This document shows, piece by piece, positions 1 to 64,000 of a stretch of 64,000 nucleotides of DNA. The first letter of the stretch is position 1, and each line of letters begins with the position of its first letter. The position numbers and the translations under genes are program-made. The notes under the pieces were generated by a model. The model searched no databases and was not told where the DNA came from. It saw only the letters and a list, made by a program, of their open reading frames with translations. The DNA is from a virus. The stretch lies in IMG/VR virus record IMGVR_UViG_3300048904_000313, positions 9,468-73,467 of that record, one strand, 5' to 3'.

Positions 1-370
1 GCTCGTAGTCGGCGCGGTTGAGCACCCGCCACAGCGAGAGCTCCACCGCCCGGTCACTGGCCTGCCGGTAGTGGGAGCCGACGTGGTCCCACCAGTCCCC
101 GCGCCAGAACACGGTGCGGGTCACCGGGCTGCCAGCCACCGTGCGGACGTCGTCCCAGCGGTCGAGCAGGTCCACCGCCACCGGCATCGGCGCGTTCGGG
201 TTCGCGGTGAGGAAGCGGTCTCGGTTCGGCTCGCGACGCGGCGTGGCCTCCCCGTCCCCGTTGCCCTCTCCCCCGCCGCCCGCCGCCACCGCTACCGGCT
301 GCGGCGGGTGAGCCATCATTGACTCCACGGCCTCCAGCACCTCGGCTGGGGTCTCCCAGGTATCAGTCAC
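1..370 (-). CDS. P4-family/D5-like primase-helicase, N-terminal part (runs off window)
   Basis: Hand translation from GTG at 370 (overlaps stop of prim-pol): MTDTWETP...TVFWRGDWWDHVGSHYRQASDRAVELSLWRVLNRADYE, resembling the N-terminal region of actinobacterial P4-family primases; directly downstream of prim-pol. Confidence 0.7.
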   Translation of the reverse strand, partial: MTDTWETPAEVLEAVESMMAHPPQPVAVAAGGGGEGNGDGEATPRREPNRDRFLTANPNAPMPVAVDLLDRWDDVRTVAGSPVTRTVFWRGDWWDHVGSHYRQASDRAVELSLWRVLNRADYE

Positions 371-1482
371 GCCTCTCCCTCAGCCACCTTGTAGAGGTGC
401 CGGCGGTACGCCGACTCGATCGTGTACGCCGCGTTGCGGCTCTCGAGGTTGGACACCGGCGCGGCGGCCTTCAGCACGGCCATCTCCACCACGTCCTTGT
501 CCCACCCGCCCTCCAGGAGGTTGAGCGTGCACTGGTAGATCGCGAGGTTCCAGCCCCCGACGCGGTTCGCCTCCGCCACCACGTCCAGCTCCCCCTGCAC
601 CCACGCCCGCAGCAGGTTGCCGTCCGCCTCCCCGGTGGGCAGCGCCAGCACTCGTCGCCGGCCCTGCGTCGCCACCAGGTTGAGGGCCTGCCGCCGCTCC
701 CGGCCCACGGCGGGCAGGTGATGGTTGACGTCCCGCAGCCACCGCGCGAGCCAGTCCGGCATCGTCATCACCGGGAAGTCTCGCACCACCTCGTAGCCCG
801 GCGTCGGCGGCGCGGCCACCCAGGACCGGTCACTGCCCGCGTTGTGCGCCACCACGTCGACTCGCCACTCGTGGCGGTGCCCACTGTTCGACAGCTTGAT
901 CTGCGGGTTCTCGCGGAAGTAGAAGTGGTGCCCGCCCGACTTCGTCTCCACCGTGTACGTGGAGAGCTCCACCATCGAGTGACCCAGCCCCTCCACCTCT
1001 CGCTGCAGGTCGGCCAGGCCGTACTTCACCACCTCCGGCTGCCGCACCTCCAGGCGAGCGCTGCTGCCGGTCACCACGAAGTCGGTCTCCGCGTCGTACC
1101 GCTTCACGTCGCAGTCGATCACCACGAGCCCTGACGAGGCGGGAAACAGCGCGATGTCGCAGGGCTGCGGCTTCTGCCCGCGCCTGAACCGGTAGCCGTT
1201 CGTCACCGCGTCGTGGAGCTCCGCCCACGTGATCGAGCCGCTCTGGTTCCAGTACTTCTCCGCGTAGTCGCGGTCACCCTGCGTGGCGTCCTTGCTCAGG
1301 TTCTCCGGCCGAGAGATGGCCGGCCGCCTGGGGTAGTCGTCGGTCTTGCGGTAGAGGGGGCGGTGCTGCCACACGCCCTCCGGGTTCCAGTGCGCCGGGT
1401 ACGGCTCGCCCGCGAACTGGGTCTCTTCCGGGGTCTCTTCACTGTCTGCCGCCTGGCTCAGCGCGGCCATGTTCAGCGTCAC
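367..1482 (-). CDS. Bifunctional DNA primase/polymerase (prim-pol)
   Basis: Motifs SGLVVIDCDVK, TYTVETKSGGHHFYF, VDVVAH...WVAAPPT...MPDWL; start placed at GTG 1482 after GAGGTG RBS (ORF track extends to 1545). Confidence 0.85.
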   Translation of the reverse strand: MTLNMAALSQAADSEETPEETQFAGEPYPAHWNPEGVWQHRPLYRKTDDYPRRPAISRPENLSKDATQGDRDYAEKYWNQSGSITWAELHDAVTNGYRFRRGQKPQPCDIALFPASSGLVVIDCDVKRYDAETDFVVTGSSARLEVRQPEVVKYGLADLQREVEGLGHSMVELSTYTVETKSGGHHFYFRENPQIKLSNSGHRHEWRVDVVAHNAGSDRSWVAAPPTPGYEVVRDFPVMTMPDWLARWLRDVNHHLPAVGRERRQALNLVATQGRRRVLALPTGEADGNLLRAWVQGELDVVAEANRVGGWNLAIYQCTLNLLEGGWDKDVVEMAVLKAAAPVSNLESRNAAYTIESAYRRHLYKVAEGEA

Positions 1483-1606
1483 CGAAGCGCCACCTCTGTC
1501 CGTTTCAAGCCTGAACAGGGTATAGTAGCCCGCATAACGCGTCACCTCTCCTCAATCCCGTGGTGATGCCCATCCTACCTGGCGCGCCAACGCCAAGAGG
1601 AGACGA

Positions 1607-1640
1607 GGAAGGCCCCCGGCCAAAGCCAGGGGCCTTCTTC
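1607..1640 (-). terminator. Stem-loop, probable intrinsic terminator
   Basis: GAAGGCCCCTGGC-TTTG-GCCGGGGGCCTTC on minus strand, downstream of gene ending at 1698. Confidence 0.6.
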
Positions 1641-1697
1641 CGTGTCTGACCAACCTTATACCCGAACTCTGCCGCTGACCAGGGGCGTTGTCCCTGG

Positions 1698-2036
1698 TCA
1701 GAAGCCTGCCGCGTCGTCCGCCGACGCGGCGCAGTCGCCACAGAAGACGCTGCGAGGCTTGGGTCCCTTCGCCAGGTCGTGGAGGACCTTCACCGGCGCC
1801 TCGCCGTGCGAGAGCGCGTGACACGGCACCTCGACCTCCCGCACCATCTGCAGCGCGAGCACCCTGGTCTCCGGGGTGGTGATCATCACGGCGCCGTCGC
1901 GGCCGTCGTCGTAGATCGTGCGCATGGCGCTGTCGTAGTGGTGCGGTGAGTTCGAGCTCACCGTGTAGGTGCTGCCGTTCGCCGCCGGCTTGAACTTGTC
2001 GTGGCGCTTGAGCTCGCCCACCGTCGTCTCGATCAC
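1698..2036 (-). CDS. Hypothetical protein (C-terminal Cys/His motif)
   Basis: ORF with GTG start at 2036 overlapping the upstream stop; GC3-biased codons; PCH...FCGDC. Confidence 0.6.
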   Translation of the reverse strand: MIETTVGELKRHDKFKPAANGSTYTVSSNSPHHYDSAMRTIYDDGRDGAVMITTPETRVLALQMVREVEVPCHALSHGEAPVKVLHDLAKGPKPRSVFCGDCAASADDAAGF

Positions 2037-2269
2037 TTCTTCCGCCCTCTCTTCAGGTTCCGCTCCGTGGCCGCGCACGACGCGCAGCCCATGCTCTTGC
2101 CGGTGGTCACGTTGCTGGCGACGACGTCGTCGGTGAAGCCGCATTCGCACCTCACGCGCCACTTCGAGTAGTTGCCACCCTGGTACCCGAGCCGCTGTAT
2201 CAGCGTCCAGCGACCGAACTTCTGGCCGACCTCATACTTGTGGGCTGGCCCGCTCTTCTCGCTGCCCAT
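2033..2269 (-). CDS. Small protein similar to the N-terminal module of HNH/AP2 homing endonucleases
   Basis: GQKFGRWTLI...WRVRCECG...SNVTTGKSMGCASC; ATG at 2269 overlaps upstream stop. Confidence 0.65.
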   Translation of the reverse strand: MGSEKSGPAHKYEVGQKFGRWTLIQRLGYQGGNYSKWRVRCECGFTDDVVASNVTTGKSMGCASCAATERNLKRGRKK

Positions 2270-2457
2270 CAGTCGCTCCGCTTGAGGCAGCCACAGCTTC
2301 GGGTGACTCCCTGCATGAGGTTGCTGGCGCGTACCGGCGTCTCGTTGCCGCAGTCGCAGTCGCACTTCCAGCGCGCCTCGCCGCGGGACCCGGACGGCAG
2401 CTGACTCACCACCTTGAGTCGGCCGAACCGCTGGCCGGTCAGGTCTTTCGCCTTCAC
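2269..2457 (-). CDS. Small protein similar to the N-terminal module of HNH/AP2 homing endonucleases
   Basis: DLTGQRFGRLKVV...WKCDCDCGNE..V.ASNL..G.TRSCGCLK; no nuclease domain follows. Confidence 0.75.
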   Translation of the reverse strand: MKAKDLTGQRFGRLKVVSQLPSGSRGEARWKCDCDCGNETPVRASNLMQGVTRSCGCLKRSD

Positions 2458-2470
2458 TTCCTCACCCTCT

Positions 2471-2740
2471 CTACCTGTTCCGTCCCTCTCGTGGCACCCG
2501 GGTTGGGAGCCACAGCTCTCGGAAGAGCATGGTGAGGAGCCGGCCCTCCTCGTGCACCGCGTCGTGACGGAGCGTGCCGTCCACCCAGCGGGCGAGGAGC
2601 AGCGCGCCAGCGCGGTGCGAGACCTGCCAGTACACCACGTCTTCCAGCTTGCGGAGCACGTTCCAGGCCTCGACCGGCTCGAGGGCCTCGCGTTCGAAGC
2701 CCTCGTTGCCCCTCTCGTCGCCGCTCTCAGTCGCTGGCAC
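2471..2740 (-). CDS. Hypothetical protein
   Basis: In-frame GTG at 2740 within ORF 2471..2920; fills the gap between neighbouring genes. Confidence 0.5.
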   Translation of the reverse strand: MPATESGDERGNEGFEREALEPVEAWNVLRKLEDVVYWQVSHRAGALLLARWVDGTLRHDAVHEEGRLLTMLFRELWLPTRVPREGRNR

Positions 2741-3497
2741 CCTGGGCCTTAGCGTCCCGCTGCCAGCGCCGCACGGTGACCAGGAGGGCGTTCCGCATCC
2801 CCCGCCAGCCCGCGAACAGCGCCCAGCTGTTGGCCTGCGCGACCAGCTGCAGGTCCTCCGGCTCCATGTTGAGCCGGAGCCGCTGGCAGCCGGCCACGAG
2901 CACGTGCCCGTCCAGGTCACCGTCGGCGCGGTAGACGAGGACCGGCTCCTCGAGGTAGCCCTCCAGCACGATCACGTCGGTACGGGAGCGCACCGTCGCG
3001 CCGTCTCCCACGTTGCCGAGTCGCAGCTGCGCGTCCCCGGAGAGGTGCGCGTTCCCGTTGACGACCGCTCGGCCGCACACGTACGCGTTCTCCTCCATCA
3101 CGGCGTTGTCGCTCACGCTGCCGTTGCCGGAGACGCAGACGTTGCCCGAGACGCGTGCCTGGCCACCGACGTACCCGCGCTCGGAGATGACCGCCCAGCC
3201 GCTCACCACCGCGTCACCCACCACCTGGGCGTTCTCCATGACGCGAGCGTAGTACCGCACCACCGCGTCATTGCCGATCTTGGCGTCGTTGGTGACCATG
3301 GCGTTCTCCATGACCACGGCATTACCGTATACCCAGCACTTGCCGGCGTGGGAGAGCGACATCTCATCGGCGATGAAGCCGCCGAGGTCGCCCTTCTGCA
3401 CCCCGCGCCTCACGTCTCGCAGGGCGCGGATGCGCTTGACGGTCTTCCCGTCCACCACCTTGGTCTCGTCGGTGAACTCGTACTTCTTCTCGTTCAT
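2727..3497 (-). CDS. Left-handed beta-helix (hexapeptide repeat) phage protein
   Basis: MNEKKYEFTDETKVVDGKTVKRIRALRD...GDLGGFI..E..LSH.GKCWVYGNA followed by V.GNA.V-type hexapeptide repeats; own promoter and RBS. Confidence 0.8.
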   Translation of the reverse strand: MNEKKYEFTDETKVVDGKTVKRIRALRDVRRGVQKGDLGGFIADEMSLSHAGKCWVYGNAVVMENAMVTNDAKIGNDAVVRYYARVMENAQVVGDAVVSGWAVISERGYVGGQARVSGNVCVSGNGSVSDNAVMEENAYVCGRAVVNGNAHLSGDAQLRLGNVGDGATVRSRTDVIVLEGYLEEPVLVYRADGDLDGHVLVAGCQRLRLNMEPEDLQLVAQANSWALFAGWRGMRNALLVTVRRWQRDAKAQGASD

Positions 3498-3535
3498 CGC
3501 TTCCTCGTCTCTTCCGGTTCCACCCTGTTGATACA

Positions 3536-3564
3536 ACAATACCAACAGTGTCTGCGTCTGTCCA
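3536..3564 (-). promoter_or_regulatory. Sigma70/HrdB-type promoter
   Basis: TGGACA-N17(ending TGG)-TATTGT on minus strand upstream of 3497. Confidence 0.7.
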
Positions 3565-3570
3565 GCCCCC

Positions 3571-3876
3571 TCAGCCCTGTCGCGTCGCAACCTGTCGCAT
3601 GAGGGAGCCACACCGCTCGCAGAGGTCCAGCCACCGCCACTCCCGCCGGCCCTGCCGCTGCGAGAGAAACGTCTCCGCTGCCGGCACGCCACAGCGCAGG
3701 CAGGGGTGGTCCTCGTGGACGAGCCGGCGGTGGACCGCCACCTCCGTCTGGAACCGCGCCCAGTCGGGTGCGGCCTCCAGGAGGTCGGGCACCGCGTCCA
3801 GGAGGTTCAGCATGGCGAGCATGGAGGCGAGGTCGTCCGCCTCCCCGCCGTCCCGTACCGCGCTCACCGACAGCAC
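3571..3876 (-). CDS. Hypothetical protein with two CxxC motifs
   Basis: ORF track; CLRC and CERC. Confidence 0.6.
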   Translation of the reverse strand: MLSVSAVRDGGEADDLASMLAMLNLLDAVPDLLEAAPDWARFQTEVAVHRRLVHEDHPCLRCGVPAAETFLSQRQGRREWRWLDLCERCGSLMRQVATRQG

Positions 3877-4043
3877 CGCCTCTCACTGTCGTCCGCCGCC
3901 TTGATCGCTGCCAGACCGGCAAGTCGCGCCTCGTCCGCGGAGATCCGCAGAAGGTGACAGGTCCCATCCACGAAGATGGTCACCTCCACCTCCCCGTCTC
4001 CCTCGTAGCCACGCTTGGCCTCGAACCCCACGGAGTCGATCAC
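3864..4043 (-). CDS. Small hypothetical protein (59 aa, not in ORF track)
   Basis: Hand translation GTG 4043: MIDSVGFEAKRGYEGDGEVEVTIFVDG...; GTGA overlap with the upstream stop. Confidence 0.55.
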   Translation of the reverse strand: MIDSVGFEAKRGYEGDGEVEVTIFVDGTCHLLRISADEARLAGLAAIKAADDSERRCCR

Positions 4044-4267
4044 AACACCTCCAGGTGTCTTGCCGTCTCCACGCGGGTGACGTGGTACTGGTTCGCGTAC
4101 GTGGTGATCACGTCCTCGACGCTCAGCTCCGTCTGGACGAGGAACGTGTGGTGCTTACCCGTCTGATCGGTACACGTCTCGTCGCCCAGCGGGCACTCCC
4201 CAGTGACCTTGTTCAACGGGTCGTGGCCGGGGGTGCCCGCCAGCTTGACGGTGACGACGTACAGCAT
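4040..4267 (-). CDS. Hypothetical protein
   Basis: ORF track; purine-rich RBS; phage codon bias. Confidence 0.65.
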   Translation of the reverse strand: MLYVVTVKLAGTPGHDPLNKVTGECPLGDETCTDQTGKHHTFLVQTELSVEDVITTYANQYHVTRVETARHLEVL

Positions 4268-4285
4268 AGCCCTTCCTTCCCTTCC

Positions 4286-5677
4286 TCAGTACCGTGCCAC
4301 AACCAGGCGTGACCGGGCCCGCGTCACCGCGGTGTACATCCAGCGGGCGTAGTCCTGCGGGGACTCCTCCAGCACGAGGACGTCCTCCCACTCCGAGCCC
4401 TGCGCCTTGTGCGCCGTGATGGCGTAGGCGTAGTCCCACAGCCTGGCACCCACCGGTCGCTCGTTCAGGGCGAGCGGCTTGTCTCGCCCGAACTGCGCCA
4501 ACGCCACGTTGGCGACCAGCACGTTGCCGAGCTCCTCCAGGTTCACGACCAGGTCGCAAGTCTTCGCTCGCTCCGCCACCACGGCCATGACGGTGCCCTG
4601 CATGCCGTTGTGCGCGGTGACTGTGTCGCCCAGGTCGAGGCCGCCCCACGCCGTGTCGGGGCCGATCACGTTGCGGACCAGGGGCACCGCGCACCGGGCC
4701 AGGGCCACCACGCGATCACCAGCCCGTACCACCGGGCCGGAGCCGTGGAACTTCTTGTTGACGTTCGCGCGCAGCTTATTCCACGGGCAGATGATCGCTG
4801 GCGGCTCCACCCCGCGCTCACGGTACCGCTCCGGCCGGAGGAGGTCACCCACGCCTGGCTCGTTGCGGCCGATGATGAGGGTACGGCCGTCCCCGTACAC
4901 GCCGAGACCCGGCTTCTTCCCGCCGCGGAAGGCCAGGGCGACGTCCACGATGCCGCTGGTGTCGTTCGCTTGCCGGTGGTTCTCCAGGAGGGAGACGTCG
5001 GGGTTGGCCGTCCAGCGGTTCATGCGGGCGAGGACGGGCGGCAGCTGGCCGTGGTCTCCCACCAGGAGCACCGGCACGCCGAAGGCGCGAATGCGGAGGA
5101 GGTCCTCCTCCGACACCATCGACGACTCGTCGATGACGAGTAGGTCGGCGTGGCTGCGGAGGTAGGGGCGGTCGTCCCAGCGGAGCTGCTCGTCCACCAC
5201 GCAGGTGTCCTTGCACGTGCCACACGGCTCAAAGGCGCGCGGGCAGGAGCAGTCCTCCGGGTTGCCACAGGTGCAGTTCGTGAGGCCGAGGTCTCGCACC
5301 GGCCGCCGTGACTTGAGGCAGACCGTGCGGGAGTTGGGGTAGTACACCAGGCTGTGGAACGTGTTGACGCGCTCCCGCGCCCCCGGGTCCAGTTTCCCGC
5401 GCAGCACCCTGGCTGCCTTGTGGGTGGGCACCGCGAACGAGACGCGGCAGGCCAGGCTGGCCTCCAGCCAGCGCATGACCGTGGTCTTGCCGGTGCCGGC
5501 CTCGCCGCCGAGAGAGTAGACGGGGGCCTCCCCGCCCTCCAGCCCGTGGGTGTGCTCGTAGGGCGCGCACTGCTCATCGTCGCAGTAGCGGACGCTGCCG
5601 TCCACGCTGGCGAACCACGCGCCGATCCGCTTGATCGCCGCGTCCTGGTCAGGACTCAGGTCCTGAAGGCTCAGCAT
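4286..5677 (-). CDS. RecD/Dda-like superfamily 1B helicase
   Basis: GEAGTGKTT, LVIDESSMV, LVGDHGQLPPV, YAITAHKAQGSEW, YTAVTRAR. Confidence 0.9.
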   Translation of the reverse strand: MLSLQDLSPDQDAAIKRIGAWFASVDGSVRYCDDEQCAPYEHTHGLEGGEAPVYSLGGEAGTGKTTVMRWLEASLACRVSFAVPTHKAARVLRGKLDPGARERVNTFHSLVYYPNSRTVCLKSRRPVRDLGLTNCTCGNPEDCSCPRAFEPCGTCKDTCVVDEQLRWDDRPYLRSHADLLVIDESSMVSEEDLLRIRAFGVPVLLVGDHGQLPPVLARMNRWTANPDVSLLENHRQANDTSGIVDVALAFRGGKKPGLGVYGDGRTLIIGRNEPGVGDLLRPERYRERGVEPPAIICPWNKLRANVNKKFHGSGPVVRAGDRVVALARCAVPLVRNVIGPDTAWGGLDLGDTVTAHNGMQGTVMAVVAERAKTCDLVVNLEELGNVLVANVALAQFGRDKPLALNERPVGARLWDYAYAITAHKAQGSEWEDVLVLEESPQDYARWMYTAVTRARSRLVVARY

Positions 5678-5957
5678 CGTACGCCTCCCTCAGTTTCTCG
5701 AAGTACGTGGCCGCCGTGGCAGCAACCGGTGCCAGCTTGACCATGGCCTCGGTGACGAGGCTGAGGTCGGGCAGGTCGTGGATCGGACGATCGCGGCGAA
5801 GCTGCCACACCGGATCGCAGAACGTGTCCAGGTGCGGGGGCACGACGCGGCGAGGCTGCTCAGGAACGCGATAGGCGTGGCACCCGCAGGCCCGCCAGCC
5901 ACCGGTTCGGTGACTGCGGGACCGCAGGGCCATCTGCCGGCGATAGCGCCTGTTCAT
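5649..5957 (-). CDS. Hypothetical protein
   Basis: ORF track; RBS-like GAGAGACC upstream. Confidence 0.5.
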   Translation of the reverse strand: MNRRYRRQMALRSRSHRTGGWRACGCHAYRVPEQPRRVVPPHLDTFCDPVWQLRRDRPIHDLPDLSLVTEAMVKLAPVAATAATYFEKLREAYDAEPSGPES

Positions 5958-5967
5958 CCGCGGTCTC

Positions 5968-6162
5968 TCAGAGACCCTGGGCGTGCGCGCGAGCCTTCAT
6001 CTTGGCCTTCTCGCGCAGCGCCGGCCCGTTCGTGTCGAAGCCGCCACCGGGGCACGGCGTGTCACGCGTGGTGTGTACGGGCACCAGGCCGTTGGGGAGC
6101 AGCAGGTAGAACCCACCACACGGCTCCCACGGGCACTCATACCGCTCTCCCTGACTTCTCAC
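5968..6162 (-). CDS. Small Cys/His protein
   Basis: CPWEPC...H...CPGG; overlaps upstream stop. Confidence 0.6.
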   Translation of the reverse strand: MRSQGERYECPWEPCGGFYLLLPNGLVPVHTTRDTPCPGGGFDTNGPALREKAKMKARAHAQGL

Positions 6163-6389
6163 AGACGCGTGTCCTCGCTTCCTTGTTGGTCCTTCATGTC
6201 GTAGGCCAGGGACGTCTTCAGGTCACCGGCCACGTCTTCCGCACTGAACTGCCGCAGCGTGAGGTCGGACAGCGTCAGCCGTCGCTCCTCCCTGCCGTCC
6301 TCGTTGAGGAGCACCAGGTCCCGGTCACCCTCCAGCGCCACGCTGAACAGCACGCGACGCTGAGGGGTGGCCTTGGCTTGGGGTCCCAC
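6159..6389 (-). CDS. Hypothetical protein
   Basis: ORF track; tightly packed with neighbours. Confidence 0.55.
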   Translation of the reverse strand: MGPQAKATPQRRVLFSVALEGDRDLVLLNEDGREERRLTLSDLTLRQFSAEDVAGDLKTSLAYDMKDQQGSEDTRL

Positions 6390-6391
6390 GG

Positions 6392-6556
6392 CTACGGCTT
6401 GCCGATCTTGCGGGTGCCGATGACCTTGTCGAAGCGGCCCTTGAACTGCCTCTCGAACTTCTGCTTGGCCTCGGTCTCGCTCGCCGCCTCCGTGCTCACC
6501 TCCGCGGTCTCCTTGCGGCCCCTGCGGGTGAACTCGTAGTGGATGCCGATCTTCAC
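6392..6556 (-). CDS. Small basic hypothetical protein
   Basis: GTG at 6556 (MKIGIHYEF...) overlapping the upstream stop. Confidence 0.6.
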   Translation of the reverse strand: MKIGIHYEFTRRGRKETAEVSTEAASETEAKQKFERQFKGRFDKVIGTRKIGKP

Positions 6557-6945
6557 GTCACTTCCTCCATCTCTACGAGGCGCAGCGGCAGCCGCAGTCG
6601 TCCCTGCTCGTCGTGAGGGTACGCCTTCGCCTCGTCTCGGGTGTACAGCTTCAGCCACGCGTCGGCGGCCACGTCCAGGAAGTCACAGTACGGCCGGCCC
6701 GTGTCGCGCAGCTTCACCAGCACCGACAGCCGGTGGTGGGTCGGCAGCTCGCGGCTCGGGTCCGTCTTCAGGTCAACCTGAACCAGTGTGAACACGTGGT
6801 TGCCGTCGGGGTCCAGGCTCGCCGCGATCCCGTCGGGGAGGTTGCGACTGAACCCGGTCTTCTTGGCGTCCACGTACAGCTGCATCAGGTCGGCCGTACC
6901 CGCCACGCGGCTCTCACCGAGAGCCGCGAGGGTGATCTCACTCAT
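6553..6945 (-). CDS. Hypothetical protein
   Basis: ORF track; promoter and RBS directly upstream. Confidence 0.7.
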   Translation of the reverse strand: MSEITLAALGESRVAGTADLMQLYVDAKKTGFSRNLPDGIAASLDPDGNHVFTLVQVDLKTDPSRELPTHHRLSVLVKLRDTGRPYCDFLDVAADAWLKLYTRDEAKAYPHDEQGRLRLPLRLVEMEEVT

Positions 6946-6975
6946 CCTGTTCCTTCCTGCTCACTTCCTGGTCCC

Positions 6976-7004
6976 AGCATACCAGCTCGGATCAGCGGAG
7001 TCCA
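6976..7004 (-). promoter_or_regulatory. Sigma70/HrdB-type promoter
   Basis: TGGACT-N17(ending TGG)-TATGCT on minus strand. Confidence 0.65.
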
Positions 7005-7363
7005 ACGTAGTTCCAGAGCGCGAGGGTCGACACCGTACCGTCTGACCACTCAACGGTGGCCTCGTAGTAGGTGTCCCTCTCCGGCGGGCAGACCAGCTCC
7101 CCGTCGTCCCAGAGGCCGTCGCAGTGGACGAGGTGACCCTCTCCCAGGTCGGAGACCACGACCGGCGGCGCCCACCGCCCGTCGCGCATCATCTCCTTGA
7201 CCCTCGCGAACTCCCGCACCGCCCAGCCGGGCGCGGTGGCCTGCCACGGCCCGTGCAGATGCACGTCGTGGATCCACCGGGCGCTGAGCCCGTCCTCCCC
7301 CTCACGCGTCTCCAGCACGCTGCCGTCCGCCTGGACGGTCCGCACCGTGTTGTCCTCGCTCAC
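6992..7363 (-). CDS. Hypothetical protein
   Basis: ORF track; GTGA-coupled to upstream gene. Confidence 0.65.
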   Translation of the reverse strand: MSEDNTVRTVQADGSVLETREGEDGLSARWIHDVHLHGPWQATAPGWAVREFARVKEMMRDGRWAPPVVVSDLGEGHLVHCDGLWDDGELVCPPERDTYYEATVEWSDGTVSTLALWNYVGLR

Positions 7364-7578
7364 CGGATCTTCAGCTCCGACGTGCGAAGGCGAGCGTGGT
7401 CGGGACGGCCGACCACGTGCCAGGGGTAGTAGTCGGGGTGACCGGTGGGCTTGCCACCCACGACGTCCTTGCGAGGCTTGTGCTCCACGACCTCGTTCGG
7501 GTAGTCCGAGCGGGTGGAGCCCACCAGGGTCTCGCCGGACGCGATGGCCGCCAAGGCCTCGCTCTGTGTCAGGTGCAT
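7360..7578 (-). CDS. Hypothetical protein (first leftward gene)
   Basis: ATG at 7578 after GGAGGGAAGAGACG. Confidence 0.65.
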   Translation of the reverse strand: MHLTQSEALAAIASGETLVGSTRSDYPNEVVEHKPRKDVVGGKPTGHPDYYPWHVVGRPDHARLRTSELKIR

Positions 7579-7606
7579 CGTCTCTTCCCTCCGTTCCGTT
7601 GTGCCA

Positions 7607-7641
7607 ACCGTATACCTATATGCGCGGGAGAGTCCAGTCAA
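7607..7641 (-). promoter_or_regulatory. Leftward promoter of the divergent control region
   Basis: TTGACT-N17-TAGGTA, or overlapping TGGACT-N18-TACGGT. Confidence 0.6.
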
Positions 7642-7650
7642 CGTCGGGAG

Positions 7651-7679
7651 TGTACATCCCGGTTGACGGGGTGTATACT
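7651..7679 (+). promoter_or_regulatory. Rightward promoter of the divergent control region
   Basis: TGTACA-N17-TATACT. Confidence 0.7.
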
Positions 7680-7791
7680 CAGCTCAGCACGTCACGGTGC
7701 GGCCCCGCTTCACCCACGTTCCTCTCCTTGGTCGGTCGGTGCCGGGGTGAGCGGGGGTCACCGTGACTCAGGAAGAGGAAGGAAGCCGTTC

Positions 7792-8151
7792 GTGAGTGAG
7801 CTCGCAGACCCGGTAGCGGTTCCCGCGTCCCCGACGCGGTCCCGTCTCAACCCCTACGCCCCGGTGGGCGCCAGGCACTTCCGTCCCCGCGACGTGGCCT
7901 ACGTCGTGGCGGCACCCCTGGCTCACCGCCAGCAGGGCGAGCAGTTCTGGGTGGTCACGTCCGCCACCTGGCTCGCCGGCTGGGAGGTCAACAAGCGAGT
8001 GCGCTTGGCGACCGCCACCCACGCGGTGGAGGTCACCGTCAAGGGGATCATGGACTTCGCCACCGTTACGGCGGAGGGCTCCATTCCCAACCTGCGCATG
8101 CCGCACTGGCAGGCGCAGCCGCAGTCAAGGAAGGAAGCGATCAAGAAGTGA
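7792..8151 (+). CDS. Hypothetical protein
   Basis: GTG at 7792 after a GGAAG-rich leader, in frame with ORF 7396..8151. Confidence 0.6.
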   Translation: MSELADPVAVPASPTRSRLNPYAPVGARHFRPRDVAYVVAAPLAHRQQGEQFWVVTSATWLAGWEVNKRVRLATATHAVEVTVKGIMDFATVTAEGSIPNLRMPHWQAQPQSRKEAIKK

Positions 8152-8597
8152 CTGGACACCTGAACCAGCAGTACCTGCACGAGCGCGTGGCGGCGGACGC
8201 CAACGTGCCCATTGAGGTCGCGAAGCGCGTCGTGGAGTCCTATCAGGACGTGATCCTGCGCGCTCTCATCGCCGGCGAGTCCGTGCGTCAGACCAACTTC
8301 ATGTCGCTCCACGTGGTGGAGCGCAACGAGCGGCAGGCTCACAACCCGCAGACCGGGGAGAAGGTCACCGTGCCGGCCACGAAGACCGTCAAGGTCACCG
8401 TCCTGCCCCGCGTCCTGGAGCTGGTGCGGACCGGCACCATGGAGATCGACGGCCAGCTCGTGACCACTCGCAAGCTTCCCAAGGGCGCAAAGGGCATCGT
8501 GCCCGTCGTCACCGCGGACCCCCGCGTGAAGAAGCCGCGGGTCCGCGTGGCCAAGCCGCGCCCCAAGAAGCGCGTGAGTGCCCGCAAGACCGCCTGA
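8148..8597 (+). CDS. HU/IHF-like DNA-binding protein with basic C-terminal tail
   Basis: GESVRQTNF.SLHVVERNERQAHNPQTGEKVTVPATKTVKV matches the HU beta-arm consensus; Lys/Arg/Pro-rich tail. Confidence 0.85.
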   Translation: MTGHLNQQYLHERVAADANVPIEVAKRVVESYQDVILRALIAGESVRQTNFMSLHVVERNERQAHNPQTGEKVTVPATKTVKVTVLPRVLELVRTGTMEIDGQLVTTRKLPKGAKGIVPVVTADPRVKKPRVRVAKPRPKKRVSARKTA

Positions 8598-8610
8598 TCA
8601 ACTGCCAGGG

Positions 8611-8640
8611 TGTACAGGCACCCTGACTCACTGGTAACCT
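8611..8640 (+). promoter_or_regulatory. Sigma70/HrdB-type promoter
   Basis: TGTACA-N18(ending TGG)-TAACCT. Confidence 0.65.
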
Positions 8641-8693
8641 GCGAGTCAGGTTGTCAGACCCCGTCGAGACACTGGAACGAGGAGAACAAGCGC

Positions 8694-8975
8694 ATGACCC
8701 AGCCTACTCCCCCGTGGGGCACCCCCACCGGCACCATCAGCGACTCCACCAGCCCCGTCGCGGAGACCCAGCTGCTGGCGCCCATCGGCCAGGTGAAGCC
8801 GCAGCAGCCGCAGCGTCCCACCCGCGAGATGGTGGAGCTCCGCGTCACCGCGGTGCACTACGCCAACAAGATCCTCGGTGAGCAGCCCACCGCGACCCCG
8901 GACACCGCGCTGGCCAGCACCCTGCGGGTGGCGAAGGGACTGGAGGAGTACCTCCTGACCGGAAAGACCGCGTGA
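8694..8975 (+). CDS. Hypothetical protein
   Basis: ATG at 8694 after GAGGAG. Confidence 0.65.
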   Translation: MTQPTPPWGTPTGTISDSTSPVAETQLLAPIGQVKPQQPQRPTREMVELRVTAVHYANKILGEQPTATPDTALASTLRVAKGLEEYLLTGKTA

Positions 8976-9523
8976 GCAGTGACGACCGGGAGGGTGGGGA
9001 GCGCACCGCGCTCCTCACCTTCCCGGGCTGTGACGGGGTGCCGTGGGAGGACAGTGGGGAGGGCGGCCAGTACGTGATGCTGGTCGTGCCTGAGCCCGAG
9101 GACCACGGCAACAACTGTCACGTGGACGTGTCCACGTACCTGCGGCTCCCTCGGCCGGCGAACCGCGTCACCACGGAGCTGACGTACCCCGACGTCTGTC
9201 ACACTCGGAACGATCTCTGGAGCCGCGACGGCTACCTGGACGGTTTCCGCGAGAGTGGCGACGTCTACAAGCACTTCAGCGACGCCGGTGACACGCGTCT
9301 CGCCGCCTGGGCGCTGCGCGCTCGCTCGGAGGGGGAGTTCAGCAAGCCGGTGCTGGCTGCCATCCTCCTTGGCAGTGACAGCCAGTCCAGGTGGTCCGAG
9401 CAGCACAGCGCGTACTGGACCGCCACGCACGCCGACCTGACGTTCCGTGGCCGGCTTCTCTACGACACGCTGAGGAGCTTCCACCAGACGGAGCCGCTTC
9501 TCCTGACCTTCCTGGACACCTGA
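8972..9523 (+). CDS. Hypothetical protein
   Basis: ORF track; GTGA-coupled. Confidence 0.7.
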   Translation: MSSDDREGGERTALLTFPGCDGVPWEDSGEGGQYVMLVVPEPEDHGNNCHVDVSTYLRLPRPANRVTTELTYPDVCHTRNDLWSRDGYLDGFRESGDVYKHFSDAGDTRLAAWALRARSEGEFSKPVLAAILLGSDSQSRWSEQHSAYWTATHADLTFRGRLLYDTLRSFHQTEPLLLTFLDT

Positions 9524-9699
9524 TGCGAGTCCCCGACGCCCCCGACGGCATCACCATGGAAGAGTGGCGGCGCGCGGTGGCACTGCTCGCCGCCACCGCC
9601 ACCCACGGTGAGAACACCACACTCTCTCCCGTCATGCGCGAGAGCAACGTGCTCACCAGTGCCAAGAAGTTCGAGGTCTATCTGCGGGAAGGCCGCTGA
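9523..9699 (+). CDS. Small hypothetical protein
   Basis: TGATG coupling at 9523; C-terminus resembles that of 8694..8975 (A..FE.YL..G). Confidence 0.55.
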   Translation: MRVPDAPDGITMEEWRRAVALLAATATHGENTTLSPVMRESNVLTSAKKFEVYLREGR

Positions 9700-9704
9700 G
9701 GGAG

Positions 9705-9733
9705 TGTACACACGCTCTCTCAGGTGATACGGT
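9705..9733 (+). promoter_or_regulatory. Sigma70/HrdB-type promoter
   Basis: TGTACA-N17(ending TGA)-TACGGT. Confidence 0.65.
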
Positions 9734-9772
9734 TGACTCAGTCAGTCAGGAACTGGAAGAGACGAGGAAGCG

Positions 9773-10147
9773 ATGAACCTGCGAGAGGCCCGTCAGGCCA
9801 TCAAGGCCGTCATGCAGGCGGTCGAGGAGCCGAGCCGAGTGCCGGGCGCCACGATCAAGCGCATCGACTTCGGTCCGAACGGCGCCGTGACCAGGGGCGA
9901 GGTGGTGAGCGTCGCTCGTCGCACCTGGGGTGGCGTCCCCGGCTGGTCCTGGGTGGTGCGGGAGCGCGGTCAGTTCGGCCGTCGCACCCACTACACCTGG
10001 TGGCTGGAGAAGGCCGTCATGCAGCCCACGGAGTGGGAGGCCGGCACGCTCGTGGCGTACACCGTGACGGGTAACCCGGACAAGGACACCTTCCAGGAGC
10101 TCGCCGACACCCACGAGATCAAGATCGAGGGCCTCGCGCTCTCCTAG
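9773..10147 (+). CDS. Hypothetical protein
   Basis: ORF track; strong RBS. Confidence 0.7.
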   Translation: MNLREARQAIKAVMQAVEEPSRVPGATIKRIDFGPNGAVTRGEVVSVARRTWGGVPGWSWVVRERGQFGRRTHYTWWLEKAVMQPTEWEAGTLVAYTVTGNPDKDTFQELADTHEIKIEGLALS

Positions 10148-10159
10148 GAGAACTCAACC

Positions 10160-10384
10160 ATGAAGAAGCAGCCCATCGAGCTGGCCAGTGTCTTCAGCGA
10201 CCAGATGAACGCCATCGAGGCCGCGTCGACGACGAACAAGGTCATCGACGCGATCATCGTCTTCGGCATCGCCGCCGGCGCGAACGTGGTGGCTGACCGC
10301 ACCAACCTGCCCATCATGAAGTGGATCTGCTGGGGCTTCAGCGGCCTCGGCGCCTACATCCTCTACCTCGCGTTCTTCGCCTAG
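10160..10384 (+). CDS. Small membrane protein (2 predicted TM helices)
   Basis: Two hydrophobic stretches; AGGAG RBS. Confidence 0.65.
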   Translation: MKKQPIELASVFSDQMNAIEAASTTNKVIDAIIVFGIAAGANVVADRTNLPIMKWICWGFSGLGAYILYLAFFA

Positions 10385-10399
10385 AAGGGAACCAACCAC

Positions 10400-10618
10400 A
10401 TGCACGTCCTCCTCGCCGTTCACGACAGTGGCGGTGCCATGCAGCAGCTCAAGGACGCTCCCTGGTGGGAGCAGCTCGCCGGCGCGGCTGGCCTCGGCGT
10501 CGGTGCCTACCTCGTCCACAAGTACTTCGGCGACAGCATGGCTGGTGAGATCGCGCAGTTCCTGCTCGGTCTCGGCGCCCTGATCCTGCTCTACCACGGC
10601 ATCTTCGGCGACAGCTGA
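10400..10618 (+). CDS. Small membrane protein (2 predicted TM helices)
   Basis: Two hydrophobic stretches; RBS. Confidence 0.65.
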   Translation: MHVLLAVHDSGGAMQQLKDAPWWEQLAGAAGLGVGAYLVHKYFGDSMAGEIAQFLLGLGALILLYHGIFGDS

Positions 10619-10622
10619 GGCC

Positions 10623-10659
10623 GACGGCGGGCACCCCTCACGGGGTGTCCGCCTTCGTC
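10623..10659 (+). terminator. Intrinsic terminator hairpin
   Basis: GGCGGGCACCCC-TCAC-GGGGTGTCCGCC followed by TTCG. Confidence 0.75.
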
Positions 10660-10670
10660 AGTGCGGAGAC

Positions 10671-10699
10671 TGTACAGCGGTCCCCAGGTGTGATAGGCT
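10671..10699 (+). promoter_or_regulatory. Sigma70/HrdB-type promoter
   Basis: TGTACA-N17(ending TGA)-TAGGCT. Confidence 0.7.
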
Positions 10700-10739
10700 G
10701 TAACCAGCAGCCAGGAAGAGATCAGGAAGCGAGGACGTC

Positions 10740-11162
10740 ATGAGCACTCAGACAGCCGCCACAGAGACGGTCAAGAGCAGCGGGATCAAGGACGCGGATG
10801 AGTTCGCGGCCCAGGCGCGTGAGCTCGGTCTGGACGTCAAGGTGAAGATCACCAACAGCGAGCCGGTGTACTTCCGTGACGGCAAGGAGATGCTGCCGGC
10901 GGTCCTCAACGTGTGCGTCGTGGTGAACATCCCGGTGCCGGAGTCGGTCAACGACACCGCGCTGGGACTCGCGGAGCGCTGCAACACCCTCTACAGCTAC
11001 TGGACCAAGCGGCAGTCGCCGCGGGCTCGTGGCCGCTGGGTGCAGGGCAGCCACTCCACCCTCGGACACTCCGAGGACATGCACGTCAAGCACCGGGTCG
11101 TCACCCGTCTCGAGGGCATGGCGCGTGACCTGCAGATGCTGCAGAAGCTGGCTCAGGACTGA
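10740..11162 (+). CDS. Hypothetical protein
   Basis: ORF track; GAGG RBS. Confidence 0.7.
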   Translation: MSTQTAATETVKSSGIKDADEFAAQARELGLDVKVKITNSEPVYFRDGKEMLPAVLNVCVVVNIPVPESVNDTALGLAERCNTLYSYWTKRQSPRARGRWVQGSHSTLGHSEDMHVKHRVVTRLEGMARDLQMLQKLAQD

Positions 11163-11166
11163 CTCC

Positions 11167-11195
11167 GTTTCAACTGATCACTGGCCTGGTATAAT
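11167..11195 (+). promoter_or_regulatory. Sigma70-type promoter (extended -10)
   Basis: GTTTCA-N17(ending TGG)-TATAAT. Confidence 0.65.
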
Positions 11196-11238
11196 GGCCT
11201 TGTAGGGAACCGATGAGAAGAGAGTGGGTGACACCCCG

Positions 11239-11781
11239 ATGACCGATGCGAACGTGACAGCCTCTCCAGCCGAGGGCAAGCTGCGGCGTCTCCGCGACAG
11301 CTACCGTGAGGTGGAGTTCGTGGGTGAGCTCCTCAGCGAGGTGAGCACCGACAACAACAGCTCACCGCGCTGGACGGAGATGGAGCTGTACAAGATCACT
11401 GACGGTCCGAGCACGGGCAAGTACGTGCTCAGCGTCATGGGTCGCAGCGTGGTCTACCACGGCCACAACGGCGCGTGCAACTCCGGTGTGCCGGTCTCCG
11501 TCAAGGAGATCAGCGAGGAGTTCGAGCCGTGCCACCGTTGCAACCCGCCGTCGCCTGCGAAGCTCGGCGCGACCCTGACCGTGGACCTGGAGGAGGACCG
11601 TCCTCAGGTGCACGTCGTGGGCGACCCGCAGGAGCTCCTGCGCAAGCTGCACAACCCGCGGGCCAACGCCATCAGTGGCCCCGGCCAGCGTCTCCTCGCG
11701 ATCGCCGCACTGCACGACGACGGCGAGACCGTGAAGGACGAGGGCATCTTCAACGCGATCAACCGGGTCGAGCGACTCTGA
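11239..11781 (+). CDS. Hypothetical protein (two Cys motifs)
   Basis: ATG at 11239 in frame with track ORF; HNGAC...PCHRC. Confidence 0.7.
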   Translation: MTDANVTASPAEGKLRRLRDSYREVEFVGELLSEVSTDNNSSPRWTEMELYKITDGPSTGKYVLSVMGRSVVYHGHNGACNSGVPVSVKEISEEFEPCHRCNPPSPAKLGATLTVDLEEDRPQVHVVGDPQELLRKLHNPRANAISGPGQRLLAIAALHDDGETVKDEGIFNAINRVERL

Positions 11782-11820
11782 GAGCGCTCACCGTCAACTG
11801 AAGAAAGGAACGAGGGACCG

Positions 11821-12234
11821 ATGGGACTGTTCGGAAGTGGCCGCAAGCCGGTGGTAGGTGGCGTGGTCTTAAGCTCCGACGGCGCGACGTTCCTCGCCGC
11901 GCAGCGGAGCTACCCACCCGCCCTGGCAGGGCGGTGGGAGCTCCCTGGCGGCAAGTCGGAGCCCGGTGAGCGGCCGCCGGACACGCTGAAGCGCGAGCTC
12001 CTGGAGGAGCTCGGCATCCGCGTCAACGTGACGGTGAAGCTCAGCGGCAGCGTCAACGTGCCCAACTCCGACCTGAAGCTTCAGGTCTGGGTGGCACGTC
12101 TGGTGAGCGGCCGGCCACGCCTCATCGAGGGGCATCAGCAGATCAGGTGGTTGACCAGGGACCAGTTGTGGTCAGTCAACTGGCTGGACTCCAACAAGTC
12201 GTTCGTCAGGCAGATCCCAGCTCACCTGACGTAG
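11821..12234 (+). CDS. Nudix (MutT-like) hydrolase
   Basis: Nudix box GRWELPGGKSEPGERPPDTLKRELLEELG; in-frame TTA codon at 11869. Confidence 0.9.
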   Translation: MGLFGSGRKPVVGGVVLSSDGATFLAAQRSYPPALAGRWELPGGKSEPGERPPDTLKRELLEELGIRVNVTVKLSGSVNVPNSDLKLQVWVARLVSGRPRLIEGHQQIRWLTRDQLWSVNWLDSNKSFVRQIPAHLT

Positions 12235-12238
12235 CCTG

Positions 12239-12267
12239 TGTACATTTGACGCTGGTACTGGTAACCT
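12239..12267 (+). promoter_or_regulatory. Sigma70/HrdB-type promoter
   Basis: TGTACA-N17(ending TGG)-TAACCT. Confidence 0.7.
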
Positions 12268-12308
12268 GGGTACCAGCAGGGAGGAACCGGAACAGGAAGA
12301 GGAAGACG

Positions 12309-12824
12309 ATGACCAACGCCGCGTACCAGAGCACCAGGACGACCGCTGCCGACATGAAGGTGGCGATCGCGTTTGAGAAGACGGTGCACATCCTCTACGG
12401 CGAGACCAAGGTCGACGGAGACGTCGCCACCGGCCTCGTCGAGTGGCGGGAGATCGAGCCGCACGAGGTCCGTCAGAGCAAGGACGGCAACCTCTACGTG
12501 GTTGCGATGTGCCGCCTCCGCGGCGAGCGTCGTCACTTCCGCCTGGACCGGATCAGCCACTACAACTCCGGTACACGCGGGTTCATCCTCCCCTGGCCCG
12601 AGAAGGCCGACCCGGAGGAGATCACCGACTGGTGGGGTCTCACCAGCCAGACCGGCACCACCGTGCTGCAGGTCGAGCTCAACACCGATGGCCAGCCCAA
12701 CCCCTACGCTCTGGTCCTGAAGAAGGCGCAGACGGAGTCGGGCAAGGTGCGGGCGGTGGTCAAGGCCGAGCGCGGCATCAGCATCCGACGGCTGCGTCGG
12801 AAGGACGTTCTCGCCTGGAGGTGA
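12309..12824 (+). CDS. WYL-domain protein
   Basis: I.Y......REIEPHEV......YVVAMCRLRGERRHFRLDRI matches the WYL consensus; no HTH seen. Confidence 0.8.
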   Translation: MTNAAYQSTRTTAADMKVAIAFEKTVHILYGETKVDGDVATGLVEWREIEPHEVRQSKDGNLYVVAMCRLRGERRHFRLDRISHYNSGTRGFILPWPEKADPEEITDWWGLTSQTGTTVLQVELNTDGQPNPYALVLKKAQTESGKVRAVVKAERGISIRRLRRKDVLAWR

Positions 12825-12825
12825 G

Positions 12826-13098
12826 ATGAGCAGGGCAAAGTACGAGCGCTACGAAAAGCGCTACAACGAGCGCACTGCCGTCGCGGCGGTCAACACCAAC
12901 ACCAGGTGGACCGTCGCGGAGGAGGCGCGACTCCTCAGAACGTGGTGTCGCGCCGCCGCCTCGCCGGCAGCGCGAATCCACGTGGCCAAGGTCCTCGGCC
13001 GGACATACGTGGCGTGTGCCAAGCGGCACGCGTACCTTCACGTCCGACGAGGCAACTGGCGGGGTTGCAAGGCCGATCCCCGCCGGCGAGGGAGCTAG
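12826..13098 (+). CDS. Small basic protein, possibly Myb/HTH-like
   Basis: RWTVAEEARLL...A..LGRTYVAC..R..YL pattern. Confidence 0.55.
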   Translation: MSRAKYERYEKRYNERTAVAAVNTNTRWTVAEEARLLRTWCRAAASPAARIHVAKVLGRTYVACAKRHAYLHVRRGNWRGCKADPRRRGS

Positions 13099-13117
13099 AG
13101 ATGGCAGGCTCAGGGCG

Positions 13118-13146
13118 TGTACATCTCGTCCGCCAACTGGTAGGTT
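13118..13146 (+). promoter_or_regulatory. Sigma70/HrdB-type promoter
   Basis: TGTACA-N17(ending TGG)-TAGGTT. Confidence 0.7.
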
Positions 13147-13181
13147 GGCTAGGAACGAACAGGAAGGGAAGGGAACCAGGG

Positions 13182-14525
13182 GTGACAAGCACCAACGACT
13201 TGCCGGACGTCTCACCGACCGGTATCAATGACAGCGCCAAGATGGTCTGGCAGATGGTCCAGGCGTCGTACTCGTTCCAGAAGTACGCCAGTCCCGGCAA
13301 GCTCCAGGGTCTCCCCGGGAAGTACTGGTCGGGTGCCGTCAACTCGGTCATCAACGAGCTCTGGCCCGCTCTCAACGACCGGATGCTGACCACCAAGGAG
13401 GAGGCGGAGGAGCTCAAGCTCGCTCTCAACCGCTTCCTGCGGGTCAACCGCGCCATGGTCTGCACCCGCGACGGTGGCCTGGTCAAGAAGTCGGTGTGGT
13501 TCGTGGCCACCCACTGGCCCGAGCTCACCGTCAGTCCGGGACCCAAGCAGGGTGCCAAGGCGTCAGAGAGCCCGGTTGCGGACGTCGTCACCGACGAGGC
13601 GGCCACCGCGAGTCCCACCACCATGGGCGTGTCGGCTACCCCGCTCGACGTGTTCAAGCTCAGCAAGCCGCCGGCTCCCGCCGCGGTGACGGAAGAGAGA
13701 AGTGAGGAAGAGATGACACCCACGTTCACGGAGCCGGTGATCGCGCCCGTCGAGGACGACGACGACGTGGTCGAGCACGAGTGCCGCAAGGACGGCTGCG
13801 ACGAGAAGTTCGAGGGGGTGCACTGGCGCGCCACCCACGAGATGAAGCACGGGTTCCGCGTCAACATGGACGGCACCGTCACGAGCTTCGACCCGAACGC
13901 ACCGACCCCCGATGAGGAGGAGGTCCAGAACCTCATCATCAAGGTCTGCAGGGACCAGGAGCCGATGAACCAGGCTCAGATCGTGGAGGCCGTCCGTACG
14001 GACACGCCGACGGCGAAGTCCCCCACCATCAAGATCATCCTGCAGATCCTCACCGACGACGGCTGGTTCGAGCTCGTCAAGCACTCCATCGAGGGCAAGA
14101 AGGGCCACACCCGCCGCTACAAGTACCTCGGCGAGCCGGTCAAGAAGGCCCGCAAGAAGGTGACCAAGCCCCTCGCTGAGGCGGTGGACGAGACCATCGA
14201 CAAGCTGACCGAGAACGGTGGCTTCATGGAGACCGCGATCAGCACCGTCCGTGGCGAGAACGACCAGTCGCGGGTGGAGCGGTACCGCAGCCTCATCGAG
14301 GAGCTGCTGGCCGACCTGGCCGAGATCGACGACCTGCGCGACCAGATCAAGCGGATGGAGCAGAGCAACGAGCTCCTCGAGGCGGAGCTCAAGCGCACCG
14401 CCAAGGAGCGGGACGACGCGTGGGAGAAGGCCAAGACCATCGGCAGCGAGGAGCTGGCGCGAGTCACGGCCGAGCGGGACGAGCTCCAGGGTAAGCTGGA
14501 CACCCTCAAGCAGATCTTCAACTGA
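13182..14525 (+). CDS. Multidomain protein: C2H2-like Zn finger, probable winged helix, C-terminal coiled coil
   Basis: CRKDGC...HEMKH; MNQAQIVEAV...TIKIILQILTDDGWF; heptad-rich C-terminus; GTG at 13182. Confidence 0.65.
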   Translation: MTSTNDLPDVSPTGINDSAKMVWQMVQASYSFQKYASPGKLQGLPGKYWSGAVNSVINELWPALNDRMLTTKEEAEELKLALNRFLRVNRAMVCTRDGGLVKKSVWFVATHWPELTVSPGPKQGAKASESPVADVVTDEAATASPTTMGVSATPLDVFKLSKPPAPAAVTEERSEEEMTPTFTEPVIAPVEDDDDVVEHECRKDGCDEKFEGVHWRATHEMKHGFRVNMDGTVTSFDPNAPTPDEEEVQNLIIKVCRDQEPMNQAQIVEAVRTDTPTAKSPTIKIILQILTDDGWFELVKHSIEGKKGHTRRYKYLGEPVKKARKKVTKPLAEAVDETIDKLTENGGFMETAISTVRGENDQSRVERYRSLIEELLADLAEIDDLRDQIKRMEQSNELLEAELKRTAKERDDAWEKAKTIGSEELARVTAERDELQGKLDTLKQIFN

Positions 14526-14552
14526 GCTGTACCAGCGACAAGGAACGACGCG

Positions 14553-14954
14553 ATGACGGACATCTCCGCGCCTGACGATCACCAGCGCACCCGACCGGGT
14601 GAGGTCTGGGAGGCTCAGCTGCTGACGGGGGTGTCCGTCACGGCCGAAAAGCCACTCACTCACGGTGAGGCGCGAGAGGCCAACCAAGCGGTTCACGACG
14701 TCGTTGGCAAGCTCGCCGCGCTCACCGTTCGGCGGCAGTGCAACCAGCACGCCTGCACGCTGCCCTCAACGGGGGCGTGCGAGCACGAGAACGCGCGGCG
14801 GGATGCCGACTACCTGCGGCACGTGCTAGACGTTCTCGGGCTGCCTCAGGACTTCCAGCAGGTCACTGAGGCCGACCGCGCCGGCCTGCTCGACGCGATG
14901 GCGCAGAAGCAGGCCATCGGCGTGGACCGGTACGAGACGATCATCGAGGACTGA
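14553..14954 (+). CDS. Hypothetical protein
   Basis: ORF track; AAGGA RBS. Confidence 0.6.
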   Translation: MTDISAPDDHQRTRPGEVWEAQLLTGVSVTAEKPLTHGEAREANQAVHDVVGKLAALTVRRQCNQHACTLPSTGACEHENARRDADYLRHVLDVLGLPQDFQQVTEADRAGLLDAMAQKQAIGVDRYETIIED

Positions 14955-15028
14955 CCCCTTCCCGACCCTGGGCGGACGCTTCCCGGGGTGATAGATTGAT
15001 CCAGAACTGAGTGAAGGGAAGAGACCGC

Positions 15029-15994
15029 ATGGCACTCATTCTGCTTGAGGGTGTCGACGGCGGTGGCAAGTCCACGCTGGCCGACCGTATCGAGGAGACG
15101 TTCAAGTTCCTCACCGAGGACGACCCCAACCCGCCCCAGGTCGTCCGGATTCACAAGGGCAAGCCCACCCCCAACCTGGACGCGTTCCAGGAGTACGAGC
15201 TTCCCCTGGAGCGGTTCGACCTCCGCGACCTGATCCACTCAGCGCGAGACCTCGTCATCATGGACCGCTGGCACGCTGGCGAGATCCCCTACGGCACGAT
15301 CTACCGTGGCTCCAGCCGCCTGGACCAGGCCGGCCTCCTGCACGTGGAGCTCGTCCTCAGCGCGGTGGGCGCGGTGAAGGTGCTCGCTCAACCCGACGAG
15401 GTGGACCTCGTCAAGTTCCGTCTCAAGGCGCGGGGCGAGGACTTCCTGCAGCCTGAGCACGTGGACCGTGTCTGGCAGTGGTACGAGTCCCTGAAGAAGC
15501 TGTACGGCTACGTCCGCGCCAGTGACACCGCCCCGTCTGAGCTGATCCAGCTCGCCAGGGAGCGAGCCCTGGACTCTCATCGCACGGTGCCGCAGTCCTG
15601 GCCAGGGTACGTGGGCAGTCAGTTCCCGCGTCTTCTCCTGGTGGGAGACCAGCGGAACGACGGCCCCCGCGCTCGCCATGAGTTCGTCCGCGCCTTCACG
15701 CCGTGTCTCGGTGGCAGCTCCGCGGTCTACCTCCTCAACACGCTCAACCTGGCGGACATCCGTCGCGAGGTGGGCATCGTCAACGCTCACGAGCCGGGTG
15801 TGGATCTCACGCTGATCGACAAGATCGAGCCGCGGCCGGCCGTCGTGGCGCTTGGTCGCCTCGCGTCGAAGACGCTGACCGACGCCGGCGTGGAGCACGA
15901 GGCAGTGCCGCATCCTCAGTGGACGCGTCGCTTCCGCAACCAGAAGATGGGCTGGTATGCCCAGGAGATCAAGGAGGCCGCCGGATGGAAGTGA
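15029..15994 (+). CDS. dNMP (thymidylate-type) kinase fused to a uracil-DNA glycosylase-like domain
   Basis: N-terminal ILLEGVDGGGKSTLA and IMDRWH.GE..YG..YRG; C-terminal LLLVGDQRN, VVALGRLA, VPHPQW..RF. Confidence 0.75.
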   Translation: MALILLEGVDGGGKSTLADRIEETFKFLTEDDPNPPQVVRIHKGKPTPNLDAFQEYELPLERFDLRDLIHSARDLVIMDRWHAGEIPYGTIYRGSSRLDQAGLLHVELVLSAVGAVKVLAQPDEVDLVKFRLKARGEDFLQPEHVDRVWQWYESLKKLYGYVRASDTAPSELIQLARERALDSHRTVPQSWPGYVGSQFPRLLLVGDQRNDGPRARHEFVRAFTPCLGGSSAVYLLNTLNLADIRREVGIVNAHEPGVDLTLIDKIEPRPAVVALGRLASKTLTDAGVEHEAVPHPQWTRRFRNQKMGWYAQEIKEAAGWK

Positions 15995-16920
15995 TCGCCA
16001 AGACCGGCTCTGAGGCGTACGTGGAGCTGATGCAGGCTGTCCTCAACGAGGGTGAGCCGACGTCTCCACGTGGCCAGCTGACGTTTGAGCTGCTGAACGT
16101 CACCGTCCAGGTGGAGGACCTCGAGGAGGCGCACGTCCTCAACACGGCGAGGAAAGTCAACACCAAGATCCTCGCCACCGAGTACATGCACCTGCTCGGC
16201 GGCCTGAGCTCCCTTGAGCAGCTCGACCTCGCGTCCGGTGGGCGGTTCTCCCAGTTCGCGAACGGCGGCCGTCTCCTGGGCGCCTACGGCCCTCGAATCA
16301 GGCGTCAGCTGCCCAGGGTCGTTGAGCTTCTGAGCCGCGACCCCGACACCCGGCAGGCGGTCCTCTCCATCTGGACCGGCCGGGAGCACGAGGTCGACTC
16401 CAGGGACGTGCCCTGCACCCTGACCGTGCAGTTCCTCCTTCGCGACAACCAGCTTCACGTCCGCGTCTCCATGCGCTCTAATGATGTGGTGCTCGGCATT
16501 CCCTACGACTGGTGGATGTTCAGCCGGCTAGGCATGTCGGTGGCGTCGGCCCTGGGCGTGGAGACCGGCTCGTACACGCACACCGTTGGCTCCATGCACC
16601 TGTACGACCGCGACCTCGGCATCGCCAACGACGTGGAAGACATCGGCTTCCTCGCCAAGCCTCGCCTGGCGGTTCCCCCGGCTCTCACCTACGTCGGTGA
16701 CCGGGAGGACAAGGTCTTCCGAATGATCAAGCTGATGCAGGTGGCGGAGGACATCTGTCTCGACGACCCGTCGCACTGGGGCGCCGACTACCTCGGCATG
16801 GACTGGTACCACGGTCACGTGCCGCGGATCACCGACGTCAAGCAGTGTGTCAGCTGCCACTGCGTGGTCAAGACCGCTGAGATGTCGGAGCACCCACAGT
16901 TCTGCAAGGCCTGCAACTGA
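15985..16920 (+). CDS. Thymidylate-synthase-fold enzyme, dCMP hydroxymethylase-like (T4 gp42-like)
   Basis: DVPCTLTVQFLLRD...MRSNDVVLGIPYDWW; Asp (16507-16509) at the position that is Asn in dUMP-specific ThyA; HTVGSMHLY. Confidence 0.8.
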   Translation: MEVIAKTGSEAYVELMQAVLNEGEPTSPRGQLTFELLNVTVQVEDLEEAHVLNTARKVNTKILATEYMHLLGGLSSLEQLDLASGGRFSQFANGGRLLGAYGPRIRRQLPRVVELLSRDPDTRQAVLSIWTGREHEVDSRDVPCTLTVQFLLRDNQLHVRVSMRSNDVVLGIPYDWWMFSRLGMSVASALGVETGSYTHTVGSMHLYDRDLGIANDVEDIGFLAKPRLAVPPALTYVGDREDKVFRMIKLMQVAEDICLDDPSHWGADYLGMDWYHGHVPRITDVKQCVSCHCVVKTAEMSEHPQFCKACN

Positions 16921-17456
16921 TGACGTCGTGGCTGCAGCGAGAGCTGCTGCAACGCTATGACGGGAGGCAGATCTCGTGGGACGAGCTGTGGCTCAACGCC
17001 GCCTGCATGCTCGCCATGCGAAGTCGGTGTTCGCGCGACCGCGTTGGCGCCGTCATGGTGACCGACGACGATCGGGTCATCTCCGCCGGCTACAACGGCG
17101 CGCCGCCTACGTTCGCTGGTGACAAGAAGGGACCGTGTGCGGAGTGGTGTCCCCGCGCCATGCACACGCCTCTCGGCGAGCCTGGTAACCCCGGTTATCA
17201 GGACTGTCACGCCACGCACGCGGAGATGAACTGTCTCAAGCGAGCCCCCGCGGTCGAGGCCACGATGACCACGCGGCTGTACGTCAGTCGCATGCCATGC
17301 TATCCCTGCGCCAAGGAGATCGGCTCCACGTATGCGACGCACAACCTGCGTCAGCTCATCGTGCCGGTGAGCCATGAGGTCAACGTGCAGCACGGTGACG
17401 TCAGCCGGTCGGCGTCGTTCCTGGCTCAGTGTGGGATCAAGGTTCGCTTCGTCTAG
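16920..17456 (+). CDS. dCMP deaminase
   Basis: RSRC.R.RVGAV, SAGYNGAP, HAEMN, PCYPC. Confidence 0.9.
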   Translation: MTSWLQRELLQRYDGRQISWDELWLNAACMLAMRSRCSRDRVGAVMVTDDDRVISAGYNGAPPTFAGDKKGPCAEWCPRAMHTPLGEPGNPGYQDCHATHAEMNCLKRAPAVEATMTTRLYVSRMPCYPCAKEIGSTYATHNLRQLIVPVSHEVNVQHGDVSRSASFLAQCGIKVRFV

Positions 17457-17467
17457 CCAGGCTGACC

Positions 17468-17476
17468 TGGTATAGT
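17468..17476 (+). promoter_or_regulatory. Extended -10 element upstream of DNA polymerase
   Basis: TGGTATAGT in the intergenic gap; no clear -35. Confidence 0.4.
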
Positions 17477-17560
17477 TGACCCCAGACGGCAGCCCGTTGC
17501 GATTTCCGAGGTGGCGGCTGGGCTGCCGTCTAACTAGGAACGAGCGAGAGACGTGGTACG

Positions 17561-19339
17561 TTGACAGACTCCCCGCTTTCCAACGTCGAGCTGCACCTGG
17601 TGCAGAGCATCGACGACCTGATGGACATGAAGCGCTGGGCAGGCGAGCGCCGCGAGACCCCCATGGGAGCGGACACCGAGTCGGGTGACCTTTCGCCGTG
17701 GCACAGCAACCTTCGCACCATCCAGCTTGGCGACAAGCATCACGGCTGGTGCGTCCCGTGGGACCAGTGGGGCGGCGGTGCCCTCGAGATCCTCCAGAAC
17801 TACGAGGGCTCGTTCACGTGGCACAACCTCCCCCACGACGCCAAGTTCATGAAGGTCCACGCGGGCTACGACATCCCGTGGCACCGCACGGATGACACGC
17901 TCATCGGGGCGCGGATCCAGGACCCAGGGCGGCCCGCGGGACTGAAGCCGCTGGTCAGCAAGCTCGTCGACAAGACGGCATTGGCCGGCCAGAAGGCCCT
18001 CGATGACGGCATGAAGGCGCAGAAGTGGACGTGGGCCACGGTCCCGTTGAGCTTCGCGCCGTACTGGATCTACGCTGCGATGGACCCGGTACTCAACTGC
18101 CACCTCTGGGAGAAAATAATCCCGGACGTGCAAAGTCGGTTCGGCGCGGTCTACGACCTCGAGATGGCGATCGTCCGCATCGCTACCAAGATGATGCTCA
18201 AGGGCGCGCAGCTCGACCCCGTCTACATCGAGACGGAGCGGCAGAAGCTCCAGCAGTTCAGCACCGAGGCCAGGCTGTGGCTGAAGGTCACGTACGGCAT
18301 CACCAGTCCGTTGTCGGCCGGCCAGATCAGTCGCGCTCTCACACAGCTTGGCGTGGAGATCAGCGTCTTCACCGACGCCGGTGCGCCGAAGATGGACAAG
18401 GACACGCTGGAGTTCTACCAGAAGACCTCGTTCAACCCCGCCGTCCAGGAGCTCTGCCGCTACGTCCTTGCCGTCCGTCACGCGGACAAGCTGCGAGGCA
18501 CGTACCTCGACAACTTCATGTCCATGGCGGACTCCAACGGGATCATCCACGCCAGCATCAACACGCTGGCGGCCAGGACAAGTCGGATGTCCATGTCCGA
18601 CCCGAACTTCCAGAACCTGCCTCGCGACGACAAGATGATCCGTGGATCGGTCGTCCCACGGGAGGGCAACGTTCTCGTCACGTGTGACCTGGACCAGGTG
18701 GAGGCGCGCTTCGGCGCTCACTTCAGCGAGGACCCCGGTCTCGTGGAGGCCTTCAGCATCGCCGACAACGGCGGCACGGACTTCTTCTGCACCGTGGCCA
18801 GTGGCATCTACGCCGATGAGATCACGAACAAGAAGGACCCGCGTCGCCAGCCGACGAAGAACGTCTTCTATGGCTCGCTGTATGGAGCTGGCGCAAAGAA
18901 GATGGCGGAGACGGCCGGCATCCCGTTCGAGCAGATGGACCCGGTCAAGCGCGCGTTCGACTCGACCTACCCTGGTCTCAAGGCGGCGCTGGATCGCGTC
19001 TACCGCGAGGCGATGGAGCGGGAGAAGCCGTACATCGTCACCCCGTTCGGCCGTCACATCCCTCTGGACCGCGACCGCGCGTACACCCAGGGTCTCAACA
19101 GCCTCATCCAGGGGCATGCCGCGGAGTACTTCAAGGTCAGCCTGACCCGCATGGAAGCGGCGGACCTCGACCAGTTCCTCCTCATCCCGGTGCACGACGA
19201 GGTCGTGGCTGACGTGCCGGAGGACATGGCGGAAGAGGTGGCTCGCGCCATCGCGGAGTGCATGTCGGACGCGGACACCTATCGTGTCAAGATCAGCGCC
19301 GGCGCGGACATCCTCAAGGAGAGGTGGCAGAAGGTATGA
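17561..19339 (+). CDS. polA: Family A DNA polymerase (3'-5' exonuclease plus polymerase)
   Basis: Exo motifs ADTES, HNLPHD, YAAMDP; motif A CDLDQVEAR, motif B KNVFYGSLYG, motif C VHDEV. Confidence 0.95.
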   Translation: MTDSPLSNVELHLVQSIDDLMDMKRWAGERRETPMGADTESGDLSPWHSNLRTIQLGDKHHGWCVPWDQWGGGALEILQNYEGSFTWHNLPHDAKFMKVHAGYDIPWHRTDDTLIGARIQDPGRPAGLKPLVSKLVDKTALAGQKALDDGMKAQKWTWATVPLSFAPYWIYAAMDPVLNCHLWEKIIPDVQSRFGAVYDLEMAIVRIATKMMLKGAQLDPVYIETERQKLQQFSTEARLWLKVTYGITSPLSAGQISRALTQLGVEISVFTDAGAPKMDKDTLEFYQKTSFNPAVQELCRYVLAVRHADKLRGTYLDNFMSMADSNGIIHASINTLAARTSRMSMSDPNFQNLPRDDKMIRGSVVPREGNVLVTCDLDQVEARFGAHFSEDPGLVEAFSIADNGGTDFFCTVASGIYADEITNKKDPRRQPTKNVFYGSLYGAGAKKMAETAGIPFEQMDPVKRAFDSTYPGLKAALDRVYREAMEREKPYIVTPFGRHIPLDRDRAYTQGLNSLIQGHAAEYFKVSLTRMEAADLDQFLLIPVHDEVVADVPEDMAEEVARAIAECMSDADTYRVKISAGADILKERWQKV

Positions 19340-19833
19340 CCCGTCGCCTTGCCGCCGTCCCTGACCCACCGGACAAGCCCGGTGGCGACCCCAGCGTCGT
19401 GCTGTGGTTCGACCCCGGGCTCACCACGGGGTGGGCCTACCTGGAGATGGCCAGCTCGTTCAACAGTGGCCAGGCGCCGTTCGAGTCCATCGGTGAGCTG
19501 CTCACCGGCTGGGCGGAGATCCTCGGTCCCAACCTCTGGGTGGGGTGGGAGCTGTACAACGTCACCCAGGGTGGCGGCAAGGCGGGCACGCCCAAGTACA
19601 GCCTGGAGACCATCGGCATGCTGAAGTGGATCTGTCACGCTCACGACGTGACGGTCCTGAAGGCCATGCCGTCCGCGTCGCGGAAGCTCGGCGACGAGAT
19701 CAAGCTGAAGAAGCTGGACTGGCGGAAGCGTGGACAGGTCCACGCAAACGACGCCGCCATGCACCTCTTGGCGTGGCATCTTCGAGAGAAGAAGCTGCCC
19801 CCTCACCTGCTCTCGCGGGTGCTCGCCGACTAG
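19336..19833 (+). CDS. RuvC-like Holliday junction resolvase
   Basis: VLWFDPGLTTGWA...WE...HANDAAMH. Confidence 0.75.
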   Translation: MTRRLAAVPDPPDKPGGDPSVVLWFDPGLTTGWAYLEMASSFNSGQAPFESIGELLTGWAEILGPNLWVGWELYNVTQGGGKAGTPKYSLETIGMLKWICHAHDVTVLKAMPSASRKLGDEIKLKKLDWRKRGQVHANDAAMHLLAWHLREKKLPPHLLSRVLAD

Positions 19834-19863
19834 TGGTCTCCACTGCGGAGACAAGATCAACTG

Positions 19864-19892
19864 TTTACATCCGAGCTTACGCCTGGTAGACT
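19864..19892 (+). promoter_or_regulatory. Sigma70/HrdB-type promoter
   Basis: TTTACA-N17(ending TGG)-TAGACT. Confidence 0.75.
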
Positions 19893-19923
19893 GGTTACAG
19901 CAGATACGGAAGGGACAACGGAA

Positions 19924-20112
19924 GTGAACGTGATCTCCGACGCCCTCGTAGCCAAGCGCAAGGGTTGTCCCTCCTGTGGAGCTCGACCCAACGTCGCCTG
20001 CAGTGAGATCGGACGGCAGTACGTGCCCCTCGCCGAGACCCATCTGGCTCGCCTCGCTCTCGTCAGTGAGGCGTATCAGGGAGAGGACCCACGCGTCAAT
20101 GCCGAAAGCTGA
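19924..20112 (+). CDS. Small Zn-finger protein
   Basis: CPSCGA.P...C...H..R. Confidence 0.65.
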   Translation: MNVISDALVAKRKGCPSCGARPNVACSEIGRQYVPLAETHLARLALVSEAYQGEDPRVNAES

Positions 20113-22012
20113 CCTCTTCACGCACGAGAACAGCAGCGTCATCAGCATCGCTACCACCTACCAGGACCGTCATCTCATGACGGAGCTGCCGGGTGGCCGC
20201 TTCAACCGTCAGCTCCAGGGCTGGCTGGCCCCGCTCAGCTGGGCCACCTGCGTGACCCTGCGCGGCCTCTTCGGGGACCGCCTTGAGATCGGGGAGGACC
20301 TTCAGGCGTGGGCGTGGGAGACCCGCAACTCGCGGATCGAGCCCGCCTACCGCATCCGGAACCTGCTCGAGCTGCCACCTGACATGCCGTTCCCCGAGCT
20401 CGACGAGGTCGAGGAGGGCCGGCCACTCAAGCTCTTTCCGTACCAGCGCGTCGATGTGAAGTTCCTGCTCCTCAACGAGCGGGCGCTCCTCGCCAACGAG
20501 CCGGGCCTCGGCAAGACGGGCGTGCTGATCCGCTTCCTCCAGGTGCTCAAGCACCTCGGTCGGGAGCCGTTCCCCGCGGTGGTGATCTGCCCGAACAGCC
20601 TCAAGTTCGCGGTGTGGGAGGGAGAGTTCGCGGCGTGGGCACCGGAGATCAACGTCCAGGTGGTGGACGGCTCCGCCGGCAAGCGACGGAAGCAGTTGGC
20701 CAACCAGGCCGACGTGTACGTGATCAACTGGGACAGCGTCCGTCTTCACTCGCGGATGGCGGCCTATGGCTCCATCAACCTGTCAGACAACGACAGGCTG
20801 CCGAAGGAGCTCAACGAGCTCAACCCGCGCGTCGTGCTCATGGACGAGGCGCATCGCCTGAAGTCTCCGCAGACGGCGTGGACCAGGGCGGCGTGGGCAG
20901 TGGCTCACCAGGCTCGCTACCGAGTGGCGGCGACCGGCACTCCGGTGACCGATCACGTGGGTGACTGGTGGTCTCTCGGCCACGCGCTCGAGCCAACGTG
21001 GCTGCCGGCCAAGACGAAGTTCATGGACCGGTACGCTCAGGTGTCACTGAACTTCTTCGGTGGCGCGGAAGTGGTGGGGATCAACCCCAACACGAAGGAC
21101 GAGCTCTTCTCCATCATCGATCCTCTCACCCGTCGCGTTCCCAAGAAGCTCGCGCTGCCACAGCTGCCACCCAAGCTGCCGCCGCAGATCCGGCACACCC
21201 CGATGGCGACGAAGCAGCAGAAGGCCTACGACCAGATGCGAGAGCAGATGCTCGCCATGCTGGACGGCGGACTTCTCGTGGCAGGTGACGACCGCGTCAA
21301 GTTCCTCAGGCTGATGCAGTTTGCCGCCGCCTCCGCGGAGCTCGTGACCGTCACCAAGCGAGTGCCGGTGAGGACGGAGCGGTTCGTGGAGGACCTCGAT
21401 CCGCGTCTCACGCTCGACGACCTTTACGACGACGATGATGACTTTGTCCACCCACTGGAGGGCAAGACCGTCACCGACGTGACGTACGAGGAACGAGAGG
21501 TGACTCAGGTAAGGCTGACGAGTCCCTCCGCCAAGGTGGACGACCTCGTGGACCTGCTGGAGGAGATGGGAGAGGCACCCCTCGTGGTAGCCGCGGTCTC
21601 CCGTCAGCTCATCGAACTGGCCGGCAAGAAGCTGGAGCAGCTGAAGATCCCCCACGGCTACATCACGGGGGCTCAGACTCCCGCGGAACGCCGAGTGGCG
21701 ATGAACTCCTTCCAGGCTGGCAACATCCGAGTGATCCTTCTCACTCTCGGCGCCGGGGCGGAGGGCATCACCCTCACCCGCGCCGACACCATGTTGTTCA
21801 TGCAGGAGGACTTCAGCGAGGTCACGAACCAGCAGGCTCAGGATCGAGTCTACCGCATCGGCTCGGAGATCCACGCCAGCATCCGCATCATCAAGCAGAT
21901 CACGCCGGGAAGCGTGGAGGAGCGGAAGCTCGAGCTGCTGGAGGGCAAGCGCATTCGCATGGAGGAGATCCTGCGGGACGAGGACTCGATCCGATACCTC
22001 CTGGGAGGGTGA
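20099..22012 (+). CDS. SNF2-family (SF2) helicase
   Basis: LANEPGLGKT, DEAH, ATGTP, GAEGITLTRA, QAQDRVYRIG. Confidence 0.9.
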   Translation: MPKADLFTHENSSVISIATTYQDRHLMTELPGGRFNRQLQGWLAPLSWATCVTLRGLFGDRLEIGEDLQAWAWETRNSRIEPAYRIRNLLELPPDMPFPELDEVEEGRPLKLFPYQRVDVKFLLLNERALLANEPGLGKTGVLIRFLQVLKHLGREPFPAVVICPNSLKFAVWEGEFAAWAPEINVQVVDGSAGKRRKQLANQADVYVINWDSVRLHSRMAAYGSINLSDNDRLPKELNELNPRVVLMDEAHRLKSPQTAWTRAAWAVAHQARYRVAATGTPVTDHVGDWWSLGHALEPTWLPAKTKFMDRYAQVSLNFFGGAEVVGINPNTKDELFSIIDPLTRRVPKKLALPQLPPKLPPQIRHTPMATKQQKAYDQMREQMLAMLDGGLLVAGDDRVKFLRLMQFAAASAELVTVTKRVPVRTERFVEDLDPRLTLDDLYDDDDDFVHPLEGKTVTDVTYEEREVTQVRLTSPSAKVDDLVDLLEEMGEAPLVVAAVSRQLIELAGKKLEQLKIPHGYITGAQTPAERRVAMNSFQAGNIRVILLTLGAGAEGITLTRADTMLFMQEDFSEVTNQQAQDRVYRIGSEIHASIRIIKQITPGSVEERKLELLEGKRIRMEEILRDEDSIRYLLGG

Positions 22013-22984
22013 GTGGACGACGTACTGAAGCTCAGCAACAGCACCATCACCGCCTACAAACGGTGCGCCAGGCACTGGTACCTGGCGTACCACCTCGGCT
22101 ACGGCAAGCGGCCAGACCGTGACTCCACGACTACCGTCGCCACCCTCGGCACCAGGGTGCACTGCGCCCTGGAGGCCTACTACGGCTACGACATCGACCC
22201 TCTCGCCGCCCTGCGGGTGATCTACTACCTCGCCGTGAAGGAACGTCCCTTCGACGAGGCGGAGCTGGACAAGCAGCACCGCTACGCCAAGGCGATGGTG
22301 GAAGGCTTCCTGCAGTGGTCGGAAGAGGAGGGGATCGACTCGGCGCTGGAGGTCATCGAGACCGAGCACCTCGTCAAGCGGCCACTCCTTCTCGACGACG
22401 GCGCCGTCGTCACCCTGATGGCGAAGCTCGACCAGAAGGTGCGGCGCAAGACCGACAACGCGGTGCTCTTCCGTGACTGGAAGACCGTGGGCAGCCTCAC
22501 CAAGTCTCACCTGCTCATCGTCGACGAGCAGATGAGGTTCTACTCCCTGCTCGAGGCCCTGAGTGCCAGCGAGACGGGCGAACGAGCGGACGGGGGACTG
22601 TACACCATGCTCCTCCGCTCGATGCGCACACCTAAAGCCAACGGCCCCTTCTTCCGGGAGGTCGAGGTCAGGTTCAACCAGCACGACCACGACTCCATGC
22701 TGAAGCGAACCAAGGCCGTGGTGACCGACATCCACGTCACCGAGCAGAAGCTTCGCGCCGGCGCCGATCACCGTGCGGTGGCCTACCCGAGCCCTGACCC
22801 GAACGGGTACTGCGGCTGGTGGTGCCCGTTCACCCTCATCTGTCCGATGATGGATGACGGCAGCCGGTGGGAGGACGCCTTGCAGGCGAACTTCGTCAAG
22901 CGTGACCCGTACGGGTACTATGGTACGGGTCTGATCGACCAGGTGAGGGCTGCCCTCGCCCCTGGAAAGACCGAAGGGAAGTGA
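22013..22984 (+). CDS. PD-(D/E)XK (Cas4/RecB-like) exonuclease
   Basis: LSNS.I..YKRC.RHWY, E...KLD....DWKT, C-terminal CGWWCPF...CP. Confidence 0.85.
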   Translation: MDDVLKLSNSTITAYKRCARHWYLAYHLGYGKRPDRDSTTTVATLGTRVHCALEAYYGYDIDPLAALRVIYYLAVKERPFDEAELDKQHRYAKAMVEGFLQWSEEEGIDSALEVIETEHLVKRPLLLDDGAVVTLMAKLDQKVRRKTDNAVLFRDWKTVGSLTKSHLLIVDEQMRFYSLLEALSASETGERADGGLYTMLLRSMRTPKANGPFFREVEVRFNQHDHDSMLKRTKAVVTDIHVTEQKLRAGADHRAVAYPSPDPNGYCGWWCPFTLICPMMDDGSRWEDALQANFVKRDPYGYYGTGLIDQVRAALAPGKTEGK

Positions 22985-22988
22985 CAGA

Positions 22989-23714
22989 TTGACCGACCTC
23001 GGGATGTCCCTGCTCGTGCATGGACCCTCCAAATCTGGCAAGTCCACCCTGGGTGACACCACCCCCGGACCGCGTCTCGTTCTCGACGCGGAGATGGGTT
23101 CCAGGTTCACCCCGTCGAAGAAGGTCGTCTGGGACCCCACCCAGTACGCGCCACCGGAGCCCAGCGAAGACTGGGACACCGCGATCGTCTACGTCCGCGA
23201 CTACAAGTCCGTGGCACGGGCCTACGAGTGGCTGAACAGCGGCAAGCACCCGTTCAACTCCGTGGTCCTGGACTCCATCTCGGAGATCCAGCAGCGTGCC
23301 ATCGACGCTCTCGTCGGCGCGGACATCATGAAGACCCAAGACTGGGGTACGATCCTCAGGCAGATCTCGGACCTCGTCCGCAAGTTCCGAGACCTGACCA
23401 CCAACCCCATCAAGCCTCTCGACGCGGTCGTCCTCATCGCGATGACCAAGCAGCGAGACGATGGCAGCTGGTATCCGTACGTCCAGGGCTCCCTGGCTAC
23501 GGTGCTGCCGTACCACGTCGACGTCTGTGCCTACCTCCAGAACGTGACCCTGGAGGACGGGATCTCCACCGCTCGTCGCCTGTTCGTCGGCCCGATCAAT
23601 GGGTACGTGACGGGTGAGCGAGTGGCGGGACGCCTCGGCACCTACCTCGACAACGCGAACGTCACGGACATGCTTGGCATGGTACGTGGCGATCTCGAGC
23701 CCAACAGCAACTGA
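22989..23714 (+). CDS. Phage AAA-domain nucleotide-binding protein (AAA_24/Sak4-like)
   Basis: HGPSKSGKST Walker A; VVLDSISE. Confidence 0.8.
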   Translation: MTDLGMSLLVHGPSKSGKSTLGDTTPGPRLVLDAEMGSRFTPSKKVVWDPTQYAPPEPSEDWDTAIVYVRDYKSVARAYEWLNSGKHPFNSVVLDSISEIQQRAIDALVGADIMKTQDWGTILRQISDLVRKFRDLTTNPIKPLDAVVLIAMTKQRDDGSWYPYVQGSLATVLPYHVDVCAYLQNVTLEDGISTARRLFVGPINGYVTGERVAGRLGTYLDNANVTDMLGMVRGDLEPNSN

Positions 23715-23734
23715 GAACGGAGCGGATTCGACAC

Positions 23735-24412
23735 ATGGCCAGCTTCTCTTGGAATGACCTTCAGCAGGCTGCTGACGACGCCGGGTTCGGCGTCATCCCC
23801 GCCGGTGACTACGAGTGCTCGGTGAAGACCGCGGAGCACAAGAAGACGGGCACCGGCAAGGACAAGATCGCCGTTCGCTTCGTCGTCACCACCGGCCCGT
23901 CTGAGGGCAAGGCGGTCTTCAACGACTTCGTGATCAGCCCGGACAACGGCACCGCGCTCGGGTTCTTCTTCCGCCACATGAAGGCGCTGGGTCTCGGCCC
24001 GGACTACTTCGCCTCCAACCCCGACCTCGGCAAGGTCGCGGGTGACCTGGTCGGCCGCAGCTGTGTGGTCACCGTCGGCATCCGTCAGTGGAACGAGGAG
24101 GACCGCAACGAGGTCAAGGGCATCAAGGCCTCGGCTGGCGCGGCCGCTCCCATGACGGCAGCCAGCGCGGGCCCACAGCCGATGGCGGCTCAGCCGGCCA
24201 CCCGGCCGCAGCCGATGGCTCACCCGCAGCCCACCGCTCAGCCTCAGCCGACTGCCCAGCCGCAGCCGGTCTCCACGGAGAAGAAGGCGAAGAAGGAGGA
24301 GCCGAAGGACGAGGCGCCTGAGGCTCCCACCGCGGAGCCGCAGGACGCTCCGCCGGCGGCGGAGGCAGAGGCCGCCACCGACGCACCGGCGAAGCCCAAG
24401 CTGCCGTTCTGA
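23735..24412 (+). CDS. DUF669-like single-stranded DNA-binding protein
   Basis: FGVIPAGDYEC.V..AE.K.T.TGK..I...F.V; Pro/Gln/Ala-rich tail ending in LPF. Confidence 0.75.
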   Translation: MASFSWNDLQQAADDAGFGVIPAGDYECSVKTAEHKKTGTGKDKIAVRFVVTTGPSEGKAVFNDFVISPDNGTALGFFFRHMKALGLGPDYFASNPDLGKVAGDLVGRSCVVTVGIRQWNEEDRNEVKGIKASAGAAAPMTAASAGPQPMAAQPATRPQPMAHPQPTAQPQPTAQPQPVSTEKKAKKEEPKDEAPEAPTAEPQDAPPAAEAEAATDAPAKPKLPF

Positions 24413-25158
24413 TGGACGAGGCTCAGCCGATCCGACGCGGCGCTGCCAGGGAGGAGCGCCGCTTCGATCAGACGCAGCTCCGCGCCACGAAGTACGGGGA
24501 GCGGGTTCACCGCGACTATGCCGCTCACTTCTTCAAGTGGGGGTTCGCCACCAGGCACATCGGTCCCGAGGACCGCGTCCTGGAGGTCGGCTGTGGCAGT
24601 GAGCTTCCCCTCGTCAACGTGTTGCGGATGGGTGGCAGGTACAACCCCGCCAGCTACGTGGGTGCTGACCTCAACAAGGTCAGCGTCTACCGGCCGGAGT
24701 GGGCGACGATCCACGATCACTTCAACTTCGTGGACCGGTACCTGGAGCTCGCCACTGAGGACGCGTACACCGTGGGCGTGTGCATCGAGGCCATCGAGCA
24801 CATGAACGCGGAGGACGGCCTCAAGCTGCTGGAGGGGTTCCGCACCCTCCTGACGGACGACGGCAAGCTCATCCTCTCCACGCCCGTGTTCAACGGGCGG
24901 GCGGCGAAGAACCACATCCACGAGTACACGATCCCCGAGCTTCAGGCGGCGATCGAGCACACGGGCTGGCAGGTCGAGGCGCGCTACGGCACCTTCGCCT
25001 CGTACCGGGACATCGTCAAGGTGGCGACACCAGAGCACCGCCAGGTATTGGACGGCATCCGCCAGCTGTACAGCGAGGAGGTCACGGCCTGCTTCCTCGC
25101 CCCGCTGTACCCCGACCACAGTCGGAACAACGTCTGGGTCCTAACACCCAGGGGTTGA
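24412..25158 (+). CDS. Class I SAM-dependent methyltransferase
   Basis: RVLEVGCG, YVGADL, CIEAIEHM, LILSTP. Confidence 0.85.
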   Translation: MDEAQPIRRGAAREERRFDQTQLRATKYGERVHRDYAAHFFKWGFATRHIGPEDRVLEVGCGSELPLVNVLRMGGRYNPASYVGADLNKVSVYRPEWATIHDHFNFVDRYLELATEDAYTVGVCIEAIEHMNAEDGLKLLEGFRTLLTDDGKLILSTPVFNGRAAKNHIHEYTIPELQAAIEHTGWQVEARYGTFASYRDIVKVATPEHRQVLDGIRQLYSEEVTACFLAPLYPDHSRNNVWVLTPRG

Positions 25159-25183
25159 CAGGGTGTCGCCACCGTGCTAGAGT
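25155..25183 (+). promoter_or_regulatory. Strong sigma70/HrdB promoter
   Basis: TTGACA-N17-TAGAGT, upstream of the dCTPase-GT-Glf-Dcm operon. Confidence 0.8.
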
Positions 25184-25245
25184 CTGAGCCGGTGGCGACG
25201 CCCTCACTGGAAGAGAAGCGTGAAGCGACCAAGAGGAGACCTGTA

Positions 25246-25722
25246 GTGGAGTTCAACCAGTGGATCGCCGAGCAGCGCGCGTATCAGCGCGAGACGTTCG
25301 GCGTCGACTACACCCTGATGGCCAACGACGTGGACGCCCTCACGGCCTACGTCACGATGAACCTGAACGCGGCCTTCCTCGAGCTGGCGGAGACCCAGCA
25401 GGAGGTGCCGTGGAAGCCGTGGGCCGAGACGGAGGACCGCGCCAAGGTGTGGTCGACCGGCCGTGACAAGGTCGTCGGTGAGATCGTGGACGTGCTGATG
25501 TTCGTCGGCAACGTCCTCACCGCGGTCGACTGCTCCGACTCGGAGCTGGCCACCCGCTACGAGGCGAAGATGGCGGTCAACCGCCAGCGCCAGGCGGCGG
25601 GCTACGACAACACCAACAAGTGCGACGGCTGTGGCCGGGCGTTCGACGACCACGGCGTCAAGCTCGCCGGCGTGATGAACGGCAAGCCGCACTGCGAGAA
25701 GTGCTGGGAGGCGTTCGCGTGA
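25246..25722 (+). CDS. All-alpha dimeric dUTPase/dCTPase (T4 gp56-like) with C-terminal Zn ribbon
   Basis: ELAE...VPWKPW, GEIVDVLMFVGN, Y..K...N..RQ..GY; CDGC...CEKC; GTG at 25246 after AGGAGA. Confidence 0.8.
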   Translation: MEFNQWIAEQRAYQRETFGVDYTLMANDVDALTAYVTMNLNAAFLELAETQQEVPWKPWAETEDRAKVWSTGRDKVVGEIVDVLMFVGNVLTAVDCSDSELATRYEAKMAVNRQRQAAGYDNTNKCDGCGRAFDDHGVKLAGVMNGKPHCEKCWEAFA

Positions 25723-26738
25723 AGCTCCTCATGACGGGTACCACGAAGCAGCAGGTCGGGGGCGGCACCGCCCTCGGCTACGAGCCGGTGGCCGACCTCT
25801 TCGCTAAGGGCCTTCGCCTGGCCGGCCACGAGGTCGAGCACCGCAAGACCACCATCGGCGAGGACCTCGCCCCCTACGACGCGGTGCTGGTCGGTCTCGT
25901 GCCGTTCTTCTCCATCGCGTCCAACCAGCTCTACCACGCGCTCGACGTCATCGAGCGCGCGGAGAAGAGCGGTCACCCGCTGCTCTTCTTCGTGGACGAC
26001 TGGGCGTTCCCCCGCCTGGTGGCCAACCTCAACACTCACATCCGTCACCCCTGGCAGCTGACGAAGGAGTTCTTCAGCGGCAGGGCCAGCTACGACTGGG
26101 CGTGCTCCCGCAAGGAAGAGCTCCAGGTTCTCGTGGAGCGGATGCGCTATCAGCCGTGGGCACCCACCATCGTGCCGGCGTTCACCTGGGGTGACCATCA
26201 CAAGCTGACGGGGGAGGTGGAGATGATGACGCAGCCTCACTACGTCGACGTCTCCTCTCTCGCCATGGAGTACCCGCTCACCTTCCCGCCAGAGCGGGAG
26301 CGACGCTGGGTGCTCGGCACGATCAGCGACCAGCGGAAGTGGATGGACTCCCTCGGCCTCGGCTGGGAGGTCAATCACCTCGGGACGCGGGCCTCAAAGG
26401 CCCCCGAGAAGATGCCTGAGAGCCAGCTCGTGCAGCTCTACGCGGAGTCCTGGGGAGTTCTCAGCCCGCCGTACAAGCGGATCCTCGGGACAGGCTGGTG
26501 GCGCAACCGCGCCGTCTACGCCGCGAGGGCCGGCGCGATCCTGCTCAGCGACCCCGGTGAGATGCCGCAGCTGGGTGAGGCGTACCAGCTCAAGCCCGCC
26601 GAGGTCGAGGCCATGACGGACACCGAGCTCTGCAGCCTGGCGGCGGCACAGCGGCAGGCTCTCTTCAGCTGTCAGCCGTCCACCGGCCAGGTAGCGGCTC
26701 AGCTCGACGCGATCGTGCAGGGAGTGGTCAACAAGTGA
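25719..26738 (+). CDS. GT-B glycosyltransferase, DNA beta-glucosyltransferase-like
   Basis: Segments align by eye to T4 BGT: DLAPYDAVLV~DVNDYDRLIV, LLFFVDD~IYYLFTD, KMPESQLVQLYAES~KIPMNMVSEKNSQA, RNRAVYAARAGAILLSD~TLRVWETMASDAVMLID; similar length. Confidence 0.65.
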   Translation: MKLLMTGTTKQQVGGGTALGYEPVADLFAKGLRLAGHEVEHRKTTIGEDLAPYDAVLVGLVPFFSIASNQLYHALDVIERAEKSGHPLLFFVDDWAFPRLVANLNTHIRHPWQLTKEFFSGRASYDWACSRKEELQVLVERMRYQPWAPTIVPAFTWGDHHKLTGEVEMMTQPHYVDVSSLAMEYPLTFPPERERRWVLGTISDQRKWMDSLGLGWEVNHLGTRASKAPEKMPESQLVQLYAESWGVLSPPYKRILGTGWWRNRAVYAARAGAILLSDPGEMPQLGEAYQLKPAEVEAMTDTELCSLAAAQRQALFSCQPSTGQVAAQLDAIVQGVVNK

Positions 26739-27817
26739 AGTGCGTGGTGGTTGGCGCCGGCTTGGCCGGCGCCACCGCCGCTCGCAAGGTGAGCCTTCAC
26801 CCCGACTGGGAGGTCGAGGTCTACGAGGCAGCACCTGAGGTGGGCGGCAACCTGAGAGCCAGCTCCATTGCTGGCGTCCTGTACGAGCCCTTCGGGCCAC
26901 ACATCTTCCACACCAACAACCTCGTTGCCTGGGACTGGATCACCAGCTACGCCAAGCTGGTGCCGTATCAGCACACGGTCAAGAGTCAACTGGCCAACGG
27001 CCGCATCCTCTCCTGGCCTCCCCAGGTGGAGGAGCTGAAGACGCTGCCGGAGTGGTCGAGGATCGCCGCGGAGCTCGACGCGCGGCCGGCTTCTCCCTCC
27101 GCGGCGAACTTCGAGAGCTACGCCATCGAGGTCATGGGCGCCACGCTCTACGCCTGGTTCTGCGAGGAGTACACGCGCAAGCAGTGGGGGACCGACCCTC
27201 ACCTGCTGAGCTCCAGGTTCGCACCGAAGCGGATCGACCTTCGCACGGACGGCGATCGGCGACTCTTCCGCGATCAGGACCAGGGTTGGGTGGCGGGTGG
27301 CTTCCAGAACCTCGTCCACGCGCTGCTGCACAACATCCCGGTCCACACTGGACGAGAGCTCACTCTCTCCACGCTGCCGGCGGCGGACGCCTACGTCATT
27401 ACCGCGCCCCTGGACGACTTCCTCGGTGAGGAGCCCCTTCCCTGGCGCGGCGTCCGCAGTGAGGCCACCTACTACCCCGACCGCGTGGGTCGTTCGCTCC
27501 CCGCACCGGTGCTCAACCGGCCGGGCGCGGAGGTCCCGTGGACTCGGGAGGTGGAGACCAGGCAGATGGCGGGCCAGGACACACTGGGCACCGTCATCGT
27601 GAGGGAGTACCCTGGGGCCAGCACCAGGTACTACCCGGTGGACGACGTCGACGGGGAGAACCGTGCCCGGTGGCGGGCGCTGCGAGACGAGCTCAAGATC
27701 CACCTGCCCAACGCCCACCTGGCCGGTCGCCTGGCCAACTACGTCTACATCGACATGGACCAGGCCATCGTCCAGGCTCTCAACGCCGCAGGACGGATCA
27801 CGAGGGGAACAGAGTGA
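26735..27817 (+). CDS. glf: UDP-galactopyranose mutase homologue
   Basis: FAD motif VVGAGLAG, GGN, GPHIFHT, YTRKQWG, REYP, YYP, GRLANY.YIDMDQAI. Confidence 0.9.
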   Translation: MKCVVVGAGLAGATAARKVSLHPDWEVEVYEAAPEVGGNLRASSIAGVLYEPFGPHIFHTNNLVAWDWITSYAKLVPYQHTVKSQLANGRILSWPPQVEELKTLPEWSRIAAELDARPASPSAANFESYAIEVMGATLYAWFCEEYTRKQWGTDPHLLSSRFAPKRIDLRTDGDRRLFRDQDQGWVAGGFQNLVHALLHNIPVHTGRELTLSTLPAADAYVITAPLDDFLGEEPLPWRGVRSEATYYPDRVGRSLPAPVLNRPGAEVPWTREVETRQMAGQDTLGTVIVREYPGASTRYYPVDDVDGENRARWRALRDELKIHLPNAHLAGRLANYVYIDMDQAIVQALNAAGRITRGTE

Positions 27818-29076
27818 CCTACACGTTCATCGACAACCAGGGCTTCGCCGGCGGCTTCGCCTGTGGCGCCACCCAGGCGGGCTTCCACCTGGTCGGCAAG
27901 CTGGAGAAGCCGGGTGGCTTCGGCGTCCCGCTGATGGAGGCCAACCGCGTCTTCCTCGGCGACGACTGGGAGGCACAGGTCGGCGATCCCAGCAGCTGGA
28001 AGGCCGTCAAGGCCGACGTCATCGTTGCCACGCCACCCTGCAGCGGCTTCTCCTCCATGACAGCCGGCATCGCTGGCATGCACGGCATCGACGCGCCGAT
28101 CAACCAGTGCATGAAGGACCTGATCGGCTACGCCATCAAGGTCAAGCCCACGGTCGTCTGCATGGAGTCGGTCGGCCAGGCGTACACCAAGGGTCTCGAC
28201 CTGATGCGGCGGCTGCGTCAGACGCTCAGCGACGAGACGGGGCTCACGTATCACGCCACGCACGTGATGCAGAACAACCTCTCCACGGGTGGCTGCACCA
28301 ACCGCCGGCGGTACTTCCTCGTGTTGAGCCAGGTGCCCTTCGGCGTGGAACGCTACGACCTGAAGCGAGTCGCCACCGTGGGTGACGCGCTCGAGGACCT
28401 GCGCAACCTCGACATCACCTGGGACCCTCAGGCGTACGAGGACGAGCCGACCTGGTGGTCCGCGGAGCGTCGCTCCAAGACCGGCATGGTGGACGGCCAC
28501 ATGGACCCGCCCGACGGCCCGTACAAGCGTCGCATCTACGACATGGCGCAGAGCCCCGACGCCGTGGAGTGGAAGGCGGGCGAGGGCGACACGGACATGC
28601 TCCGTCGCTGGTACGAGACGCACGGCTCGCTCCCCGACTCCTGGGACTACGTCTCCGCTGGCAAGGAGAAGAGCCGTACTGAACAGATGGTGGAGCGCGG
28701 CTTCAAGATGGGCGGCTTCTCCAAGCCGAAGCACTGGCCGTGGGACGTCCCAGGCCGCGTGATCAACGGCTCCGGCCCGATCCAGGTGTGGCACCCCGAC
28801 GGCCGCTTCTCCACGCACCGGGAGATCGCTCGCCTGATGGGCTTCCCCGACGACTGGGTGGTCGGCACTGCGAAGGACACCCGCGCCCTCACCTCCTACT
28901 GGGGCAAGGGCACGTCCGTCTCGCCGGCGAAGTGGCTGATGGACTGGGTGCGCAACAGCCTGGACGGCAACCCTGGTTCCTACGTAGGCGAGGAACTGGC
29001 GGCAGGTGACCGCTTCATCACGGTCGCCCCGGACTGGAAGCCGGTCTGGGAGGCACAGACCGCCACGGCAGCCTGA
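27814..29076 (+). CDS. Divergent DNA cytosine-C5 methyltransferase (Dcm-like)
   Basis: Motif I-like QGFAGGF, motif IV PPCSGFS, motif VI variant MESV, motif VIII RRRYF, motif IX-X THREIARLMGFPDDW...GKG. Confidence 0.75.
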   Translation: MTYTFIDNQGFAGGFACGATQAGFHLVGKLEKPGGFGVPLMEANRVFLGDDWEAQVGDPSSWKAVKADVIVATPPCSGFSSMTAGIAGMHGIDAPINQCMKDLIGYAIKVKPTVVCMESVGQAYTKGLDLMRRLRQTLSDETGLTYHATHVMQNNLSTGGCTNRRRYFLVLSQVPFGVERYDLKRVATVGDALEDLRNLDITWDPQAYEDEPTWWSAERRSKTGMVDGHMDPPDGPYKRRIYDMAQSPDAVEWKAGEGDTDMLRRWYETHGSLPDSWDYVSAGKEKSRTEQMVERGFKMGGFSKPKHWPWDVPGRVINGSGPIQVWHPDGRFSTHREIARLMGFPDDWVVGTAKDTRALTSYWGKGTSVSPAKWLMDWVRNSLDGNPGSYVGEELAAGDRFITVAPDWKPVWEAQTATAA

Positions 29077-29084
29077 CCTGCCAC

Positions 29085-29123
29085 GTCCAACCCCTTCCAA
29101 ACTCGTTGAGGAAGGGGTTGGAC
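29085..29123 (+). terminator. Intrinsic terminator hairpin
   Basis: Perfect 14-bp inverted repeat GTCCAACCCCTTCC / GGAAGGGGTTGGAC. Confidence 0.75.
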
Positions 29124-29148
29124 AACTCCCTGACCTGTGCTGTAGGTT
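29119..29148 (+). promoter_or_regulatory. Promoter for tRNA-Pro
   Basis: TGGACA-N18-TAGGTT. Confidence 0.6.
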
Positions 29149-29182
29149 GTTCTCAGCAGCACAGCACGGAACGAAGCGACAA

Positions 29183-29256
29183 CGGGACGTAGTTCAACTT
29201 GGTAGAGCACCTGGTTTGGGACCAGGATGTTGGGGGTTCAAATCCCTCCGTCCCGA
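29183..29256 (+). tRNA. tRNA-Pro(TGG)
   Basis: Acceptor CGGGACG/CGTCCCG, anticodon arm CCTGG-TTTGGGA-CCAGG, T-loop GGTTCAAATCC; no encoded CCA. Confidence 0.95.
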
Positions 29257-29363
29257 CGTGAGGACTGGGCACGGGTAGAGCGTAAGACATGCGCGCTTAC
29301 GGCTCCAGGGTAGAAACCCCGTGGCATCTGACAACTGCTTAGCAAGGAAGGGAAGGGAAGCGA

Positions 29364-29759
29364 GTGAGCAAGAACACGACCAACGCCGGCAGCGTCGGCA
29401 AGGCGATCGGCGCTGGCGTCCTCGGTCTCGCGGTCTTCGGCGGCGTCATCTTCGGCGGCTGGGAGGCGGGTTGGTGGTTCACCAACCAGAACGCGAACCG
29501 TGAGGGTCACGTCATCCGCAACAGCTACTCCAACCAGCAGACGCTGCGGGACCAGATCACCAAGGGCCTCGGTGACGTGACGGACATGGACCGTCAGATC
29601 ACTCAGGCGAAGGGCGACAACGCCACCGCGCTGACTGCCCAGCGGCACGCCATCGCCAACCAGGTCTGCCAGGAGGCAGTGCAGGTAAGCGGTGATCCGC
29701 TGCCGTCCGATCAGGCCGACTGGGTGTCCCAGAACTGCGTCATGGGGAGCGCGAAGTGA
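29364..29759 (+). CDS. Membrane-anchored protein
   Basis: N-terminal hydrophobic helix; helical periplasmic-type C-terminus with two Cys. Confidence 0.7.
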   Translation: MSKNTTNAGSVGKAIGAGVLGLAVFGGVIFGGWEAGWWFTNQNANREGHVIRNSYSNQQTLRDQITKGLGDVTDMDRQITQAKGDNATALTAQRHAIANQVCQEAVQVSGDPLPSDQADWVSQNCVMGSAK

Positions 29760-30352
29760 AGAAGACGATCCAGGTCCGCACCAAGTACCTCGTCCTCGGG
29801 ACCGCCATGGTCGGCGTTCTCACCCTGACGGCCGGTGCCTGCGACGATGGTGGCAGCAGCAGCGGTCAGGACAAGGAGAACAAGCAGCAGGCACAGTCCA
29901 CGAACTCCCTGGTCACCAACCAGCCGATCCCGCACTTCAACTACTCGCAGATCCGGCAGAACCTGAAGGAGATCGAGGCGGCGGAGGCCAACGGCGTCCA
30001 GACCACCACGTTCTTCTTCAACCAGGGCGTCCAGGACCCGATCGACTCCTGCCCGTCCATCGGCGCGCCGATCCCCACCACGGACCAGCTCTCCAACCCG
30101 CAGCAGACCACGGACGGCCACTACAACGGCAACTACGGTCTCACCACGATCGGGCAGATGGACCCCACCGGCGTCTACACCGGTGACTCCAGCGGCACGT
30201 ACGTGATGTGCGTCGGCGGCAACGGCAAGACCTACGCCTCCTACTGGGAGGGCTACGTCAAGACCGTCTTCGCCAACGCCACCTGGGACAAGGCCACGCA
30301 CAGCGTCAAGGTGCTGGGCGACCCGTCCTTCAAGTTCACCGGCAAGAAGTAG
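29756..30352 (+). CDS. Putative lipoprotein
   Basis: Basic N-terminus, hydrophobic core, lipobox-like TAGAC. Confidence 0.7.
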   Translation: MKKTIQVRTKYLVLGTAMVGVLTLTAGACDDGGSSSGQDKENKQQAQSTNSLVTNQPIPHFNYSQIRQNLKEIEAAEANGVQTTTFFFNQGVQDPIDSCPSIGAPIPTTDQLSNPQQTTDGHYNGNYGLTTIGQMDPTGVYTGDSSGTYVMCVGGNGKTYASYWEGYVKTVFANATWDKATHSVKVLGDPSFKFTGKK

Positions 30353-30364
30353 GGGGACCGGGAC

Positions 30365-30766
30365 GTGCGGATCAAGAAGGCTCTCGCCTCCGCCGGCGTC
30401 GCGCTGGCACTCGTCGGTGGCGTCGACGCCACCACCACGGCCTGCGGCAAGGGCGTCGGCGGCTACAGTGACGCTGGGTATGTGGACGAGGTGCAGTACG
30501 GGTACTACGACCCGGGCTACGCCGGCGACGCGGCGCACTACCACTACTACCCGCACCCCAAGCAGGTGCACATCCCCGCGAGCCAGTACCGCAAGTACCG
30601 GTACGAGTACCAGCCACACGGGACGCAGCACACGGTGACCGTCCACCGCACGACGACCACCACGACGCATCACAGCAAGACCGGTCACAAGATCACGACG
30701 CGTCACGTCACGTCCCGCCGGACCACGACGACGACTCGACGCAGCACCACGAGCCGTCACCACTGA
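30365..30766 (+). CDS. Putative lipoprotein with Tyr-rich core and Thr/His/Arg-rich tail
   Basis: MRIKK..hydrophobic..TTAC; low-complexity C-terminus. Confidence 0.6.
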   Translation: MRIKKALASAGVALALVGGVDATTTACGKGVGGYSDAGYVDEVQYGYYDPGYAGDAAHYHYYPHPKQVHIPASQYRKYRYEYQPHGTQHTVTVHRTTTTTTHHSKTGHKITTRHVTSRRTTTTTRRSTTSRHH

Positions 30767-30777
30767 TCCACTTGCCG

Positions 30778-30806
30778 CGGGACCCTGGCCAGGTGCCAGG
30801 GTCCCG
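30778..30806 (+). terminator. Intrinsic terminator hairpin
   Basis: CGGGACCCTGGC-CAGGT-GCCAGGGTCCCG. Confidence 0.75.
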
Positions 30807-30845
30807 TGGTAGGGTACAGGGGAGGATGGACATCCATCACCTCGT

Positions 30846-30922
30846 AGCGGGATGGCGCAGTTCGGTAGCGCGTGGGGCTCATAACCCTGAGGCCGTGGGT
30901 TCAAATCCCACTCCCGCCACCA
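30846..30922 (+). tRNA. tRNA-Met(CAT), initiator-like
   Basis: Anticodon arm with GGG/CCC, CTCATAA loop, 1:72 mismatch (A/C), TTCAAAT T-loop, CCA end. Confidence 0.9.
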
Positions 30923-30923
30923 A

Positions 30924-30999
30924 TGACTTGTAGCTCAATCGGCAGAGCATCGCACTGTTAATGCGGGTGTTGCAGGTTCGAGTCCTGCCAGGTCAGCCA
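30924..30999 (+). tRNA. tRNA-Asn(GTT)
   Basis: TGACTTG/CAGGTCA acceptor, CGCA-CTGTTAA-TGCG, GGTTCGAGTCC, CCA. Confidence 0.95.
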
Positions 31000-31000
31000 T

Positions 31001-31076
31001 GCGTCTGTAGCTCAGCGGCCAGAGCAGCCGTCTCCAAAGCGGCTAGTCCCAGGTTCGAGTCCTGGCAGGCGTGCCA
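31001..31076 (+). tRNA. tRNA-Trp(CCA)
   Basis: GCGTCTG/CAGGCGT acceptor, GCCGT-CTCCAAA-GCGGC, GGTTCGAGTCC, CCA. Confidence 0.95.
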
Positions 31077-31077
31077 T

Positions 31078-31149
31078 TCCCCGTTGGTGTAATTGGCAAC
31101 ACACCACGCTCTGGACGTGGCATTCGAGGTTCGAATCCTCGGTGGGGAG
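31078..31149 (+). tRNA. tRNA-Gln(CTG)
   Basis: TCCCCGT/GTGGGGA acceptor, CCACG-CTCTGGA-CGTGG, GGTTCGAATCC; no encoded CCA. Confidence 0.9.
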
Positions 31150-31327
31150 CTCGCAAGTAACGGGCGGAGTAAGGAAGCCCAGGGCCACGAGAGTCAGATG
31201 GGAATCCTTTTCCTTAGTCCACGCCCGTGGAGGTCCCGGCAGTCGCTTGTGGTGAGGGTCTCGTCCCGCCACGTCTCTTAGCCGGAGGCCAGCGAGACGA
31301 GACCTCTCAACTCTCGCGACGAGGGTG

Positions 31328-31356
31328 TGTACAGCAGCGTCAATCTCTGGTATTGT
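31328..31356 (+). promoter_or_regulatory. Sigma70/HrdB-type promoter
   Basis: TGTACA-N17(ending TGG)-TATTGT. Confidence 0.7.
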
Positions 31357-31401
31357 TTCTCTCGTCAGCAGGAACCAGGAAGTTCAGGAACGGAGAGCAT
31401 C

Positions 31402-32373
31402 ATGACTGTCGCAACCATCGAGACCCCCGTAGTCACCGAGCCCAAGGCCATCCGGCAGATGCCGTGGCAGGACCTCGTCTCCCCCGGCATCGTCGCCGGC
31501 AACGTCGAGGCGAAGGACGGCCTCACCAGCCAGGAGATGCTGAAGGCCGCAGACCTCGACTGGGACGTCGCGAAGCGTCCGCTCTGGCGCCGCATGAGCG
31601 ACGGCACCTTCAAGCAGCACAGCTCCCGAAGCGAGATCTACCGTGTGGACAACGACGCGGAGCTCGGCGACTGCAAGAGTCGCTACGTGCCCTTCCAGAA
31701 CCGCGAGGCCTTCGCCTTCGGTGACGCGCTCGTCGAGCAGGGCGTCGGCAAGTGGACCGTGGCCGGCCAGCAGAACGACGGCAAGCGAGTCTTCATGGTC
31801 ATGGAGCTCGGTGAGGGCTTCGACGTCCTCGGTGGCGACAGCTACCAGACCTATCTCTTCCTCCGCACCAGCCACGGTGACGGCACCAGCATCAGCGCCT
31901 CGGTCATCCCGTTCCGCCTGCAGTGCACCAACCAGTCCGCCCTCGCTCGTCGTGAGGCGCTCTCCTCCTGGTCGATCCCGCACACCACCACGGTGTCGGA
32001 GCGCCTCGAGGAGGCCCGCAACGCGCTCAAGCTGACCATGGACTACGAGGCGGAGTTCGCCAAGCTGGCGGAGCAGCTGGCCTCGGTCAAGGTCACCGAC
32101 GAGCAGATCAAGATGCTGCTCAACAACGCGGTGCCCACCAACCGCGCTCGCCGCGACGACGTGATCGCCGACGTGATCGCCAACATCCAGACGTCGCCCA
32201 CCGCGGAGGAGTTCCGTGGCACCGGCTACTGGGTGCTGAACGGCGCCACTGAGTACTACGACCACGTCAAGACGCAGCGCAACGGCAACGCCCGCTTCGA
32301 GTCGATCATGTTCGGCGAGGGCCGCACCGTCCGCGACGCGCTCAGCCAGGCCATCCTGGCCCTGGCCGCCTGA
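31402..32373 (+). CDS. DUF932-family protein
   Basis: L..A.LDWDVAKRPL, YVPFQNREAF.F.D.L, YL.L.TSHGDG, R..CTNQ, GT.YW.LNG.TEYYDH. Confidence 0.85.
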   Translation: MTVATIETPVVTEPKAIRQMPWQDLVSPGIVAGNVEAKDGLTSQEMLKAADLDWDVAKRPLWRRMSDGTFKQHSSRSEIYRVDNDAELGDCKSRYVPFQNREAFAFGDALVEQGVGKWTVAGQQNDGKRVFMVMELGEGFDVLGGDSYQTYLFLRTSHGDGTSISASVIPFRLQCTNQSALARREALSSWSIPHTTTVSERLEEARNALKLTMDYEAEFAKLAEQLASVKVTDEQIKMLLNNAVPTNRARRDDVIADVIANIQTSPTAEEFRGTGYWVLNGATEYYDHVKTQRNGNARFESIMFGEGRTVRDALSQAILALAA

Positions 32374-32395
32374 TCCAAGCCGGCCACCCCTGACT

Positions 32396-32440
32396 GGCGC
32401 CGGCGGGAGGGAGTACCTGACCCCTCTCGTCGGCGCCTTT
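32396..32440 (+). terminator. Intrinsic terminator hairpin
   Basis: GGCGCCGGCGGGAGGG / CCCTCTCGTCGGCGCC stem followed by TTT. Confidence 0.7.
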
Positions 32441-32469
32441 CCATGTTCATCAGCTTGAAGGAGTCCACG

Positions 32470-32781
32470 TTGACCGACACCCCTCAACCGGCCAAGGAGT
32501 TCGGTGGCTACACCGACGTGGCCAAGGCTCTCGCCATAGCCTTCCCCAACCCGCAGGAGAGGGGCCTCAAGGCGTTCACTCGTCAGCAGGTGCACGTCTG
32601 GTGGCTTCGTCGAGAGCGCAACCTCTTCCCCGGAAAGTACCCGCGGGTCGTGAACGGGGTCAAGAAGGAACTCTTCAGGGTCTCTGAGGTTGTCGACTGG
32701 TACCGTGGGTATGTACCCAGTACGGGCGGCCGACAGGCGGCGAGCGGGTCACAGGAGACCGCACAGGAGACTGCTTCGTAA
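32470..32781 (+). CDS. Putative HTH DNA-binding protein (excisionase/MerR-like)
   Basis: TDVAKAL...TRQQVHVWW.RR..N.FP...LFRVSEVVDWY; TTG start after GAAGGAG. Confidence 0.6.
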   Translation: MTDTPQPAKEFGGYTDVAKALAIAFPNPQERGLKAFTRQQVHVWWLRRERNLFPGKYPRVVNGVKKELFRVSEVVDWYRGYVPSTGGRQAASGSQETAQETAS

Positions 32782-32785
32782 CCTG

Positions 32786-32814
32786 TTTACATTCTGCCTC
32801 GACCCTGGTACTGT
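32786..32814 (+). promoter_or_regulatory. Sigma70/HrdB-type promoter
   Basis: TTTACA-N17(ending TGG)-TACTGT. Confidence 0.7.
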
Positions 32815-32862
32815 TAGTCTCGTCGGGACAGGAAGCGAGACGAACGGAAGGTCGAGAGCCAA

Positions 32863-33207
32863 GTGGACACTCACCCGCAGGCCCTGGTCGTCAGCAAGCC
32901 GTGCAGCGGCTTCATGCACGGCAACTGCAAGGACGACGAGTGTGGCTGCAACTGCCACCAGGTCTGCGCCAAGTGCATGGTCAAGTGCCAGGCTACCTAC
33001 GACGCCTCCGAGGTCATCGGCGAGGAGCAGCTCGTCTGCGCCGAGTGCTACGTTCTCATCACCAAGAACCGGAAGAAGCCCCGCTGCGAGGCCGAGGATT
33101 GCCAGTCGACCACGGCGTACCGCGACCCCGCGGTGGGGAACTTCTACCTCTGCATGGACTGCCATCAGCAGCACGCCATCAACCAGGCGAACCCCCTCGC
33201 CAACTAG
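32863..33207 (+). CDS. Cys-rich multi-Zn-finger protein
   Basis: Many Cys/His ligands including CAKC, CAEC, CMDC. Confidence 0.65.
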   Translation: MDTHPQALVVSKPCSGFMHGNCKDDECGCNCHQVCAKCMVKCQATYDASEVIGEEQLVCAECYVLITKNRKKPRCEAEDCQSTTAYRDPAVGNFYLCMDCHQQHAINQANPLAN

Positions 33208-33231
33208 CACGTCAGGAACGGAGCAGGAACC

Positions 33232-33957
33232 ATGGACAGCAACACGATGCAGCTCGCCGTCATCGCCGACCCGGAGGAGGCGGAGAGCGGAGAGCCGCTG
33301 CACCAGCGGTGGCACCTCTTCTCGTCGCGGACGCCGAAGAAGCACCGCATCCAGGACCTCGTCGCGCGTCTGCGCGGTGACCTCAAGCGCTCCCAGGACC
33401 TCAACGAGGAGCTGGGCGGCATGCTCAAGGACGCGCTCGAGAAGAACGTGGACCTGCAGGAGCAGATGGCGGAGCTCACCGAGAAGCTGCGCGTGGCGGA
33501 GGAGGCCAACCGCGTCAACGACATGAGCGTGGACTTCAACTTCTCGCCTCGCCGCATCGACGGGCCGGCCGATCAGGCCACCATGCCGGTGCCGGTCGTG
33601 GAGATGCAGAAGCTGATGGACGAGCCCAGCGTCGTGGCGGTAGCAGCCAACGCCGCGACCGCACTCCTGGAGCGAGTCGTGCCCAAGACCACGCAGCAGC
33701 CGCAGCTCGTGCCGGCCTACGCGCCGATGGCTGTGGAGTCCGACCCCGATCTGGACGAGGCGGAGGTCTACAACGAGACCAGCAACGGCTGGAACGTCCG
33801 TCGGCCGCAGGTTCCCGTCCCGCCCGTCACCTGGGGCGGCAAGGTGGCGTCGTCTCGCACCCTGCGGACCAACATGTCCAGCACCGGCACCTTCAGCGTC
33901 GTGTCTCTGCAGCAGCGAGGCACCGGTCCCACCGCGATCCCCGGGCTCACGGGCTAG
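33232..33957 (+). CDS. Hypothetical coiled-coil protein (last rightward gene)
   Basis: ORF track; heptad region; GGAG RBS. Confidence 0.65.
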   Translation: MDSNTMQLAVIADPEEAESGEPLHQRWHLFSSRTPKKHRIQDLVARLRGDLKRSQDLNEELGGMLKDALEKNVDLQEQMAELTEKLRVAEEANRVNDMSVDFNFSPRRIDGPADQATMPVPVVEMQKLMDEPSVVAVAANAATALLERVVPKTTQQPQLVPAYAPMAVESDPDLDEAEVYNETSNGWNVRRPQVPVPPVTWGGKVASSRTLRTNMSSTGTFSVVSLQQRGTGPTAIPGLTG

Positions 33958-33968
33958 AGACAGCTCAA

Positions 33969-34009
33969 GCCGCCCACCCCGGGTGACGACGAGGCCCAGG
34001 GTGGGCGGC
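33969..34009. terminator. Bidirectional terminator at the convergence point
   Basis: GCCGCCCACCC...GGGTGGGCGGC between convergent stops at 33957 and 34022. Confidence 0.75.
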
Positions 34010-34021
34010 GGTACTGACGGG

Positions 34022-34870
34022 TTACTTCGTCACGATGAAGCCGTGACGGTGACCCAGCTTGGTGAGGGACTCGACGCCGGGAACGCCGTCGACCTGGTCG
34101 CTGCCGTGGAAGCCGCACTTCCGCTGCCAGGCCTTGTACGCCTCAATGGTCAGCGTACCGTACGCGCCGTCGGAAGCGTACTTGGCCGGCAGGAGTCCCT
34201 CCGCGTTGAGGGCGTGCTCCACCAGCTTGACGTCGGTGGCATGCGTGGTGTGACCCTGCGGCAGCTTGGGGTCATGCTCCGCCGCGTAGACGACGTGAGC
34301 CAAGCTGACGGTGGGAGTCACCGCGGCGGGGTGAGCCCACTGCTTGAGGGCGGCGACGTCGGCGAAGTTGCCGAGGTCGGTGTCCAGGGGACGGTCGGTG
34401 TACTGGTGGAACCGCCAGGAGTCCTGGATCCGAGGCTCGCCGGCGGTGACGTAGTCGGCGATCCAGAGGCCGTCCCCACACTTGGAGGTGGTGTCGATGT
34501 GCTTCCAAAAGTACTGGTTGCAGTACAGCACCACCTTGTGGCCAGGCTTCGCCTTCTTCACGTCGGCGAGCGCGACGTCCTTGTCCGCGCAGCTGACGCC
34601 AGCGTCCTCCCAGTCGAGGGCGAGCACGTCGCCCTCCTGCAGGGTGGCCTCGCTGAGGAAGTGCGACACCTGGGCGGCCATCGATCCCGGACGAAGGAAG
34701 TGGTAGAAGCCGACCACGAGGCCGTGCTTCCGCGCCCAGGCGGCCTGAGCCACCATGTGCGGGTTGACGTAGCTGGTTCCCTCCGTGGCCTTGATGAACA
34801 CGAAGGAGAGACCGGTCACGGCTGGCTGCGAAGCCTGGTAGCCCGCCCAGTCCTGGCCCTTGACGCTCAC
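34022..34870 (-). CDS. Endolysin: GH25 muramidase plus peptidoglycan-binding domain
   Basis: GQDWAGYQ, FVFIKATEG, GFYHF, LDWED, LWIADY, HQYT; C-terminal DG.YG..T..A...WQ...DGVPG. Confidence 0.9.
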   Translation of the reverse strand: MSVKGQDWAGYQASQPAVTGLSFVFIKATEGTSYVNPHMVAQAAWARKHGLVVGFYHFLRPGSMAAQVSHFLSEATLQEGDVLALDWEDAGVSCADKDVALADVKKAKPGHKVVLYCNQYFWKHIDTTSKCGDGLWIADYVTAGEPRIQDSWRFHQYTDRPLDTDLGNFADVAALKQWAHPAAVTPTVSLAHVVYAAEHDPKLPQGHTTHATDVKLVEHALNAEGLLPAKYASDGAYGTLTIEAYKAWQRKCGFHGSDQVDGVPGVESLTKLGHRHGFIVTK

Positions 34871-35292
34871 TCGCGCTCACCCGCCTGGAGCGCTCGACGC
34901 ATCGCGCGCTGGTTGAGCTTGGTGGTGGTGGTGACGTGAGTGACGGCGCTGATCACGCCGAGGATGGCGACCAGCAGCGTCTGAACGGCACCGCTCAGGT
35001 TGGTGTCGATCAGGCCAGCGGTGCCTGCCGTGGTGACGACGGCAACGAGCAGGGAGACGACTGCCTGCGGGGACTTGAAGACCTTGCCCCAGTTGATGGT
35101 GGTCATGTGTGGCTCCGTATCTTCACGATGTTCTGGGTGACCCAGGAGGACGCGCAGCTCGTGGATGGTGTCGTGGAGCAGCGTCACACGGTGACGCATC
35201 CACAGGTGGTGGACCCAGACGACGGGAATCCACGCGACGTTGGCGGCCAGGTTGGGCCAGATGGCCGTCCAGAAGTGATGAAGGCCGGCCAT
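34867..35292 (-). CDS. Holin-like membrane protein (possible internal start at 35106)
   Basis: Next to endolysin; N-terminal hydrophobic segment, two C-terminal TM helices, basic tail. Confidence 0.65.
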   Translation of the reverse strand: MAGLHHFWTAIWPNLAANVAWIPVVWVHHLWMRHRVTLLHDTIHELRVLLGHPEHREDTEPHMTTINWGKVFKSPQAVVSLLVAVVTTAGTAGLIDTNLSGAVQTLLVAILGVISAVTHVTTTTKLNQRAMRRALQAGERE

Positions 35293-35300
35293 CTGATTCG

Positions 35301-36029
35301 TCAGACCACCGGCTGGACCACGTCCCCGCCCTCATGGAGGAGCAGGTCGAAGTCGTTCCAGGAGAGCCACACGTGGCCGTGGTCTCCCCACTCGGTTCCC
35401 CAGCTGTTGCGGATGAGAACGCGCTGGTGAGTGGTGTCGTCCGCGGTGACGCACACCTGGTGGCCGCCGGCCACTCCGCTGTGCTCATCCACGTTGAGGA
35501 CGAGGCCGCCACCGCCACATGGCGCCGCGTTGACCGGCGTGAACATGGACTCATACCAGGTGACACCGATGGAGATCGGACCGTGGTTGAGCAGTCGCAG
35601 CGCGGTGTGCAGGTTGCGCGTGTGATGGTAGCTCTTGATCTTGCCCTCGCGCTCCAGCGCCATCATCGACCACGGGCCGGTGGAGCCGGTGTCGTTGGGC
35701 GGGTACACGCCAGGGATCTGGCTCTCGTCGAGCTTGGTCTCCAACTCGTACAGCTTCACCGCGTCGGGCTCGGCGTACGTGACGCCCTTCTTCGCGAAGG
35801 GGGCGGTGACCAGACAGCCGAGAGCGGCGTTGGCGGTGCAGGAGCCGAGCTGACCCTGGTCGAAGCAGGGCTCCGTCTCCTGGTGTGCCACGGTCTTGAT
35901 GGGCATGAAGCGGTCGAGGACGTGGAGCTGACGAGCGTCTCGCTCTGGCAGCAGGGCGTCGTGAACCTGATGCCGGCCCAGACGGAAGGGATTCTCAGGC
36001 CTCTCGGCCAGGTAACGAAACGCTTGCAT
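35301..36029 (-). CDS. Papain-like (C1A) cysteine peptidase
   Basis: DQGQLGSCTANA, GGHQV, RNSWG..WGD.G; ATG at 36029 after GGGAG. Confidence 0.85.
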   Translation of the reverse strand: MQAFRYLAERPENPFRLGRHQVHDALLPERDARQLHVLDRFMPIKTVAHQETEPCFDQGQLGSCTANAALGCLVTAPFAKKGVTYAEPDAVKLYELETKLDESQIPGVYPPNDTGSTGPWSMMALEREGKIKSYHHTRNLHTALRLLNHGPISIGVTWYESMFTPVNAAPCGGGGLVLNVDEHSGVAGGHQVCVTADDTTHQRVLIRNSWGTEWGDHGHVWLSWNDFDLLLHEGGDVVQPVV

Positions 36030-36082
36030 ATGAACTCCCACAGGTCTGGGTGATCGGTCTTTAGAGCGCATCCTCGCTGTTT

Positions 36083-36415
36083 CTAGCTGGGGGTACGGAT
36101 GAGCTGCAGAACGCCTATGACGAGAAGGGCGATGCTGAGCAGCGTGGGTATCGTCCATCTCCGCCACTCGACTTGCGCCTTGTCGTTCTCCGCGTGGATC
36201 GTGTTGACCGTCTCCACTTCGCTTATCAGTCCCTGGAGACTGACGAACTGAGTGCGGATGTTGGCCACCTCCCGAGCGAGCTCCAAGAGCTCAACACGGT
36301 CGGCCTTGTGATCCAGCTTCGTGTTGAGGTTCTCGAGTTCTCTTTTGATGTCCTCGAACAACTCCTTCACCGTGTAGCTGACATGAACGGTGGAGACCTG
36401 TTCTTCGGCTGCCAT
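36083..36415 (-). CDS. Coiled-coil protein with C-terminal TM helix (lysis-associated)
   Basis: ATG at 36415; heptads followed by WRRW and hydrophobic tail. Confidence 0.65.
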   Translation of the reverse strand: MAAEEQVSTVHVSYTVKELFEDIKRELENLNTKLDHKADRVELLELAREVANIRTQFVSLQGLISEVETVNTIHAENDKAQVEWRRWTIPTLLSIALLVIGVLQLIRTPS

Positions 36416-36470
36416 ATCACGTCGTCCTTGCCTCGGGGTTGGGCAACTGGTTGGCATCGTTGTCATGGTC

Positions 36471-36499
36471 ATCATAACCAATGCGTATCAACGTGGACA
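36471..36499 (-). promoter_or_regulatory. Promoter of the lysis cassette
   Basis: TGTCCA-N17-TATGAT on minus strand. Confidence 0.55.
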
Positions 36500-36507
36500 G
36501 GCCGGGC

Positions 36508-38820
36508 CTAGTTCAGCTGGGTGATCCCGGTCGGCGGCCACTGGTGGACGCCGTCGTAGTCCATTTCAGCCACCGAGGAAAGGGTGCTGGGGTCAGTCTG
36601 GAGGAACGAGGCGAAGGAGATGTAGAGGGGGTTGCCCGCCGACGGCGTGGAGCCGAGGGTGGGAACCAAGGCGGCGTACGCGGCGCCCGCCGGCGCGGTG
36701 AAGACGTTCTTGAAGAGCGTCCACGTGGCGGCGCTGATGGACTGACTGTTGCTGGAGGTGCTGAGGTACGTCTGCGTGGAGTCGAACCAGTTGACGCTGA
36801 GGGAGAGGTCGTTGTTGAGCGAGGCCATGTAGAACCACGAGCTGGCGGTGTACGGGATGCCGGCCGTGATGCGGATCAGCTCAGACGAGACGTACGCCAG
36901 GGCTGAGACGCCGTTCGGCGTCAGCAGTCCTGAGTTGCTGTAGCCGTTGTGGACCTGCGCGGTGGTGGTGACGAGCGTGGCGTTCGTGGGGGTCCACGAG
37001 GAGACGCTGGACGTGACGAGCGTGTTGGCGTTGAGTGGGTCTCGCGGCTCAGTGATCGCGTCGCAGTAGCCGAGCAGTCGGCCGTAGAAGTCGTAGACGT
37101 ACGTGGACGTCGACATCGCCTGGTTTTCCAGGTTCGTGAGCGTGCCGTTCGGGTCCTGCCACAGATGGATCGGCTGCCCACCGCCGGGTGTGTTGTCATA
37201 GACGGTGATGGGGAACGTGAAGCCGTTGACCTGTGGCGTCCACGCACCGTTCGTGTACCTGACACGGATCAGATAGGGGGAGAAGCCACTGGTGCTGGTG
37301 CTCGCCACGTAGTACTGCGTGTAGTCGTTCAGGTTCTCGTTGAGGTTGTGCATCACCACGTGATACACGTTGCCAGCCGTCAGTCCCGTGGCTGGCAGCG
37401 GCACGGAGAGCATCGGCACCACCAGGGTGTCGGCACCGAGATAGATCGTGTTCTCGATGATGTTGAGCTGCCAGTTGCCCGGCTCACCATGAGGGAACGC
37501 CGCCACCTGAAACGCACCGGTGACGCCGGAGTCCTGCAGCCACCAGGTGCCGATGCTGTTGGTCATCACCGGCAGCGTCTGACAGGCACTGGTGTACGTG
37601 GAGGGAGAGGTCAAGCCGGAGAAGATGACCATCGCGTTCTCAGTGGCGGTGAACGACCACTGAGCGCCGAGAGCGTAGCAGCCCACCGGCATGTTCTGCC
37701 CCGTGTACCACGGGCCAACGGTGCCGTCGGTCTCATCGATCTTGGCGTAGTAGGTCTTGTTCTGCGTGGTGCCTGAGCTGTTCTGACCCCCACAGACCAC
37801 GATCCAGCCGTTGATCGCCGCGGCGAACTGCAGCTGAAGACCGAGGGGAAGCGACGTGGTCTTGGTCCAGCTCTGGATCTGGCCGTTCGCCGCGTTGGCG
37901 TAGTAGACGTTGCTGTAGGAGTTGGCCGCCGTGCCGTCCGCGTTGCCGCCGATGACGTAGACGTAGTCGTTCCACGACGTGGCGGCACCCTGCACGATGA
38001 CGACGGGGAAGTTGGTCTGCGCCGTCCACGCACCGATCGTGCCGGTGTCCGAGTCCCAGCTCGCGGTCCAGACGTTGTTGAAGAAGTTGATGCCGTCGGT
38101 GCCACCCACCACCATGATGGAGTCACTGGTGGTACACATCATGTGGTACCACGCTGGCTTCGGCAGCGAGGGCTGCAGCGTCGGGTTGCCGATGAAGCCG
38201 CCACCCAGGGACTGCACGGTGGCAACTGTGCCAGCCGCCGCGGAGCCAGTGTAGCCACCGCTGAGGATCATGAAGAGGTTGTCGGTGGTGGGCGTGGCAA
38301 ACTGTGCCGCGCCGCCGGGACCGATGGCCGGCTGTGACCAGGGGAAGGCGAAGTCGTTCTGCAGGGAGACCGCGTTGTACTGTGTGGTCACCAGGGGTGG
38401 CACGTCGGTGGTGAGGCTGCCCTGGATCGTGATGTTGTTCGTCCACGACGCGGGGATCACCGTGCTGCAGATCGGTGCGTTGAGGTTCGGACTGCCACTG
38501 CCGTCGTCCGGGCAGAGCGTGAACTTCAGGTCGCTGCCATTGCCCTGCGGCTGGACCGGCAGGGTGATCCGACTGATCGCGGTCTTGCCCACCGGCATGG
38601 TGAACGGCTGGGAGCGGTCCTGGTAGTTCGGAGGTGCGCTGGTGAGGTTGAGATGCTGGCCGTTGCCACCCGGCTCGTTGGCCAGGATCGAGAGGCCGGG
38701 GTAGATGACCTGCGTGTTGGCGGTGCCGAGAAGCTGGTTCACCTGGCTGGCATGGTTGATGGCCTCGCGGTTGCCACTGAAGCCGTTCTCAGCCGCGCTG
38801 CCCGGGGTGTTGAATGCCAC
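36508..38820 (-). CDS. Minor tail protein with Kelch repeats and C-terminal carbohydrate-binding-like domain
   Basis: Repeated (V/I)GG...Y...W..T.LP Kelch pattern; C-terminal W.P.NA.L..T...H.G..SG...P...jelly-roll-like segment. Confidence 0.7.
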   Translation of the reverse strand: MAFNTPGSAAENGFSGNREAINHASQVNQLLGTANTQVIYPGLSILANEPGGNGQHLNLTSAPPNYQDRSQPFTMPVGKTAISRITLPVQPQGNGSDLKFTLCPDDGSGSPNLNAPICSTVIPASWTNNITIQGSLTTDVPPLVTTQYNAVSLQNDFAFPWSQPAIGPGGAAQFATPTTDNLFMILSGGYTGSAAAGTVATVQSLGGGFIGNPTLQPSLPKPAWYHMMCTTSDSIMVVGGTDGINFFNNVWTASWDSDTGTIGAWTAQTNFPVVIVQGAATSWNDYVYVIGGNADGTAANSYSNVYYANAANGQIQSWTKTTSLPLGLQLQFAAAINGWIVVCGGQNSSGTTQNKTYYAKIDETDGTVGPWYTGQNMPVGCYALGAQWSFTATENAMVIFSGLTSPSTYTSACQTLPVMTNSIGTWWLQDSGVTGAFQVAAFPHGEPGNWQLNIIENTIYLGADTLVVPMLSVPLPATGLTAGNVYHVVMHNLNENLNDYTQYYVASTSTSGFSPYLIRVRYTNGAWTPQVNGFTFPITVYDNTPGGGQPIHLWQDPNGTLTNLENQAMSTSTYVYDFYGRLLGYCDAITEPRDPLNANTLVTSSVSSWTPTNATLVTTTAQVHNGYSNSGLLTPNGVSALAYVSSELIRITAGIPYTASSWFYMASLNNDLSLSVNWFDSTQTYLSTSSNSQSISAATWTLFKNVFTAPAGAAYAALVPTLGSTPSAGNPLYISFASFLQTDPSTLSSVAEMDYDGVHQWPPTGITQLN

Positions 38821-38831
38821 TCGACGTCACC

Positions 38832-39545
38832 TCACGCCATGAAGTAGGTTGTCACGATGACGACACCAGCGGCACCCACACCGCCGGCGAACGCGGTGGT
38901 GTTGCTGGTGCCGCTCAGTGCGCCTGAGCCGCCGCCACCGTACGCGTAACCAGCCAGACCGGCGCTGCCACCGGTGATGAAGCCAGCGCCACGACGAGTG
39001 TTGCTCAGGTAGCTGTTGCCACCCAGGCCGGCGTCGAGCATGATCGGTCCCGACAGACCGGAGCCAGCGATGATGCGGCCGTTGCTGCCGTCACCGCCGT
39101 GGATCTGGATGCTGCCCGCGGTGCCAGCACCGCCAGAGCCACCCGTGTTGATCGCTGAGCCGGTGCCAGCTACCTGGCCAGAGCCACCAGCACCACCCGC
39201 AGCGGCGATCACGCCGCCGAAGGAAGATGTGCCACCGGTACCGCCGTCACCACCGGCAGTGGAGCCGGCGCTTCCAGCGGCGCCAACCGTCACGGTGACG
39301 GTAGAACCGAGAGAGCTGGCTGCGAGGTAATCCTCAGCGTAGCCACCTCCCCCACCGCCGCCAGCACTGGCCGCGTTGCTGCTCGCGGCGGTGACTCCAC
39401 CGCCGCCCCCTCCACCGGCTTGGACCTGGACGTGCACCCAGATGGCTCCACCCGGCTTGGTCCAAGTGCCGTTCGCTGAAAAGATCTGAACGTCTGGCAT
39501 GACGGAGGAGCGAGCCAGGAGCATCAGCTCAACGGTTGAGGCCAT
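38832..39545 (-). CDS. Glycine-rich tail-fibre-associated protein (paralogue 3)
   Basis: VQIFSANGTWTKP...VQAGGGGGG...AGVVIVTTYFMA. Confidence 0.75.
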   Translation of the reverse strand: MASTVELMLLARSSVMPDVQIFSANGTWTKPGGAIWVHVQVQAGGGGGGGVTAASSNAASAGGGGGGGYAEDYLAASSLGSTVTVTVGAAGSAGSTAGGDGGTGGTSSFGGVIAAAGGAGGSGQVAGTGSAINTGGSGGAGTAGSIQIHGGDGSNGRIIAGSGLSGPIMLDAGLGGNSYLSNTRRGAGFITGGSAGLAGYAYGGGGSGALSGTSNTTAFAGGVGAAGVVIVTTYFMA

Positions 39546-39558
39546 TTCGCCACCCCTC

Positions 39559-40269
39559 TCACGCCATGAAGTAGGTTGTCACGATGACAACACCGGCTGC
39601 GCCGTTGCCACCAGCGTGCGCCGCGCCACCGGTTCCACCGGTACCGGGACCAGTCACCGCGCCGCTGCCGCCCCCACCATATCCCACCCCGTTGTCGCCG
39701 GCGATGTCACCAGTGGTGATGCCCTTGCCACGTCCACCGCCGCCAAGCTGGCTGCTGCCACCCGTCCCACCGATGGCTCCCGTGCCAGCGCAGCGAGCGC
39801 CGGTTCCGCCTCCCCCACCAGGGATGGCGAGCTCAGCGGTGATCGCGGAGCCACCCGCGGCGCCGTGGCCAGCTTGACCGGTGGTGCCAGCACCGATGAG
39901 AGTGCCGCCATCACCGCCCTCAGCGCTGAGAAACGAGCCAAAGGTAGAGGTGGCGCCTCCGTTGCCGTTGGCCGCACTCACACCGGTGCCGCCCGCGCCA
40001 ACGGTCACGGTAACCGTGCTGGTCAGCTCTGAGGCGGCGAAGGTTGACTCTCCGTAGGCACCGCCACCGCCGCCGGTTCCCGCTGAGGTCTGTGTGTTGG
40101 CGGTGCTGGTCGCGGCTGAGCCACCACCCGCGCCGCCTCCACCCTGGACCTCGACGCGGACCCAGGTAGCGTTGGCTGGCTTGGTCCACGTTCCGTTGGC
40201 GGTGAAGATCTGCACCTCTGGCATGCACGTGGAGCGAGCCAGGAGCATCAGCTCAACGGTTGACGTCAT
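39559..40269 (-). CDS. Glycine-rich tail-fibre-associated protein (paralogue 2)
   Basis: VQIFTANGTWTKP...VQGGGGAGG...AGVVIVTTYFMA. Confidence 0.75.
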   Translation of the reverse strand: MTSTVELMLLARSTCMPEVQIFTANGTWTKPANATWVRVEVQGGGGAGGGSAATSTANTQTSAGTGGGGGAYGESTFAASELTSTVTVTVGAGGTGVSAANGNGGATSTFGSFLSAEGGDGGTLIGAGTTGQAGHGAAGGSAITAELAIPGGGGGTGARCAGTGAIGGTGGSSQLGGGGRGKGITTGDIAGDNGVGYGGGGSGAVTGPGTGGTGGAAHAGGNGAAGVVIVTTYFMA

Positions 40270-40278
40270 CGTGTCTCC

Positions 40279-40968
40279 TCACGCCATGAAGTATGAGGTC
40301 ACGATGACAATGCCGGCAGAGCCAGCGCCACCGGAAACGGCTGAGTTGCTCGGCCCGTTGGCGCCACCGGAGCCGCCACCACCGTACAGCGGCGCGGCGT
40401 CACCCGCCGTACTGCCGGTGGTGATGCCCTTGCCGCGAGCGCCGTTGCCGAGTACCGCGCTGCCGCCCGCGCCTCCGATGGCTCCCGTGGTGCCCATGCG
40501 TCCACCGGTGGCGCCGCCTCCGCCTGGAATGGCGATGTCGCCCGTGATCGTGGAGCCACCCGCGCCGCCGTTGCCGAGACCGGGCGTGTTGTCGGCGCCG
40601 GACGTGCCGCCACCGACGCCTCCTGAGGCGCTGACGACGGAACCGAACGAGGAGGTGCCCCCGTTGTTGCCGGTGGTTCCCGAGACGCCGGTGCCGCCCG
40701 CGCCGATCGTGACGGTGACCGTGCTGGTCAAGGCACTGGCTGCGACGACCGACTCACCGTAGGCGCCACCACCAGCTCCAGCGCCGCCCGAGGTCTGACC
40801 CGCAGCGGTTGCGGTTGCGCCACCCCCAGCACCACCTCCACCCTGGACCTGTACCTTGACCCAGATCGCGCCGCCAGGCTTCGTCCAGGTGCCGTTCGAC
40901 GTGAAGATCTGCACGTCTGGTTCAACTGATGCGCGAGCCAGCAGCATGAGCTCGATGGTTGAGGCCAC
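40279..40968 (-). CDS. Glycine-rich tail-fibre-associated protein (paralogue 1)
   Basis: VQIFTSNGTWTKP...VQGGGGAGG...AGIVIVTSYFMA. Confidence 0.75.
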   Translation of the reverse strand: MASTIELMLLARASVEPDVQIFTSNGTWTKPGGAIWVKVQVQGGGGAGGGATATAAGQTSGGAGAGGGAYGESVVAASALTSTVTVTIGAGGTGVSGTTGNNGGTSSFGSVVSASGGVGGGTSGADNTPGLGNGGAGGSTITGDIAIPGGGGATGGRMGTTGAIGGAGGSAVLGNGARGKGITTGSTAGDAAPLYGGGGSGGANGPSNSAVSGGAGSAGIVIVTSYFMA

Positions 40969-41714
40969 TATGTCACCGCCGTGATCGAACCACCGGAGTA
41001 CGTGAGGTTGCGAAAGGACTGCATGTAGCCGGTGGTGGTCTGGCCGGCCGTGTACTCGGCTATGGTAGCCACTGTATCGTCGGCGTTGTAGTTAAGCCAC
41101 ACCCACCGCGCGCCTGAGTCCTCCCAGAGGATGATCGGCTGGATGCCGCTGATCGTCTGGTCCCACACCTCGTAGAGAGACCCGTATGCCTGAGGCGTCC
41201 AGGTGATCCCGTCCGGGCTCGTGGAGGTGCCGCTCACCTGGTTGGACTTCGACCAGTTGAAGTGATGCGTGGAGTCGCCGGTGGCGGAGAGCACGATCCA
41301 GTACGTGGTGGAGGCCGTCAGGCCGGTGACGGGCATCGGGATGACGCTCGTCGCCGGCCCGGTGGCGACGTACTCGGAGGCGAGCGTGGTCGTCCCCAGG
41401 ATCGTGCTGCTGGGTGCGCCCGCGTTGTTGGTCCTCAGGGTCACCGTGGTAGGTGGCAGCAGACCGGTGAGGCCACCGGTGGTGCTGATCGTCAAGACAA
41501 TGTAGCCGGTCTGCGTCTGCCCAACCGCGGTGGTGAACGACTGAGCGATGTACAAGCCATTGGTCTGCGTGTTGCCCGCGCCAGCTGTGGACTGGTTGGC
41601 CTTCCGCAGGCTTGTGTACAGCAGCTGAGCCTTGTGAGTACCCAGGTTCTGGTTGACCTGAGCGACCTTGGGAGCCTGGCCACTCGTTGCGGCCAGCCAG
41701 GTGGGTGTCGACAT
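40968..41714 (-). CDS. Minor tail protein (paralogue of 43757..44518)
   Basis: Shared QSF.T, PVTGL, EDSGARW, S.R.L.YSGG. Confidence 0.7.
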   Translation of the reverse strand: MSTPTWLAATSGQAPKVAQVNQNLGTHKAQLLYTSLRKANQSTAGAGNTQTNGLYIAQSFTTAVGQTQTGYIVLTISTTGGLTGLLPPTTVTLRTNNAGAPSSTILGTTTLASEYVATGPATSVIPMPVTGLTASTTYWIVLSATGDSTHHFNWSKSNQVSGTSTSPDGITWTPQAYGSLYEVWDQTISGIQPIILWEDSGARWVWLNYNADDTVATIAEYTAGQTTTGYMQSFRNLTYSGGSITAVT

Positions 41715-41723
41715 GCCCCAACC

Positions 41724-43757
41724 TTACTTGACTCGAGTGAGACGAAGCCAGCTGTCGGTGAGAACGGTGCTGGTGCTCGCGGTGCCCACGCTGTTGGACA
41801 CGGTCAACGTGAGGTTGCCGCTCGTGGTGGACATGATGAGCTTGCCCTTGAAGAACGCCATGCGGGTGACACCGCTGGCGAAGGTGTATGTGTTGGTGCC
41901 ACCAATCGTCGACTGATAGTCGGCTGCCGCGGTGGTGTCGTTCCACTTCATCGTCGCGCCGGCAGGGCCACTCCATGAGAAGACCGTGTTGCCGCTGGTG
42001 GCGTTGGAGAAGATCACCGCGGCCTCCACCAGGTAGGTGGCACTGATCTCCGCGGCCAGGGTGAGCTGTGTGGAGGCAACCTGTGACGTGGTGGTGAACG
42101 TCTGGTCGGACGCGGCGATCGCCACCGCGTCGACGATGGAGAACTTGTTCCCGTTCGGCATGTACGCCATCAGCGGGATCGCGTTGGCCGTCTGCGAGAA
42201 GATCACCGTGCCAGCGGTGGGCGGCGACGTGGGCGCCGTGGTGGCGTTGTGCAGCTGGATCTCGCCGGAGCCGTTGTCACCCAGGGCGGTGGTGGCACCC
42301 ACCAGGAGCGTGGGACTCACGTAGCCGATGCCGGTGGTGGCTCGACCGGTGAAGACGTCGCGTCCCGCGTTGCCGGGGCCGATCTCCTGAGCGCCACTGG
42401 CGAGGAGTCGGAAGCGGTCGTTCGTGTCGGCGCCGTTGACGTTGGTGCTGAGAGCCGTGTTGCCGCTGGCACTCGGCTGCGTGGCGATCTGACCACTGAA
42501 GTCCACGCGGGTACGGAAGTTGAAGCGTGAGTTGTTGTCGACCAGGGCGCCACCAGGCGTGTTGGTGAACCAGTTGGTCGACGCGGCGCTGGTGCCCACG
42601 AAGCTGGCGTTGATGAACATCACGTCTTGTCCGGACGCGATGTTGACCGACTGCTGTACGCCGGCGACACCGATGGAGGTGATCGGACTGGCGAAGTAGG
42701 CGTTGGTCACGGCGCCGAGTGTGGCGCCACTCCAGTTGAGGTCGTAGTTGGAGCCAGCCGCGCCTTGGCCGTTCAGGCTGAAGAACACGTTGCTCAGGTA
42801 GACCGGGCCGCCCGTGCCCTCCACGGAGATGCCGTGGGTGGTGTTGTTGATGATGCGGGAGGTGTCCAGCCGCGTGTGAGTCGCGCCACCGGTGATCCGC
42901 AGGCCGATGGAGCCCTGCTGGATGACGCCACCGGTAATCTGCGTGTTCTGCGGGGAGCCGTTGGGGCCGTCCTCGATGAGCACGTTCGGCCCGGTGGAGC
43001 CGGGGCCGAGGGCGTCCAGGTTGGTGATGAAGGACGCGGCGGAGTTGCCCTTGATGTGGAGGGCGGAGCCGGTGCCGGCGCTCAGCCAGACGATCGCGTT
43101 CTCCACGAGGACGTCCCAGGAGTCCTCGATGCGGAGGGCGTCCAGGTTCGCGGACGCGCCGCTGGTGACGCCGCCAAACGCCACGGTCACGTCGGTGACG
43201 GTCGCGTTCATCTGGTAGCCCTGGGTGGTGTTGCCCAGGAACTTGAAGCCGGCCGCGCACTGGTTCGCGTAGAGTTGGCTGAGCTGGGTGCCGCGTGGGT
43301 TCGAGGTGGAACTGGCTGTCGTGGACTGCGCGTTGACGCACCAGCCGTTGATGAAGTCGAACGTGACGCGGTTGACCTTGGTGCGACGGACACCGGTGAT
43401 CCGGATGGCGTCGGCTACGGGGTTGGAGGTCGTCGTGGAGCTGGCGCCGTAGAACGAGAGGTCTCGGACCTGGCAGTTGTCGCCGGTGAAGGTGATCACT
43501 GCGGCGCCGGTGAAGCTGGCACCGATCATCAGCTTGGAGTTGTCGAGGCTCTCACCCACGAGTGTCACGTCGTCGGCGGTGACCGTCAGCCCCACGCTGT
43601 TGAGCAGGTAACTGTTCGCGGTGGAGGGGAAGAACACCGCCTTGCCAGCGGTCTGCGCCGCGGTGATCGCCGCCTGGATCGCCGTGGTGTCGTCGGTGAC
43701 GCCGTCTGCGACGGCTCCGTAGTCCTGTGGCGTGATGTAGCCGACCAGGTATGGCAT
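41724..43757 (-). CDS. Tail spike with right-handed beta-helix (pectate-lyase-like) domain
   Basis: YITPQDYGAVADGVTDDTTAIQAAI N-terminal motif; beta-helix repeats. Confidence 0.8.
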   Translation of the reverse strand: MPYLVGYITPQDYGAVADGVTDDTTAIQAAITAAQTAGKAVFFPSTANSYLLNSVGLTVTADDVTLVGESLDNSKLMIGASFTGAAVITFTGDNCQVRDLSFYGASSTTTSNPVADAIRITGVRRTKVNRVTFDFINGWCVNAQSTTASSTSNPRGTQLSQLYANQCAAGFKFLGNTTQGYQMNATVTDVTVAFGGVTSGASANLDALRIEDSWDVLVENAIVWLSAGTGSALHIKGNSAASFITNLDALGPGSTGPNVLIEDGPNGSPQNTQITGGVIQQGSIGLRITGGATHTRLDTSRIINNTTHGISVEGTGGPVYLSNVFFSLNGQGAAGSNYDLNWSGATLGAVTNAYFASPITSIGVAGVQQSVNIASGQDVMFINASFVGTSAASTNWFTNTPGGALVDNNSRFNFRTRVDFSGQIATQPSASGNTALSTNVNGADTNDRFRLLASGAQEIGPGNAGRDVFTGRATTGIGYVSPTLLVGATTALGDNGSGEIQLHNATTAPTSPPTAGTVIFSQTANAIPLMAYMPNGNKFSIVDAVAIAASDQTFTTTSQVASTQLTLAAEISATYLVEAAVIFSNATSGNTVFSWSGPAGATMKWNDTTAAADYQSTIGGTNTYTFASGVTRMAFFKGKLIMSTTSGNLTLTVSNSVGTASTSTVLTDSWLRLTRVK

Positions 43758-44518
43758 CAGTTGACCCCCGTGAGGAATCCGCCGGTGTACGAGAGCGTAC
43801 GTGAGCTGGTGAAGCTGCCGTTCCCGGTCTGGTCTGTGGTGTACTCGTCGATCGTGGTGAGCTCGTTGGTGCCGTCGTAGCCGTACTTCGTCCAGCGCGC
43901 GCCGCTGTCCTCCACCAGGTAGGTCATCAGGCTGCCGCCCGTCGACGTCTGGTCGTAGACGCGGTACATGAAGCCGAAGGTCTGATCGGTCCAGGCGACG
44001 AAGTCGGGCGAGATGGAGCCACCGCTGGTCTGGTTGTTGTTCTGCCAGACGTAGTAGCTGGTGCTCGTGCCAGCAGCGTTGACGACGACGTGATAGGAGG
44101 TGCTTGAGGACAGCCCTGTGACCGGTAGAGGCACGACGACCCAGAAGCCTGACGAGTATACCGAGGTCTCCGAGACGGTAGCGCTCGCGAGGGCTGAGCC
44201 GATCGGCTCACCGCCGGCGTCGGCGTAGATCCCCACGGTCAACGGGTCGATGACGTTGGTGATCGCCGAGCCACCCACGACGCTGACCTGCACCCAGACC
44301 TCGCTGATCGTGGTCTGGGTGGCGGTGGTCTGAAACTGCTGCGAGAGGTACTGAGCCTCGGTCGTGGTGTAGACGCCGGTGCCGGTCGACTGGCCAGCGG
44401 TGAGGACGGCGCTGTCGAAGATCGCGGTGGCGCTATGTGGCACCAGGGACTGGTTGACGCCACCCGCGTTACCGGGACCACCCACCACCGCCGCCTTGTA
44501 GACGGGGATCTCGGTCAC
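43757..44518 (-). CDS. Minor tail protein (paralogue of 40968..41714)
   Basis: Shared QQF.T, PVTGL, EDSGARW, SSRTLSYTGG. Confidence 0.7.
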   Translation of the reverse strand: MTEIPVYKAAVVGGPGNAGGVNQSLVPHSATAIFDSAVLTAGQSTGTGVYTTTEAQYLSQQFQTTATQTTISEVWVQVSVVGGSAITNVIDPLTVGIYADAGGEPIGSALASATVSETSVYSSGFWVVVPLPVTGLSSSTSYHVVVNAAGTSTSYYVWQNNNQTSGGSISPDFVAWTDQTFGFMYRVYDQTSTGGSLMTYLVEDSGARWTKYGYDGTNELTTIDEYTTDQTGNGSFTSSRTLSYTGGFLTGVN

Positions 44519-44519
44519 G

Positions 44520-45044
44520 TCACACCCCCGCGAGGCTGAAGGACACCTGGAGCAGCAGCGTGTTCGCGGTGTTGAAGCTGACCGTGGGGCTGAACGTCCA
44601 GTGATCCATCATCGTGCCAGCGCCAGCGGTGCTCGTGGCCAGGGCGAAGACGCCGGCCTCGGTGATCGTCTGGTTCGCCGTGGGCTGCGGGAAGTAGAAC
44701 TGCCACGTGATCTGCGCGTCGAGAGACGGGGTGGCCGGCACTGAGGCACCGGCACCCACCTGGACGCGACCATACTCGGTGAAGAGAGCGACGTCGGACG
44801 CTGCCACCGTGCCGGCACCGGTGCCGATGGCTCCCCAGAGTGGGGTGAGGTACGTGCCGCTGGTGACGCCGAGGTCGCCCGCGATGTCCTGGATGCCGGA
44901 CCAGACCAGGGCAGCGGCCATGACGGTCAGTCCGTTGGTGCAGACGACGTTGTCGCCCTCACGGTGATCCACGACGTTGCCGTCGAGGTCGAACGTGGTG
45001 ATCGACAGCCGGCCGTGGATGCTGAGAGCGCTCTTCAGCTCCAT
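44520..45044 (-). CDS. Minor tail protein
   Basis: N.V.TNG......AIGTG.......L..E..R...ITEAG.F pattern of actinophage tail proteins; ATG at 45044. Confidence 0.7.
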   Translation of the reverse strand: MELKSALSIHGRLSITTFDLDGNVVDHREGDNVVCTNGLTVMAAALVWSGIQDIAGDLGVTSGTYLTPLWGAIGTGAGTVAASDVALFTEYGRVQVGAGASVPATPSLDAQITWQFYFPQPTANQTITEAGVFALATSTAGAGTMMDHWTFSPTVSFNTANTLLLQVSFSLAGV

Positions 45045-45259
45045 ACGAAGGTCCCCCAGGTGGCGTTGTCCCAGGTGGCGGTGGAGGCCGTCACCGGGGT
45101 AGCGGTGGCTGAGTCCGTGGCCGTCATCGCCTCGTCCGCCTCCGCGAAGGTGCCGAAGCCGGTCACCGCCTGCGAGCCGGTCATGTCGGTGATCTGCTGG
45201 TTCATCGTGCCGAGCACGTCGACCAGGGTGTACGGTCGGAAGACGCCACCTGACGCCAC
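45035..45259 (-). CDS. Small tail-associated protein
   Basis: ORF track; ends TWDNATWGTFVWS. Confidence 0.6.
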   Translation of the reverse strand: MASGGVFRPYTLVDVLGTMNQQITDMTGSQAVTGFGTFAEADEAMTATDSATATPVTASTATWDNATWGTFVWS

Positions 45260-45270
45260 GGTGAGCCTCC

Positions 45271-46671
45271 CTAGATCCTGACGCTGGTGATCTGCATCTG
45301 ACGGTAGCCACCCGGTACGAAGGTGATGCTGTTGCCGGTGCAGAGGAACTTCTCGTTGGTGAGACCCCAGCTGTAGTTGTTCTCCGCATCCGGGATGAAC
45401 TTGTTCGTCACCTTGAACGTCTCACCCGACCTCACCCAGCCGTACCAGTCTTCCGTGGTGTTGAACGTGAAGCGTTCCGGGGCGAAGGCGTACTCCGTCC
45501 GCTCACGCATGGCCCGAGCCAGGGCCATGGGAACGGTCGTCAACGTGGTGTCGTTGATGTACTCCTCGAAGATGCCACGGTTCGGTCCGTTGTACAGCGT
45601 CTGAGAGCCGTGATCGTTGGCTTGAGCCACGACTGGGACCTCGTAGTTGTACCATATCTTGAGAACCACGCCAGACCCAGGTGCCGCACCGGTGGTGATG
45701 AGGAACCACTGACCGATCGTGTTCTGGATCGCCTGCCACGTGCCACTGCCGGTCTGGCCGGCCTCCACGACGTTCACGTCGTGATGGATGCCGCGGACGT
45801 AGAGGGACGGGGTACCGTTGAGCGTGTACCGCAGCGGCCAGCTCGTCTGGTTGCCGTTGCCGACGAAGGTGTCGGTGGGCGTCGTCTTCAGCACGGTGCC
45901 GTGACTGATCACCTGGTTGGCGCCCTGGACGAGCACGCGGTTGCGAACCGACGCGCCGTCCCACTCGTAGCTGAAGTTGTCGTAGGCGATGTGCCCCTGG
46001 GTGGAGGAGCCGTTGACCGCGGTGGGCGTGGTGGTGAACGTGACGCCGCTGGCGATCGCGGTGCTGGCGTCGTAGAAGTGCAGGTTGCGGTTCTCGTCGA
46101 CGTACCAGCCGTACGGTGTGGACTGGCTCGCCAGGGTGGCGAGCTTGCGCCAGGCGTCGCTGAGAGTCACGTAGTTAAGCACAAAGCTGGCCAACTGTGG
46201 CCCGGGAGCGACGTACCCGCCGTTGCGGATGGTCTTCGCGGTGATGCCACAGTTGGCCGCTTGAGTGAGTCGAACCACGATCTGGTCCACCGTCAGGCCG
46301 ATGAACGTGCCGTTGACGATGATGTTGTCGGCGTAGAACGTGTAGTCGGTGCACTTCAGGTCCCACTCGTTGAGCGTGGGACTCTGCACCACCAGGGTGG
46401 GGTCGTTGGCCACCCCGGCGAAGAGCACCTTGTTGAGAGTGTTGTCGGTGAGCTTGACCCGGCTCATCACCGGGACGGAGAAGTTGGGCGTGCCGGTGGC
46501 CTCGTAGTCGTCGACCAGCGGGAAGTTCGCGGTGTCACCCTGACGACCGAAGTTCTGGTTGATCGACATCTGGTTCATGGCACCACCCCATGCCAGGTAC
46601 TTCGTGTAGTCGACCGCGGTGCCGTTGGGCGGGGTGATCGTGAAAGTGAGGTCAGGAGTAGGAACTGCCAT
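45271..46671 (-). CDS. Minor tail (hub/baseplate-like) protein
   Basis: First gene after tape measure; WYVDENRNLHFY, VRNRVLVQG. Confidence 0.7.
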   Translation of the reverse strand: MAVPTPDLTFTITPPNGTAVDYTKYLAWGGAMNQMSINQNFGRQGDTANFPLVDDYEATGTPNFSVPVMSRVKLTDNTLNKVLFAGVANDPTLVVQSPTLNEWDLKCTDYTFYADNIIVNGTFIGLTVDQIVVRLTQAANCGITAKTIRNGGYVAPGPQLASFVLNYVTLSDAWRKLATLASQSTPYGWYVDENRNLHFYDASTAIASGVTFTTTPTAVNGSSTQGHIAYDNFSYEWDGASVRNRVLVQGANQVISHGTVLKTTPTDTFVGNGNQTSWPLRYTLNGTPSLYVRGIHHDVNVVEAGQTGSGTWQAIQNTIGQWFLITTGAAPGSGVVLKIWYNYEVPVVAQANDHGSQTLYNGPNRGIFEEYINDTTLTTVPMALARAMRERTEYAFAPERFTFNTTEDWYGWVRSGETFKVTNKFIPDAENNYSWGLTNEKFLCTGNSITFVPGGYRQMQITSVRI

Positions 46672-46674
46672 GTC

Positions 46675-49524
46675 TCACATCCTAATCCGGACGCCACCGG
46701 CCGGCAGGATGCGGGTGGCAACCTGCTTGCCGATCTTGTTGACGAGCATGTCCATGTCACGGTCCGACATCACTCGACTGTCTCGCAGGTCGAAGATGAG
46801 CGTGGTGCCGCCTGCCCCACCGGCCATGCCGGGAGCCAGGCCACCAGCGAGGCCGGCCGTAGCCGTGTGACTCAGCGTCATCGACTGCCTGGTCTTGGCC
46901 GCGTTCATCAGCAGGGTCATGGCCGCCTCGATCTGAGGCTGAGCCTGCTTGATGCCCTGGCTGAGCATCTTGACGATGTTGCGACCACCGATCTCAGGCG
47001 AGCCACCGCCAGAGAGCGGGCCCTTCTTCGCCGGCGACCAGGGGAGGTGGTCCTTCACCTCGGAGACGACGTCGCCGATGGCGCTGCCCACGGCGCCGAT
47101 CATCGACTTGACGCCGTTGATCAGGCCCTTGATGATGTTCTTGCCCGCGTCCCAGAGCAGCGTGCCAGCGTTGGAGAAGAGGTGCTTGATGAAGTTCCAC
47201 GTGTCGGTGAGCGCCTGACTGGCGAGCTTCTTGACGTCCTTCCACGCCTTGCCCCAGTGACCGGTGATGAGGTCGAGGATCACGCCGATCGTGTTCATGA
47301 TCAGGTGCATCGCGAACGTGATCGCGTCCTTGATCGCGGTCCAGACGAGCTTGACCGCGTCCTTGATGAGACCCCAGACGACCTTCCATCCCTGGTAGAG
47401 GATGTAGAGAGCGGCCTTCACGAACTCGAACGCGACCTTGGCTTCCGTCTTGATGAACTCGAAGACGAAGTGCCAGACCTGCGTGATCTCCTTGCTGTGA
47501 CTGTGCCACCAGTCGGTGAGGTCCTTGATCCGCGCTCGAATCCACTGCAGGACGTTCTCGTTGAACCAGTCAGCAAGGTCCTTGACACCCTTGACGAGGG
47601 CGTCCCACGCGGCCTTGAACTCTTCCTTGTGAGCCTTGAACCAGTCGAAGACCGCGCTGATCGCCTTCTGGACGTACGGCATCACGCTCTTGCTGAACCA
47701 GTCCACGACCGCGCCAGCGGCCTTCCACGCGGTCACGAACGCGGCCTTGAGGAAGGTGCCGATCTCGTTGACGATCGTGCGGAAGGTCTTGAAGTGGTTG
47801 TAGGCATAGACCACGATCGCCACCAGGGCAGCGATCGCCAGCACCACCAGGGTGACGGGGCTCATCAGCACCTGGACCGCGGCGGCGAGAGCCCAGACGA
47901 TGCCGACCAGGAGGCCGAGGCCGATCAGGCTGCCGAGCACGATGGCTGTCAGCTTCTGGTGCTTCTCCACCCAGCCGGCGATCGGGGTGAGGACCCTGGC
48001 GATGGCGCCGGCGATCTTCGTGACGGCTGGCAGCAGAGCTGAGCCGATCGCGATGCCCGCGTTGTGGATGGCCGCCTTGGCCTTGTCCATCTTGTAGGCC
48101 ATGGTCTGCTGCAGCTCGGCGAAGCCCTCCACGTGACCACTGGTGTCACCCATCGCCTCGCCGATGCCCTTGACAGCGGCGTTGGTTCCCTTGGCGTTCT
48201 CACCCGTGGTGAGCAGGGCGACCTGCAGGGCAGTGGCGGAACCGGTAAGCTTCTTCAGCGCCTCGTTGTAGGTCTGGCCAACGTCGCCAGCGCCCTTCTT
48301 CGCGGTCTGCGAGAGCCACTGCAGGGTGCCAGCCAGACCGTGCTGGTCGAGGTGCGACTGCACGTCGTGAGCGCTCAGGCCGAAGAGCTTGAGCTCCTTC
48401 GTCATGACGCCAGTCGGGGTGGCCAGGTTGCGCATCGCGTTGGCGATGTTGAACGAGGCACGAGCGGCGGTCATGCCGTGAGCGGTCATCTGCGAGAGAA
48501 CGCCGACGACGTCGTTGAGCTTGATGTGATAGGCGCTCGCCATGGGCAGGACGTTGGCCATGGACGAGGCCAGGTTCTGGAAGTTCGTCTTACCGTAGGA
48601 CACGCCCTTGATGAGTGCGCTGGTGGCCGTGGTGGCCTTGTCTGCGCTCCAGTGGTAGTCCTGCAGGACGTCGGTGACGGCGTTCGAGACGGTGGCGAAG
48701 TCGGCGCCCTCGATCGCGGCACCCTCAGTGGCGGCGCGCAGCACCTTGAGGCCGGCCGCGCCGTGGTAACCCGCCGACTCGACGGTGTACATGCCCTTGG
48801 CCGCCTCGTCGGCGGAGACGCCGACCGAGGCGGAGATGTCGAGGATGCCCTTCTTGACGAGGTCCAGGTTGGACTTCGACTCACCCGCGCTGGTGACCAG
48901 GCGAGTGGTGAGGGTCTGAAAGCTCGTGGCGGCCTTGACCGACTCGTAGGCCACGGCTGCGGCGGCGATGCCGGCGCCCATGGCAAACTTGCCAGCGGTG
49001 CGCATGGCGGTGCCAGCACCTGCCGCGGCGGTGCCCCAGCGACTCGTGGCTGCAGCGCCGCCAGCGGCTGAGGCGGCAGCGGCGTCAGCCGTGGCTGCCT
49101 GGACGCGACTGGCGGCGGCGACCTCTGCGGTCGTCGTGCGCACCATCTTCTGCGCCGCCGCCAGTCGCTCTGCCGCGGCCGACTGATTGGACATGGCGAC
49201 GGCGTCGCCCTCCGCGGAGCGGGCCGCGGCGTCGTTGGCGGCGAGGAGCTCTCGCTCCGCGCCGGCCAGTTCCTGCGTAGCCAGGGCGAGACGGGACTGA
49301 GTGGCGCTGAGGTTGGCTTCCGCGACCTCCAGGGCGTCGGCCCCACTGGCGGTCTGAAGCAGGCTCTCGTCGATCGCTGTGCCCGCCACGCGGGCGGCCT
49401 CAGCCGCCCGCTCAGCGGAGGTGGCGAAGCCGTTGAGGGTCTCGTCGACCCGTTCCATGACTCCGGAGATGCGGTCCTTGGCGTCAAGGATCGCGAGAAT
49501 GGTGAACGCCTCAACGCCGGCCAC
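46675..49524 (-). CDS. Tape measure protein
   Basis: 949 aa Ala-rich helical protein; ILDAKD N-terminus; Trp-spaced 11-residue repeats; follows tail chaperones. Confidence 0.9.
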   Translation of the reverse strand: MAGVEAFTILAILDAKDRISGVMERVDETLNGFATSAERAAEAARVAGTAIDESLLQTASGADALEVAEANLSATQSRLALATQELAGAERELLAANDAAARSAEGDAVAMSNQSAAAERLAAAQKMVRTTTAEVAAASRVQAATADAAAASAAGGAAATSRWGTAAAGAGTAMRTAGKFAMGAGIAAAAVAYESVKAATSFQTLTTRLVTSAGESKSNLDLVKKGILDISASVGVSADEAAKGMYTVESAGYHGAAGLKVLRAATEGAAIEGADFATVSNAVTDVLQDYHWSADKATTATSALIKGVSYGKTNFQNLASSMANVLPMASAYHIKLNDVVGVLSQMTAHGMTAARASFNIANAMRNLATPTGVMTKELKLFGLSAHDVQSHLDQHGLAGTLQWLSQTAKKGAGDVGQTYNEALKKLTGSATALQVALLTTGENAKGTNAAVKGIGEAMGDTSGHVEGFAELQQTMAYKMDKAKAAIHNAGIAIGSALLPAVTKIAGAIARVLTPIAGWVEKHQKLTAIVLGSLIGLGLLVGIVWALAAAVQVLMSPVTLVVLAIAALVAIVVYAYNHFKTFRTIVNEIGTFLKAAFVTAWKAAGAVVDWFSKSVMPYVQKAISAVFDWFKAHKEEFKAAWDALVKGVKDLADWFNENVLQWIRARIKDLTDWWHSHSKEITQVWHFVFEFIKTEAKVAFEFVKAALYILYQGWKVVWGLIKDAVKLVWTAIKDAITFAMHLIMNTIGVILDLITGHWGKAWKDVKKLASQALTDTWNFIKHLFSNAGTLLWDAGKNIIKGLINGVKSMIGAVGSAIGDVVSEVKDHLPWSPAKKGPLSGGGSPEIGGRNIVKMLSQGIKQAQPQIEAAMTLLMNAAKTRQSMTLSHTATAGLAGGLAPGMAGGAGGTTLIFDLRDSRVMSDRDMDMLVNKIGKQVATRILPAGGVRIRM

Positions 49525-49733
49525 TGTTCGCCCTCCGGTTCGCCGCTTCTTCCTCGCGGTTGGTCAGCTGAATGAAGACGAGGTAGTCCTCGACCTCAGG
49601 CCAGGGGAGCTCCAGAAACTGCTCCAGGGTCAACCCAAGCCTCTTCCACACCTGCTGCCGGAGCCAGAACCTCCCCAGGCTGTCCAGGTCGGTCTTCCCC
49701 GTCCGTACGCTCGTCATCGCCTTCGTCACGAAA
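49511..49733 (-). CDS. Tail assembly chaperone, frameshift extension (T-like segment)
   Basis: +1 frame ORF overlapping the chaperone 3' end (WKRLGLTLEQFLELPW.EV) and ending at the tape measure start. Confidence 0.6.
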
Positions 49734-50093
49734 CTGGCGCTGATCAGCCGCCGTACGCGGTGCGTTGGACTTGTCCACAATCTGCCAGAGCTCGTCGAAG
49801 ACGGGCCCCGGCAGGCGCTGGATGCTCTGGATGTTGATCGGCCAGACGCGGCCATTGTCGTCGTCGAGGTTCCAGTCCTTGACCGACGCCAGCAGCATCG
49901 CCTGGCGGTAGCCGACGACGTCCATCTTCATGAGGACGTCACCGCCGTTGATCTGCTGGCGGCCCATGAGCTCGTTCTCGGCCTTCTGCCGAGCGCCCTG
50001 GGAGAGGATCTCTCGAAGCTCCACCCAGTACCCTCGCTCGGGGTCGCCTACCGGGACCCGCGTGGTGCCATCATAGGCAGAGAGAAAGCCCAT
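49596..50093 (-). CDS. Tail assembly chaperone (G-like)
   Basis: Between major tail and tape measure; LLASVKDWNLDDD.G...PI...SI..LP. Confidence 0.8.
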   Translation of the reverse strand: MGFLSAYDGTTRVPVGDPERGYWVELREILSQGARQKAENELMGRQQINGGDVLMKMDVVGYRQAMLLASVKDWNLDDDNGRVWPINIQSIQRLPGPVFDELWQIVDKSNAPRTAADQRQFRDEGDDERTDGEDRPGQPGEVLAPAAGVEEAWVDPGAVSGAPLA

Positions 50094-50116
50094 GGCCGCC
50101 TCTTTCTTCGTCGTCG

Positions 50117-51559
50117 TCAGTACGGCAGGTAGACCGAGTTGGTCACCGTGGCCTGGATGGTGAACTGCGTGTTCCCCGACAGTGGCCGCGTCGCCTCGTA
50201 GGTGAGGTTGGACATGACCACGTCCTCCATCTTGATGTCGTTCGCGTACTTGTCGAGAACGACCTGTGGCAGGAACACCGTAATCGTACCACCGCTGGCG
50301 GGGTGAACGAGGGAGAACTGCAGCTGACCCAGGGTGCCGTTCGCCATGCGGTTGAAGTCACCGTACGTGGCGTCGTTCAGCGACGAGAACACCAGGTCGA
50401 TGGCGCCGTTGGTGTGCAGCGTCACCGGCGTGATGAACGACGGTCCGTGGAAGTTGGAGTAGGTGTACGTCTCCTTCAGACCGTTGTTGATGGCGATCGT
50501 GGTGTTGCTGACCTCGGTCCGCAGCGAGCCGAAGACGTTGAGGTTCGCCTCCGCGAAGACGAACGGCAGCTCGTTGGCGATGGTGATCGCCGTGGGCGTG
50601 TTGAGCACGTTGACCGAGCGGCCGGTGCACTCCACGCTGATGTCGACCGGGGTGTTGCCGACCGGTGCCTTCATGTCGAACTTGCCCACGCGACAGCCAG
50701 CGAACTGCAGCGACTGGAACGAGCCGATGTTCTTCTCCACCGTCAGCGAGGGCAGGGTGTTCTGCTCGTTGAGGGTGTGAGTGAACGGGCCCGTGGCCAC
50801 AAGCTCAACGACGGCCTCGCCACTGGCGTGAGCGTACGTGAGCGCCTGGTCCAGGGTGAGAACCGAGCCGGCGACGTTGGTGATCTTCCGGACCTCAGAG
50901 GTCTTGGCACCGGAGACCGTGTTGGCGTCGATCTGGATGATGTCGTTCTGGGTGAGACCCGTGGCCGACGTGACCGTGATCGAGGTGGCGGTTGCGATCG
51001 AGGGCGCGCTCAGGGTCGTGCCGGTCGCGGTCGTTGCCGCCACGCCGCTGGCGTGAGCGTAGAAGAACGCGTCCGAGAGCGTGATCACCGCGCCGGCGAC
51101 ACTCGCGACGCGACGCGCCTCCTGGTTGCCGTTCGTGTCCACGATGATCGTCTGGCCGGCCACGAAGCCGGTGCCGGAGGTCAGCGTGATCGTGGTGGCA
51201 CCGGCCGTGTAGGGGCTGGCGACGGTGGTCGTCGTGGGCGTCAGGGGAACACCGTAGACGCCCCAGCCCGTGATCGCGTCCGCGCCGACGGCGGCCGACA
51301 TGACCTGCATGGCGTTGGAGGGGAAGAGAGGGCCGTTGATCGTGCCCTGGAACTTCGCCTCACCGTAGAGGTTGTAGACCTGCAGGTCGCGCAGACCCTG
51401 CATCAGGTGTGGCGAGAACCAACCCGGGTTCTCCTCCATGGTGTTGGACACCATGGGAAGATACGTGTTGGCCGCCACAGCGGTGCCGAAAACGGTCTCC
51501 TTCGCGAACCCGGTCGCGGAGAGAGACCCGTACTTCTCAGTGATCGTTGGGTACGCCAC
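50117..51559 (-). CDS. Major tail (tube) protein with two inserted beta-rich modules
   Basis: GFAKE..FGT, F.GC.V.....A, ECTG, PF.F; internal duplicated T.IT.TS.TG...AHASG. Confidence 0.75.
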   Translation of the reverse strand: MAYPTITEKYGSLSATGFAKETVFGTAVAANTYLPMVSNTMEENPGWFSPHLMQGLRDLQVYNLYGEAKFQGTINGPLFPSNAMQVMSAAVGADAITGWGVYGVPLTPTTTTVASPYTAGATTITLTSGTGFVAGQTIIVDTNGNQEARRVASVAGAVITLSDAFFYAHASGVAATTATGTTLSAPSIATATSITVTSATGLTQNDIIQIDANTVSGAKTSEVRKITNVAGSVLTLDQALTYAHASGEAVVELVATGPFTHTLNEQNTLPSLTVEKNIGSFQSLQFAGCRVGKFDMKAPVGNTPVDISVECTGRSVNVLNTPTAITIANELPFVFAEANLNVFGSLRTEVSNTTIAINNGLKETYTYSNFHGPSFITPVTLHTNGAIDLVFSSLNDATYGDFNRMANGTLGQLQFSLVHPASGGTITVFLPQVVLDKYANDIKMEDVVMSNLTYEATRPLSGNTQFTIQATVTNSVYLPY

Positions 51560-51821
51560 TGTTCTCCTCGCTCATCTTCTCAGGGTCACCGCCGTCGGTG
51601 GCAACCGACTGACCGGGTTCCTCGTCGTGGTGTCGCTTCCGCGCAGGCTTCGTCTCCTCGACCTCCGCGACCTCGACCTCCTCGACTTCTTCCACATCCG
51701 CGCGGGCCAGGAAGGCCGGCGCGAGCTCATCAGGCACGGTGAACTCCATGCCGGGTTCTACCTCACCCACCGACCCTGTGATGAAGGTCACGGGCACGAG
51801 GCCCACGTATCGCAGCTTCAT
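51537..51821 (-). CDS. Small head-tail region protein
   Basis: MKLRYVG...GEVEPG.EF.VPD; acidic tail. Confidence 0.65.
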   Translation of the reverse strand: MKLRYVGLVPVTFITGSVGEVEPGMEFTVPDELAPAFLARADVEEVEEVEVAEVEETKPARKRHHDEEPGQSVATDGGDPEKMSEENSGVPNDH

Positions 51822-52273
51822 TACAGCTTCCCCATGCTCTCGACGACCAGGTTGCGCATCTTGCGGCCGACCACGTGAGCCAGGGGCTTCATCGCCTTCT
51901 CAGGGAAGGGGTTAGCCCGAGCGCCTGGGTGATTGACCCTCTGCCGGTAGACCCACGCGCCACCCTGCTGCCAGCGCAGCATGCGAGCGTTGCGGGGCAC
52001 GATGACGTGAGCCGGCGTGCCCTGGATCACGTAGCGAGCGTAGGGGACGCGGCTGGTGAACTCCACCGTTGCCGACGTCGCACTGACCTTGGGGCGGAAG
52101 CTGATCGAGTCGCGCAGCGCGCCGGCGGTGGGCTTGTTGCTGACGGGAGCCTCCGCCTTGATGGCTCGCTCCAGCAGCTCCCCGCTCTCGACCGCCCACT
52201 TGGTGGCGACGGTCTCCCAGCGCCAGCGCGTGGCGAAGCGCTGGTCGCCCTTCTCGATCGTGATGCTCATCAT
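51821..52273 (-). CDS. HK97 gp10-like neck protein
   Basis: APV....G.LRDSI...YA.YV..GT..H.I.P.....L.W...V.HPG.R.NPF. Confidence 0.75.
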   Translation of the reverse strand: MMSITIEKGDQRFATRWRWETVATKWAVESGELLERAIKAEAPVSNKPTAGALRDSISFRPKVSATSATVEFTSRVPYARYVIQGTPAHVIVPRNARMLRWQQGGAWVYRQRVNHPGARANPFPEKAMKPLAHVVGRKMRNLVVESMGKL

Positions 52274-52749
52274 GCCTGTACCGCCTCGTAGACGTCGAAG
52301 CCGAGCCTCGCGGTGTAGTAGAGCATTCGCAGCGTGGCTGGAGTCCGCTCCGGTGGGTACTCGATGTCGAACTCCTCACCGATCTGAAGGACCTGACTCT
52401 TCAGACCGGTGGTGGGATCCTCGATGAAGAGAGGCATCGTCGTGGTCCAGAGCTTCGTGCAGATGGCGTCGATGATTAGCGGCATCTCTTGATCGATCGT
52501 GTCGCTGTCGGGCACCGTCTCATAGGTAACGTAGACGTCGACGGTCCAGTCGATCCGCTTGAAGCCAGGGCCACGGGGAGCGGTCTGCCGCCTCGCTCGT
52601 CCCCTGGAAGCCATGACATACGCCTTCGGCCGGTCGATGTCCTCGACCATCGGCGGCGTGACGTAGGCCTCCAGCGCCACGTTGAGTCCCGGGATCTGCA
52701 GCTCATCGAGCAGACTCCGGACGTAGAGCTGGACGGAGTTCAGCGGCAC
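52270..52749 (-). CDS. Tail terminator-like protein
   Basis: Position and size in the neck module. Confidence 0.55.
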   Translation of the reverse strand: MPLNSVQLYVRSLLDELQIPGLNVALEAYVTPPMVEDIDRPKAYVMASRGRARRQTAPRGPGFKRIDWTVDVYVTYETVPDSDTIDQEMPLIIDAICTKLWTTTMPLFIEDPTTGLKSQVLQIGEEFDIEYPPERTPATLRMLYYTARLGFDVYEAVQA

Positions 52750-52753
52750 GTGA

Positions 52754-52894
52754 TCACCAGCCCTTCGGCTTGTTCACCGTACGGAAGGAGCCACCGTGGA
52801 CCGCGGAGCGCTTGCTTGCCTTCTTGATCTTGGCGTGCGACTTCTTTTGCTTGGTCTTCGCGGCGTGGCGACTGGTCTTGCTGCTGCGAGTCAT
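52754..52894 (-). CDS. 46-aa highly basic protein (not in ORF track)
   Basis: GGGAGG RBS plus ATG: MTRSSKTSRHAAKTKQKKSHAKIKKASKRSAVHGGSFRTVNKPKGW; fills the gap exactly. Confidence 0.6.
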   Translation of the reverse strand: MTRSSKTSRHAAKTKQKKSHAKIKKASKRSAVHGGSFRTVNKPKGW

Positions 52895-52906
52895 CGTCTT
52901 GCCTCC

Positions 52907-53860
52907 CTAGATCACGCGCTTGTATGGCTCCAGGAGGAGTTCGTAGTGGGTGACGAGCTCCTGGATGCCGTGGCCTCCCACGGTCTCCGAGCCAGGCAGG
53001 TTCTGGATGCTGACGCTGGTGATGCCCGCGTCGAGCGCCTGAGTGGTGGCAGCGAGGACGGTGGCCCACAGCACGTCGGCGGGGATCGCGCTCACGGTCA
53101 CCGACGCGGGGATGCCGCCAGGGTGGTTGAAGAGGATCGGGCTGGAGAGCGTGATCGTCCCAGGGCCAGCCGGCGCGGTGCCACCGCCGTTGGGAAGCGT
53201 GACGTCCGCGTTGGCGGTGACGCTGTTGACGTGCACTCGCTCAGTGCTGGCGCCGTCGTAGATGAAGACGGTGGCGCCGGCCATGCCGGTGACGTCGTCA
53301 ACGGTGAGCGTGGTGGCTCCCGCGATCGCGTCTGCTGACAGGCCAGCGTGCGGCCAGCCATTGACGTAGCTGCAGGCCAGGCGGTAGCCCTGACGGCCGA
53401 GACCCCAACCGGCGTAGCCGGGCGCAAGAAGAATGGCCTGGCCACCAGCGGCACCGCTGCCACCGGAGACGTAGGAGCCGTAGACGCCGATGAGCGGCAC
53501 CTCGATGTCCCACATGCCCTGCGGCACCTGAGTCCACTGACGCGGGAACATCGCGGCTGACGCCGTCTGCATGGCCAGGATCTGCGTGACGGGAGAGCGG
53601 GTGAGGATCCAGCGCACGACCCCGGTGTCCTGCTCCACGTTCACGCGGAAGTCACCGGGGCCGCTTCGCTGCTCATTGTCGATCGTGGACCGGAAGACCT
53701 GGTTCACGTAGCCGTCTACAACTTGCGTGGCTCGCCAGCAGATGTTGGTCTGCTCCGCGAACTGCTGGCTAGACGTGGACTTGGGGAAGGGAATGATCGA
53801 CCAGGAGATGCCCGTGGGCGCGTTCGTGATCATCGACGGGGTCACATACGGCGTGGCCAC
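52907..53860 (-). CDS. Head-to-tail adaptor
   Basis: MATPYVT...A...VD.Y..Q...Y..GW...P.DV..A; position after head genes. Confidence 0.7.
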   Translation of the reverse strand: MATPYVTPSMITNAPTGISWSIIPFPKSTSSQQFAEQTNICWRATQVVDGYVNQVFRSTIDNEQRSGPGDFRVNVEQDTGVVRWILTRSPVTQILAMQTASAAMFPRQWTQVPQGMWDIEVPLIGVYGSYVSGGSGAAGGQAILLAPGYAGWGLGRQGYRLACSYVNGWPHAGLSADAIAGATTLTVDDVTGMAGATVFIYDGASTERVHVNSVTANADVTLPNGGGTAPAGPGTITLSSPILFNHPGGIPASVTVSAIPADVLWATVLAATTQALDAGITSVSIQNLPGSETVGGHGIQELVTHYELLLEPYKRVI

Positions 53861-54024
53861 TACTCACAGTCTCCCTCCCGCCGTATGCACTTGGCACACA
53901 GCCACTTGTTGTTGAACCAGGAACCATGTCTATCGCAATATGAGGCGTTGCACGACTGGCAATGTCCAACCGGGATTCGCTTGCTGCGTCCTGTACACAA
54001 GCTGCATCGTGGACGACGCCTCAT
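53860..54024 (-). CDS. 54-aa Cys-rich Zn-finger protein (not in ORF track)
   Basis: GAGAGG RBS plus ATG: MRRRPRCSLCTG...CQSCNASYCDRH...LCAKC; stop overlaps the next GTG. Confidence 0.6.
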   Translation of the reverse strand: MRRRPRCSLCTGRSKRIPVGHCQSCNASYCDRHGSWFNNKWLCAKCIRREGDCE

Positions 54025-54063
54025 ACACCTCTCTCAGCCGGCGGGGGCGGGGCCGGCGGGCGG

Positions 54064-54747
54064 TCAGTTCGTGCGAGCCTTCTTGATGATCTCGAGTTGC
54101 GCGACCTTGGAGGGAGCGATCTCCAGGCCGTCCTTCTTGGCGATCTCCTTGAGCTGGGTGTACGTCAGCTCGTCGAGGTCGTCGGTGCCCGCCTCGGGCT
54201 CGCTCTCCGCCGGCGTGACTGGTTCCTCAGTCTCAGCGGGAGAGGAGTCCTCAGCCCCTGCGAGGGCTGCGACAGGCTTCTTGTTGGCCGCGTCCGACAT
54301 GTCGGCGCCGCACTCCCCGCAGAACTTCGCGGCCGGCCCGTTCGAGTGACCGTTGCGGCAGAGATGCGCCATGCTCACGGGAGCGGCGGTGACACTCACC
54401 TGGCCGAGCGCCTGCGTCAGCGCCTGTGCCAGAGCGGTGGGGAGGTGGCTGGCGAGTCCGGCGATCGCCGCCAGGGACTCCGTGTTGCTGATCGCGAGCT
54501 CTGCCTGGCCGCGCTTCTCCACGTCCAGTCGGATCGCCGTCTCATCCGGCGTCTCCGGGATCGTGTGGATGGAGCCGGCCCAGAGCGGGTCACCGCGAAG
54601 GTGATCCTCGCAGCCGCCGTGGCACGTGAGTGCCCAGACCTTGGCGGGTGCGCCCTCGATCACGGGTCGGCTGTGACTCTCGCCGCAACCTCCGTGCTCG
54701 GTGGAGATCGAAACCGCAGCGACGTCGCTGCGGGCGTAAACGGTCAT
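54064..54747 (-). CDS. Hypothetical protein with Zn ribbon and C-terminal HeH/SAP-like motif
   Basis: CRNGH...CGECG; LDELTYTQLKEIAKKDGL. Confidence 0.65.
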   Translation of the reverse strand: MTVYARSDVAAVSISTEHGGCGESHSRPVIEGAPAKVWALTCHGGCEDHLRGDPLWAGSIHTIPETPDETAIRLDVEKRGQAELAISNTESLAAIAGLASHLPTALAQALTQALGQVSVTAAPVSMAHLCRNGHSNGPAAKFCGECGADMSDAANKKPVAALAGAEDSSPAETEEPVTPAESEPEAGTDDLDELTYTQLKEIAKKDGLEIAPSKVAQLEIIKKARTN

Positions 54748-54797
54748 GGCAACCTCTTTCTGTTCAGTTCGGTTCCCCAGCGGGAGAGCGAACAAGT

Positions 54798-55079
54798 TCA
54801 GACGGAGATGGTCTCAGTGCCGCACTTGTTGCAGACCTTCGTCCAGGAGTTCCAGAGGCGGCCACACGGCTCACAGAGCTGACCCTTCTTGGTGCCGAAG
54901 GACTGCTGTCCCTTGGCACTCATGAGGCTCTGCTCACCGTACTGACCCTGGTTGATCGCGCGAGCGTGACGCTCTTCGACCTTGACGAAGCCACCGGCCT
55001 TGCTGGCCGTGTACCTCGTGCCGTCCTTGCAGTCGAGTCCCTTGCAGCCAGGTGGCAGCTGCACAGTCACGTCACTCAT
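54798..55079 (-). CDS. Small Zn-ribbon protein
   Basis: LPPGC.GLD..DGTRY; CEPC...CNKC. Confidence 0.65.
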   Translation of the reverse strand: MSDVTVQLPPGCKGLDCKDGTRYTASKAGGFVKVEERHARAINQGQYGEQSLMSAKGQQSFGTKKGQLCEPCGRLWNSWTKVCNKCGTETISV

Positions 55080-55088
55080 CGCGTCCTC

Positions 55089-55373
55089 CTACTGGGGCGT
55101 GGAGATAAGCCAGCTTACCACGCCGGAGATCGTTCCAGGAGCGATCACGTTCACCGCGGCGCCAGCTGATCCAGGGTACCCCGAGATCGGCACCGGTGGA
55201 GCGTTGTTCGGGATGGCAAAGCCGTTGGTGGCGGTGACCGCGTTGGGGCCGAAGCCCACGTAGACGGTGCCGCCACTCGTGTTGGAGATGACCACCTGAC
55301 ACGGCCCGCTGGGCACCGTGAAGAGCACGGTGGAGGAGGCGGTGGGTGCCTTCGCGCTTGCGATGAGAGCCAT
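55089..55373 (-). CDS. Small beta-rich virion protein
   Basis: ATG at 55373; ISNTSGGTVYVG...VT.TNGF.I, paralogous to the two upstream genes. Confidence 0.65.
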   Translation of the reverse strand: MALIASAKAPTASSTVLFTVPSGPCQVVISNTSGGTVYVGFGPNAVTATNGFAIPNNAPPVPISGYPGSAGAAVNVIAPGTISGVVSWLISTPQ

Positions 55374-55380
55374 CAGTGCC

Positions 55381-55857
55381 TCACATCGCGACCTGGATGC
55401 TGCCACCCTGGTGCCCGTTGAACTGACCGAAGGTCACGCCGCTGGCGTGAGCGTTCGCGGTCGCGGCGACAACCACGCTGGTGCCGGTGGAACCGGCGCC
55501 CACGACGACGAGCTCCGTGTTGTTGCCGTCGATGATCGAGATCACCATGCCGTTGGTGAAGCTGGCGCCGCCCGAGGCCACGGTGATCGCGGTGGCGCCC
55601 TGAGCGATCTGCGCGCTGGCGGTGCTGGTCGGCGTCTTGATCGCGTCAACCGCGGCGACCGCGTACAGCTTGGCGTTGTAGCAGACCTGCATGGACTTGC
55701 CCGCGCCGAGCGGGAAGCCGGTGGCTGCGGTGACCGCAGACTGACCCAGGTACAGGGTGGTGAGACCCGTGTTGGTCAGGGTGGCGGTCGTGTCGGCGCC
55801 CGATGGCGTGAAGACCACGACGGGCGAGGACGGGACGGAGACGGTGGTCACTGCCAC
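55381..55857 (-). CDS. Beta-rich virion (decoration-like) protein
   Basis: LTNTG.TTLYLG...VT.ATGF.L plus the AGAT.ITV...AHASG module. Confidence 0.65.
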   Translation of the reverse strand: MAVTTVSVPSSPVVVFTPSGADTTATLTNTGLTTLYLGQSAVTAATGFPLGAGKSMQVCYNAKLYAVAAVDAIKTPTSTASAQIAQGATAITVASGGASFTNGMVISIIDGNNTELVVVGAGSTGTSVVVAATANAHASGVTFGQFNGHQGGSIQVAM

Positions 55858-55883
55858 GGTGGTTACCTTTCGGGCGAGGGGGT

Positions 55884-55919
55884 GGGCTGGCCGGCGACGG
55901 GGGTAGCGCCGGCCAGCCC
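55884..55919 (-). terminator. Intrinsic terminator hairpin
   Basis: GGGCTGGCCGGCG / CGCCGGCCAGCCC perfect 13-bp stem. Confidence 0.7.
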
Positions 55920-55932
55920 GGTGTGCGGCGCC

Positions 55933-56253
55933 TCAGACGGTCGCGTTGACCGTGGAGAGACCAGCCTGGATGCTGGTGGTGCCCGAGGCGGTGATGGCGT
56001 ACACGTCGCCAGCGGTGTTGCCCTTGACGTAGTCGTAGCCGTAGATGGTGATCTGCTGGCCCGCGGCCAGACGCAGACCCGTGACGGTGACCGCCGCGAT
56101 GCCGACGAAGCACGTGGTGCTGCCGGTGTTGACGAGGGTCAGGTTGGTGAGGTGCGAGCCCGTCGAGTAGAGCGACGACGTGGTGTCGAACACCTTGGTA
56201 GCGCTGTTGGTGACCGTGGTGGTCTGCACGCTACCCGAGGAGAAGATGGCCAT
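55933..56253 (-). CDS. Small beta-rich virion (decoration-like) protein
   Basis: LVNTGSTTCFVG...VT.TGL.L; directly after MCP. Confidence 0.65.
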   Translation of the reverse strand: MAIFSSGSVQTTTVTNSATKVFDTTSSLYSTGSHLTNLTLVNTGSTTCFVGIAAVTVTGLRLAAGQQITIYGYDYVKGNTAGDVYAITASGTTSIQAGLSTVNATV

Positions 56254-56289
56254 GATGGCCGTCCTTTCGGTGACGAAGGTCGAGCGCAG

Positions 56290-56313
56290 AGGGGGCGGCT
56301 CTCGCCGCCCCCT
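56290..56313 (-). terminator. Terminator after the major capsid gene
   Basis: AGGGGGCGGC-TCTC-GCCGCCCCCT. Confidence 0.75.
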
Positions 56314-56319
56314 TCACGA

Positions 56320-58134
56320 TCAGCTGAACGGCGTGGTGTCCGAGACCTGGAGGCCCTGGAGGATGCCGCTGTACTGCGGAGCGTGCGAGACGAGCGCGCC
56401 GTACATGAAGAGCGAGTAGCGGAACGTGGCGTCGATGACCGGCCAGGCGATCGACACGTAGTCCTGGACCATCGTCATCTCCCAGGCGTTGGCCACGTTG
56501 GTCCACGTCTGCGGGAGCTGGTAGGTCATGAGCATCGCGGTGCCCTGGGTCAGCCAGGGGTGAACCACGAGCTTCAGGATGCTGCGCGTGATCGGGTTCT
56601 GGAACTCCGACACGGCGGCACCGACGCGGGCGCCGCCCACCTCGGCCTGGTCGAGGAACAGGCGGTAGTTCGTGGCCGAGCCCTGCGAGATGATGTCGTT
56701 CGAGAGGCGCATGATGTCGCCACCCTCGCCGACGATCTCCGCGGGGTCGGCGCGGAACGCGCCGGGGTTGTTGCTCGCACCCGGAGCACCGTCCCACAGA
56801 CCCTGAAGGGCCGTGTAGAGGACGTTGTAGTTGAGGTGCTGGCCCACGTTCTGGTTGACGTAGCCACCCTGCCAGTTGGCGGGGTAGACGCCGGCCGAGG
56901 CCGACTTGCCGGTGAGGGTCGGGATCAGACCCTCCATGCGGGTACCCGAGCCGGTGCCCGTGTCCGCCGCTGGCTTGGTCGTGGTGGCCGGCAGCGCGCC
57001 CTGCAGCGTGTACTTGGTGCCACCGACACCCGACGCCATCAGGTAGTAGTTGGCGCCGTCGTAGGCGTAGAGGTCGTACGACAGCGCGCCCGCGACCGGG
57101 GTGATCGTGACGTCCACGACCTGGCCGGCCGAGACGGTGAAGGCGCCCGAGTTCGCCGAGCCCGCGGTGCCACCGTAGTAGTTCTTGGCGACGACGGCCA
57201 CGTTGGTGAGCGTGGTGTTGAGCGCGGTCTCGTTCGAGCCAGCGGTGCGAACCGCGGCCGTCGGAGCGGCGGGAGTGGCGAGAGGCTGCGACGTGGCCGC
57301 CAGCATCTGGTACTCCTCGCCCAGCATCATCTCCTGGAGGAGGATGAGGTTGGCGAGCGCGGAGATGTCCTCGAAGCCCTGGCCGGCGAACTGGGCGAGC
57401 CACGAGAGCGACTCGGTCAGGCCGAAGAACTTGTACGGGACGTTGAGCTGGGTCTCGGTCTGCGAGCCAGCACCCGGGAGGTTCAGCGGCCACGAGGTGG
57501 ACGCCAGGGTGCCGCCAGACTGGACGAGCTCGGGGATCGAGATGTCGAGGACACCCTGACCACCGGTCTGCGAGCCAGAGATACCGGTGAACACGCGCTC
57601 GATGCGCGACGTGCCCTGACCGGCCGGACGTGGCAGCTTGTTGCGGAAGACCGTGTAGACCGGGTAGATCAGGCGCGACGGCGCGAGCAGGTCGAAGGGG
57701 ACCAGGCCCGAGACGGTGCCGATGCCGAGGTTACCGGCCGTGAAGGACTTCAGCGCGTCCGCGCCACCGGGCATGGAGCCGACCAGCTGGCTGATCTGCT
57801 CGCCCACGGACGGCATGTTGAGCGCCGTCTTCAGGGTGCCGAACTGGTCGAGGAAGCCCGGGTTCATGGACTTGACGACCGAGGCGCGGTTTGCGTAGCC
57901 GCGGTGGGTCTCCGCGCGGAGCTCCATCGTGGCCTGGTGAGCCTTGGTGGTGACCACCGAGGCGTCGCTGAGCGCGGTGTTGCCGTTGCCGACGAAGCCC
58001 GCGCCCTTGACCAGGTCGGTCATCTTGGCCTTGAGCATGTCGCCCGAGCGCGAGTACCGTGGCGCTTCAGCCGCGGCCTTCGCGATCGCGTCTCCCGGAG
58101 TGGGAGCCGGCTCCGTGGTGAGGATGTCAGCCAC
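56320..58134 (-). CDS. Major capsid protein (604 aa, with internal insertion)
   Basis: Follows the protease/scaffold gene; strong AAAGGAGG RBS; terminator downstream; PFDL.AP.RLI.P...FRN.LPR..GQG. Confidence 0.75.
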   Translation of the reverse strand: MADILTTEPAPTPGDAIAKAAAEAPRYSRSGDMLKAKMTDLVKGAGFVGNGNTALSDASVVTTKAHQATMELRAETHRGYANRASVVKSMNPGFLDQFGTLKTALNMPSVGEQISQLVGSMPGGADALKSFTAGNLGIGTVSGLVPFDLLAPSRLIYPVYTVFRNKLPRPAGQGTSRIERVFTGISGSQTGGQGVLDISIPELVQSGGTLASTSWPLNLPGAGSQTETQLNVPYKFFGLTESLSWLAQFAGQGFEDISALANLILLQEMMLGEEYQMLAATSQPLATPAAPTAAVRTAGSNETALNTTLTNVAVVAKNYYGGTAGSANSGAFTVSAGQVVDVTITPVAGALSYDLYAYDGANYYLMASGVGGTKYTLQGALPATTTKPAADTGTGSGTRMEGLIPTLTGKSASAGVYPANWQGGYVNQNVGQHLNYNVLYTALQGLWDGAPGASNNPGAFRADPAEIVGEGGDIMRLSNDIISQGSATNYRLFLDQAEVGGARVGAAVSEFQNPITRSILKLVVHPWLTQGTAMLMTYQLPQTWTNVANAWEMTMVQDYVSIAWPVIDATFRYSLFMYGALVSHAPQYSGILQGLQVSDTTPFS

Positions 58135-58200
58135 GAGAGCCTCCTTTCACGTGTGCGATACAGGTGGCAAGTGCCGGAGGGTAGACGTCCGGCAGCCGTG

Positions 58201-60828
58201 TTACTGGATGCCGTTCATCTGGTAGAGCTTGGTCCAGGCTGCTTCACGCTCGCCTGGGTCCGGGCTGAAGCGAGCCTGCTCCTGCAGGGCCGCCATCAGT
58301 GCCGCCTGCGTCCGCTCCGCGGCGCTTGCGACGGTCGACGTCACCGACGCCGAAGACTTGAGGGCGTCAGGGGCTGCCATGCCCTTGAACGCGGTGACCG
58401 TGGGGTCGGGGAGGTTGGAGAGCTCGTCCACGGTCTCGGCGAGCTTGGCGTTCTTCGCCTGCTCGTCCTTGAGAGCCTTGGTGAGCTCCTCGACCTGAGT
58501 GGCCAGAGGCGTGAGCGCGTCCACAACCGCGGACTTGATCAGCTCGGCGTCCACGGTGGCCGCCTTCGTGATCAGCTTGTCCTTCTTAGCCTTCTTGACC
58601 TTGGGCTCGATCTCCTCCACCACCGGGGTGACCTCGGGCTCGACCGTGGGAGCCACCGGCTCCTCGACGGACTTGCCCACGTGGGTCGCCGGCGCGTTGG
58701 CGTCCGGACCGGCACCGGGGTGGTGATCGCCGTGCATGGAGCACAGGTCGGGGAAGGTCTGCGCGATGTGATCATGCATCGCGGCGAGCGCGCTGCGAGC
58801 GGCGTCCCGCTGCACGTTGCGGTAGAAGGAGCGGCCCTTGTTGGACGGGCTCTGCGCCGCGTGATCACCGGTCAGTGGACCACGAGTGAAGTCCTCCGCC
58901 GTGATGTGGCCGGTGGGGACCTGAGCCGTGTTGGGGCCGTCGTAGTCGGTACCGTGGCTCGCCTGGCCGGCCGTGAGGACGGGGCGGCGGAAGCGGACCG
59001 GGCTGAGCTCCGTCGGCGTGGGGAAGGTGCCGGGACCAGGGTTGGCGTCGCTGAAGGACTTGTGAGCCTCATCGCGGATCTCGTCGAGCATCGCCAGGTC
59101 GGCGCCCTTGATGGTGACCGAGTGCTGCCAGAGCTCAGTCATCTTCTGAGCCTCGGCGAGCGGGGCGTTGGCCGCGGCGTCCAGGGCCTTCGCCTGCCAC
59201 ACGTTGACGTCCATCGTGTGCAGGTTCTCGGCGGGATACGCCTTGCCGACCTCGACGGGGTCGAAGGCGGGGCAGGTCAGGTCGTGGATGACGCCCAGGT
59301 CGGAGGGGACACCCACGGACTTGAGCCGCTGGGCCGCCTTGACGCTGGCGTCTGGGGTGGTGGGCATGTTCGCGTCCGCCTCCAGTGCCTCGATGTCGGT
59401 TCCGTCAGGCTCGCGGTGAGCCGGGACTGGCTTCACGTTGGAGGCACCCACGCCCACCACGCCCTCGCCAGGGGTGTCGCTCTTCTCGACCACGGGCACC
59501 TGGTGACCGCAGTTGCCGCAGAACTTGGTGGCGACCAGGTTCTCACAGCTGGGGCACGCGACGCCCTTGTCGGCCTTCATGCCCATGCACTTGCCGCAGT
59601 CGCAGTCACTGCCACACGAGCCGCAGCCGGTGCAGTTGCCGCCCTCGCAGCCGCAGCCTGGGCAGCAGCTGGCGCCCTTCTCGAGGTCTTCCTTGTCCTG
59701 ACCACCGGACTTCGGAAGCGCCTTGCCGCAGCCGGAGCAGTTGCGCAGCTTGGAGTCGGAGTCGAAGCCCTTGCCACAGCCGCTGCAGGTCTTCCCGCCC
59801 TTGGCGCCCTTGGTCTCATCGGGCTCTGCCACGGTTTCCTCGCCGTCCTTGCCGGTCTCCGCGGCCTTGACCTCGCCGCCCTCGTCGTCGGCGTTGTCGT
59901 CCTCGACGTCGGGGTTGTCGCCCTTGGCCACGATGGCCTCCATCTCACTCTTCCAGGACTCTGGGAGCTGCGCCTCGAACTCCGGGCCCTTGCGGTGAGC
60001 GATGCTCGTGATCCGGCGGCGCAGCTCGTCGCTGGAGTAGTTGTCCGCCCCGGCGCGACCGATGGAACTGGCCGCGTCGCTGACGTCACCGGGAGTGACG
60101 ATGGGGAAGGAACGGTCGCGGCCGGCGAAGTCGGACGCGGGGATCTTGTCGCGGTCCACGCCGCCACCCACGTTGGGGTCCATCTGCCGCTTCTCCGCGG
60201 TCGCGCGGTGCTGCAGCAGCTTCGCCAGGTCGGCGGGGCTGAAGGTGGCGTTGGCGGGGAGGACGACGTCCTCGTCCTTGGCAGCCTTGGTCAGCACGTC
60301 CGAGTCACCGAAGACCTTGCCGCTGAACTCGACGTTGCCGTCCTTGTCAGCCTTCACCAGCTGGATGCCGCAGTTCTTGTTGGCCGGGCGGTCGACCAGG
60401 CTGATCTCCACGATCTCCCCATCGACGATGCGGCCGTTGCGAGCCACACTGTCGCGGACGATCTTGGGGCGCGCGATGCCCACGGAGTAGGCGCGGAGCG
60501 CCTTGTGCCGCACGAGGTTCTTGGCCTCGGTCTCCACCACCAGGCTCTTCACCCAGGTGGAGCCGTCCGCCTCGGTGTTGACCTCCACGCCAACGCCGGC
60601 GGGGTCGCGCTGCGAGTTGTGCTGGACGCGTACGTTCGCGCCGGTGGCCAGCCAATCGGCGATGGCCTTGCCGGAAAAGTCCGTGTCGACGATCTGCTCG
60701 TCGCTGTCGACGCTGCCGTCCGTGGCCTTGCCATAGACGTACAGGTTGCCGTCGCCAGTCTCTTCGAACTTGGTGATCGGGAACGAGATGAAGGTCAGCT
60801 CACCGGCTGACGTCAGCGTGGCTGCCAT
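58201..60828 (-). CDS. Capsid maturation protease fused to scaffold-like and Zn-ribbon regions
   Basis: HK97-type protease pattern VYG.A.....D.D.Q, VRVQH, AYSVG, EISLVDRPAN; multiple CxxC; C-terminal coiled coil. Confidence 0.8.
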   Translation of the reverse strand: MAATLTSAGELTFISFPITKFEETGDGNLYVYGKATDGSVDSDEQIVDTDFSGKAIADWLATGANVRVQHNSQRDPAGVGVEVNTEADGSTWVKSLVVETEAKNLVRHKALRAYSVGIARPKIVRDSVARNGRIVDGEIVEISLVDRPANKNCGIQLVKADKDGNVEFSGKVFGDSDVLTKAAKDEDVVLPANATFSPADLAKLLQHRATAEKRQMDPNVGGGVDRDKIPASDFAGRDRSFPIVTPGDVSDAASSIGRAGADNYSSDELRRRITSIAHRKGPEFEAQLPESWKSEMEAIVAKGDNPDVEDDNADDEGGEVKAAETGKDGEETVAEPDETKGAKGGKTCSGCGKGFDSDSKLRNCSGCGKALPKSGGQDKEDLEKGASCCPGCGCEGGNCTGCGSCGSDCDCGKCMGMKADKGVACPSCENLVATKFCGNCGHQVPVVEKSDTPGEGVVGVGASNVKPVPAHREPDGTDIEALEADANMPTTPDASVKAAQRLKSVGVPSDLGVIHDLTCPAFDPVEVGKAYPAENLHTMDVNVWQAKALDAAANAPLAEAQKMTELWQHSVTIKGADLAMLDEIRDEAHKSFSDANPGPGTFPTPTELSPVRFRRPVLTAGQASHGTDYDGPNTAQVPTGHITAEDFTRGPLTGDHAAQSPSNKGRSFYRNVQRDAARSALAAMHDHIAQTFPDLCSMHGDHHPGAGPDANAPATHVGKSVEEPVAPTVEPEVTPVVEEIEPKVKKAKKDKLITKAATVDAELIKSAVVDALTPLATQVEELTKALKDEQAKNAKLAETVDELSNLPDPTVTAFKGMAAPDALKSSASVTSTVASAAERTQAALMAALQEQARFSPDPGEREAAWTKLYQMNGIQ

Positions 60829-60866
60829 TCACAGCTCCTCAAGTGCGGCAGTAGGGATCTTACCAC

Positions 60867-60896
60867 ATCGTGGTCACTCGTCGTCATTGAACTCAG
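60867..60896 (-). promoter_or_regulatory. Possible late promoter upstream of the protease gene
   Basis: TGG-TAAGAT extended -10; weak -35. Confidence 0.35.
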
Positions 60897-61089
60897 TGGC
60901 AGGGGTCCACTCCGTGTAGAGGAGCGTACGAGTCACCCACTTGCCGTCATCGAGTGGCAAGACATAACCACCTCGCGTGTACACCGTGTTGTGCCTGAGC
61001 CGAGGCCGGAGGCCAGCCTCGGCGCAAGCGTTGAGCGCGGCGGTGAGACCGTTGAGAAGCCTGAGCGTCTCGTCAGCCTCACTCGCCAC
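60874..61089 (-). CDS. Small hypothetical protein
   Basis: ORF track; overlaps portal stop. Confidence 0.6.
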   Translation of the reverse strand: MASEADETLRLLNGLTAALNACAEAGLRPRLRHNTVYTRGGYVLPLDDGKWVTRTLLYTEWTPATEFNDDE

Positions 61090-64000
61090 GAGCTTCCCTC
61101 ACCAGGCGCTGGACCTCCACGATATCACGCAGAAGCTCAGGCCTCACGGCGAGGTTGTTCGTGAGCTGGTCGGGTTCCCACCACGCCAGCGCCTCGAAGT
61201 AGTCGCCATCGGGGTCGTCCGGGTTGATCACGTCGTCCCGGTCGCCGTTCCAATCGACCTCGTCCTCGCTGGCGATGACGTAGATGAAGCCCTGGTAGAC
61301 CCCGTCAGAGGTGACCCAGGAGCCTGCGAGACGGCCTGACGGGAGGAGGCAGCCTGTCTCCTCCTGCCACTCGCGAACGGCACCCATGAGACCCGTCTCG
61401 CCGTTCTCGAGGCAGCCACCGGGGAACTCCCAGTGACCAGCCGCGGGGTCGTCATCCACGAGGGCTCGCTGGAGCATCAGGATGCGACCGGTGTCTGCCG
61501 CCAGCACGGTGAGGCCGGCGGCGACGGGTGGCTCGTGACTCTTCGTGGCTGAGCCAGTTCCGTACCAGCGATCACACGTGTCACCGGGTTCGATGGTCCC
61601 GGTGACCAGGGTGCAGCCGTGTGGTGAGCGGAACATGGTGCAGGTGTCGCAGCGCTTCTTGGGGTCGGTGGCTTCGCGGTAGTTCACCGACGCCTTGGAG
61701 ACCTTCTCGTTCTTGTTGAGCGAGTCGGCACCCTGGTGAAGCTGCGACGAGTGCGTGGCGATCCAGCGGTCATCGCCGTCGGGAACGGCACCCACGAAGG
61801 CGTCGATCGGCTTGCCGAGCTGGCGGTAGGCCAGGGCACGGTGATGGCCGTCCACGATCCGCAGGCGATGCTTCCCGGGAACGCGTACCAGGATGGCTGG
61901 CTTGAGCCGCTTGCCGCGGTTCAGCTTGTCGACGAACTCCTGCACACGCTCAGTGTCATGGTGAGCCGCCCAGCTGGCTTCCCCGTCGAAGTCGACGTCG
62001 TGGAGTGGAACGATCTCCACTGTCCACTTCGCGTCCTTGACCCACTTGATCGCCTTGCCCGGGAAGTTCTTGGACATGACGGCGATCACCTCAGCGGCGG
62101 GAGCGCCACCCACGACGCCCTTCACCGTTCCTGGTGGGCTGCTGACTCCAGCCTGGTCTCGACCACCGCCGGGACCGCCCTGAGCGCGAGGCCAGACGTC
62201 CTGCTCGGCCATCCGAGGACCGCCGCCCTGAGCAGGCTGCTGGCCTCGACGGTCGGGCATGGCGGCGTCGTTCCCGCCCTGAGGGTGATGAGCGTGGGTG
62301 CCCTCGCTGAACGTGGAGCCGCTGCTGGTTCCCTCAGCGGGCGCCCAGCGTGGTGGCTCACCGCCAGCGCTGCTCCCAGGCGTGCCGCCTGGAACCTCGG
62401 TGTCGTCGACGTCGTGAGCGGGGAAGACCCGCCCGCCACTGCCCGACGCGTTCTCGTTGTGGTTGAGGTCCTGGTCGAGCCAGACCGTCTGCCCGTCGAG
62501 GTCGACTCGACGAGTCGCCTTGACGACGCTGATCGCGATGCCGATGTCGCCACCCTCGATGTTCGCTTCCGCGATGCGGGCGAGCAAGCTGTGGCTAACG
62601 TGACGAGGCGTCCAGCTGGAGATGAGACGGCCCTTGCGGACGTGACGAGCCAGGGCGTCGAGCTCAGACTCGAGCGCCTTGGTCTTGCCAGCGTCTGCCG
62701 GCTTCTTGCCACCACCGCGACTGCCGGCGGCGGAGCTGTGCCCTGGCGTGGCAGCTGCGGTGCCGCGACCGCTGGCCATGGCGCCTGGCCGGCCCGACAT
62801 GATCGGGTTGACGCGAGGCTTCATGCCGGAGCCACTGGCAGACGGAGCGTTGCCCGCCGCCGGTGGCGTCTTGCCAGCGGCGCCAGGGGCAGGCTCCTTG
62901 CCGGGTGGCACGTAGCCGATCGCTTGGCTGCTCGGTGGCATGCCCTGCGGGGCGGCACCGGTGAGCATCTGCGTGGCGTGAGGCGAGCCCTCGGGCAGCT
63001 CCATGATGGGGCCACCCATCGCCGAGTCCAGAAGGCGAGCCTCCGTGGCCTCCACGAGTGGTACCCAGCCGTTCGGGGTGGACCAGCCTGGGTCGGAGGT
63101 CTCGGGGAGACCCCACGGCTGCAGGTTGAGCTCCTCGCGTGCCTCGTCGATGGAGCGAAGACCAGCGCCGATCTGCTTGACCAGGAGCTCAGTCTTCAGC
63201 GACTCGTCGTCCTCGGCCTCCAGGCCCTCGAAGACGAAGCGCATGTCCTCCTGACCAGCGATGTTGTGGAGCACGCTGGTCATGATGTCGGCGAGGAAGG
63301 TCAGGATCGGCTTGGTGGCCTTGCGCTCCTGGATGTCCTGCGTGGCCTTGGACATCTGGTTGGCCGCGCCGGGCGAGACCGTGGCAGAGACCTTCGGCAT
63401 GATGCCGAGTTCCATCGGCTGGATGTCGAAGGCCATGCAGACCTGGTTCATGACGATCTCGTCGAACTGGTCGGCGATCTGCACGTTCTTCTGCGGGTGG
63501 ACCTGCGAGTCGGCGGGCAGCACGATGATCTTGTGCTTCCACGCTGGGTCGCCGGCGATCGCGTTGAGCGCGTCCTGGAGCTCACGGATCTGGTTCGGCG
63601 TCAGGTTCTGGTTGCTGCCACCAGGCGAGACGAAGACCGCGGGGACGGTGCCCTCACGGAAGTAGTCCAGCTGATAGGCCTGCTTCTGAAGGCCTGACAT
63701 GACCGGGATGAGCGCGCGCTCGATGGGCGGGAAGCCGTACGGCGTCCAGCGTCGCGGTGACATCGGCAGGTAGAGTAGCTGATCGCCACGGAACTGCTTC
63801 AGCTCCGCGCCGCTGAGGCCAGCCTGCTCGATGTCTCGCTGCGTGATCATCGTCATCAGGTCGGAGCGAGGCACGCCGTAGAGGTACTGCTGATAGGCCG
63901 GTGCCGGTGGCCGTGGGTACGCACCGTTGATGTCGTAGAGAGGTCGAATGGTCGGGCCGCTGATCAGGTTCAGGCTGTCCAGGTCCGAGCCGAGGAGACC
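61079..64000 (-). CDS. Portal protein (5' partial) fused to ParB/Srx-like, HiPIP-like and Nudix domains
   Basis: Frame stays open to the window end (GLLGSDLDSL...); portal pattern YG.PPIE....YFREGT.P...Q.....V..AF.I.P.ELG; C-terminal IVDGHHR.LA, CxxC..C..C, WEFPGG....GE....A.RE..EETG. Confidence 0.85.
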   Translation of the reverse strand, partial: GLLGSDLDSLNLISGPTIRPLYDINGAYPRPPAPAYQQYLYGVPRSDLMTMITQRDIEQAGLSGAELKQFRGDQLLYLPMSPRRWTPYGFPPIERALIPVMSGLQKQAYQLDYFREGTVPAVFVSPGGSNQNLTPNQIRELQDALNAIAGDPAWKHKIIVLPADSQVHPQKNVQIADQFDEIVMNQVCMAFDIQPMELGIMPKVSATVSPGAANQMSKATQDIQERKATKPILTFLADIMTSVLHNIAGQEDMRFVFEGLEAEDDESLKTELLVKQIGAGLRSIDEAREELNLQPWGLPETSDPGWSTPNGWVPLVEATEARLLDSAMGGPIMELPEGSPHATQMLTGAAPQGMPPSSQAIGYVPPGKEPAPGAAGKTPPAAGNAPSASGSGMKPRVNPIMSGRPGAMASGRGTAAATPGHSSAAGSRGGGKKPADAGKTKALESELDALARHVRKGRLISSWTPRHVSHSLLARIAEANIEGGDIGIAISVVKATRRVDLDGQTVWLDQDLNHNENASGSGGRVFPAHDVDDTEVPGGTPGSSAGGEPPRWAPAEGTSSGSTFSEGTHAHHPQGGNDAAMPDRRGQQPAQGGGPRMAEQDVWPRAQGGPGGGRDQAGVSSPPGTVKGVVGGAPAAEVIAVMSKNFPGKAIKWVKDAKWTVEIVPLHDVDFDGEASWAAHHDTERVQEFVDKLNRGKRLKPAILVRVPGKHRLRIVDGHHRALAYRQLGKPIDAFVGAVPDGDDRWIATHSSQLHQGADSLNKNEKVSKASVNYREATDPKKRCDTCTMFRSPHGCTLVTGTIEPGDTCDRWYGTGSATKSHEPPVAAGLTVLAADTGRILMLQRALVDDDPAAGHWEFPGGCLENGETGLMGAVREWQEETGCLLPSGRLAGSWVTSDGVYQGFIYVIASEDEVDWNGDRDDVINPDDPDGDYFEALAWWEPDQLTNNLAVRPELLRDIVEVQRLVREARGE

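Follow-up and report, generated by a model that had tools for sequence, protein, structure and literature searches.

A candidate pathway for furanosylated hydroxymethylcytosine in the DNA of an uncultured phage

DNA that carries a furanose on a modified cytosine has been demonstrated: arabinofuranosyl-5hoC DNA was described in 2026, and a phage Glf/UDP-Galf step was proposed for phage RL38J1, which has galactosyl-5hoC (PMC13326640). An earlier note on the locus described below presented galactofuranosylated DNA as a candidate new modification, a claim which these results make dated. The base proposed here is 5hmC, whereas it is 5hoC in the arabinofuranosyl- and galactosyl-5hoC phages.

The DNA of phage AXL3 resists 35 of the 35 tested restriction enzymes that have G or C in their site, and is cut at AT-only sites only (PMC7504290). 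AXL3 is a relative of the phage described below, and its genome encodes the same core of kinase fusion, hydroxymethylase, deaminase and methyltransferase, together with ThyX, but neither a glycosyltransferase (GT) nor Glf. The cytosines of phage VPE25 resist bisulfite conversion (PMC4999554), and this phage encodes a BGT homologue and a ThyA-fold enzyme with the same gp42 signature as the one examined here.

The phage studied here is uncultured; its genome of 107.5 kb originates from root and soil metagenomes. The window, that is, the whole stretch of 64,000 nucleotides that was analyzed, contains a seemingly complete gene set that appears to encode a variant of T4-type cytosine camouflage (Table 1). 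We consider it moderately likely that hmC is made before replication and that a furanose is added after replication: enzyme signatures point to the first stage, while fold, operon structure and co-occurrence point to the second. This core, T4-like hmC synthesis followed by glycosylation from a Glf-made donor, had been proposed in the earlier note and fits all the computational tests run; the suggestions of galactofuranose as the sugar, of its further methylation and of the novelty of the system do not stand as they were worded. The term actinophage derives from the relatives of the phage only; against it, the genome contains no WhiB, and no close phage relatives were found for the likely head protein (56320-58134), the sole head-module protein searched.

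Table 1. Features of the proposed modification locus (positions in the window).
Feature	Position	Strand	Basis
Tmk-like kinase + UDG-like fusion	15029..15994	+	phrog_761, AlphaFold model, fold matches
ThyA-fold enzyme, gp42 signature	15985..16920	+	PF00303 E 1e-25
dCMP deaminase	16920..17456	+	PF00383 E 5e-13; phrog_174 E 1e-32
Family A DNA polymerase (PolA), 3'-5' exonuclease domain	17561..19339	+	PF00476 E 2e-56; PF01612
Class I SAM-dependent methyltransferase, small-molecule type	24412..25158	+	Methyltransf_23 E 6e-10
Putative sigma-70-like promoter consensus	25155..25183	+	TTGACA-N17-TAGAGT, read from sequence
All-alpha NTP pyrophosphohydrolase (dUTPase_2/MazG-like)	25246..25722	+	PF08761
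GT-B glycosyltransferase (339 aa)	25719..26738	+	AlphaFold model, T4 BGT as nearest structure
Glf/UGM homologue, divergent	26735..27817	+	PF03275 E 6e-24; FAD Rossmann domain
C5-cytosine DNA methyltransferase-fold (Dcm-like) enzyme, divergent	27814..29076	+	PF00145 E 2e-15

All eight genes named in the earlier note were recovered on the + strand, with the starts and the fold or family given there, and they are indeed interleaved with replication genes, which encode PolA, an SNF2 helicase, a PD-(D/E)XK nuclease, and AAA_24 and DUF669 proteins. The gene of the kinase-UDG fusion overlaps the hydroxymethylase gene by 10 bp, and the latter shares an ATGA overlap with the dCMP deaminase gene. The genes of the MazG-like NTPase, the GT, the Glf homologue and the Dcm-like enzyme form, in this order, an operon preceded by the putative promoter; 4-bp GTGA overlaps join all four, so that the Glf homologue gene has one at both flanks.

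The best PDB match of the ThyA-fold enzyme is the CMP hydroxymethylase MilA (E 1e-25), and the protein has a C-terminal extension of roughly 90 residues which terminates with CxxC...CxxC. Its specificity was read with published residue rules (PMC13326640, PMC5175136) in an alignment with controls. L143 and N177 are each replaced by Asp, C146, S167, D169 and R126 are kept, and the six diagnostic ThyA positions are the same as in T4 gp42. The controls were all sorted correctly (N177 in E. coli ThyA and in the SP10 dUMP hydroxymethylase, D169N in the RB69 5hoC synthase). The replacement of N177 rules out dUMP as the substrate, and that of L143 favors a hydroxymethyl over a methyl product. A 5hoC synthase was considered and rejected: D169 is retained and the 5hoC-type Asn is missing. 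The genome also encodes ThyX beyond the window (genome positions 96391-97149), and the ThyA-fold enzyme is therefore dispensable for dTMP. The gp42 signature and the presence of ThyX agree with the proposal of a gp42-like dCMP hydroxymethylase, an enzyme predicted from its active site to act on cytosine with deoxyribose and to form a hydroxymethyl group. No TET/JBP homologue was found in the genome, which excludes a route combining a methyltransferase and TET.

It is very improbable that the product is instead dTMP, 5-methyl-dCMP, 5-hydroxy-dCMP or 5hm-dUMP (the last made directly, or by the adjacent deaminase acting on hm-dCMP) and that the modified base is not hmC. All relatives annotate the gene as a thymidylate synthase, the overlapping gene encodes a dCMP deaminase, and the pocket of the UDG-fold domain retains the Asn, Phe and His typical for uracil recognition. 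However, the Asp residues at positions 177 and 143 and the conserved D169 argue against such products, given that the same positions classified every control correctly; dTMP can come from ThyX, and in AXL3 the protection of the DNA extends to sites with G or C but not to AT-only sites.

The protein encoded at the start of the cassette, previously described as a dNMP kinase, does have a thymidylate-kinase-like dNMP kinase domain (about residues 1-186; phrog_761 thymidylate kinase, E 2e-12; fold match to YorR/Tmk, Z 12-14), but a second, C-terminal domain (about 186-321) had been missed. The latter has a UDG family-4-like fold and superimposes on T. maritima UDG (1L9G) with Z 11.6 and an rmsd of 2.7 over 125 residues, with 22% identity; the AlphaFold model of the fusion has a pLDDT of 93.6. 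The identical arrangement is found in AXL3 gp29 and in DSL-LC01. The Tmk-like domain is a candidate hm-dCMP kinase, and the UDG-fold domain appears to be part of the system, its likeliest role being the removal of U or hmU. The dCMP deaminase would feed dUMP to the phage ThyX, a supply which resembles that of Td by Cd in T4. PolA, the presumed incorporator of hm-dCTP, is syntenic with the PolA of DSL-LC01, Phendrix, L010, L012 and L025.

The NTPase matches PF08761 with 26.6 bits, compared to 25.4 bits for T4 gp56, and phrog_18650 (dUTPase) with an E-value of 5e-21. A BLASTP search relates it to T4 gp56 and RB69 gp56 (E 1e-5). The shared Pfam family and the pairwise match bear out the gp56-like assignment, and the protein is a candidate dCTPase/dUTPase.

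Phage DSL-LC01 and over 10 metagenomic contigs also carry this cassette, which confirms the co-occurrence of ThyA-fold, GT and Glf genes and shows that their arrangement is not due to chance. The Glf homologue adjoins the GT in 12 of the 15 evaluable loci, among them a T4-like metagenomic contig and Aeromonas phage 25, a T4-like phage in culture. Glf is missing from three related loci that have the GT (L010, L012 and L021), and likewise from the GT-bearing Gordonia phages. Besides Aeromonas phage 25, cultured holders of the module include the Gordonia phages GodonK and Phendrix. The gp42 signature is present in every ThyA-fold gene found beside a member of the GT family or in the same genome (the comparison covered DSL-LC01, L010, L012, L013, L021, L025, Aeromonas phage 25 and Gordonia phage Phendrix).

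The sequence of the GT has no match in Pfam or the PDB. It belongs to phrog_14998, of unknown function, none of its 65 homologues is named, and a pattern scan of 185,579 prokaryote species genomes found no member of the family. The AlphaFold model (pLDDT 95.6) gives T4 BGT as all six top PDB matches in Foldseek (E 1e-8). The comparison with T4 BGT (VIA) yields Z 20.0 and an rmsd of 3.5 over 299 aligned residues, and generic GT-B enzymes reach Z 16-18, a margin of only about 2 Z units. The structure is thus closest to T4 BGT, whereas the sequences have no detectable similarity (hhalign probability 1.7%). Directly after strand 4, at the place of the catalytic Asp100 of BGT, the family has an invariant DDW motif. 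The earlier proposal of a BGT-like enzyme agrees with the modeled fold, and the protein is a candidate DNA hmC glycosyltransferase of an uncharacterized phage-only family.

In the DSL-LC01 study, the UGM of this phage was interpreted as the product of an auxiliary metabolic gene acting on the cell wall (PMC10611076). By extension, the GT and the Glf homologue might both be auxiliary metabolic enzymes that remodel the galactofuran of the host cell wall or glycosylate virion or host proteins, with hmC left bare or modified otherwise. The GT-B fold is generic, and the GT has no sequence homology to BGT and is acidic (pI 6.1, compared to 9.05 for BGT), which is weak evidence against a DNA role given that the Dcm-like enzyme of the same locus is equally acidic. 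We regard this explanation as unlikely: the GT-Glf pair is embedded among replication and nucleotide genes and shows translational coupling to the gp56-family NTPase and the Dcm-like gene, members of the GT family accompany gp42-signature enzymes in lineages that are actinophage-like, T4-like or of Gordonia phages, cellular members of the family were not detected, and both aligners rank BGT first.

The Glf homologue matches solved UGMs over its full length, with E-values between 1e-36 and 1e-32 and an identity of about 30%, which upholds its assignment to the UDP-galactopyranose mutase family and makes it a candidate for the production of a furanose sugar donor. Its score against the NCBIfam equivalog TIGR00031, 135.8 bits, is far below the cut-off of 303.75, and a Leu occupies the position of Y185, a UDP-contacting Tyr of K. 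pneumoniae UGM. The sugar could therefore be other than galactose. With this score and the three related GT loci that lack Glf, the galactofuranose of the earlier note becomes uncertain.

BGT itself uses UDP-glucose. The GT could likewise transfer an ordinary pyranose from UDP-glucose or UDP-galactopyranose to hmC, as the GT of the Glf-less loci and Gordonia phages might suggest; the Glf homologue would then have a separate job, either catalyzing the reverse reaction, which would deplete the UDP-Galf of the host and halt its cell-wall synthesis, or serving a second, undetected transferase. In DSL-LC01, a second GT paralogue indeed flanks Glf. On the other hand, the adjacency of GT and Glf, often with overlapping codons, is maintained in most evaluable loci and in unrelated phage lineages, and a pyranose on hmC is, in our opinion, improbable. 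Mycobacteriales, including Gordonia, produce their own UDP-Galf (the C. glutamicum control genome gives a GLF match), so that the loss of the phage copy is expected in Glf-less GT phages of such hosts.

The Dcm-like enzyme has no sequence match in the PDB; among the Atlas clusters, those closest to it consist of viral Dcm families. Its motifs TPPCSGFS, MESV and NRRRYF (PC, E(S)V and RxR) include an intact catalytic Pro-Cys and, with the Pfam match, substantiate the family assignment. Within the module its conservation is the highest, above that of the GT: it occurs in 13 of the 14 loci long enough for judgement, and is 50-59% identical in L008, L010, L011, L012, L020, L021, L025 and L026, always adjoining the GT. 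A C5 methyltransferase is inactive on a C5-substituted base, and the intact fold is paradoxical, being hard to reconcile with full replacement of C by hmC. The enzyme appears to belong to the system, its likeliest role being the handling of residual unmodified C.

Replacement may also be only partial, which would modify the main reading without substituting for it. If the NTPase were only a dUTPase, as the name of PF08761 (dimeric dUTPases) might indicate, dCTP would persist and the DNA would contain C interspersed with (glycosyl-)hmC; the Dcm-like enzyme would methylate the leftover C at its target motif, and virion DNA would contain 5mC and glycosyl-hmC. The conserved motifs and the wide occurrence of the enzyme are in line with this possibility, which we hold only tentatively. 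Against it, T4 gp56, a true dCTPase, matches PF08761 equally well, the GT and Glf of Aeromonas phage 25 lack a neighboring Dcm-like gene, and AXL3, with a different NTPase (PRA-PH type) and no Dcm annotated in its module, already has DNA that resists all the enzymes with G/C sites.

The SAM methyltransferase is, as proposed, a class I enzyme of the Methyltransf_23 family. Its best homologue is AXL3 gp31 (39% identity), and the other matches are weak (MitM and UbiG only). It is present in L023 and L025 and missing from the close relative L024 and the remaining loci. AXL3 has neither GT nor Glf and L024 has no methyltransferase, and thus the occurrence of this enzyme goes with that of the hmC module rather than with the sugar. 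It is accessory, a dispensable supplement to hmC synthesis, and the earlier suggestion that the sugar is possibly methylated further is not upheld.

In the favored scheme of hmC synthesis followed by furanosylation, the gp56-family NTPase would lower dCTP and dUTP, giving dCMP, which the ThyA-fold enzyme would convert to 5-hm-dCMP. The Tmk-like domain would form hm-dCDP, host NDP kinase hm-dCTP, and the phage PolA would incorporate the latter, while the dCMP deaminase and ThyX would maintain the supply of dTTP. The Glf homologue would contract a host UDP-pyranose, most simply UDP-galactopyranose, into its furanose form, and the BGT-fold GT would move the furanose onto the hydroxymethyl group of the hmC residues after their incorporation into DNA, probably by a BGT-like, inverting mechanism with D93 or D94 as the Asp base. 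If this is true, the sugar-bearing hmC would protect the phage genome against restriction and against other defences directed at DNA.

The record is 107,550 bp long, has a GC content of about 65% and is complete according to CheckV; several root and soil metagenome runs hold the same DNA as assembled contigs. From about 8.1 to 34 kb the genes are on the plus strand and make up a module for replication and nucleotide metabolism, in which genes are joined by ATGA/GTGA overlaps. Every gene named in the earlier note was recovered where it had been placed, on Pfam, PHROG or fold evidence. A TTGACA-N17-TAGAGT site (25155-25183) lies upstream of a run of four genes, which code for the NTPase, the glycosyltransferase (GT), the Glf homologue and the Dcm-like enzyme. 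The modification block had no megablast match among 50,697 phage records. The module is flanked by genes for a Prim-Pol primase-polymerase (window 367-1545), an HU-like DNA-binding protein (8148-8597), a WYL-domain protein (12147-12824) and a DUF932 protein (31327-32373).

Features of the modification and replication module (window coordinates)
Feature	Position	Strand	Evidence
Tmk-like kinase + UDG-fold domain	15029-15994	+	phrog_761, fold matches
ThyA-fold enzyme	15985-16920	+	PF00303
dCMP deaminase	16920-17456	+	PF00383, phrog_174
PolA	17561-19339	+	PF00476
SNF2 helicase	19976-22012	+	
PD-(D/E)XK nuclease	22013-22984	+	
AAA_24 protein	22989-23714	+	
DUF669 protein	23735-24412	+	
Class I SAM methyltransferase	24412-25158	+	Methyltransf_23
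dUTPase_2 family NTPase	25246-25722	+	PF08761
GT-B glycosyltransferase	25719-26738	+	fold; no Pfam family match
Glf homologue	26735-27817	+	GLF PF03275
C5 DNA methyltransferase fold (Dcm-like)	27814-29076	+	PF00145

The virus had been called an actinophage. This is not taken as fact here, because WhiB is absent from the genome and no close phage relative was found for one likely head-module protein (56320-58134). Positions 34022-36167 and 36508-43757 of the window (minus strand) cover the lysis region and the genes next to it. The lysis genes code for a papain-like peptidase and for a GH25 muramidase that also has a PG_binding_1 domain; no LysB-type esterase is seen among them. Beyond them lie the genes of a Kelch-repeat protein of 770 aa and of a tail protein with a pectate-lyase-like beta-helix, and a related contig (L010) has the same pair. 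The ORF of the portal protein (PF04860; 61079-63874, minus strand) also encodes a NUDIX domain at the C-terminus, and a second, free-standing NUDIX gene is located at genome positions 103623-104147. A 598-aa protein with TROVE (Ro60-like) and VWA domains is encoded outside the window on the minus strand (genome 92415-94211; positions 415-2211 of the piece L036), with genes for a Macro-domain protein (genome 99073-99606) and a HAD_SAK_2 protein (genome 84607-85218) near it.

The identity of the base is predicted from the ThyA-fold enzyme, which matches PF00303 with an E-value of 1e-25 and whose closest solved relative is MilA, a CMP hydroxymethylase. It was aligned with E. coli ThyA, T4 gp42, the dUMP hydroxymethylase of SP10 and RB69 gp48, a 5-hydroxy-dCMP synthase. 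The catalytic cysteine (C146 in E. coli) is invariant in this alignment. At the diagnostic positions of ThyA, taken from PMC13326640 and PMC5175136, the window enzyme has R126, Asp for L143, C146, S167, D169 and Asp for N177, and is identical to T4 gp42. The last of these residues lies in IPYD in the window enzyme and in FRND in T4; Asp in place of N177 denotes a cytosine rather than a uracil substrate (PMC13326640, PMC5175136). An acidic residue in place of L143, which is Asp in the window enzyme as in T4, gives access to water and leads to a hydroxymethyl rather than a methyl product (PMC13326640). The equivalents of Ser167 and Arg126 select 2'-deoxyribose over ribose, and MilA has Ala and Lys instead (PMC5175136): the window enzyme reads RSND and DPDTRQ, and MilA reads RAND and DSKR.

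The controls sort as expected: N177 is kept by E. coli ThyA and by the dUMP hydroxymethylase of SP10, and RB69 has Asn in place of D169. This Asn is diagnostic of the 5-hydroxy-dCMP synthases of the RB69 gp48, DLP3 gp80 and RL38J1 gp216 type (PMC13326640). The window enzyme keeps Asp where the RB69 control has Asn, and its identification as a 5-hydroxy-dCMP synthase was rejected. On this signature the enzyme is predicted to take cytosine carried on deoxyribose and to make a hydroxymethyl group; the 5-hydroxycytosine (5hoC) type is ruled out. The genome also encodes ThyX outside the window (genome 96391-97149); dTMP synthesis is therefore covered, and the dCMP deaminase next to the ThyA-fold gene has a partner. 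A post-replicative route to 5-hydroxymethylcytosine (hmC), by a methyltransferase and a TET enzyme, was rejected because no TET/JBP homologue is found in the genome, so that hmC would be made before replication. The ThyA-fold protein has a C-terminal extension of about 90 residues (window ~16790-16920), missing in T4 gp42 and E. coli ThyA, which ends in CxxC...CxxC and has the look of a zinc ribbon.

The 321-aa "kinase" consists of two domains (model pLDDT 93.6). The first (residues 1-186) is a Tmk/YorR-like dNMP kinase (Z 12-14), and the second (residues 186-321) resembles family-4 uracil-DNA glycosylases (UDG; 1L9G, Z 11.6, rmsd 2.7, 22% identity). The UDG-fold domain has no Fe-S cysteines and its motif A is altered (VGDQRN); its pocket (F223, N252, H295-P296-Q297) is conserved across 33 homologues. 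The fusion of kinase and UDG fold is shared by gp29 of the Stenotrophomonas phage AXL3 and by the phage DSL-LC01, but not by gp182 of the Gordonia phage Phendrix. Active UDG domains fused to replication enzymes have a precedent in base-modified phages (PMC13697223). The NTPase scores 26.6 bits against PF08761, and T4 gp56 scores 25.4 bits against the same family; BLASTP aligns the NTPase locally to gp56 of T4 and of RB69 with an E-value of 1e-5. It is a candidate dCTPase/dUTPase of the gp56 family.

The GT has no match in Pfam, in NCBIfam or among PDB sequences (at E<=1), and the only family it matches is phrog_14998, to which no function is assigned there. None of its 65 homologues is named, and the model built with them has a pLDDT of 95.6. 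In a Foldseek search of the PDB with this model, ranks 1 to 6 are all T4 beta-glucosyltransferase (BGT), with E-values from 1e-8 to 3e-7. VIA-align superposes 299 of the 339 residues on BGT (Z 20.0, rmsd 3.5), followed by SenB (Z 18.1) and by other GT-B enzymes, including T4 AGT (Z 16-17). Profile comparison detects no sequence homology between the GT family and BGT (hhalign probability 1.7%), and the relation is therefore at the level of the fold only: at best the GT would work in the manner of BGT, and it is not a demonstrable member of the BGT family. A DDW motif (D93, D94), within FFVDDWAFP, is invariant in the family and follows strand 4. Its context resembles YLFTD(100)IRLPF of BGT, with the expected offset of about +6, and it may hold the counterpart of Asp100, the catalytic base of BGT.

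The GT family is acidic (median pI 6.2), unlike BGT, which is a mild caveat; the isoelectric point was dropped as a proxy for DNA binding, since it does not set the GT apart from the Dcm-like enzyme, which is equally acidic. A pattern scan of limited sensitivity found no member of the family in 185,579 prokaryote species genomes, and the family is read as phage-only within that limit. A fold search of BFVD returned only unnamed viral members of the GT's own family. RB69p052, chosen by its position in the RB69 cluster as a candidate arabinosyltransferase, shows no similarity to the GT family by profile, and in a tblastn search of the RB69 modification region with all module proteins, only gp48 and gp56 were matched. 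The GT is a candidate DNA hmC glycosyltransferase.

The Glf homologue matches PF03275 with 85.4 bits (cut-off 26.3) together with the FAD-binding Rossmann family PF13450, and aligns over its full length to the solved UDP-galactopyranose mutases (UGM) 3HDQ, 2BI7 and 1V0J, with E-values from 1e-36 to 1e-32. The UDP-sugar contacts of the K. pneumoniae UGM are Y155, W160, R174, Y185, R280, Y314, R343 and Y349; the Glf homologue keeps seven of the eight and has Leu in place of Y185 (positions counted in the alignment). Its score against TIGR00031 of NCBIfam (135.8 bits) is below the equivalog cut-off of 303.75, which makes it a divergent member whose substrate is thus not assured. It is probably a divergent pyranose-furanose mutase, and which sugar it acts on is not certain. 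Elsewhere in the genome, Pfam detects no further sugar-nucleotide or GT genes among ORFs of at least 100 aa, so the pyranose precursor has to be supplied by the host. In two related loci (L008 and L011) a small HIT-family protein is encoded near the GT, Glf and deaminase genes (L008:13839-14189, L011:13903-14256), and the first also has a gene for a 475-aa NDP-sugar epimerase/dehydratase beside them (L008:2005-3432). These genes hint at further tailoring of sugar nucleotides in some lineages.

When searched alone against IMG/VR, the GT protein gave no match; a search with a tighter GT alignment yielded four IMG/VR and seven metagenome loci. The co-occurrence of ThyA-fold, GT and Glf genes, proposed in the earlier note as a check, is frequent: Glf adjoins the GT in 12 of the 15 evaluable loci, and all the ThyA-fold genes associated with the GT family carry the gp42 signature. 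A T4-like metagenomic contig (L013) has a block with a gp42-signature enzyme, a deaminase, an FkbM-type methyltransferase, a GT, Glf and a C5-methyltransferase, and ThyX further along. In the Gordonia phage Phendrix there are three GT paralogues together with the kinase, deaminase and PolA and a gp42-signature enzyme, and no Glf. The order to which the host of the Gordonia phages belongs makes UDP-galactofuranose itself. The cultured Aeromonas phage 25 has Td, a gp42-signature enzyme and an adjacent Glf-GT pair: PHG25p228nc and PHG25p227nc, which lie side by side (NC_008208; L014, positions 5791-7972) and are annotated as "hypothetical, not conserved in 44RR", are the Glf homologue (E-value of 5e-54 against PF03275) and a member of the GT family. 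This phage was previously listed as having gene 42 and lacking a glucosyltransferase (PMC2993671). Two insertions were seen in the related loci, a GIY-YIG endonuclease gene between Glf and the NTPase (L008:12122-12778) and a LAGLIDADG insertion, probably an intein, in the PD-(D/E)XK nuclease (L011:4445-6406); they look like traces of mobile elements inside the modules.

The Dcm-like enzyme is the best-conserved member of the module (50-59% identity), and its gene is present in 13 of the 14 loci long enough to judge. It scores 57.4 bits against PF00145 (cut-off 22) and is below the NCBIfam dcm cut-off (24 vs 100.65); a search of PDB sequences with it returned nothing. P75 and C76 (the catalytic Pro-Cys), E118 (motif VI) and R164 (of the motif VIII Arg pair) are invariant in seven members of the family. 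A conserved enzyme with an apparently intact catalytic site is unexplained if the replacement of cytosine is complete. The main variant of our reading is that the phage DNA would be a mosaic of 5mC and glycosyl-hmC.

Further methylation of the sugar, by the class I SAM methyltransferase of the module, had been raised as a possibility. It is rejected as the default reading: the gene goes with the module of AXL3, which has no GT, and is missing from a close relative (L024); it is found only in the window and in two other loci (L023 and L025). The methyltransferase is an accessory one, linked to the hmC core and not to the sugar. A second SAM methyltransferase recurs in differing forms across the related modules: the Dcm-like enzyme is fused to a second, C-terminal methyltransferase domain (FkbM/Methyltransf_21-like or FtsJ-like) in L008:15341-17302 and L011:14742-16898, and the FkbM-type enzyme of the T4-like contig has a gene of its own, placed between those of the deaminase and the GT.

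The module shares with T4 a common logic and the enzyme fold used at each step (ThyA-fold hydroxymethylase, gp56-family NTPase, dNMP kinase, dCMP deaminase and GT-B glycosyltransferase). In T4, gp42, gp1, gp56, Cd and the alpha- and beta-glucosyltransferases lead to glucosyl-hmC, the classical case. The window differs in that it has, instead of a gp1-like kinase, a Tmk-like one with a UDG-fold domain attached, its dTMP comes from ThyX rather than Td, its replicase is PolA and its GT has no detectable sequence homology to BGT; its operon also holds a sugar-ring mutase and an enzyme of the C5-methyltransferase fold. The host background is of high GC content.

The attachment of a furanose to the C5 substituent of cytosine has been demonstrated for RB69 and DLP3, whose DNA contains arabinofuranosyl-5hoC (published in 2026; PMC13326640). 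In the Rhizobium phage RL38J1 and the Pootjesviridae, which have galactosyl-glucosyl-5hoC, a phage-encoded UGM is proposed to feed DNA glycosylation (PMC13326640). These pathways resemble that of the window in that a pre-replicative step by a ThyA homologue is followed by glycosylation on DNA. Their ThyA homologues have D169N and make 5-hydroxy-dCMP with flavin, whereas the window enzyme keeps D169, so that the attachment point would be a hydroxymethyl and not a ring hydroxyl; their GTs are unrelated in sequence to that of the window, and the Glf of RL38J1 is a close bacterial-type UGM, unlike the divergent window protein.

The closest sequenced relatives of the module are found in DSL-LC01 (OQ999401), a metagenome-assembled Actinomycetia phage, and in the Gordonia phages of the Godonkavirus group and allies (GodonK, Phendrix, Forza, GMA2), with proteins only 25-51% identical to those of the window. 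The gene order in DSL-LC01 is kinase fusion, ThyA-fold, deaminase, PolA, helicase, nuclease, RecA-like, GT, Glf, second GT, MazG and Dcm-like; the Gordonia phages have neither Glf nor the UDG domain. The authors of the DSL-LC01 genome read its Glf as a cell-wall auxiliary gene, and no DNA analysis of DSL-LC01 or the Gordonia phages was found in the literature searched.

AXL3, a cultured 47.5-kb siphovirus with a gammaproteobacterial host, has, like the window, the kinase-UDG fusion, a gp42-signature enzyme, a dCMP deaminase, an NTP pyrophosphohydrolase and ThyX, and its SAM methyltransferase is 39% identical to that of the window. Unlike the window, it has no GT, no Glf and, in the module, no Dcm-like gene, and its NTPase is of the PRA-PH type. 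AXL3 DNA resists all 35 tested restriction enzymes with G or C in their sites and is cut only by two enzymes with AT-only sites (PMC7504290). Among the T4-like Aeromonas phages (phage 25 and about 18 others), phage 25 differs from the window in its T4-type replisome and Td, and has no Dcm-like gene nearby. The Enterococcus phage VPE25, which is grouped with VFW, has a gp42-signature enzyme, as in the window, but a true BGT homologue and no Glf. Its cytosines are modified, since they resist bisulfite conversion (PMC4999554), and a paper of 2016 already speculated on galactofuranosyl transfer to VPE25 DNA. Besides that paper and PMC13326640, the literature search found no work in which Glf or galactofuranose is tied to hmC chemistry.

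The observations concern enzyme folds, active-site signatures, operon structure and co-occurrence. The mechanism they best support follows the logic of T4, completed by glycosylation at the DNA level by a BGT-fold GT. The NTPase would act first, followed by the hydroxymethylase, the kinase and incorporation by PolA, while the deaminase and ThyX would supply dTTP; the GT would then glycosylate the DNA, with a furanose nucleotide produced by the Glf homologue as the donor, most simply UDP-galactofuranose. From these observations we infer all substrate specificities, DNA as the acceptor, which sugar is attached and in which ring form, and how far cytosine is replaced. As read here, the module brings an hmC base together with a new GT family, with Glf and a Dcm-like enzyme, and with the fusion of kinase and UDG fold.

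A broader reading, which we consider improbable, is that the module is a composite hypermodification-plus-proofreading system, in which two C5 marks are both written and policed and a new family of furanosyl-DNA transferases takes part; such a system has no described counterpart. The Dcm-like enzyme, which is strictly conserved, would then serve as a second writer integral to the system, modifying cytosines not replaced by hmC, and might transfer a group other than methyl, as does CmoX, a phage C5-carboxymethyltransferase. The UDG-fold domain attached to the hm-dCMP kinase would have glycosylase activity and clear away the U or hmU that arises in this deaminase-rich pathway.

If the T4-like mechanism with a furanose donor were confirmed, the attachment of a furanose to 5-hydroxymethylcytosine would be a new chemistry of phage DNA hypermodification, and the phage-only GT-B family phrog_14998 and the phage Glf family phrog_9677 would be given a function. 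It would also answer a question raised in 2010, that of what decorates hmC in the T4-like Aeromonas phages that have no glucosyltransferase (PMC2993671), and it predicts hmC-based DNA in the cultured Gordonia phages and in AXL3. The idea is directly testable, the relevant phages being already in culture. Whether a phage is sensitive to restriction, CRISPR and type IV systems is decided by modifications of this kind, which also affect how phage DNA can be sequenced and cloned and supply enzymes for the labelling of hmC.

What the first reader, a model, noticed from the sequence alone, without database searches (positions are those of the whole stretch)
15985..16920. ThyA-fold enzyme carries the cytosine-specifying Asp and resembles T4 gp42 rather than ThyA
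The active-site segment DVPCTLTVQFLLRD...MRSNDVVLGIPYDWW parallels T4 gp42 (as I recall it, DFMCTNTVQYLIRD...MRSNDVVFGFRNDYAW). Canonical ThyA has PCH and RSxDxxLGxPFN. The Asn-to-Asp change is the established determinant of dCMP versus dUMP preference. An automatic annotation as thymidylate synthase would hide this. The C-terminal CxxC...CxxC ribbon is an extra feature.
Basis: partly seen in the sequence, partly recalled or inferred. Interest (0 to 1): 0.7.

Follow-up and report, generated by a model that had tools for sequence, protein, structure and literature searches.

The report
Phage dCMP hydroxymethylase mislabelled thymidylate synthase
An uncultured high-GC root/soil phage carries a relative of thymidylate synthase whose active site matches the enzymes that add a hydroxymethyl group to cytosine nucleotides, so it most likely starts a T4-style replacement of cytosine in the phage DNA rather than making thymidine; this kind of enzyme is already known, but this lineage is routinely annotated as thymidylate synthase.

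Summary
Window 15985-16920 (+) encodes a 311-aa thymidylate-synthase (TS)-fold protein. In E. coli ThyA numbering it has Asp143, Cys146, Thr147, Met165-Arg-Ser-Asn-Asp169 and Asp177.

- **Same signature:** a T4-like gp42, and MilA except for Ala at 167.
- **Different signatures:** canonical TS (Leu/His/Gln/Asn), SPO1/SP10 dUMP hydroxymethylases (Asn177), Xp12/PaMx74 dCMP methylases (Asn143/Pro147/Leu165) and 5-hydroxy-dCMP synthases (Asn169).
- **Conservation:** Asp143 and Asp177 are kept in 247 of 248 homologues.
- **Sugar:** Arg123 and Ser165 indicate a deoxyribose substrate.

The 107.5-kb phage also has ThyX, no DHFR and no second ThyA. It carries a gp1-like kinase, a dCMP deaminase, a gp56-like dCTPase, a T4 beta-glucosyltransferase-fold enzyme and a UDP-galactopyranose mutase.

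Best reading (about 0.75): a methylene-THF-dependent dCMP hydroxymethylase feeding glycosylated hmC DNA.

The "resembles gp42" claim holds for the active site only. Overall the protein is as far from gp42 as from ThyA. MilA is the nearest solved structure, and the protein forms its own clade with Gordonia, Actinomycetia and Stenotrophomonas AXL3 phage enzymes. The C-terminal CxxC...CxxC ribbon is real and conserved in about 70% of homologues; its function is unknown.

Asp177 TS homologues next to a deaminase and PolA are already published. This scan's index lists 37 findings matching those search words in other genomes; the eight shown describe Asp177 TS homologues. The find is sound but a new member of a known kind.

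The parts
15971..15977 (+). Ribosome-binding site AAGGAGG, 7 nt before the ATG
   Evidence: Read directly from the sequence.
15985..16920 (+). TS-fold gene (P0001, 311 aa), predicted dCMP hydroxymethylase (5hmdCMP synthase)
   Evidence: Pfam PF00303 1.1e-25, matching profile positions 2-216 of 266 only. Best PDB sequence match is MilA, 1.3e-25. AF2 model has mean pLDDT 95.7. Best Foldseek match is MilA 5jnh.
16006..16629 (+). TS catalytic core, residues 8-215
   Evidence: Range of the Pfam and PDB matches. Invariant R29, E66, Y101, R123, H205 and Y207 in 101 relatives.
16405..16419 (+). D141-V-P-C144-T145: Asp at E. coli Leu143, the catalytic Cys146, and Thr at His147
   Evidence: The Leu143-to-Asp/Glu rule for hydroxymethyl versus methyl products comes from PMC13326640.
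16471..16509 (+). M163-R-S-N-D167...G171...D175: Met at Gln165, Ser167 kept, Asp169 kept (folate type), Asp at Asn177 (cytosine type)
   Evidence: The meaning of Asn177 and Asp169 comes from PMC13326640 and PMC8670742.
16630..16917 (+). C-terminal extension, residues 216-311, replacing the TS C-terminal lid. It has helices at 243-259 and 272-278 followed by a small beta ribbon.
   Evidence: AF2 secondary structure with pLDDT of about 93-98. MilA aligns over 293-300 columns, against about 250 for TS.
16846..16914 (+). C288-x2-C291 ... C307-x2-C310, a putative zinc ribbon
   Evidence: Conserved in 149-173 of 248 homologues, with a CxxC[RH]Y[VI] pattern. Zinc binding is inferred, not shown.
15029..15994 (+). 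Upstream, translationally coupled gene: a P-loop dNMP-kinase domain fused to a UDG-superfamily-like C-terminal domain (gp1-like role inferred)
   Evidence: phrog_761 5.4e-13. PDB YorR 2axp 5.9e-4. Atlas links to the UDG family, as leads only. Full-length homologues precede the TS-like gene in L006, L008, L009, DSL-LC01 and AXL3.
16920..17456 (+). Downstream, translationally coupled dCMP/dCTP-type deaminase
   Evidence: Pfam PF00383 5.3e-13 and phrog_174 1.2e-32. Conserved next to the TS-like gene in all related loci examined.
24412..25158 (+). SAM-dependent methyltransferase, role unknown
   Evidence: Pfam Methyltransf_23 6.4e-10. 39% identical (8e-62) to AXL3 gp31, which sits in the same module in AXL3.
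25174..25722 (+). gp56-like all-alpha dCTPase/dUTPase with its own C-terminal CxxC...CxxC (maximal ORF; the true start is probably later)
   Evidence: Pfam dUTPase_2 1.3e-5. phrog_18650 6.5e-21. Pairwise BLAST to the gp56 frame of a T4-like phage 4e-6, with a shared WKPW motif. Cysteine motif.
25719..26738 (+). GT-B glycosyltransferase with the T4 beta-glucosyltransferase fold
   Evidence: AF2 mean pLDDT 96.5. The six best Foldseek PDB hits are all T4 BGT (1qkj 8.6e-9, TM 0.63). Atlas lead to PF09198.
26735..27817 (+). UDP-galactopyranose mutase (Glf)
   Evidence: Pfam GLF 5.8e-24 plus NAD_binding_8.

Best explanation
P0001 is a 5,10-methylene-tetrahydrofolate-dependent deoxycytidylate hydroxymethylase (dCMP to 5-hydroxymethyl-dCMP, the reaction of T4 gp42). 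The mechanism below is inferred by homology.

1. Cys144 attacks C6 of dCMP.
2. Asp175 reads and protonates the cytosine N3/N4 edge, in place of the Asn that reads uracil.
3. The one-carbon unit of methylene-THF is transferred to C5. Asp167 and the TS folate pocket are retained.
4. Asp141 replaces the water-excluding Leu143 and the TS C-terminal lid is absent. The exocyclic methylene intermediate is therefore hydrated rather than reduced, giving 5hmdCMP and THF, not DHF.

Inferred pathway:

- The coupled upstream kinase phosphorylates 5hmdCMP.
- The gp56-like pyrophosphatase removes dCTP.
- The phage PolA incorporates 5hmdCTP.
- The BGT-fold transferase, supplied by the adjacent UDP-galactopyranose mutase, glycosylates hmC in DNA.
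- The coupled deaminase supplies dUMP to the phage ThyX for dTMP, or trims modified dC nucleotides.

Shown here: the fold, the residue signature, its conservation and the gene context. Not shown: substrate, product, zinc binding, or any modification of the DNA.
For: **1. TS fold.** Pfam 1.1e-25. AF2 model with pLDDT 95.7. The top Foldseek and phmmer PDB hits are MilA, a cytosine-nucleotide hydroxymethylase.

**2. Signature table (MilA), at positions 143/146/147/165-169/177.**
- P0001: D/C/T/MRSND/D
- T4-like gp42: D/C/T/MRSND/D
- MilA: D/C/T/MRAND/D
- Canonical TS: L/C/H/QRSxD/N
- SP10 and SPO1-like dUMP hydroxymethylases: D/C/N/NRSND/N
- Xp12 and PaMx74 dCMP methylases: N/C/P/LRSSD/D
- RB69 and RL38J1 5hodCMP synthases: E/C/T/MRSQN/D

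The published meanings are: Asn177Asp gives dCMP, Leu143Asp/Glu gives a hydroxymethyl product, and Asp169Asn gives flavin-dependent hydroxylation (PMC13326640). His147 and Asn177 differ between modified and unmodified metavirome contigs (PMC8670742).

**3. Conservation.** Asp141 and Asp175 are kept in 247 of 248 homologues.

**4. Sugar specificity.** Arg123 and Ser165 are the deoxyribose-type residues. MilA and BcmA have Lys and Ala, and the A176S/K133R mutant switches MilA to dCMP (PMC5175136; alignment).

**5. C-terminus.** The Pfam match stops at profile position 216 of 266, as in gp42 (219) and the SP10 hydroxymethylase (217). td covers 1-266.

**6. Genome content.** The genome has ThyX (7.9e-46), no second ThyA and no DHFR. 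Xp12 and PaMx74 place DHFR beside their methylase.

**7. T4-like partner set in the same phage.**
- Kinase.
- Deaminase.
- gp56-like pyrophosphatase.
- BGT-fold transferase, which needs a hydroxyl acceptor.
- Glf.

**8. Tree.** The clade lies inside a 99/93-supported group of hydroxylating and hydroxymethylating enzymes that excludes canonical TS and the PaMx74 methylase.

**9. Cultured relative.** Stenotrophomonas phage AXL3 has the same kinase-UDG / TS-like / deaminase / NTP-PPase / methyltransferase module plus ThyX. Its DNA resisted 35 of 37 restriction enzymes and was cut only by the two with A/T-only sites (PMC7504290).
Against: - There is no biochemical or DNA-chemistry evidence for this phage or for any member of its clade.
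- The residue rules are correlations drawn from a few dozen tested enzymes.
- In the 2024 preprint, five of the seven in-cis TS homologues tested (those linked to its seven active deaminases) made 5mdC, not 5hmdC.
- The clade is not sister to gp42, so function is inferred from convergent or retained residues and not from orthology.
- Gln replaces the second phosphate-binding Arg (E. coli Arg127'), as in dUMP hydroxymethylases.
- A C5 DNA-methyltransferase-like gene follows Glf. It would be pointless if all cytosine were replaced.
- The conserved C-terminal ribbon has no explained role.
Confidence: 0.75

Rival explanations
1. It is an Xp12-type dCMP methyltransferase. The enzyme reduces the methylene intermediate to give 5-methyl-dCMP. 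The coupled deaminase then makes dTTP from 5mdCTP, and the DNA carries 5mC.
For: Asp177 is shared with Xp12 and PaMx74. The gene order TS(Asp177) - deaminase - PolA is the arrangement reported for metavirome contigs, where five of seven tested TS homologues made 5mdC and the deaminases preferred 5mdCTP.
Against: - Positions 143/147/165 are Asp/Thr/Met, not the Asn/Pro/Leu of Xp12 and PaMx74.
- There is no DHFR, whereas both methylase phages encode one in cis.
- The phage has ThyX, so the 5mC-to-T bypass is not needed.
- A BGT-fold glycosyltransferase and Glf need a hydroxyl acceptor.
- The tree separates the PaMx74 enzyme from this group at 99/93.
Confidence: 0.1
2. It is a dCMP hydroxymethylase whose product is mostly deaminated by the coupled deaminase (5hmdCMP or 5hmdCTP to the 5hmdU nucleotide). 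The DNA modification would then sit on thymine positions (hmU or glycosyl-hmU) rather than on cytosine.
For: The TS-like and deaminase genes are translationally coupled (TGATG). Phage deaminases in cis with Asp177 TS homologues can convert 5hmdCTP to 5hmdUTP. Another finding of this scan raised the same route for a different soil phage (e1-5360941; not tested here).
Against: - The phage keeps ThyX, which is unnecessary if T were replaced.
- In AXL3, A/T-only sites stay cleavable while all sites containing G/C are blocked.
- The gp56-like dCTPase and the BGT-fold enzyme fit the hmC route.
Confidence: 0.08
3. It is a flavin-dependent 5-hydroxy-dCMP synthase (RB69 gp48 / RL38J1 type). It would feed O-glycosylated 5-hydroxycytosine, as in RL38J1, which also uses a phage NDP-sugar mutase and galactose.
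For: It shares Cys146/Thr147/Met165/Asp177 with that class. The Glf-plus-glycosyltransferase context resembles the RL38J1 pathway proposed in PMC13326640. RB69 gp48 scores 82 bits in pairwise BLAST.
Against: The diagnostic Asp169Asn change is absent: Asp167 is invariant in 248 of 248 homologues. Position 143 is Asp rather than Glu, and position 168 is Asn/Ser rather than Gln.
Confidence: 0.04
4. It is an ordinary thymidylate synthase (dUMP to dTMP), as annotated, or a MilA-like CMP hydroxymethylase for a small-molecule product.
For: Pfam, PHROGs and source annotations say thymidylate synthase. MilA is the best structural match.
Against: - For TS: Asn177, His147, Gln165, Leu143 and the C-terminal lid are all missing, and ThyX is present.
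- For MilA type: the ribose determinants Lys133 and Ala176 are Arg and Ser here, and the gene sits in a phage replication module.
Confidence: 0.03

Closest known systems
T4 gp42 deoxycytidylate hydroxymethylase (EC 2.1.2.8; PDB 1B5E family), compared here through the gp42 of T4-like phage FelixPlatter
   Same: Identical residues at every specificity position examined (Asp143, Cys146, Thr147, Met165, Arg166, Ser167, Asn168, Asp169, Asp177, Glu58, His207 and Tyr209 equivalents). Both lack the TS C-terminal lid. The partner set is the same: kinase, dCTPase, deaminase and a BGT-fold transferase.
   Different: - Only 36.8% identity over 106 residues (57.8 bits), no better than to canonical TS.
- Not sister in the tree.
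- P0001 has Arg29 where gp42 has Lys, and Gln124 where gp42 has the second Arg.
- P0001 has a 95-residue C-terminal extension with a Cys4 ribbon that gp42 (246 aa) lacks.
MilA, CMP 5-hydroxymethylase of mildiomycin biosynthesis (Streptomyces rimofaciens; PDB 5jnh, 5b6d)
   Same: Best sequence match (1.3e-25) and best structural match (TM 0.73 over about 295 columns, about 30% identity), including part of the extra C-terminal helical region. It shares the Asp143/Thr147/Met165/Asp177 signature.
   Different: MilA has Lys133 and Ala176 for ribose; P0001 has Arg123 and Ser165, the deoxyribose type. MilA has no Cys4 ribbon reported and belongs to an antibiotic gene cluster, not a phage replication module.
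Metavirome Asp177 TS homologues in cis with dCMP-type deaminases, PolA and a PRA-PH/MazG pyrophosphatase (MetaGPA: eLife 2021 PMC8670742; bioRxiv 10.1101/2024.12.05.627091), and Xp12/PaMx74 dCMP methylases
   Same: The same gene-neighbourhood logic (TS-like, then deaminase, then PolA) and the same Asp177 switch.
   Different: The tested members of that set mostly make 5mdC. Xp12 and PaMx74 have Asn143/Pro147/Leu165 and an in-cis DHFR. P0001 has the hydroxymethylase residues, ThyX, no DHFR, and a glycosyltransferase plus Glf.
Uncharacterised 'thymidylate synthases' of Stenotrophomonas phage AXL3 (gp28), Pseudoxanthomonas phage PW916, Actinomycetia phage DSL-LC01, and Gordonia phages Phendrix and GodonK
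   Same: 33-37% identity, the same signature, and the same kinase / TS-like / deaminase neighbourhood. AXL3 DNA resists all tested enzymes with G/C in their sites.
   Different: These proteins are 269-294 aa, and AXL3 gp28 lacks the Cys4 ribbon. AXL3 and PW916 are phages of Gammaproteobacteria hosts. None has been assayed.

Membership tests
dCMP hydroxymethylase (T4 gp42 type, EC 2.1.2.8) | Thymidylate-synthase fold with the catalytic Cys146 nucleophile | tested here: met
   Pfam PF00303 1.1e-25. AF2 pLDDT 95.7 and Foldseek hits to MilA and TS. Cys144 is kept in 247 of 248 homologues.
dCMP hydroxymethylase (T4 gp42 type, EC 2.1.2.8) | Asp at the E. coli Asn177 position (cytosine rather than uracil) | tested here: met
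   Asp175 aligns with Asn of td/ThyA and with Asp of gp42 and MilA.
dCMP hydroxymethylase (T4 gp42 type, EC 2.1.2.8) | Acidic residue at the Leu143 position (water access, hydroxymethyl product) | tested here: met
   Asp141, kept in 247 of 248 homologues. The rule comes from PMC13326640.
dCMP hydroxymethylase (T4 gp42 type, EC 2.1.2.8) | Folate-type Asp169 retained, and no TS C-terminal lid | tested here: met
   Asp167 is invariant. The Pfam match ends at profile position 216 of 266, as in gp42.
dCMP hydroxymethylase (T4 gp42 type, EC 2.1.2.8) | Deoxyribose determinants (Arg126' and Ser167 equivalents) | tested here: met
   Arg123 and Ser165 are invariant in 101 relatives. Their meaning comes from PMC5175136.
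dCMP hydroxymethylase (T4 gp42 type, EC 2.1.2.8) | Common descent with gp42 (orthology) | tested here: inconclusive
   gp42 is a 3.95-substitutions-per-site branch outside the clade. Pairwise similarity is no better than to TS.
dCMP hydroxymethylase (T4 gp42 type, EC 2.1.2.8) | Catalysis: dCMP + CH2-THF + H2O gives 5hmdCMP + THF | not testable with these tools
   Needs an enzyme assay or in vivo LC-MS.
Canonical thymidylate synthase ThyA (EC 2.1.1.45) | Asn177, His147, Gln165, Leu143 and the full C-terminal folate lid | tested here: not met
   The residues are Asp, Thr, Met and Asp, and profile positions 217-266 are absent. The genome has ThyX instead.
5-hydroxy-dCMP synthase (RB69 gp48 / DLP3 gp80 / RL38J1 type) | Asp169-to-Asn diagnostic substitution | tested here: not met
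   Asp167 is present here and in 248 of 248 homologues. RB69 and RL38J1 have Asn. The rule comes from PMC13326640.
dCMP methyltransferase (Xp12 type) | Asp177 together with the non-acidic 143 / Pro147 / Leu165 seen in Xp12 and PaMx74, and an in-cis DHFR | tested here: not met
   Only Asp177 is shared. No DHFR in the genome, against frd next to the TS gene in Xp12 and PaMx74. The 143/147/165 pattern is my own comparison of two related enzymes, not a published rule.
MilA/BcmA CMP hydroxymethylase | Lys133' and Ala176 (ribose preference) | tested here: not met
   Arg123 and Ser165 at the aligned positions.
dUMP hydroxymethylase (SPO1 gp29 / SP10 type) | Asn177 kept, with Asn147 and Asn165 | tested here: not met
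   The residues here are Asp175, Thr145 and Met163.

The most novel reading that the evidence does not exclude
This clade would be the entry enzyme of an undescribed cytosine hypermodification in high-GC soil and root phages. 5hmdC made by P0001 would be incorporated and then decorated with galactofuranose by the BGT-fold transferase, using UDP-Galf from the phage Glf. The matching C-terminal Cys4 ribbons on the hydroxymethylase and on the gp56-like dCTPase would be docking tags that assemble a phage dNTP-synthesising complex.
Probability: 0.25. Interest if true: 0.75.

Novelty: new member of a known kind. Interest (0 to 1): 0.45.

Why it matters
- **Annotation.** At least 522 cluster representatives (at 50% identity) match this protein at E <= 1e-30. 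The 248 examined all but uniformly carry the cytosine/hydroxymethyl signature, yet sources that give this lineage a name mostly call it thymidylate synthase. Re-labelling changes the predicted DNA chemistry of many soil, root and freshwater phages. These include cultured ones (Gordonia phages Phendrix and GodonK, Stenotrophomonas AXL3), where the prediction can be tested directly.
- **A published puzzle.** It offers a concrete explanation for two observations on AXL3: it carries both 'ThyA' and ThyX, and its DNA resists every enzyme with G/C in its site.
- **Practical consequences.** hmC-type DNA affects restriction and CRISPR sensitivity, cloning, and sequencing of such phages.
- **Limit.** The enzyme class itself is not new.

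Tried and rejected
- **Megablast of 15000-19400 against 50,697 phage records:** no match. The genome is an uncultured IMG/VR record.
- **The search for related loci in GTDB genomes:** the family alignment had no usable conserved stretch. P0001 alone gave 32 pattern hits but no tblastn-confirmed relative. No prophage or cellular copy was found at that sensitivity, and MilA could not be added to the tree as a sequence. Its residues were read from the HMMER alignment.
- **PDB sequence search of the glycosyltransferase-like protein:** only chance-level hits. Its identity came from the fold.
- **Paper searches:** dCMP hydroxymethylase with actinobacteriophage, AXL3 with hypermodification, and GodonK/Phendrix/DSL-LC01 with modification all found nothing relevant.
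- **Sequencing runs:** the stretch is held by root-metagenome runs, two of which may be the source. No RNA holder is listed.
- **Complex prediction:** not used. I make no binding claim, and neighbouring genes alone are not reason enough.
- **Model coordinates:** not available to scripts, so Cys-Cys distances and the position of the ribbon relative to the active site could not be measured.
- **Rejected idea:** that the C-terminal ribbon is a cut-down Endonuclease VII domain. Pfam gives no such hit for P0001. In the fused homologues the nuclease domain starts only after about residue 325-358, beyond the position of the ribbon.
Full report
**What is there.** The window lies in a single 107,550-bp virus record (IMG/VR type, CheckV 100% complete, about 66% G+C). 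The same stretch is held by root-metagenome sequencing runs. Megablast finds no near relative among 50,697 phage records.

The gene at 15985-16920 (+) encodes 311 residues (P0001).
- It has an AAGGAGG site seven bases before its ATG.
- Its start overlaps the stop of the upstream gene (ATGGAAGTGA).
- Its stop overlaps the start of the downstream gene (TGATG).

The three genes therefore look translationally coupled.

**Checking the observation.** Its recollection of T4 gp42 was essentially right. The gp42 of the T4-like phage FelixPlatter aligns column for column across both active-site segments. Three canonical TS proteins show PCH and QRSxDxFLGxPFN in those columns.

Pfam calls the protein Thymidylat_synt (1.1e-25), but only over profile positions 2-216 of 266. 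PHROGs and the JGI names of homologues say 'thymidylate synthase'.

**Residue signature.** I fetched enzymes whose products are described in the literature and aligned them (tables).

| Enzyme class | 143 | 146 | 147 | 165-169 | 177 |
|---|---|---|---|---|---|
| Canonical TS | L | C | H | QRSxD | N |
| SP10 and SPO1-like dUMP hydroxymethylases | D | C | N | NRSND | N |
| Xp12 and PaMx74 dCMP methylases | N | C | P | LRSSD | D |
| RB69 gp48 and RL38J1 5-hydroxy-dCMP synthases | E | C | T | MRSQN | D |
| T4-like gp42 | D | C | T | MRSND | D |
| MilA (read) | D | C | T | MRAND | D |
| P0001 | D | C | T | MRSND | D |

Positions are in E. coli ThyA numbering. The published meaning of these positions is as follows.
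- Asn177Asp gives dCMP preference.
- Leu143Asp/Glu correlates with hydroxymethyl rather than methyl products.
- Asp169Asn marks the flavin-dependent hydroxylases (PMC13326640).
- Positions 147 and 177 differ between cytosine-modified and unmodified metavirome contigs (PMC8670742).

P0001 also has Arg123 and Ser165. MilA and BcmA have Lys and Ala there for ribose, and the A176S/K133R mutant turns MilA into a dCMP enzyme (PMC5175136). The general catalytic residues (equivalents of Arg21, Glu58, Tyr94, His207 and Tyr209) are invariant.

Across 248 homologues, Asp141 and Asp175 are each kept 247 times and Asp167 248 times. The signature is therefore a property of a large family, not a quirk of one sequence.

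**Family and phylogeny.**
- An exhaustive HMMER search found 9,582 cluster representatives at E <= 0.001 and 522 at E <= 1e-30.
- The word-index search found 810 homologues, almost all from metagenomes.
- In an IQ-TREE tree of the catalytic core (38 sequences), P0001 sits in a 98/98-supported clade with the 'thymidylate synthases' of Actinomycetia phage DSL-LC01 and Gordonia phage Phendrix.
- That clade lies inside a 99/93 group which also holds the dUMP hydroxymethylases, the 5hodCMP synthases, AXL3 and PW916. The group excludes canonical TS and the PaMx74 methylase.
- gp42 is a very long branch just outside.
- Pairwise BLAST scores: DSL-LC01 148 bits, AXL3 129, SPO1-like 97, SP10 90, RB69 gp48 82, td 56-66, gp42 58.

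MilA is the closest solved structure by sequence (1.3e-25) and by fold (TM 0.73 over about 295 columns, against about 250 columns for TS).

**Structure and the C-terminal tail.** The AF2 model is confident throughout (pLDDT 95.7, pTM 0.94). After the core, from about residue 216, the TS lid is replaced by two helices and a small beta ribbon. The ribbon carries C288-x2-C291 and C307-x2-C310.

The pattern W-Y...H-V-P...C-x2-C-[RH]-Y-[VI]...C-x2-C recurs in about 70% of the 248 homologues. It is absent from AXL3 gp28 and gp42. Zinc binding is inferred from the motif only. I could not measure geometry because model coordinates are not exposed. The function of the tail is unknown.

Two side observations may bear on it.
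- The gp56-like pyrophosphatase of the same phage also ends in CxxC...CxxC.
- Seven of the ten longer family members that I scanned carry a C-terminal Endonuclease VII domain.

**Context.**
- *Upstream (15029-15994).* A P-loop dNMP-kinase-like domain (phrog_761; PDB YorR) is fused to a domain that the Atlas links to the UDG superfamily. The Atlas link is a lead only.
- *Downstream.* A dCMP-type deaminase, then PolA, an SNF2 helicase, a PD-(D/E)XK nuclease, AAA_24 and DUF669.
- *Further on.* A SAM methyltransferase; a dUTPase_2/gp56-like pyrophosphatase (BLAST 4e-6 to the gp56 frame of a T4-like phage); a protein whose confident model best matches T4 beta-glucosyltransferase (top six PDB hits); UDP-galactopyranose mutase; and a C5-DNA-methylase-like gene.
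- *Elsewhere in the genome.* There is a ThyX, no second ThyA and no DHFR.

The kinase-UDG / TS-like / deaminase / PolA order recurs in 98-216-kb metagenomic contigs, in DSL-LC01, more loosely in Phendrix, and in AXL3 and PW916. Full-length similarity of the kinase fusion and 39% identity of the methyltransferase to AXL3 gp31 support this.

For AXL3 the authors reported that 35 of 37 restriction enzymes failed. Only TasI and Tru1I, which have A/T-only sites, cut. They were puzzled that the phage has both 'thymidylate synthase' and ThyX. A cytosine hydroxymethylase explains both points.

**Most likely mechanism.** P0001 is a methylene-THF-dependent dCMP hydroxymethylase.
1. Cys144 adds to C6 of dCMP.
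2. Asp175 handles the cytosine N3/N4 edge.
3. The one-carbon unit is transferred from methylene-THF to C5.
4. With Asp141 in place of Leu143 and no lid, water rather than hydride quenches the exocyclic methylene. This gives 5hmdCMP and THF.

The pathway around it is inferred. The kinase, the dCTPase and PolA would put hmC into DNA. The BGT-fold enzyme with Glf would glycosylate it. The deaminase with ThyX would supply dTMP. I put this at about 0.75.

Rivals:
- Xp12-type methylase, 0.10.
- hmC nucleotides largely deaminated to hmU nucleotides, 0.08.
- 5hodCMP synthase, 0.04.
- Plain TS or MilA-type CMP enzyme, 0.03.

**Novelty.** Asp177 TS homologues in phage metagenomes, their co-location with deaminases, PolA and MazG-type pyrophosphatases, and their role in cytosine replacement are all published. 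[quoted passage not shown]

A word search of this scan's index returned 37 findings in other genomes, and the eight shown describe Asp177 TS homologues. The glycosyltransferase-Glf pair and the whole pathway of this genome are covered by separate notes.

What is specific here:
- A large, deep, uncharacterised clade with the full hydroxymethylase signature.
- A MilA-like C-terminal extension ending in a conserved Cys4 ribbon.
- Cultured members on which the prediction can be tested.

That makes it a sound finding of moderate interest: a new member of a known kind.

Noticed in passing
window 25174-25722: The gp56-like dCTPase/dUTPase also ends in a CxxC...CxxC motif (residues 150-177 of the maximal ORF). 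Two enzymes of the same presumed pathway therefore carry similar C-terminal Cys4 tails. Shared docking or assembly is a guess.
   Followed up: partly
window 15029-15994; L002:5037-6020; L010:5985-6980: The fusion of a dNMP-kinase domain to a UDG-superfamily-like domain is conserved over its full length, from high-GC metagenomic phages to Actinomycetia phage DSL-LC01 and Stenotrophomonas phage AXL3 (gp29, annotated thymidylate kinase). It always sits directly before the Asp177 TS-like gene. The role of the UDG-like half is unknown.
   Followed up: partly
proteins P0073, P0123, P0137, P0142, P0152, P0164 (metagenomic homologues): Six longer family members carry a C-terminal Endonuclease VII (PF02945) domain after the TS-like part and its tail, and P0092 carries DUF5678. 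These could be homing-endonuclease fusions, or a nuclease that feeds dCMP from unmodified DNA. P0057 and P0067 have about 200 extra C-terminal residues with no Pfam hit.
   Followed up: partly
window 24412-25158 and L002:3668-4492: The SAM methyltransferase is 39% identical (8e-62) to AXL3 gp31, which lies in the same nucleotide-modification module in AXL3 and PW916. It may act on the modified base or nucleotide. It is absent from loci L008 and L009.
   Followed up: partly
G000:C1:96433-97107 (outside the window): An intact ThyX gene (PF02511, 7.9e-46). The phage makes dTMP by the flavin route while carrying the ThyA-fold hydroxymethylase. No DHFR is found anywhere in the genome.
   Followed up: yes
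window 29183-31150: Five tRNA genes (Pro-TGG, Met-CAT, Asn-GTT, Trp-CCA, Gln-CTG). Four of them lie head to tail at 30846-31150.
   Followed up: no
window 27538-29076: A C5 cytosine DNA-methyltransferase-like gene follows Glf (Pfam DNA_methylase 4.1e-15). Its use is unclear if cytosine C5 is already substituted. A homologue also follows the pyrophosphatase and the unknown gene in locus L009.
   Followed up: no
L025:3834-4322 and L022:39165-39632: The Xp12 and PaMx74 dCMP-methylase modules both place a dihydrofolate reductase right after the TS-like and deaminase genes. The hydroxymethylase-type phages examined here show none nearby. This may be a useful context marker for methyl versus hydroxymethyl products.
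   Followed up: partly

Follow-up and report, generated by a model that had tools for sequence, protein, structure and literature searches.

A phage thymidylate kinase relative fused to a compact uracil-DNA glycosylase-like domain and encoded beside a predicted hydroxymethyl-dCMP synthase

What does a domain with the fold of a uracil-DNA glycosylase (UDG) do at the end of a phage nucleotide kinase, in a gene that stands directly before a predicted hydroxymethylase? The question is raised by a gene in a 64,000-nucleotide stretch of viral DNA (the window; positions 9,468 to 73,467 of IMG/VR virus record IMGVR_UViG_3300048904_000313), whose product is referred to here as P0001. A first-pass annotation made from the letters of the window had described one ORF with a thymidylate kinase half and a UDG-like half. 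This description proved right: a single ORF of 321 aa spans 15029–15994, and both of its folds were matched. The three motifs quoted from it were likewise found, LLLVGDQRN at residues 202–210, VVALG at residues 272–276, and PHP at residues 294–296.

The ATG at 15029 is the likely start of the gene, rather than the upstream GTG at 15011, because the purine-rich stretch GAAGGGAAGAG is located 5 nt before this ATG and the homologues of P0001 begin at the equivalent methionine. The stop codon (TGA, 15992–15994) overlaps the downstream ThyA homologue, whose ATG is at 15985 and which has its own AAGGAGG; the overlap together with this AAGGAGG suggests that the two genes may be translationally coupled. 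The AF2 model of the whole protein reached a pLDDT of 93 and a pTM of 0.92. The coordinates of the features are collected in Table 1.

Table 1. Features of the kinase/UDG-like fusion gene and of the two genes that follow it (positions in the window).
Feature	Position	Strand	Basis or remark
Whole gene, 321-aa kinase/UDG-like fusion protein (P0001)	15029..15994, including stop codon	+	Single ORF
Purine-rich ribosome-binding stretch GAAGGGAAGAG	15013..15023	+	Read from sequence; 5 nt upstream of ATG
YorR/thymidylate-kinase-like dNMP kinase domain, residues 1-185	15029..15583	+	PHROG match, structure, conserved motifs
P-loop LEGVDGGGKST, residues 6-16	K14 at 15068-15070	+	TMK-type P-loop including Asp
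DRW motif of kinase domain	15263-15271	+	D79, R80 invariant
LID arginines of kinase domain, R131 and R135		+	Invariant in homologues
Compact UDG-superfamily domain, residues 186-321	15584..15991	+	AF2 model, VIA, residue conservation
Motif A, G206-D207-Q-R-N	15644-15658	+	UDG-like domain
Stacking F223	15695-15697	+	UDG-like domain
N252	15782-15784	+	UDG-like domain, end of beta2
Motif B, H295-P-Q	15911-15919	+	UDG-like domain
R301-F302	15929-15934	+	UDG-like domain
ThyA-fold enzyme with hm-dCMP-synthase signature, Cys-rich C-terminal tail	15985..16920	+	PF00303, E 1e-25
dCMP deaminase, third gene of the kinase-UDG / ThyA-like / deaminase run	16920..17456	+	PF00383, E 5e-13

The closest structural and sequence relatives of the kinase half are YorR of the SPbeta prophage (PDB 2axp and 3kb2) and the bacterial thymidylate kinases (TMKs). 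It matched phrog_761, "thymidylate kinase" (E 1.6e-12), and, among PDB sequences, YorR (phmmer E 5.6e-4). Structural comparison by VIA gave Z 14.1 to YorR 2axp over about 160 residues and Z 12–13.4 to six TMKs, the highest of these being the TMK of M. tuberculosis (13.4). The TMK-type P-loop, the DR(Y/W) motif, and the LID arginines are common to all of them, whereas YorR and the bacterial TMKs are single-domain proteins and P0001 has two domains. Across 34 homologues, E7, D10, G13, K14, D79, R80, R131, R135, and G136 were invariant, and W81 of the DRW motif was kept in at least 90%. The Pfam model PF02223 scored 14.1 bits against a cut-off of 27 bits and covered the P-loop only, and the NCBIfam dTMP kinase models scored far under their cut-offs. 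The kinase half of P0001 is a TMK relative and not a canonical Tmk. To our knowledge, no substrate has been established for YorR itself.

The C-terminal half, modelled alone with AF2 (pLDDT 95), is in this model a UDG-superfamily fold, an alpha/beta/alpha arrangement with a four-stranded parallel sheet. All of the top 13 VIA rows were UDG-superfamily entries, led by family 5 (2d3y, Z 11.5), family 4 (1l9g, Z 10.9), and UdgX (Z 10.7) and continued by the UDG domain of phiLo PolA (Z 9.7) and then SMUG, MUG, and TDG; Foldseek concurred (E 6e-6), and the vaccinia E9-A20-D4 holoenzyme was also among the structural matches. Against the family 4/5 UDGs and UdgX (1l9g, 1ui0, 2d3y, and 6ail; Z 10.7–11.5), about 125 of the 136 residues shared the same fold, and P0001 has counterparts of the motif-A acid, the stacking Phe, the beta2 Asn, and the motif-B His. 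The stretches of motif A, the Asn, and motif B come after strands E17-21, E63-67, and E106-108 of the model, respectively. The pairing of a TMK-type kinase with a family-4/5-like UDG fold, as first proposed from the letters, is thus borne out by Z scores of 14.1 for the former and of 11.5 and 10.9 for the latter, and the modelled C half has the UDG fold on which the first-pass annotation had let its reading stand or fall.

The likeness to family 4/5 is one of structure, and no sequence similarity to these enzymes was detectable. Residues 186–321 had no Pfam or PHROG match of their own, the Pfam UDG model (PF03167) did not match P0001, and only 5 of 48 members of the clade reached E<=1 with this model (best 3.5e-4). 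A profile of the C domain run against PDB sequences found no solved UDG, and its hhalign comparison with a Pfam-positive stand-alone phage UDG (L073) was not significant, with the LG and HP motifs paired. The domain is also smaller, about 136 aa vs 190–220 aa in family 4/5 UDGs. Motif A, G-D-x-R-N/G in the clade, reads G-D-Q-R-N in P0001 in place of G-E-A/G-P-G (family 4) or G-L-A-P-G/A (family 5), as expected from the earlier remark that the usual GEAPG-type motif was altered, and motif B is H-P-Q, its third residue being Gln instead of Ser or Ala. C226 is the only Cys in residues 186–321, in a column occupied by Y, V, W, or C, and the alignment of the UDG-like domain has no conserved Cys column; the domain therefore carries no 4Fe-4S cluster. 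The UDG-like half of P0001 is basic and the kinase half acidic (pI 9.3 vs 5.4), and the UDG-like half was the more basic one in 162 of 176 proteins.

A sequence-level bridge from this divergent clade to the UDG superfamily is provided by gp315 of Bacillus phage G, which was found through a structural search of viral models. This protein, named "thymidylate kinase" in RefSeq and belonging to PHROG 761, has the same two-domain architecture as P0001 at only about 23% identity. Its hhalign alignment with the P0001 family spanned both domains (280 columns, probability 98.9%, E 2e-17), and it passed the Pfam cut-offs for both UDG (48.2 bits, cut-off 24.3) and Thymidylate_kin (28.9 bits); it is this Pfam UDG match, combined with the two-domain alignment, that forms the bridge. 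The UDG half of gp315 is more canonical (A-Q-N-P-G-G, T-N, and H-P-A), whereas P0001 fails the Pfam UDG cut-off. In addition, gp315 matches PHROG 761 over its whole length (E 3e-67), which shows that this family consists in part of kinase/UDG fusions labelled as kinases alone. The gene cluster of gp315 contains a dCMP deaminase, a ThyA homologue with the same Asp signature as that described below, and two alpha-glucosyltransferase homologues. No paper on the function of gp315 was found.

A UDG-like tail on a kinase could be produced by two separate genes run together through a sequencing or assembly error, and the first-pass annotation had named this as the other way in which its reading could fail. 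Instead, the two halves were joined in more than 200 independent sequences. A word-index search with P0001 gave 52 full-length homologues of 30–88% identity. With the C half alone as query, an exhaustive search gave 635 cluster representatives, and among the 150 matches listed nearly all were about 300–350 aa long with the UDG-like domain at the C end. Both domains were present in 207 of 219 collected relatives, which came from many samples, and the "UDG-only" proteins of this set were short, mostly started inside the kinase, and look like fragments. A metagenomic protein of 696 aa (P0107) even joins the kinase, the UDG-like domain, and a ThyA-like enzyme in a triple fusion, on a contig with a separate ThyX. 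Since the architecture is conserved in hundreds of relatives, the fusion is not a product of chance or sequencing error, and the chance that it is an artefact is negligible.

The fusion is real, old, and widespread in uncultured phages. It was present in IMG/VR contigs, in the metagenome-assembled phage DSL-LC01, and in the cultured phage G. DSL-LC01 held the only full-length match to P0001 in 50,697 phage records and has the same gene order; the gene goes undiscussed in the DSL-LC01 genome paper. A megablast search of the same 50,697 records with the 10 kb around the gene gave no match. The word-index search for a free-standing homologue of the UDG-like domain, 74–238 aa in length, found none, and no clearly free-standing form turned up among the collected relatives, so this UDG-like clade seems never to occur alone. 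The kinase family has another partner, being fused to a PRA-PH/MazG-like pyrophosphatase in one locus (L065); a "HAD-like" reading of the C-terminal DFDGCL motif in a further locus (L046) was dropped, as Pfam gave it no support. Both folds of P0001 are of known kinds, the architecture is unremarked in PHROG 761 and in RefSeq, where it stands under "thymidylate kinase", and no paper on a kinase/UDG-like fusion was found. What is new here is the recognition of gp315 as a cultured, Pfam-positive member, the residue-level conservation statistics, the association with a deaminase, the alternative fusion partners, and the decayed variants.

The neighbouring genes point to the pathway in which P0001 would work. 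The fusion gene had been said to sit directly before a hydroxymethylase, and a ThyA-fold enzyme with a hydroxymethylase signature indeed adjoins it. The best PDB match of this neighbour was the CMP hydroxymethylase MilA (E 1.3e-25), and it has Asp at the positions of E. coli N177 and L143 and keeps D169. According to Lee et al. (2026; PMC13326640), N177D marks a dCMP substrate, an acidic residue at L143 is associated with hydroxymethylation, and D169N is diagnostic of 5-hydroxy-dCMP synthases. On the basis of this published signature, the ThyA-like partner is read as a putative hm-dCMP synthase. A 5-hydroxycytosine synthase was also considered and set aside, because the diagnostic D169N is absent in all aligned homologues: all have Asp at N177 and keep D169, and L143 is replaced by Asp in 64 of 67.

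The arrangement recurs outside the window. A family profile recovered 65 IMG/VR loci, 23 with the fused form and 42 with the kinase only, and in most of them a ThyA homologue lies directly downstream of the kinase, whether or not the UDG-like domain is attached to it. The kinase-only phages have the same pathway and manage without the UDG-like domain. A dCMP deaminase was encoded within 6 kb in 21 of 23 fused-form loci vs 14 of 42 kinase-only loci (Fisher p 6e-6, a value that overstates the case, since the loci are related). Stand-alone UDG genes (PF03167) followed no pattern, occurring in one of five fused-form records and none of five kinase-only records, and the 107,550-bp genome from which the window was taken had no other UDG match. 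The window also encodes a PolA with polymerase and exonuclease domains only, a NUDIX hydrolase, a dUTPase_2-family enzyme, a UDP-galactopyranose mutase, and a C5-MTase, and ThyX is encoded elsewhere in the genome. A complex prediction for the fusion protein and its ThyA-like neighbour scored 0.00, which carries no weight either way.

Overall, the phage appears to replace cytosine with hydroxymethylcytosine (hmC). The hm-dCMP synthase signature and the dedicated kinase suggest the same predicted logic as in phage T4 (gp42, gp1, gp56, and cd), and the likeness extends to a dCTPase/dUTPase-family enzyme, a dCMP deaminase, and sugar-related genes. T4 differs in having no UDG-like component, and the kinase of P0001 is not a gp1 homologue. 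Indeed, phmmer searches of all ORFs of the 107,550-bp genome (E<=10) found no homologue of T4 gp1, and of the only four Walker-A ORFs in this genome P0001 alone matched a kinase profile. No candidate other than P0001 is therefore visible for the hm-dCMP kinase step, which the pathway needs and which P0001 probably supplies.

The P-loop domain might instead phosphorylate DNA itself, at the hydroxymethyl group of an hmC or hmU that the UDG-like domain has flipped from the duplex. By analogy, the 5-hmdU DNA kinase 5-HMUDK phosphorylates a base in polymeric DNA during thymidine hypermodification, and a base-flipping domain beside a kinase would make mechanistic sense. Such a DNA-base kinase is very unlikely in view of the TMK-specific motifs and the match to TMKs and YorR at Z 12–14, of the kinase-only relatives that adjoin T4-gp42-like genes, and of the genome itself, in which no other kinase for making hm-dCDP was found; nor did the neighbouring genes scanned against Pfam include an aGPT-Pplase-type transferase. 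Membership in the 5-HMUDK group was checked separately and rejected, as hhalign aligned P0001 with M6 gp54 over a 26-column P-loop only (probability 72%).

The residues that line the base pocket were then compared in 218 sequences. Motif A kept G206 in 97% and an acid (D/E207) in 95%, the stacking F223 and N252 were each kept in 96%, and motif B kept H295 and P296 in 97%. The His-Pro of motif B is followed by Q, Y/W, R, R, and F, and R301/F302 were kept in 95–96%. The position of the UNG Asp or MUG Asn varies (Q, R, K, V, or E). Mean pairwise identity was 0.42 in the UDG-like half and 0.45 in the kinase half, as against 0.21 in the linker. Judged from these alignments, the pocket of the UDG-like domain is under selection and the domain has not decayed; in a few lineages, decayed versions of it without the Asn or the His were seen. 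The base pocket looks to be of the family 4 type, with a motif-A acid, a stacking Phe, an Asn, and a motif-B His followed by an Arg-rich loop.

Published work assigns roles to these residues. In the study of the polymerase-UDG of phiLo, the motif-A Glu and the motif-B His are named as catalytic (PMC13697223), and they correspond to D207 and H295 of P0001. In the study of Brig1, the Phe is the stacking residue and the Asn is the residue by which family 4 enzymes usually read the Watson-Crick face, and Brig1 itself has Glu in place of this Asn, accommodating a cytosine derivative (PMC11078745). The conserved N252, set beside the Asn-to-Glu exchange of Brig1, points to uracil-type rather than cytosine-type bases. 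Brig1, a glycosylase with a UDG fold that acts against phages, removes alpha-glucosyl-hmC from DNA (PMC11078745), and UDG folds can thus be retargeted to hmC-derived bases; Brig1 is a host defence protein with a Glu base reader and an enlarged pocket, whereas P0001 keeps the Asn. The first-pass annotation had left three options for the domain, namely removal of U or hmU arising from deamination, recognition of the modified base, and an inactive DNA-binding module. It is the "inactive" option that is now disfavoured, because the catalytic-type residues (D/E207, F223, N252, and H295) are kept in 95–97% of the 218 sequences and the UDG-like domain evolves as slowly as the kinase.

The best reading of P0001 is that it combines the dNMP kinase of the pathway with a DNA glycosylase for U or hmU-type bases, to which we give a probability of roughly 0.45. 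From the features described, we infer the substrates of the kinase, the binding of DNA, a glycosylase activity and its target base, and a reason why the two domains are joined, as follows. P0001 would be a two-domain enzyme of a T4-like hmC DNA pathway. Its kinase domain would most likely convert the hm-dCMP made by the overlapping ThyA-like hydroxymethylase to hm-dCDP, and probably dTMP to dTDP as well, thereby taking the functional place of T4 gp1 without homology to it. The UDG-like domain would flip uracil-type bases from phage DNA and excise them. The candidates for excision are U itself and the hmU that arises when hmC is deaminated; alternatively, such bases might enter the DNA by incorporation of hm-dUMP or dUMP supplied by the co-encoded dCMP deaminase. 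Being joined to the kinase, the domain would carry out this surveillance physically inside the machinery of precursor synthesis and replication.

Several observations speak for a glycosylase: the intact catalytic-type residues, the charge of the domain, the precedent of UDGs fused to polymerases, and the association with the deaminase, which is a likely source of uracil-type nucleotides near the fused form. The precedent comes from phages phiLo, YerA41, and SP-15, which have modified pyrimidines and in which a family-4-like UDG is fused to a family-A DNA polymerase (PMC13697223). In these phages the partner is a polymerase and thymine is modified, whereas in P0001 the partner is a nucleotide kinase and the pathway is cytosine-based. 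Other observations speak against it, such as the non-canonical motif A with its variable residue at the UNG Asp or MUG Asn position, the missing Pfam UDG match of P0001 and the failure of the domain profile to find a solved UDG, the kinase-only phages that have the pathway but not the domain, and the fact that no clearly free-standing form was found, which would be unusual for a self-sufficient repair enzyme.

Some of these observations also speak for a non-catalytic domain. The poxvirus UDG D4 is a polymerase processivity subunit, and the UDG-like domain of P0001 might similarly bind DNA or read bases without cleaving them, anchoring the kinase and the dNTP-synthesising enzymes to replicating DNA. 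The basic charge of the domain beside an acidic kinase, its occurrence in kinase-fused form only, and its altered motif A agree with such a tether, and there are precedents for a UDG fold attached to a replication protein in the phiLo and YerA41 polymerases and in vaccinia E9-A20-D4. The decayed variants without the Asn or the His, which persist in some lineages, indicate that a structural role can suffice. We nevertheless regard a tether as a doubtful, if tenable, explanation for the family as a whole: the catalytic-type acid and His are kept in 95–97% of the 218 sequences and a mere tether needs neither, and the phiLo polymerase has a UDG domain with catalytic activity (PMC13697223).

The partners of the kinase family raise a further alternative, since the PRA-PH/MazG-like domain of L065 and the ThyA-like part of P0107 are both enzymes of the nucleotide pool and hint at an action on free nucleotides rather than on DNA. 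The UDG-like domain could then be a pyrimidine-mononucleotide site that selects or regulates the substrate of the kinase, or an N-glycosidase that destroys the dUMP or hm-dUMP coming from the deaminase. The strict linkage of the domain to the kinase and the ThyA-like gene and the association of the fused form with a dCMP deaminase would fit this alternative, as would the whole-protein pTM, which suggests a fixed arrangement of the two domains in the model, and a crystal structure of UdgX with dUMP (entry 6ajp). However, we know of no UDG-superfamily enzyme that hydrolyses mononucleotides, and both the basic charge and the Arg-rich loop that follows motif B are in keeping with DNA as the target. 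An action on free nucleotides is considered rather unlikely. Human DNPH1 sanitises the nucleotide pool of hm-dUMP, and by analogy the UDG-like domain of P0001 might be the first UDG-fold enzyme of the nucleotide pool, lying against the kinase and binding or hydrolysing dUMP or hm-dUMP so that only hm-dCMP and dTMP are passed on; this more specific idea is decidedly speculative and improbable. The glycosylase of U or hmU-type bases in DNA remains the reading that we prefer.

The databases label such fusions as "thymidylate kinase" only, which hides their second domain, and the pathways by which phages hypermodify their DNA offer both new enzymology and tools for epigenetic sequencing. In the hmC-type pathway described here, the dedicated kinase is predicted to be of a different family from T4 gp1. 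Both in the cultured jumbo phage G and across a large set of uncultured actinophage-like viruses, it is accompanied by a minimal UDG domain with no Fe-S cluster and an apparently intact pocket. Should this domain prove to be active as a U/hmU glycosylase, it would rank among the smallest known UDGs and would join the phiLo-type polymerases as a second case in which base-excision surveillance is built directly into phage replication. If it acts on nucleotides or serves as a tether only, it would widen the known repertoire of the UDG fold.

The phage genome that contains the window encodes a flavin-dependent thymidylate synthase (ThyX) outside the window; therefore, the ThyA-like gene adjoining the kinase, a putative hm-dCMP synthase, is not required for dTMP synthesis. 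The product of this gene is 309 residues long, and both its Pfam ThyA match and the part aligned with MilA, the CMP hydroxymethylase of solved structure, stop near residue 210-219. Its Cys-rich C-terminal tail looks like a small zinc ribbon.

Features of the kinase family and of the associated pathway genes
Feature	Location	Detail
NUDIX hydrolase; WYL-domain protein	window 11821-12234; 12300-12824	upstream of module
Cys-rich C-terminal tail of ThyA-like gene (15985-16920)	window 16846-16917	C-x2-C-x-C ... C-x2-C
Four genes in a row	window 25246-29076	dUTPase_2-family enzyme, 339-aa protein, UDP-galactopyranose mutase, C5 cytosine methyltransferase
ThyX	G000:C1:96433-97107 (L070)	PF02511, E 8e-46
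P0107, natural triple fusion, 696 aa	L004:2032-4122	one polypeptide that comprises kinase, UDG-like domain and ThyA-like enzyme
Kinase-PRA-PH/MazG-like NTP pyrophosphatase fusion	L065:3419-4396	PF01503, E 1e-9
Kinase homologue with C-terminal extension	L046:5986-6822	contains DFDGCL, resembling a stretch of HAD phosphatases/nucleotidases
Relatives with a truncated or degenerate UDG-like half	L032:5956-6858; L025:1486-2334; L052:5968-6936; L053:5947-6882	
Bacillus phage G gp315-gp319	L074:15928-19495	part of pathway gene set, along with gp306 and gp313

Relatives of the kinase at other loci were joined to different partners. The triple fusion P0107 lies 0.4 kb downstream of a separate ThyX gene. 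At L065, which belongs to a different phage lineage, a PRA-PH/MazG-like domain occupies the place of the UDG-like domain on the same kinase family, and the family thus acquires varied pathway partners. For the extension of the L046 homologue, the HAD-like reading received no support from Pfam. In some further relatives, the conserved Asn, the motif-B His or both are missing from the UDG-like half, and the kinase half is intact.

Upstream of the module, the NUDIX hydrolase had its second-best NCBIfam match to a model for pyrimidine (deoxy)nucleoside triphosphate diphosphatases, with a score that fell short of the cut-off; clearance of the dCTP pool and regulation are possible roles for this enzyme and the neighboring WYL-domain protein. 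In the four-gene row, the 339-aa protein, which the first-pass annotation read as a glycosyltransferase, had no Pfam match.

The cultured jumbo phage G carries a gene set that includes the kinase-UDG fusion (gp315) and a dCMP deaminase. Also in this set are a ThyA homologue that bears the signature of hm-dCMP synthases and a pair of alpha-glucosyltransferase homologues. No report on the base composition of phage G DNA was found in the literature; the pathway gene set predicts that this DNA contains glycosylated hmC.
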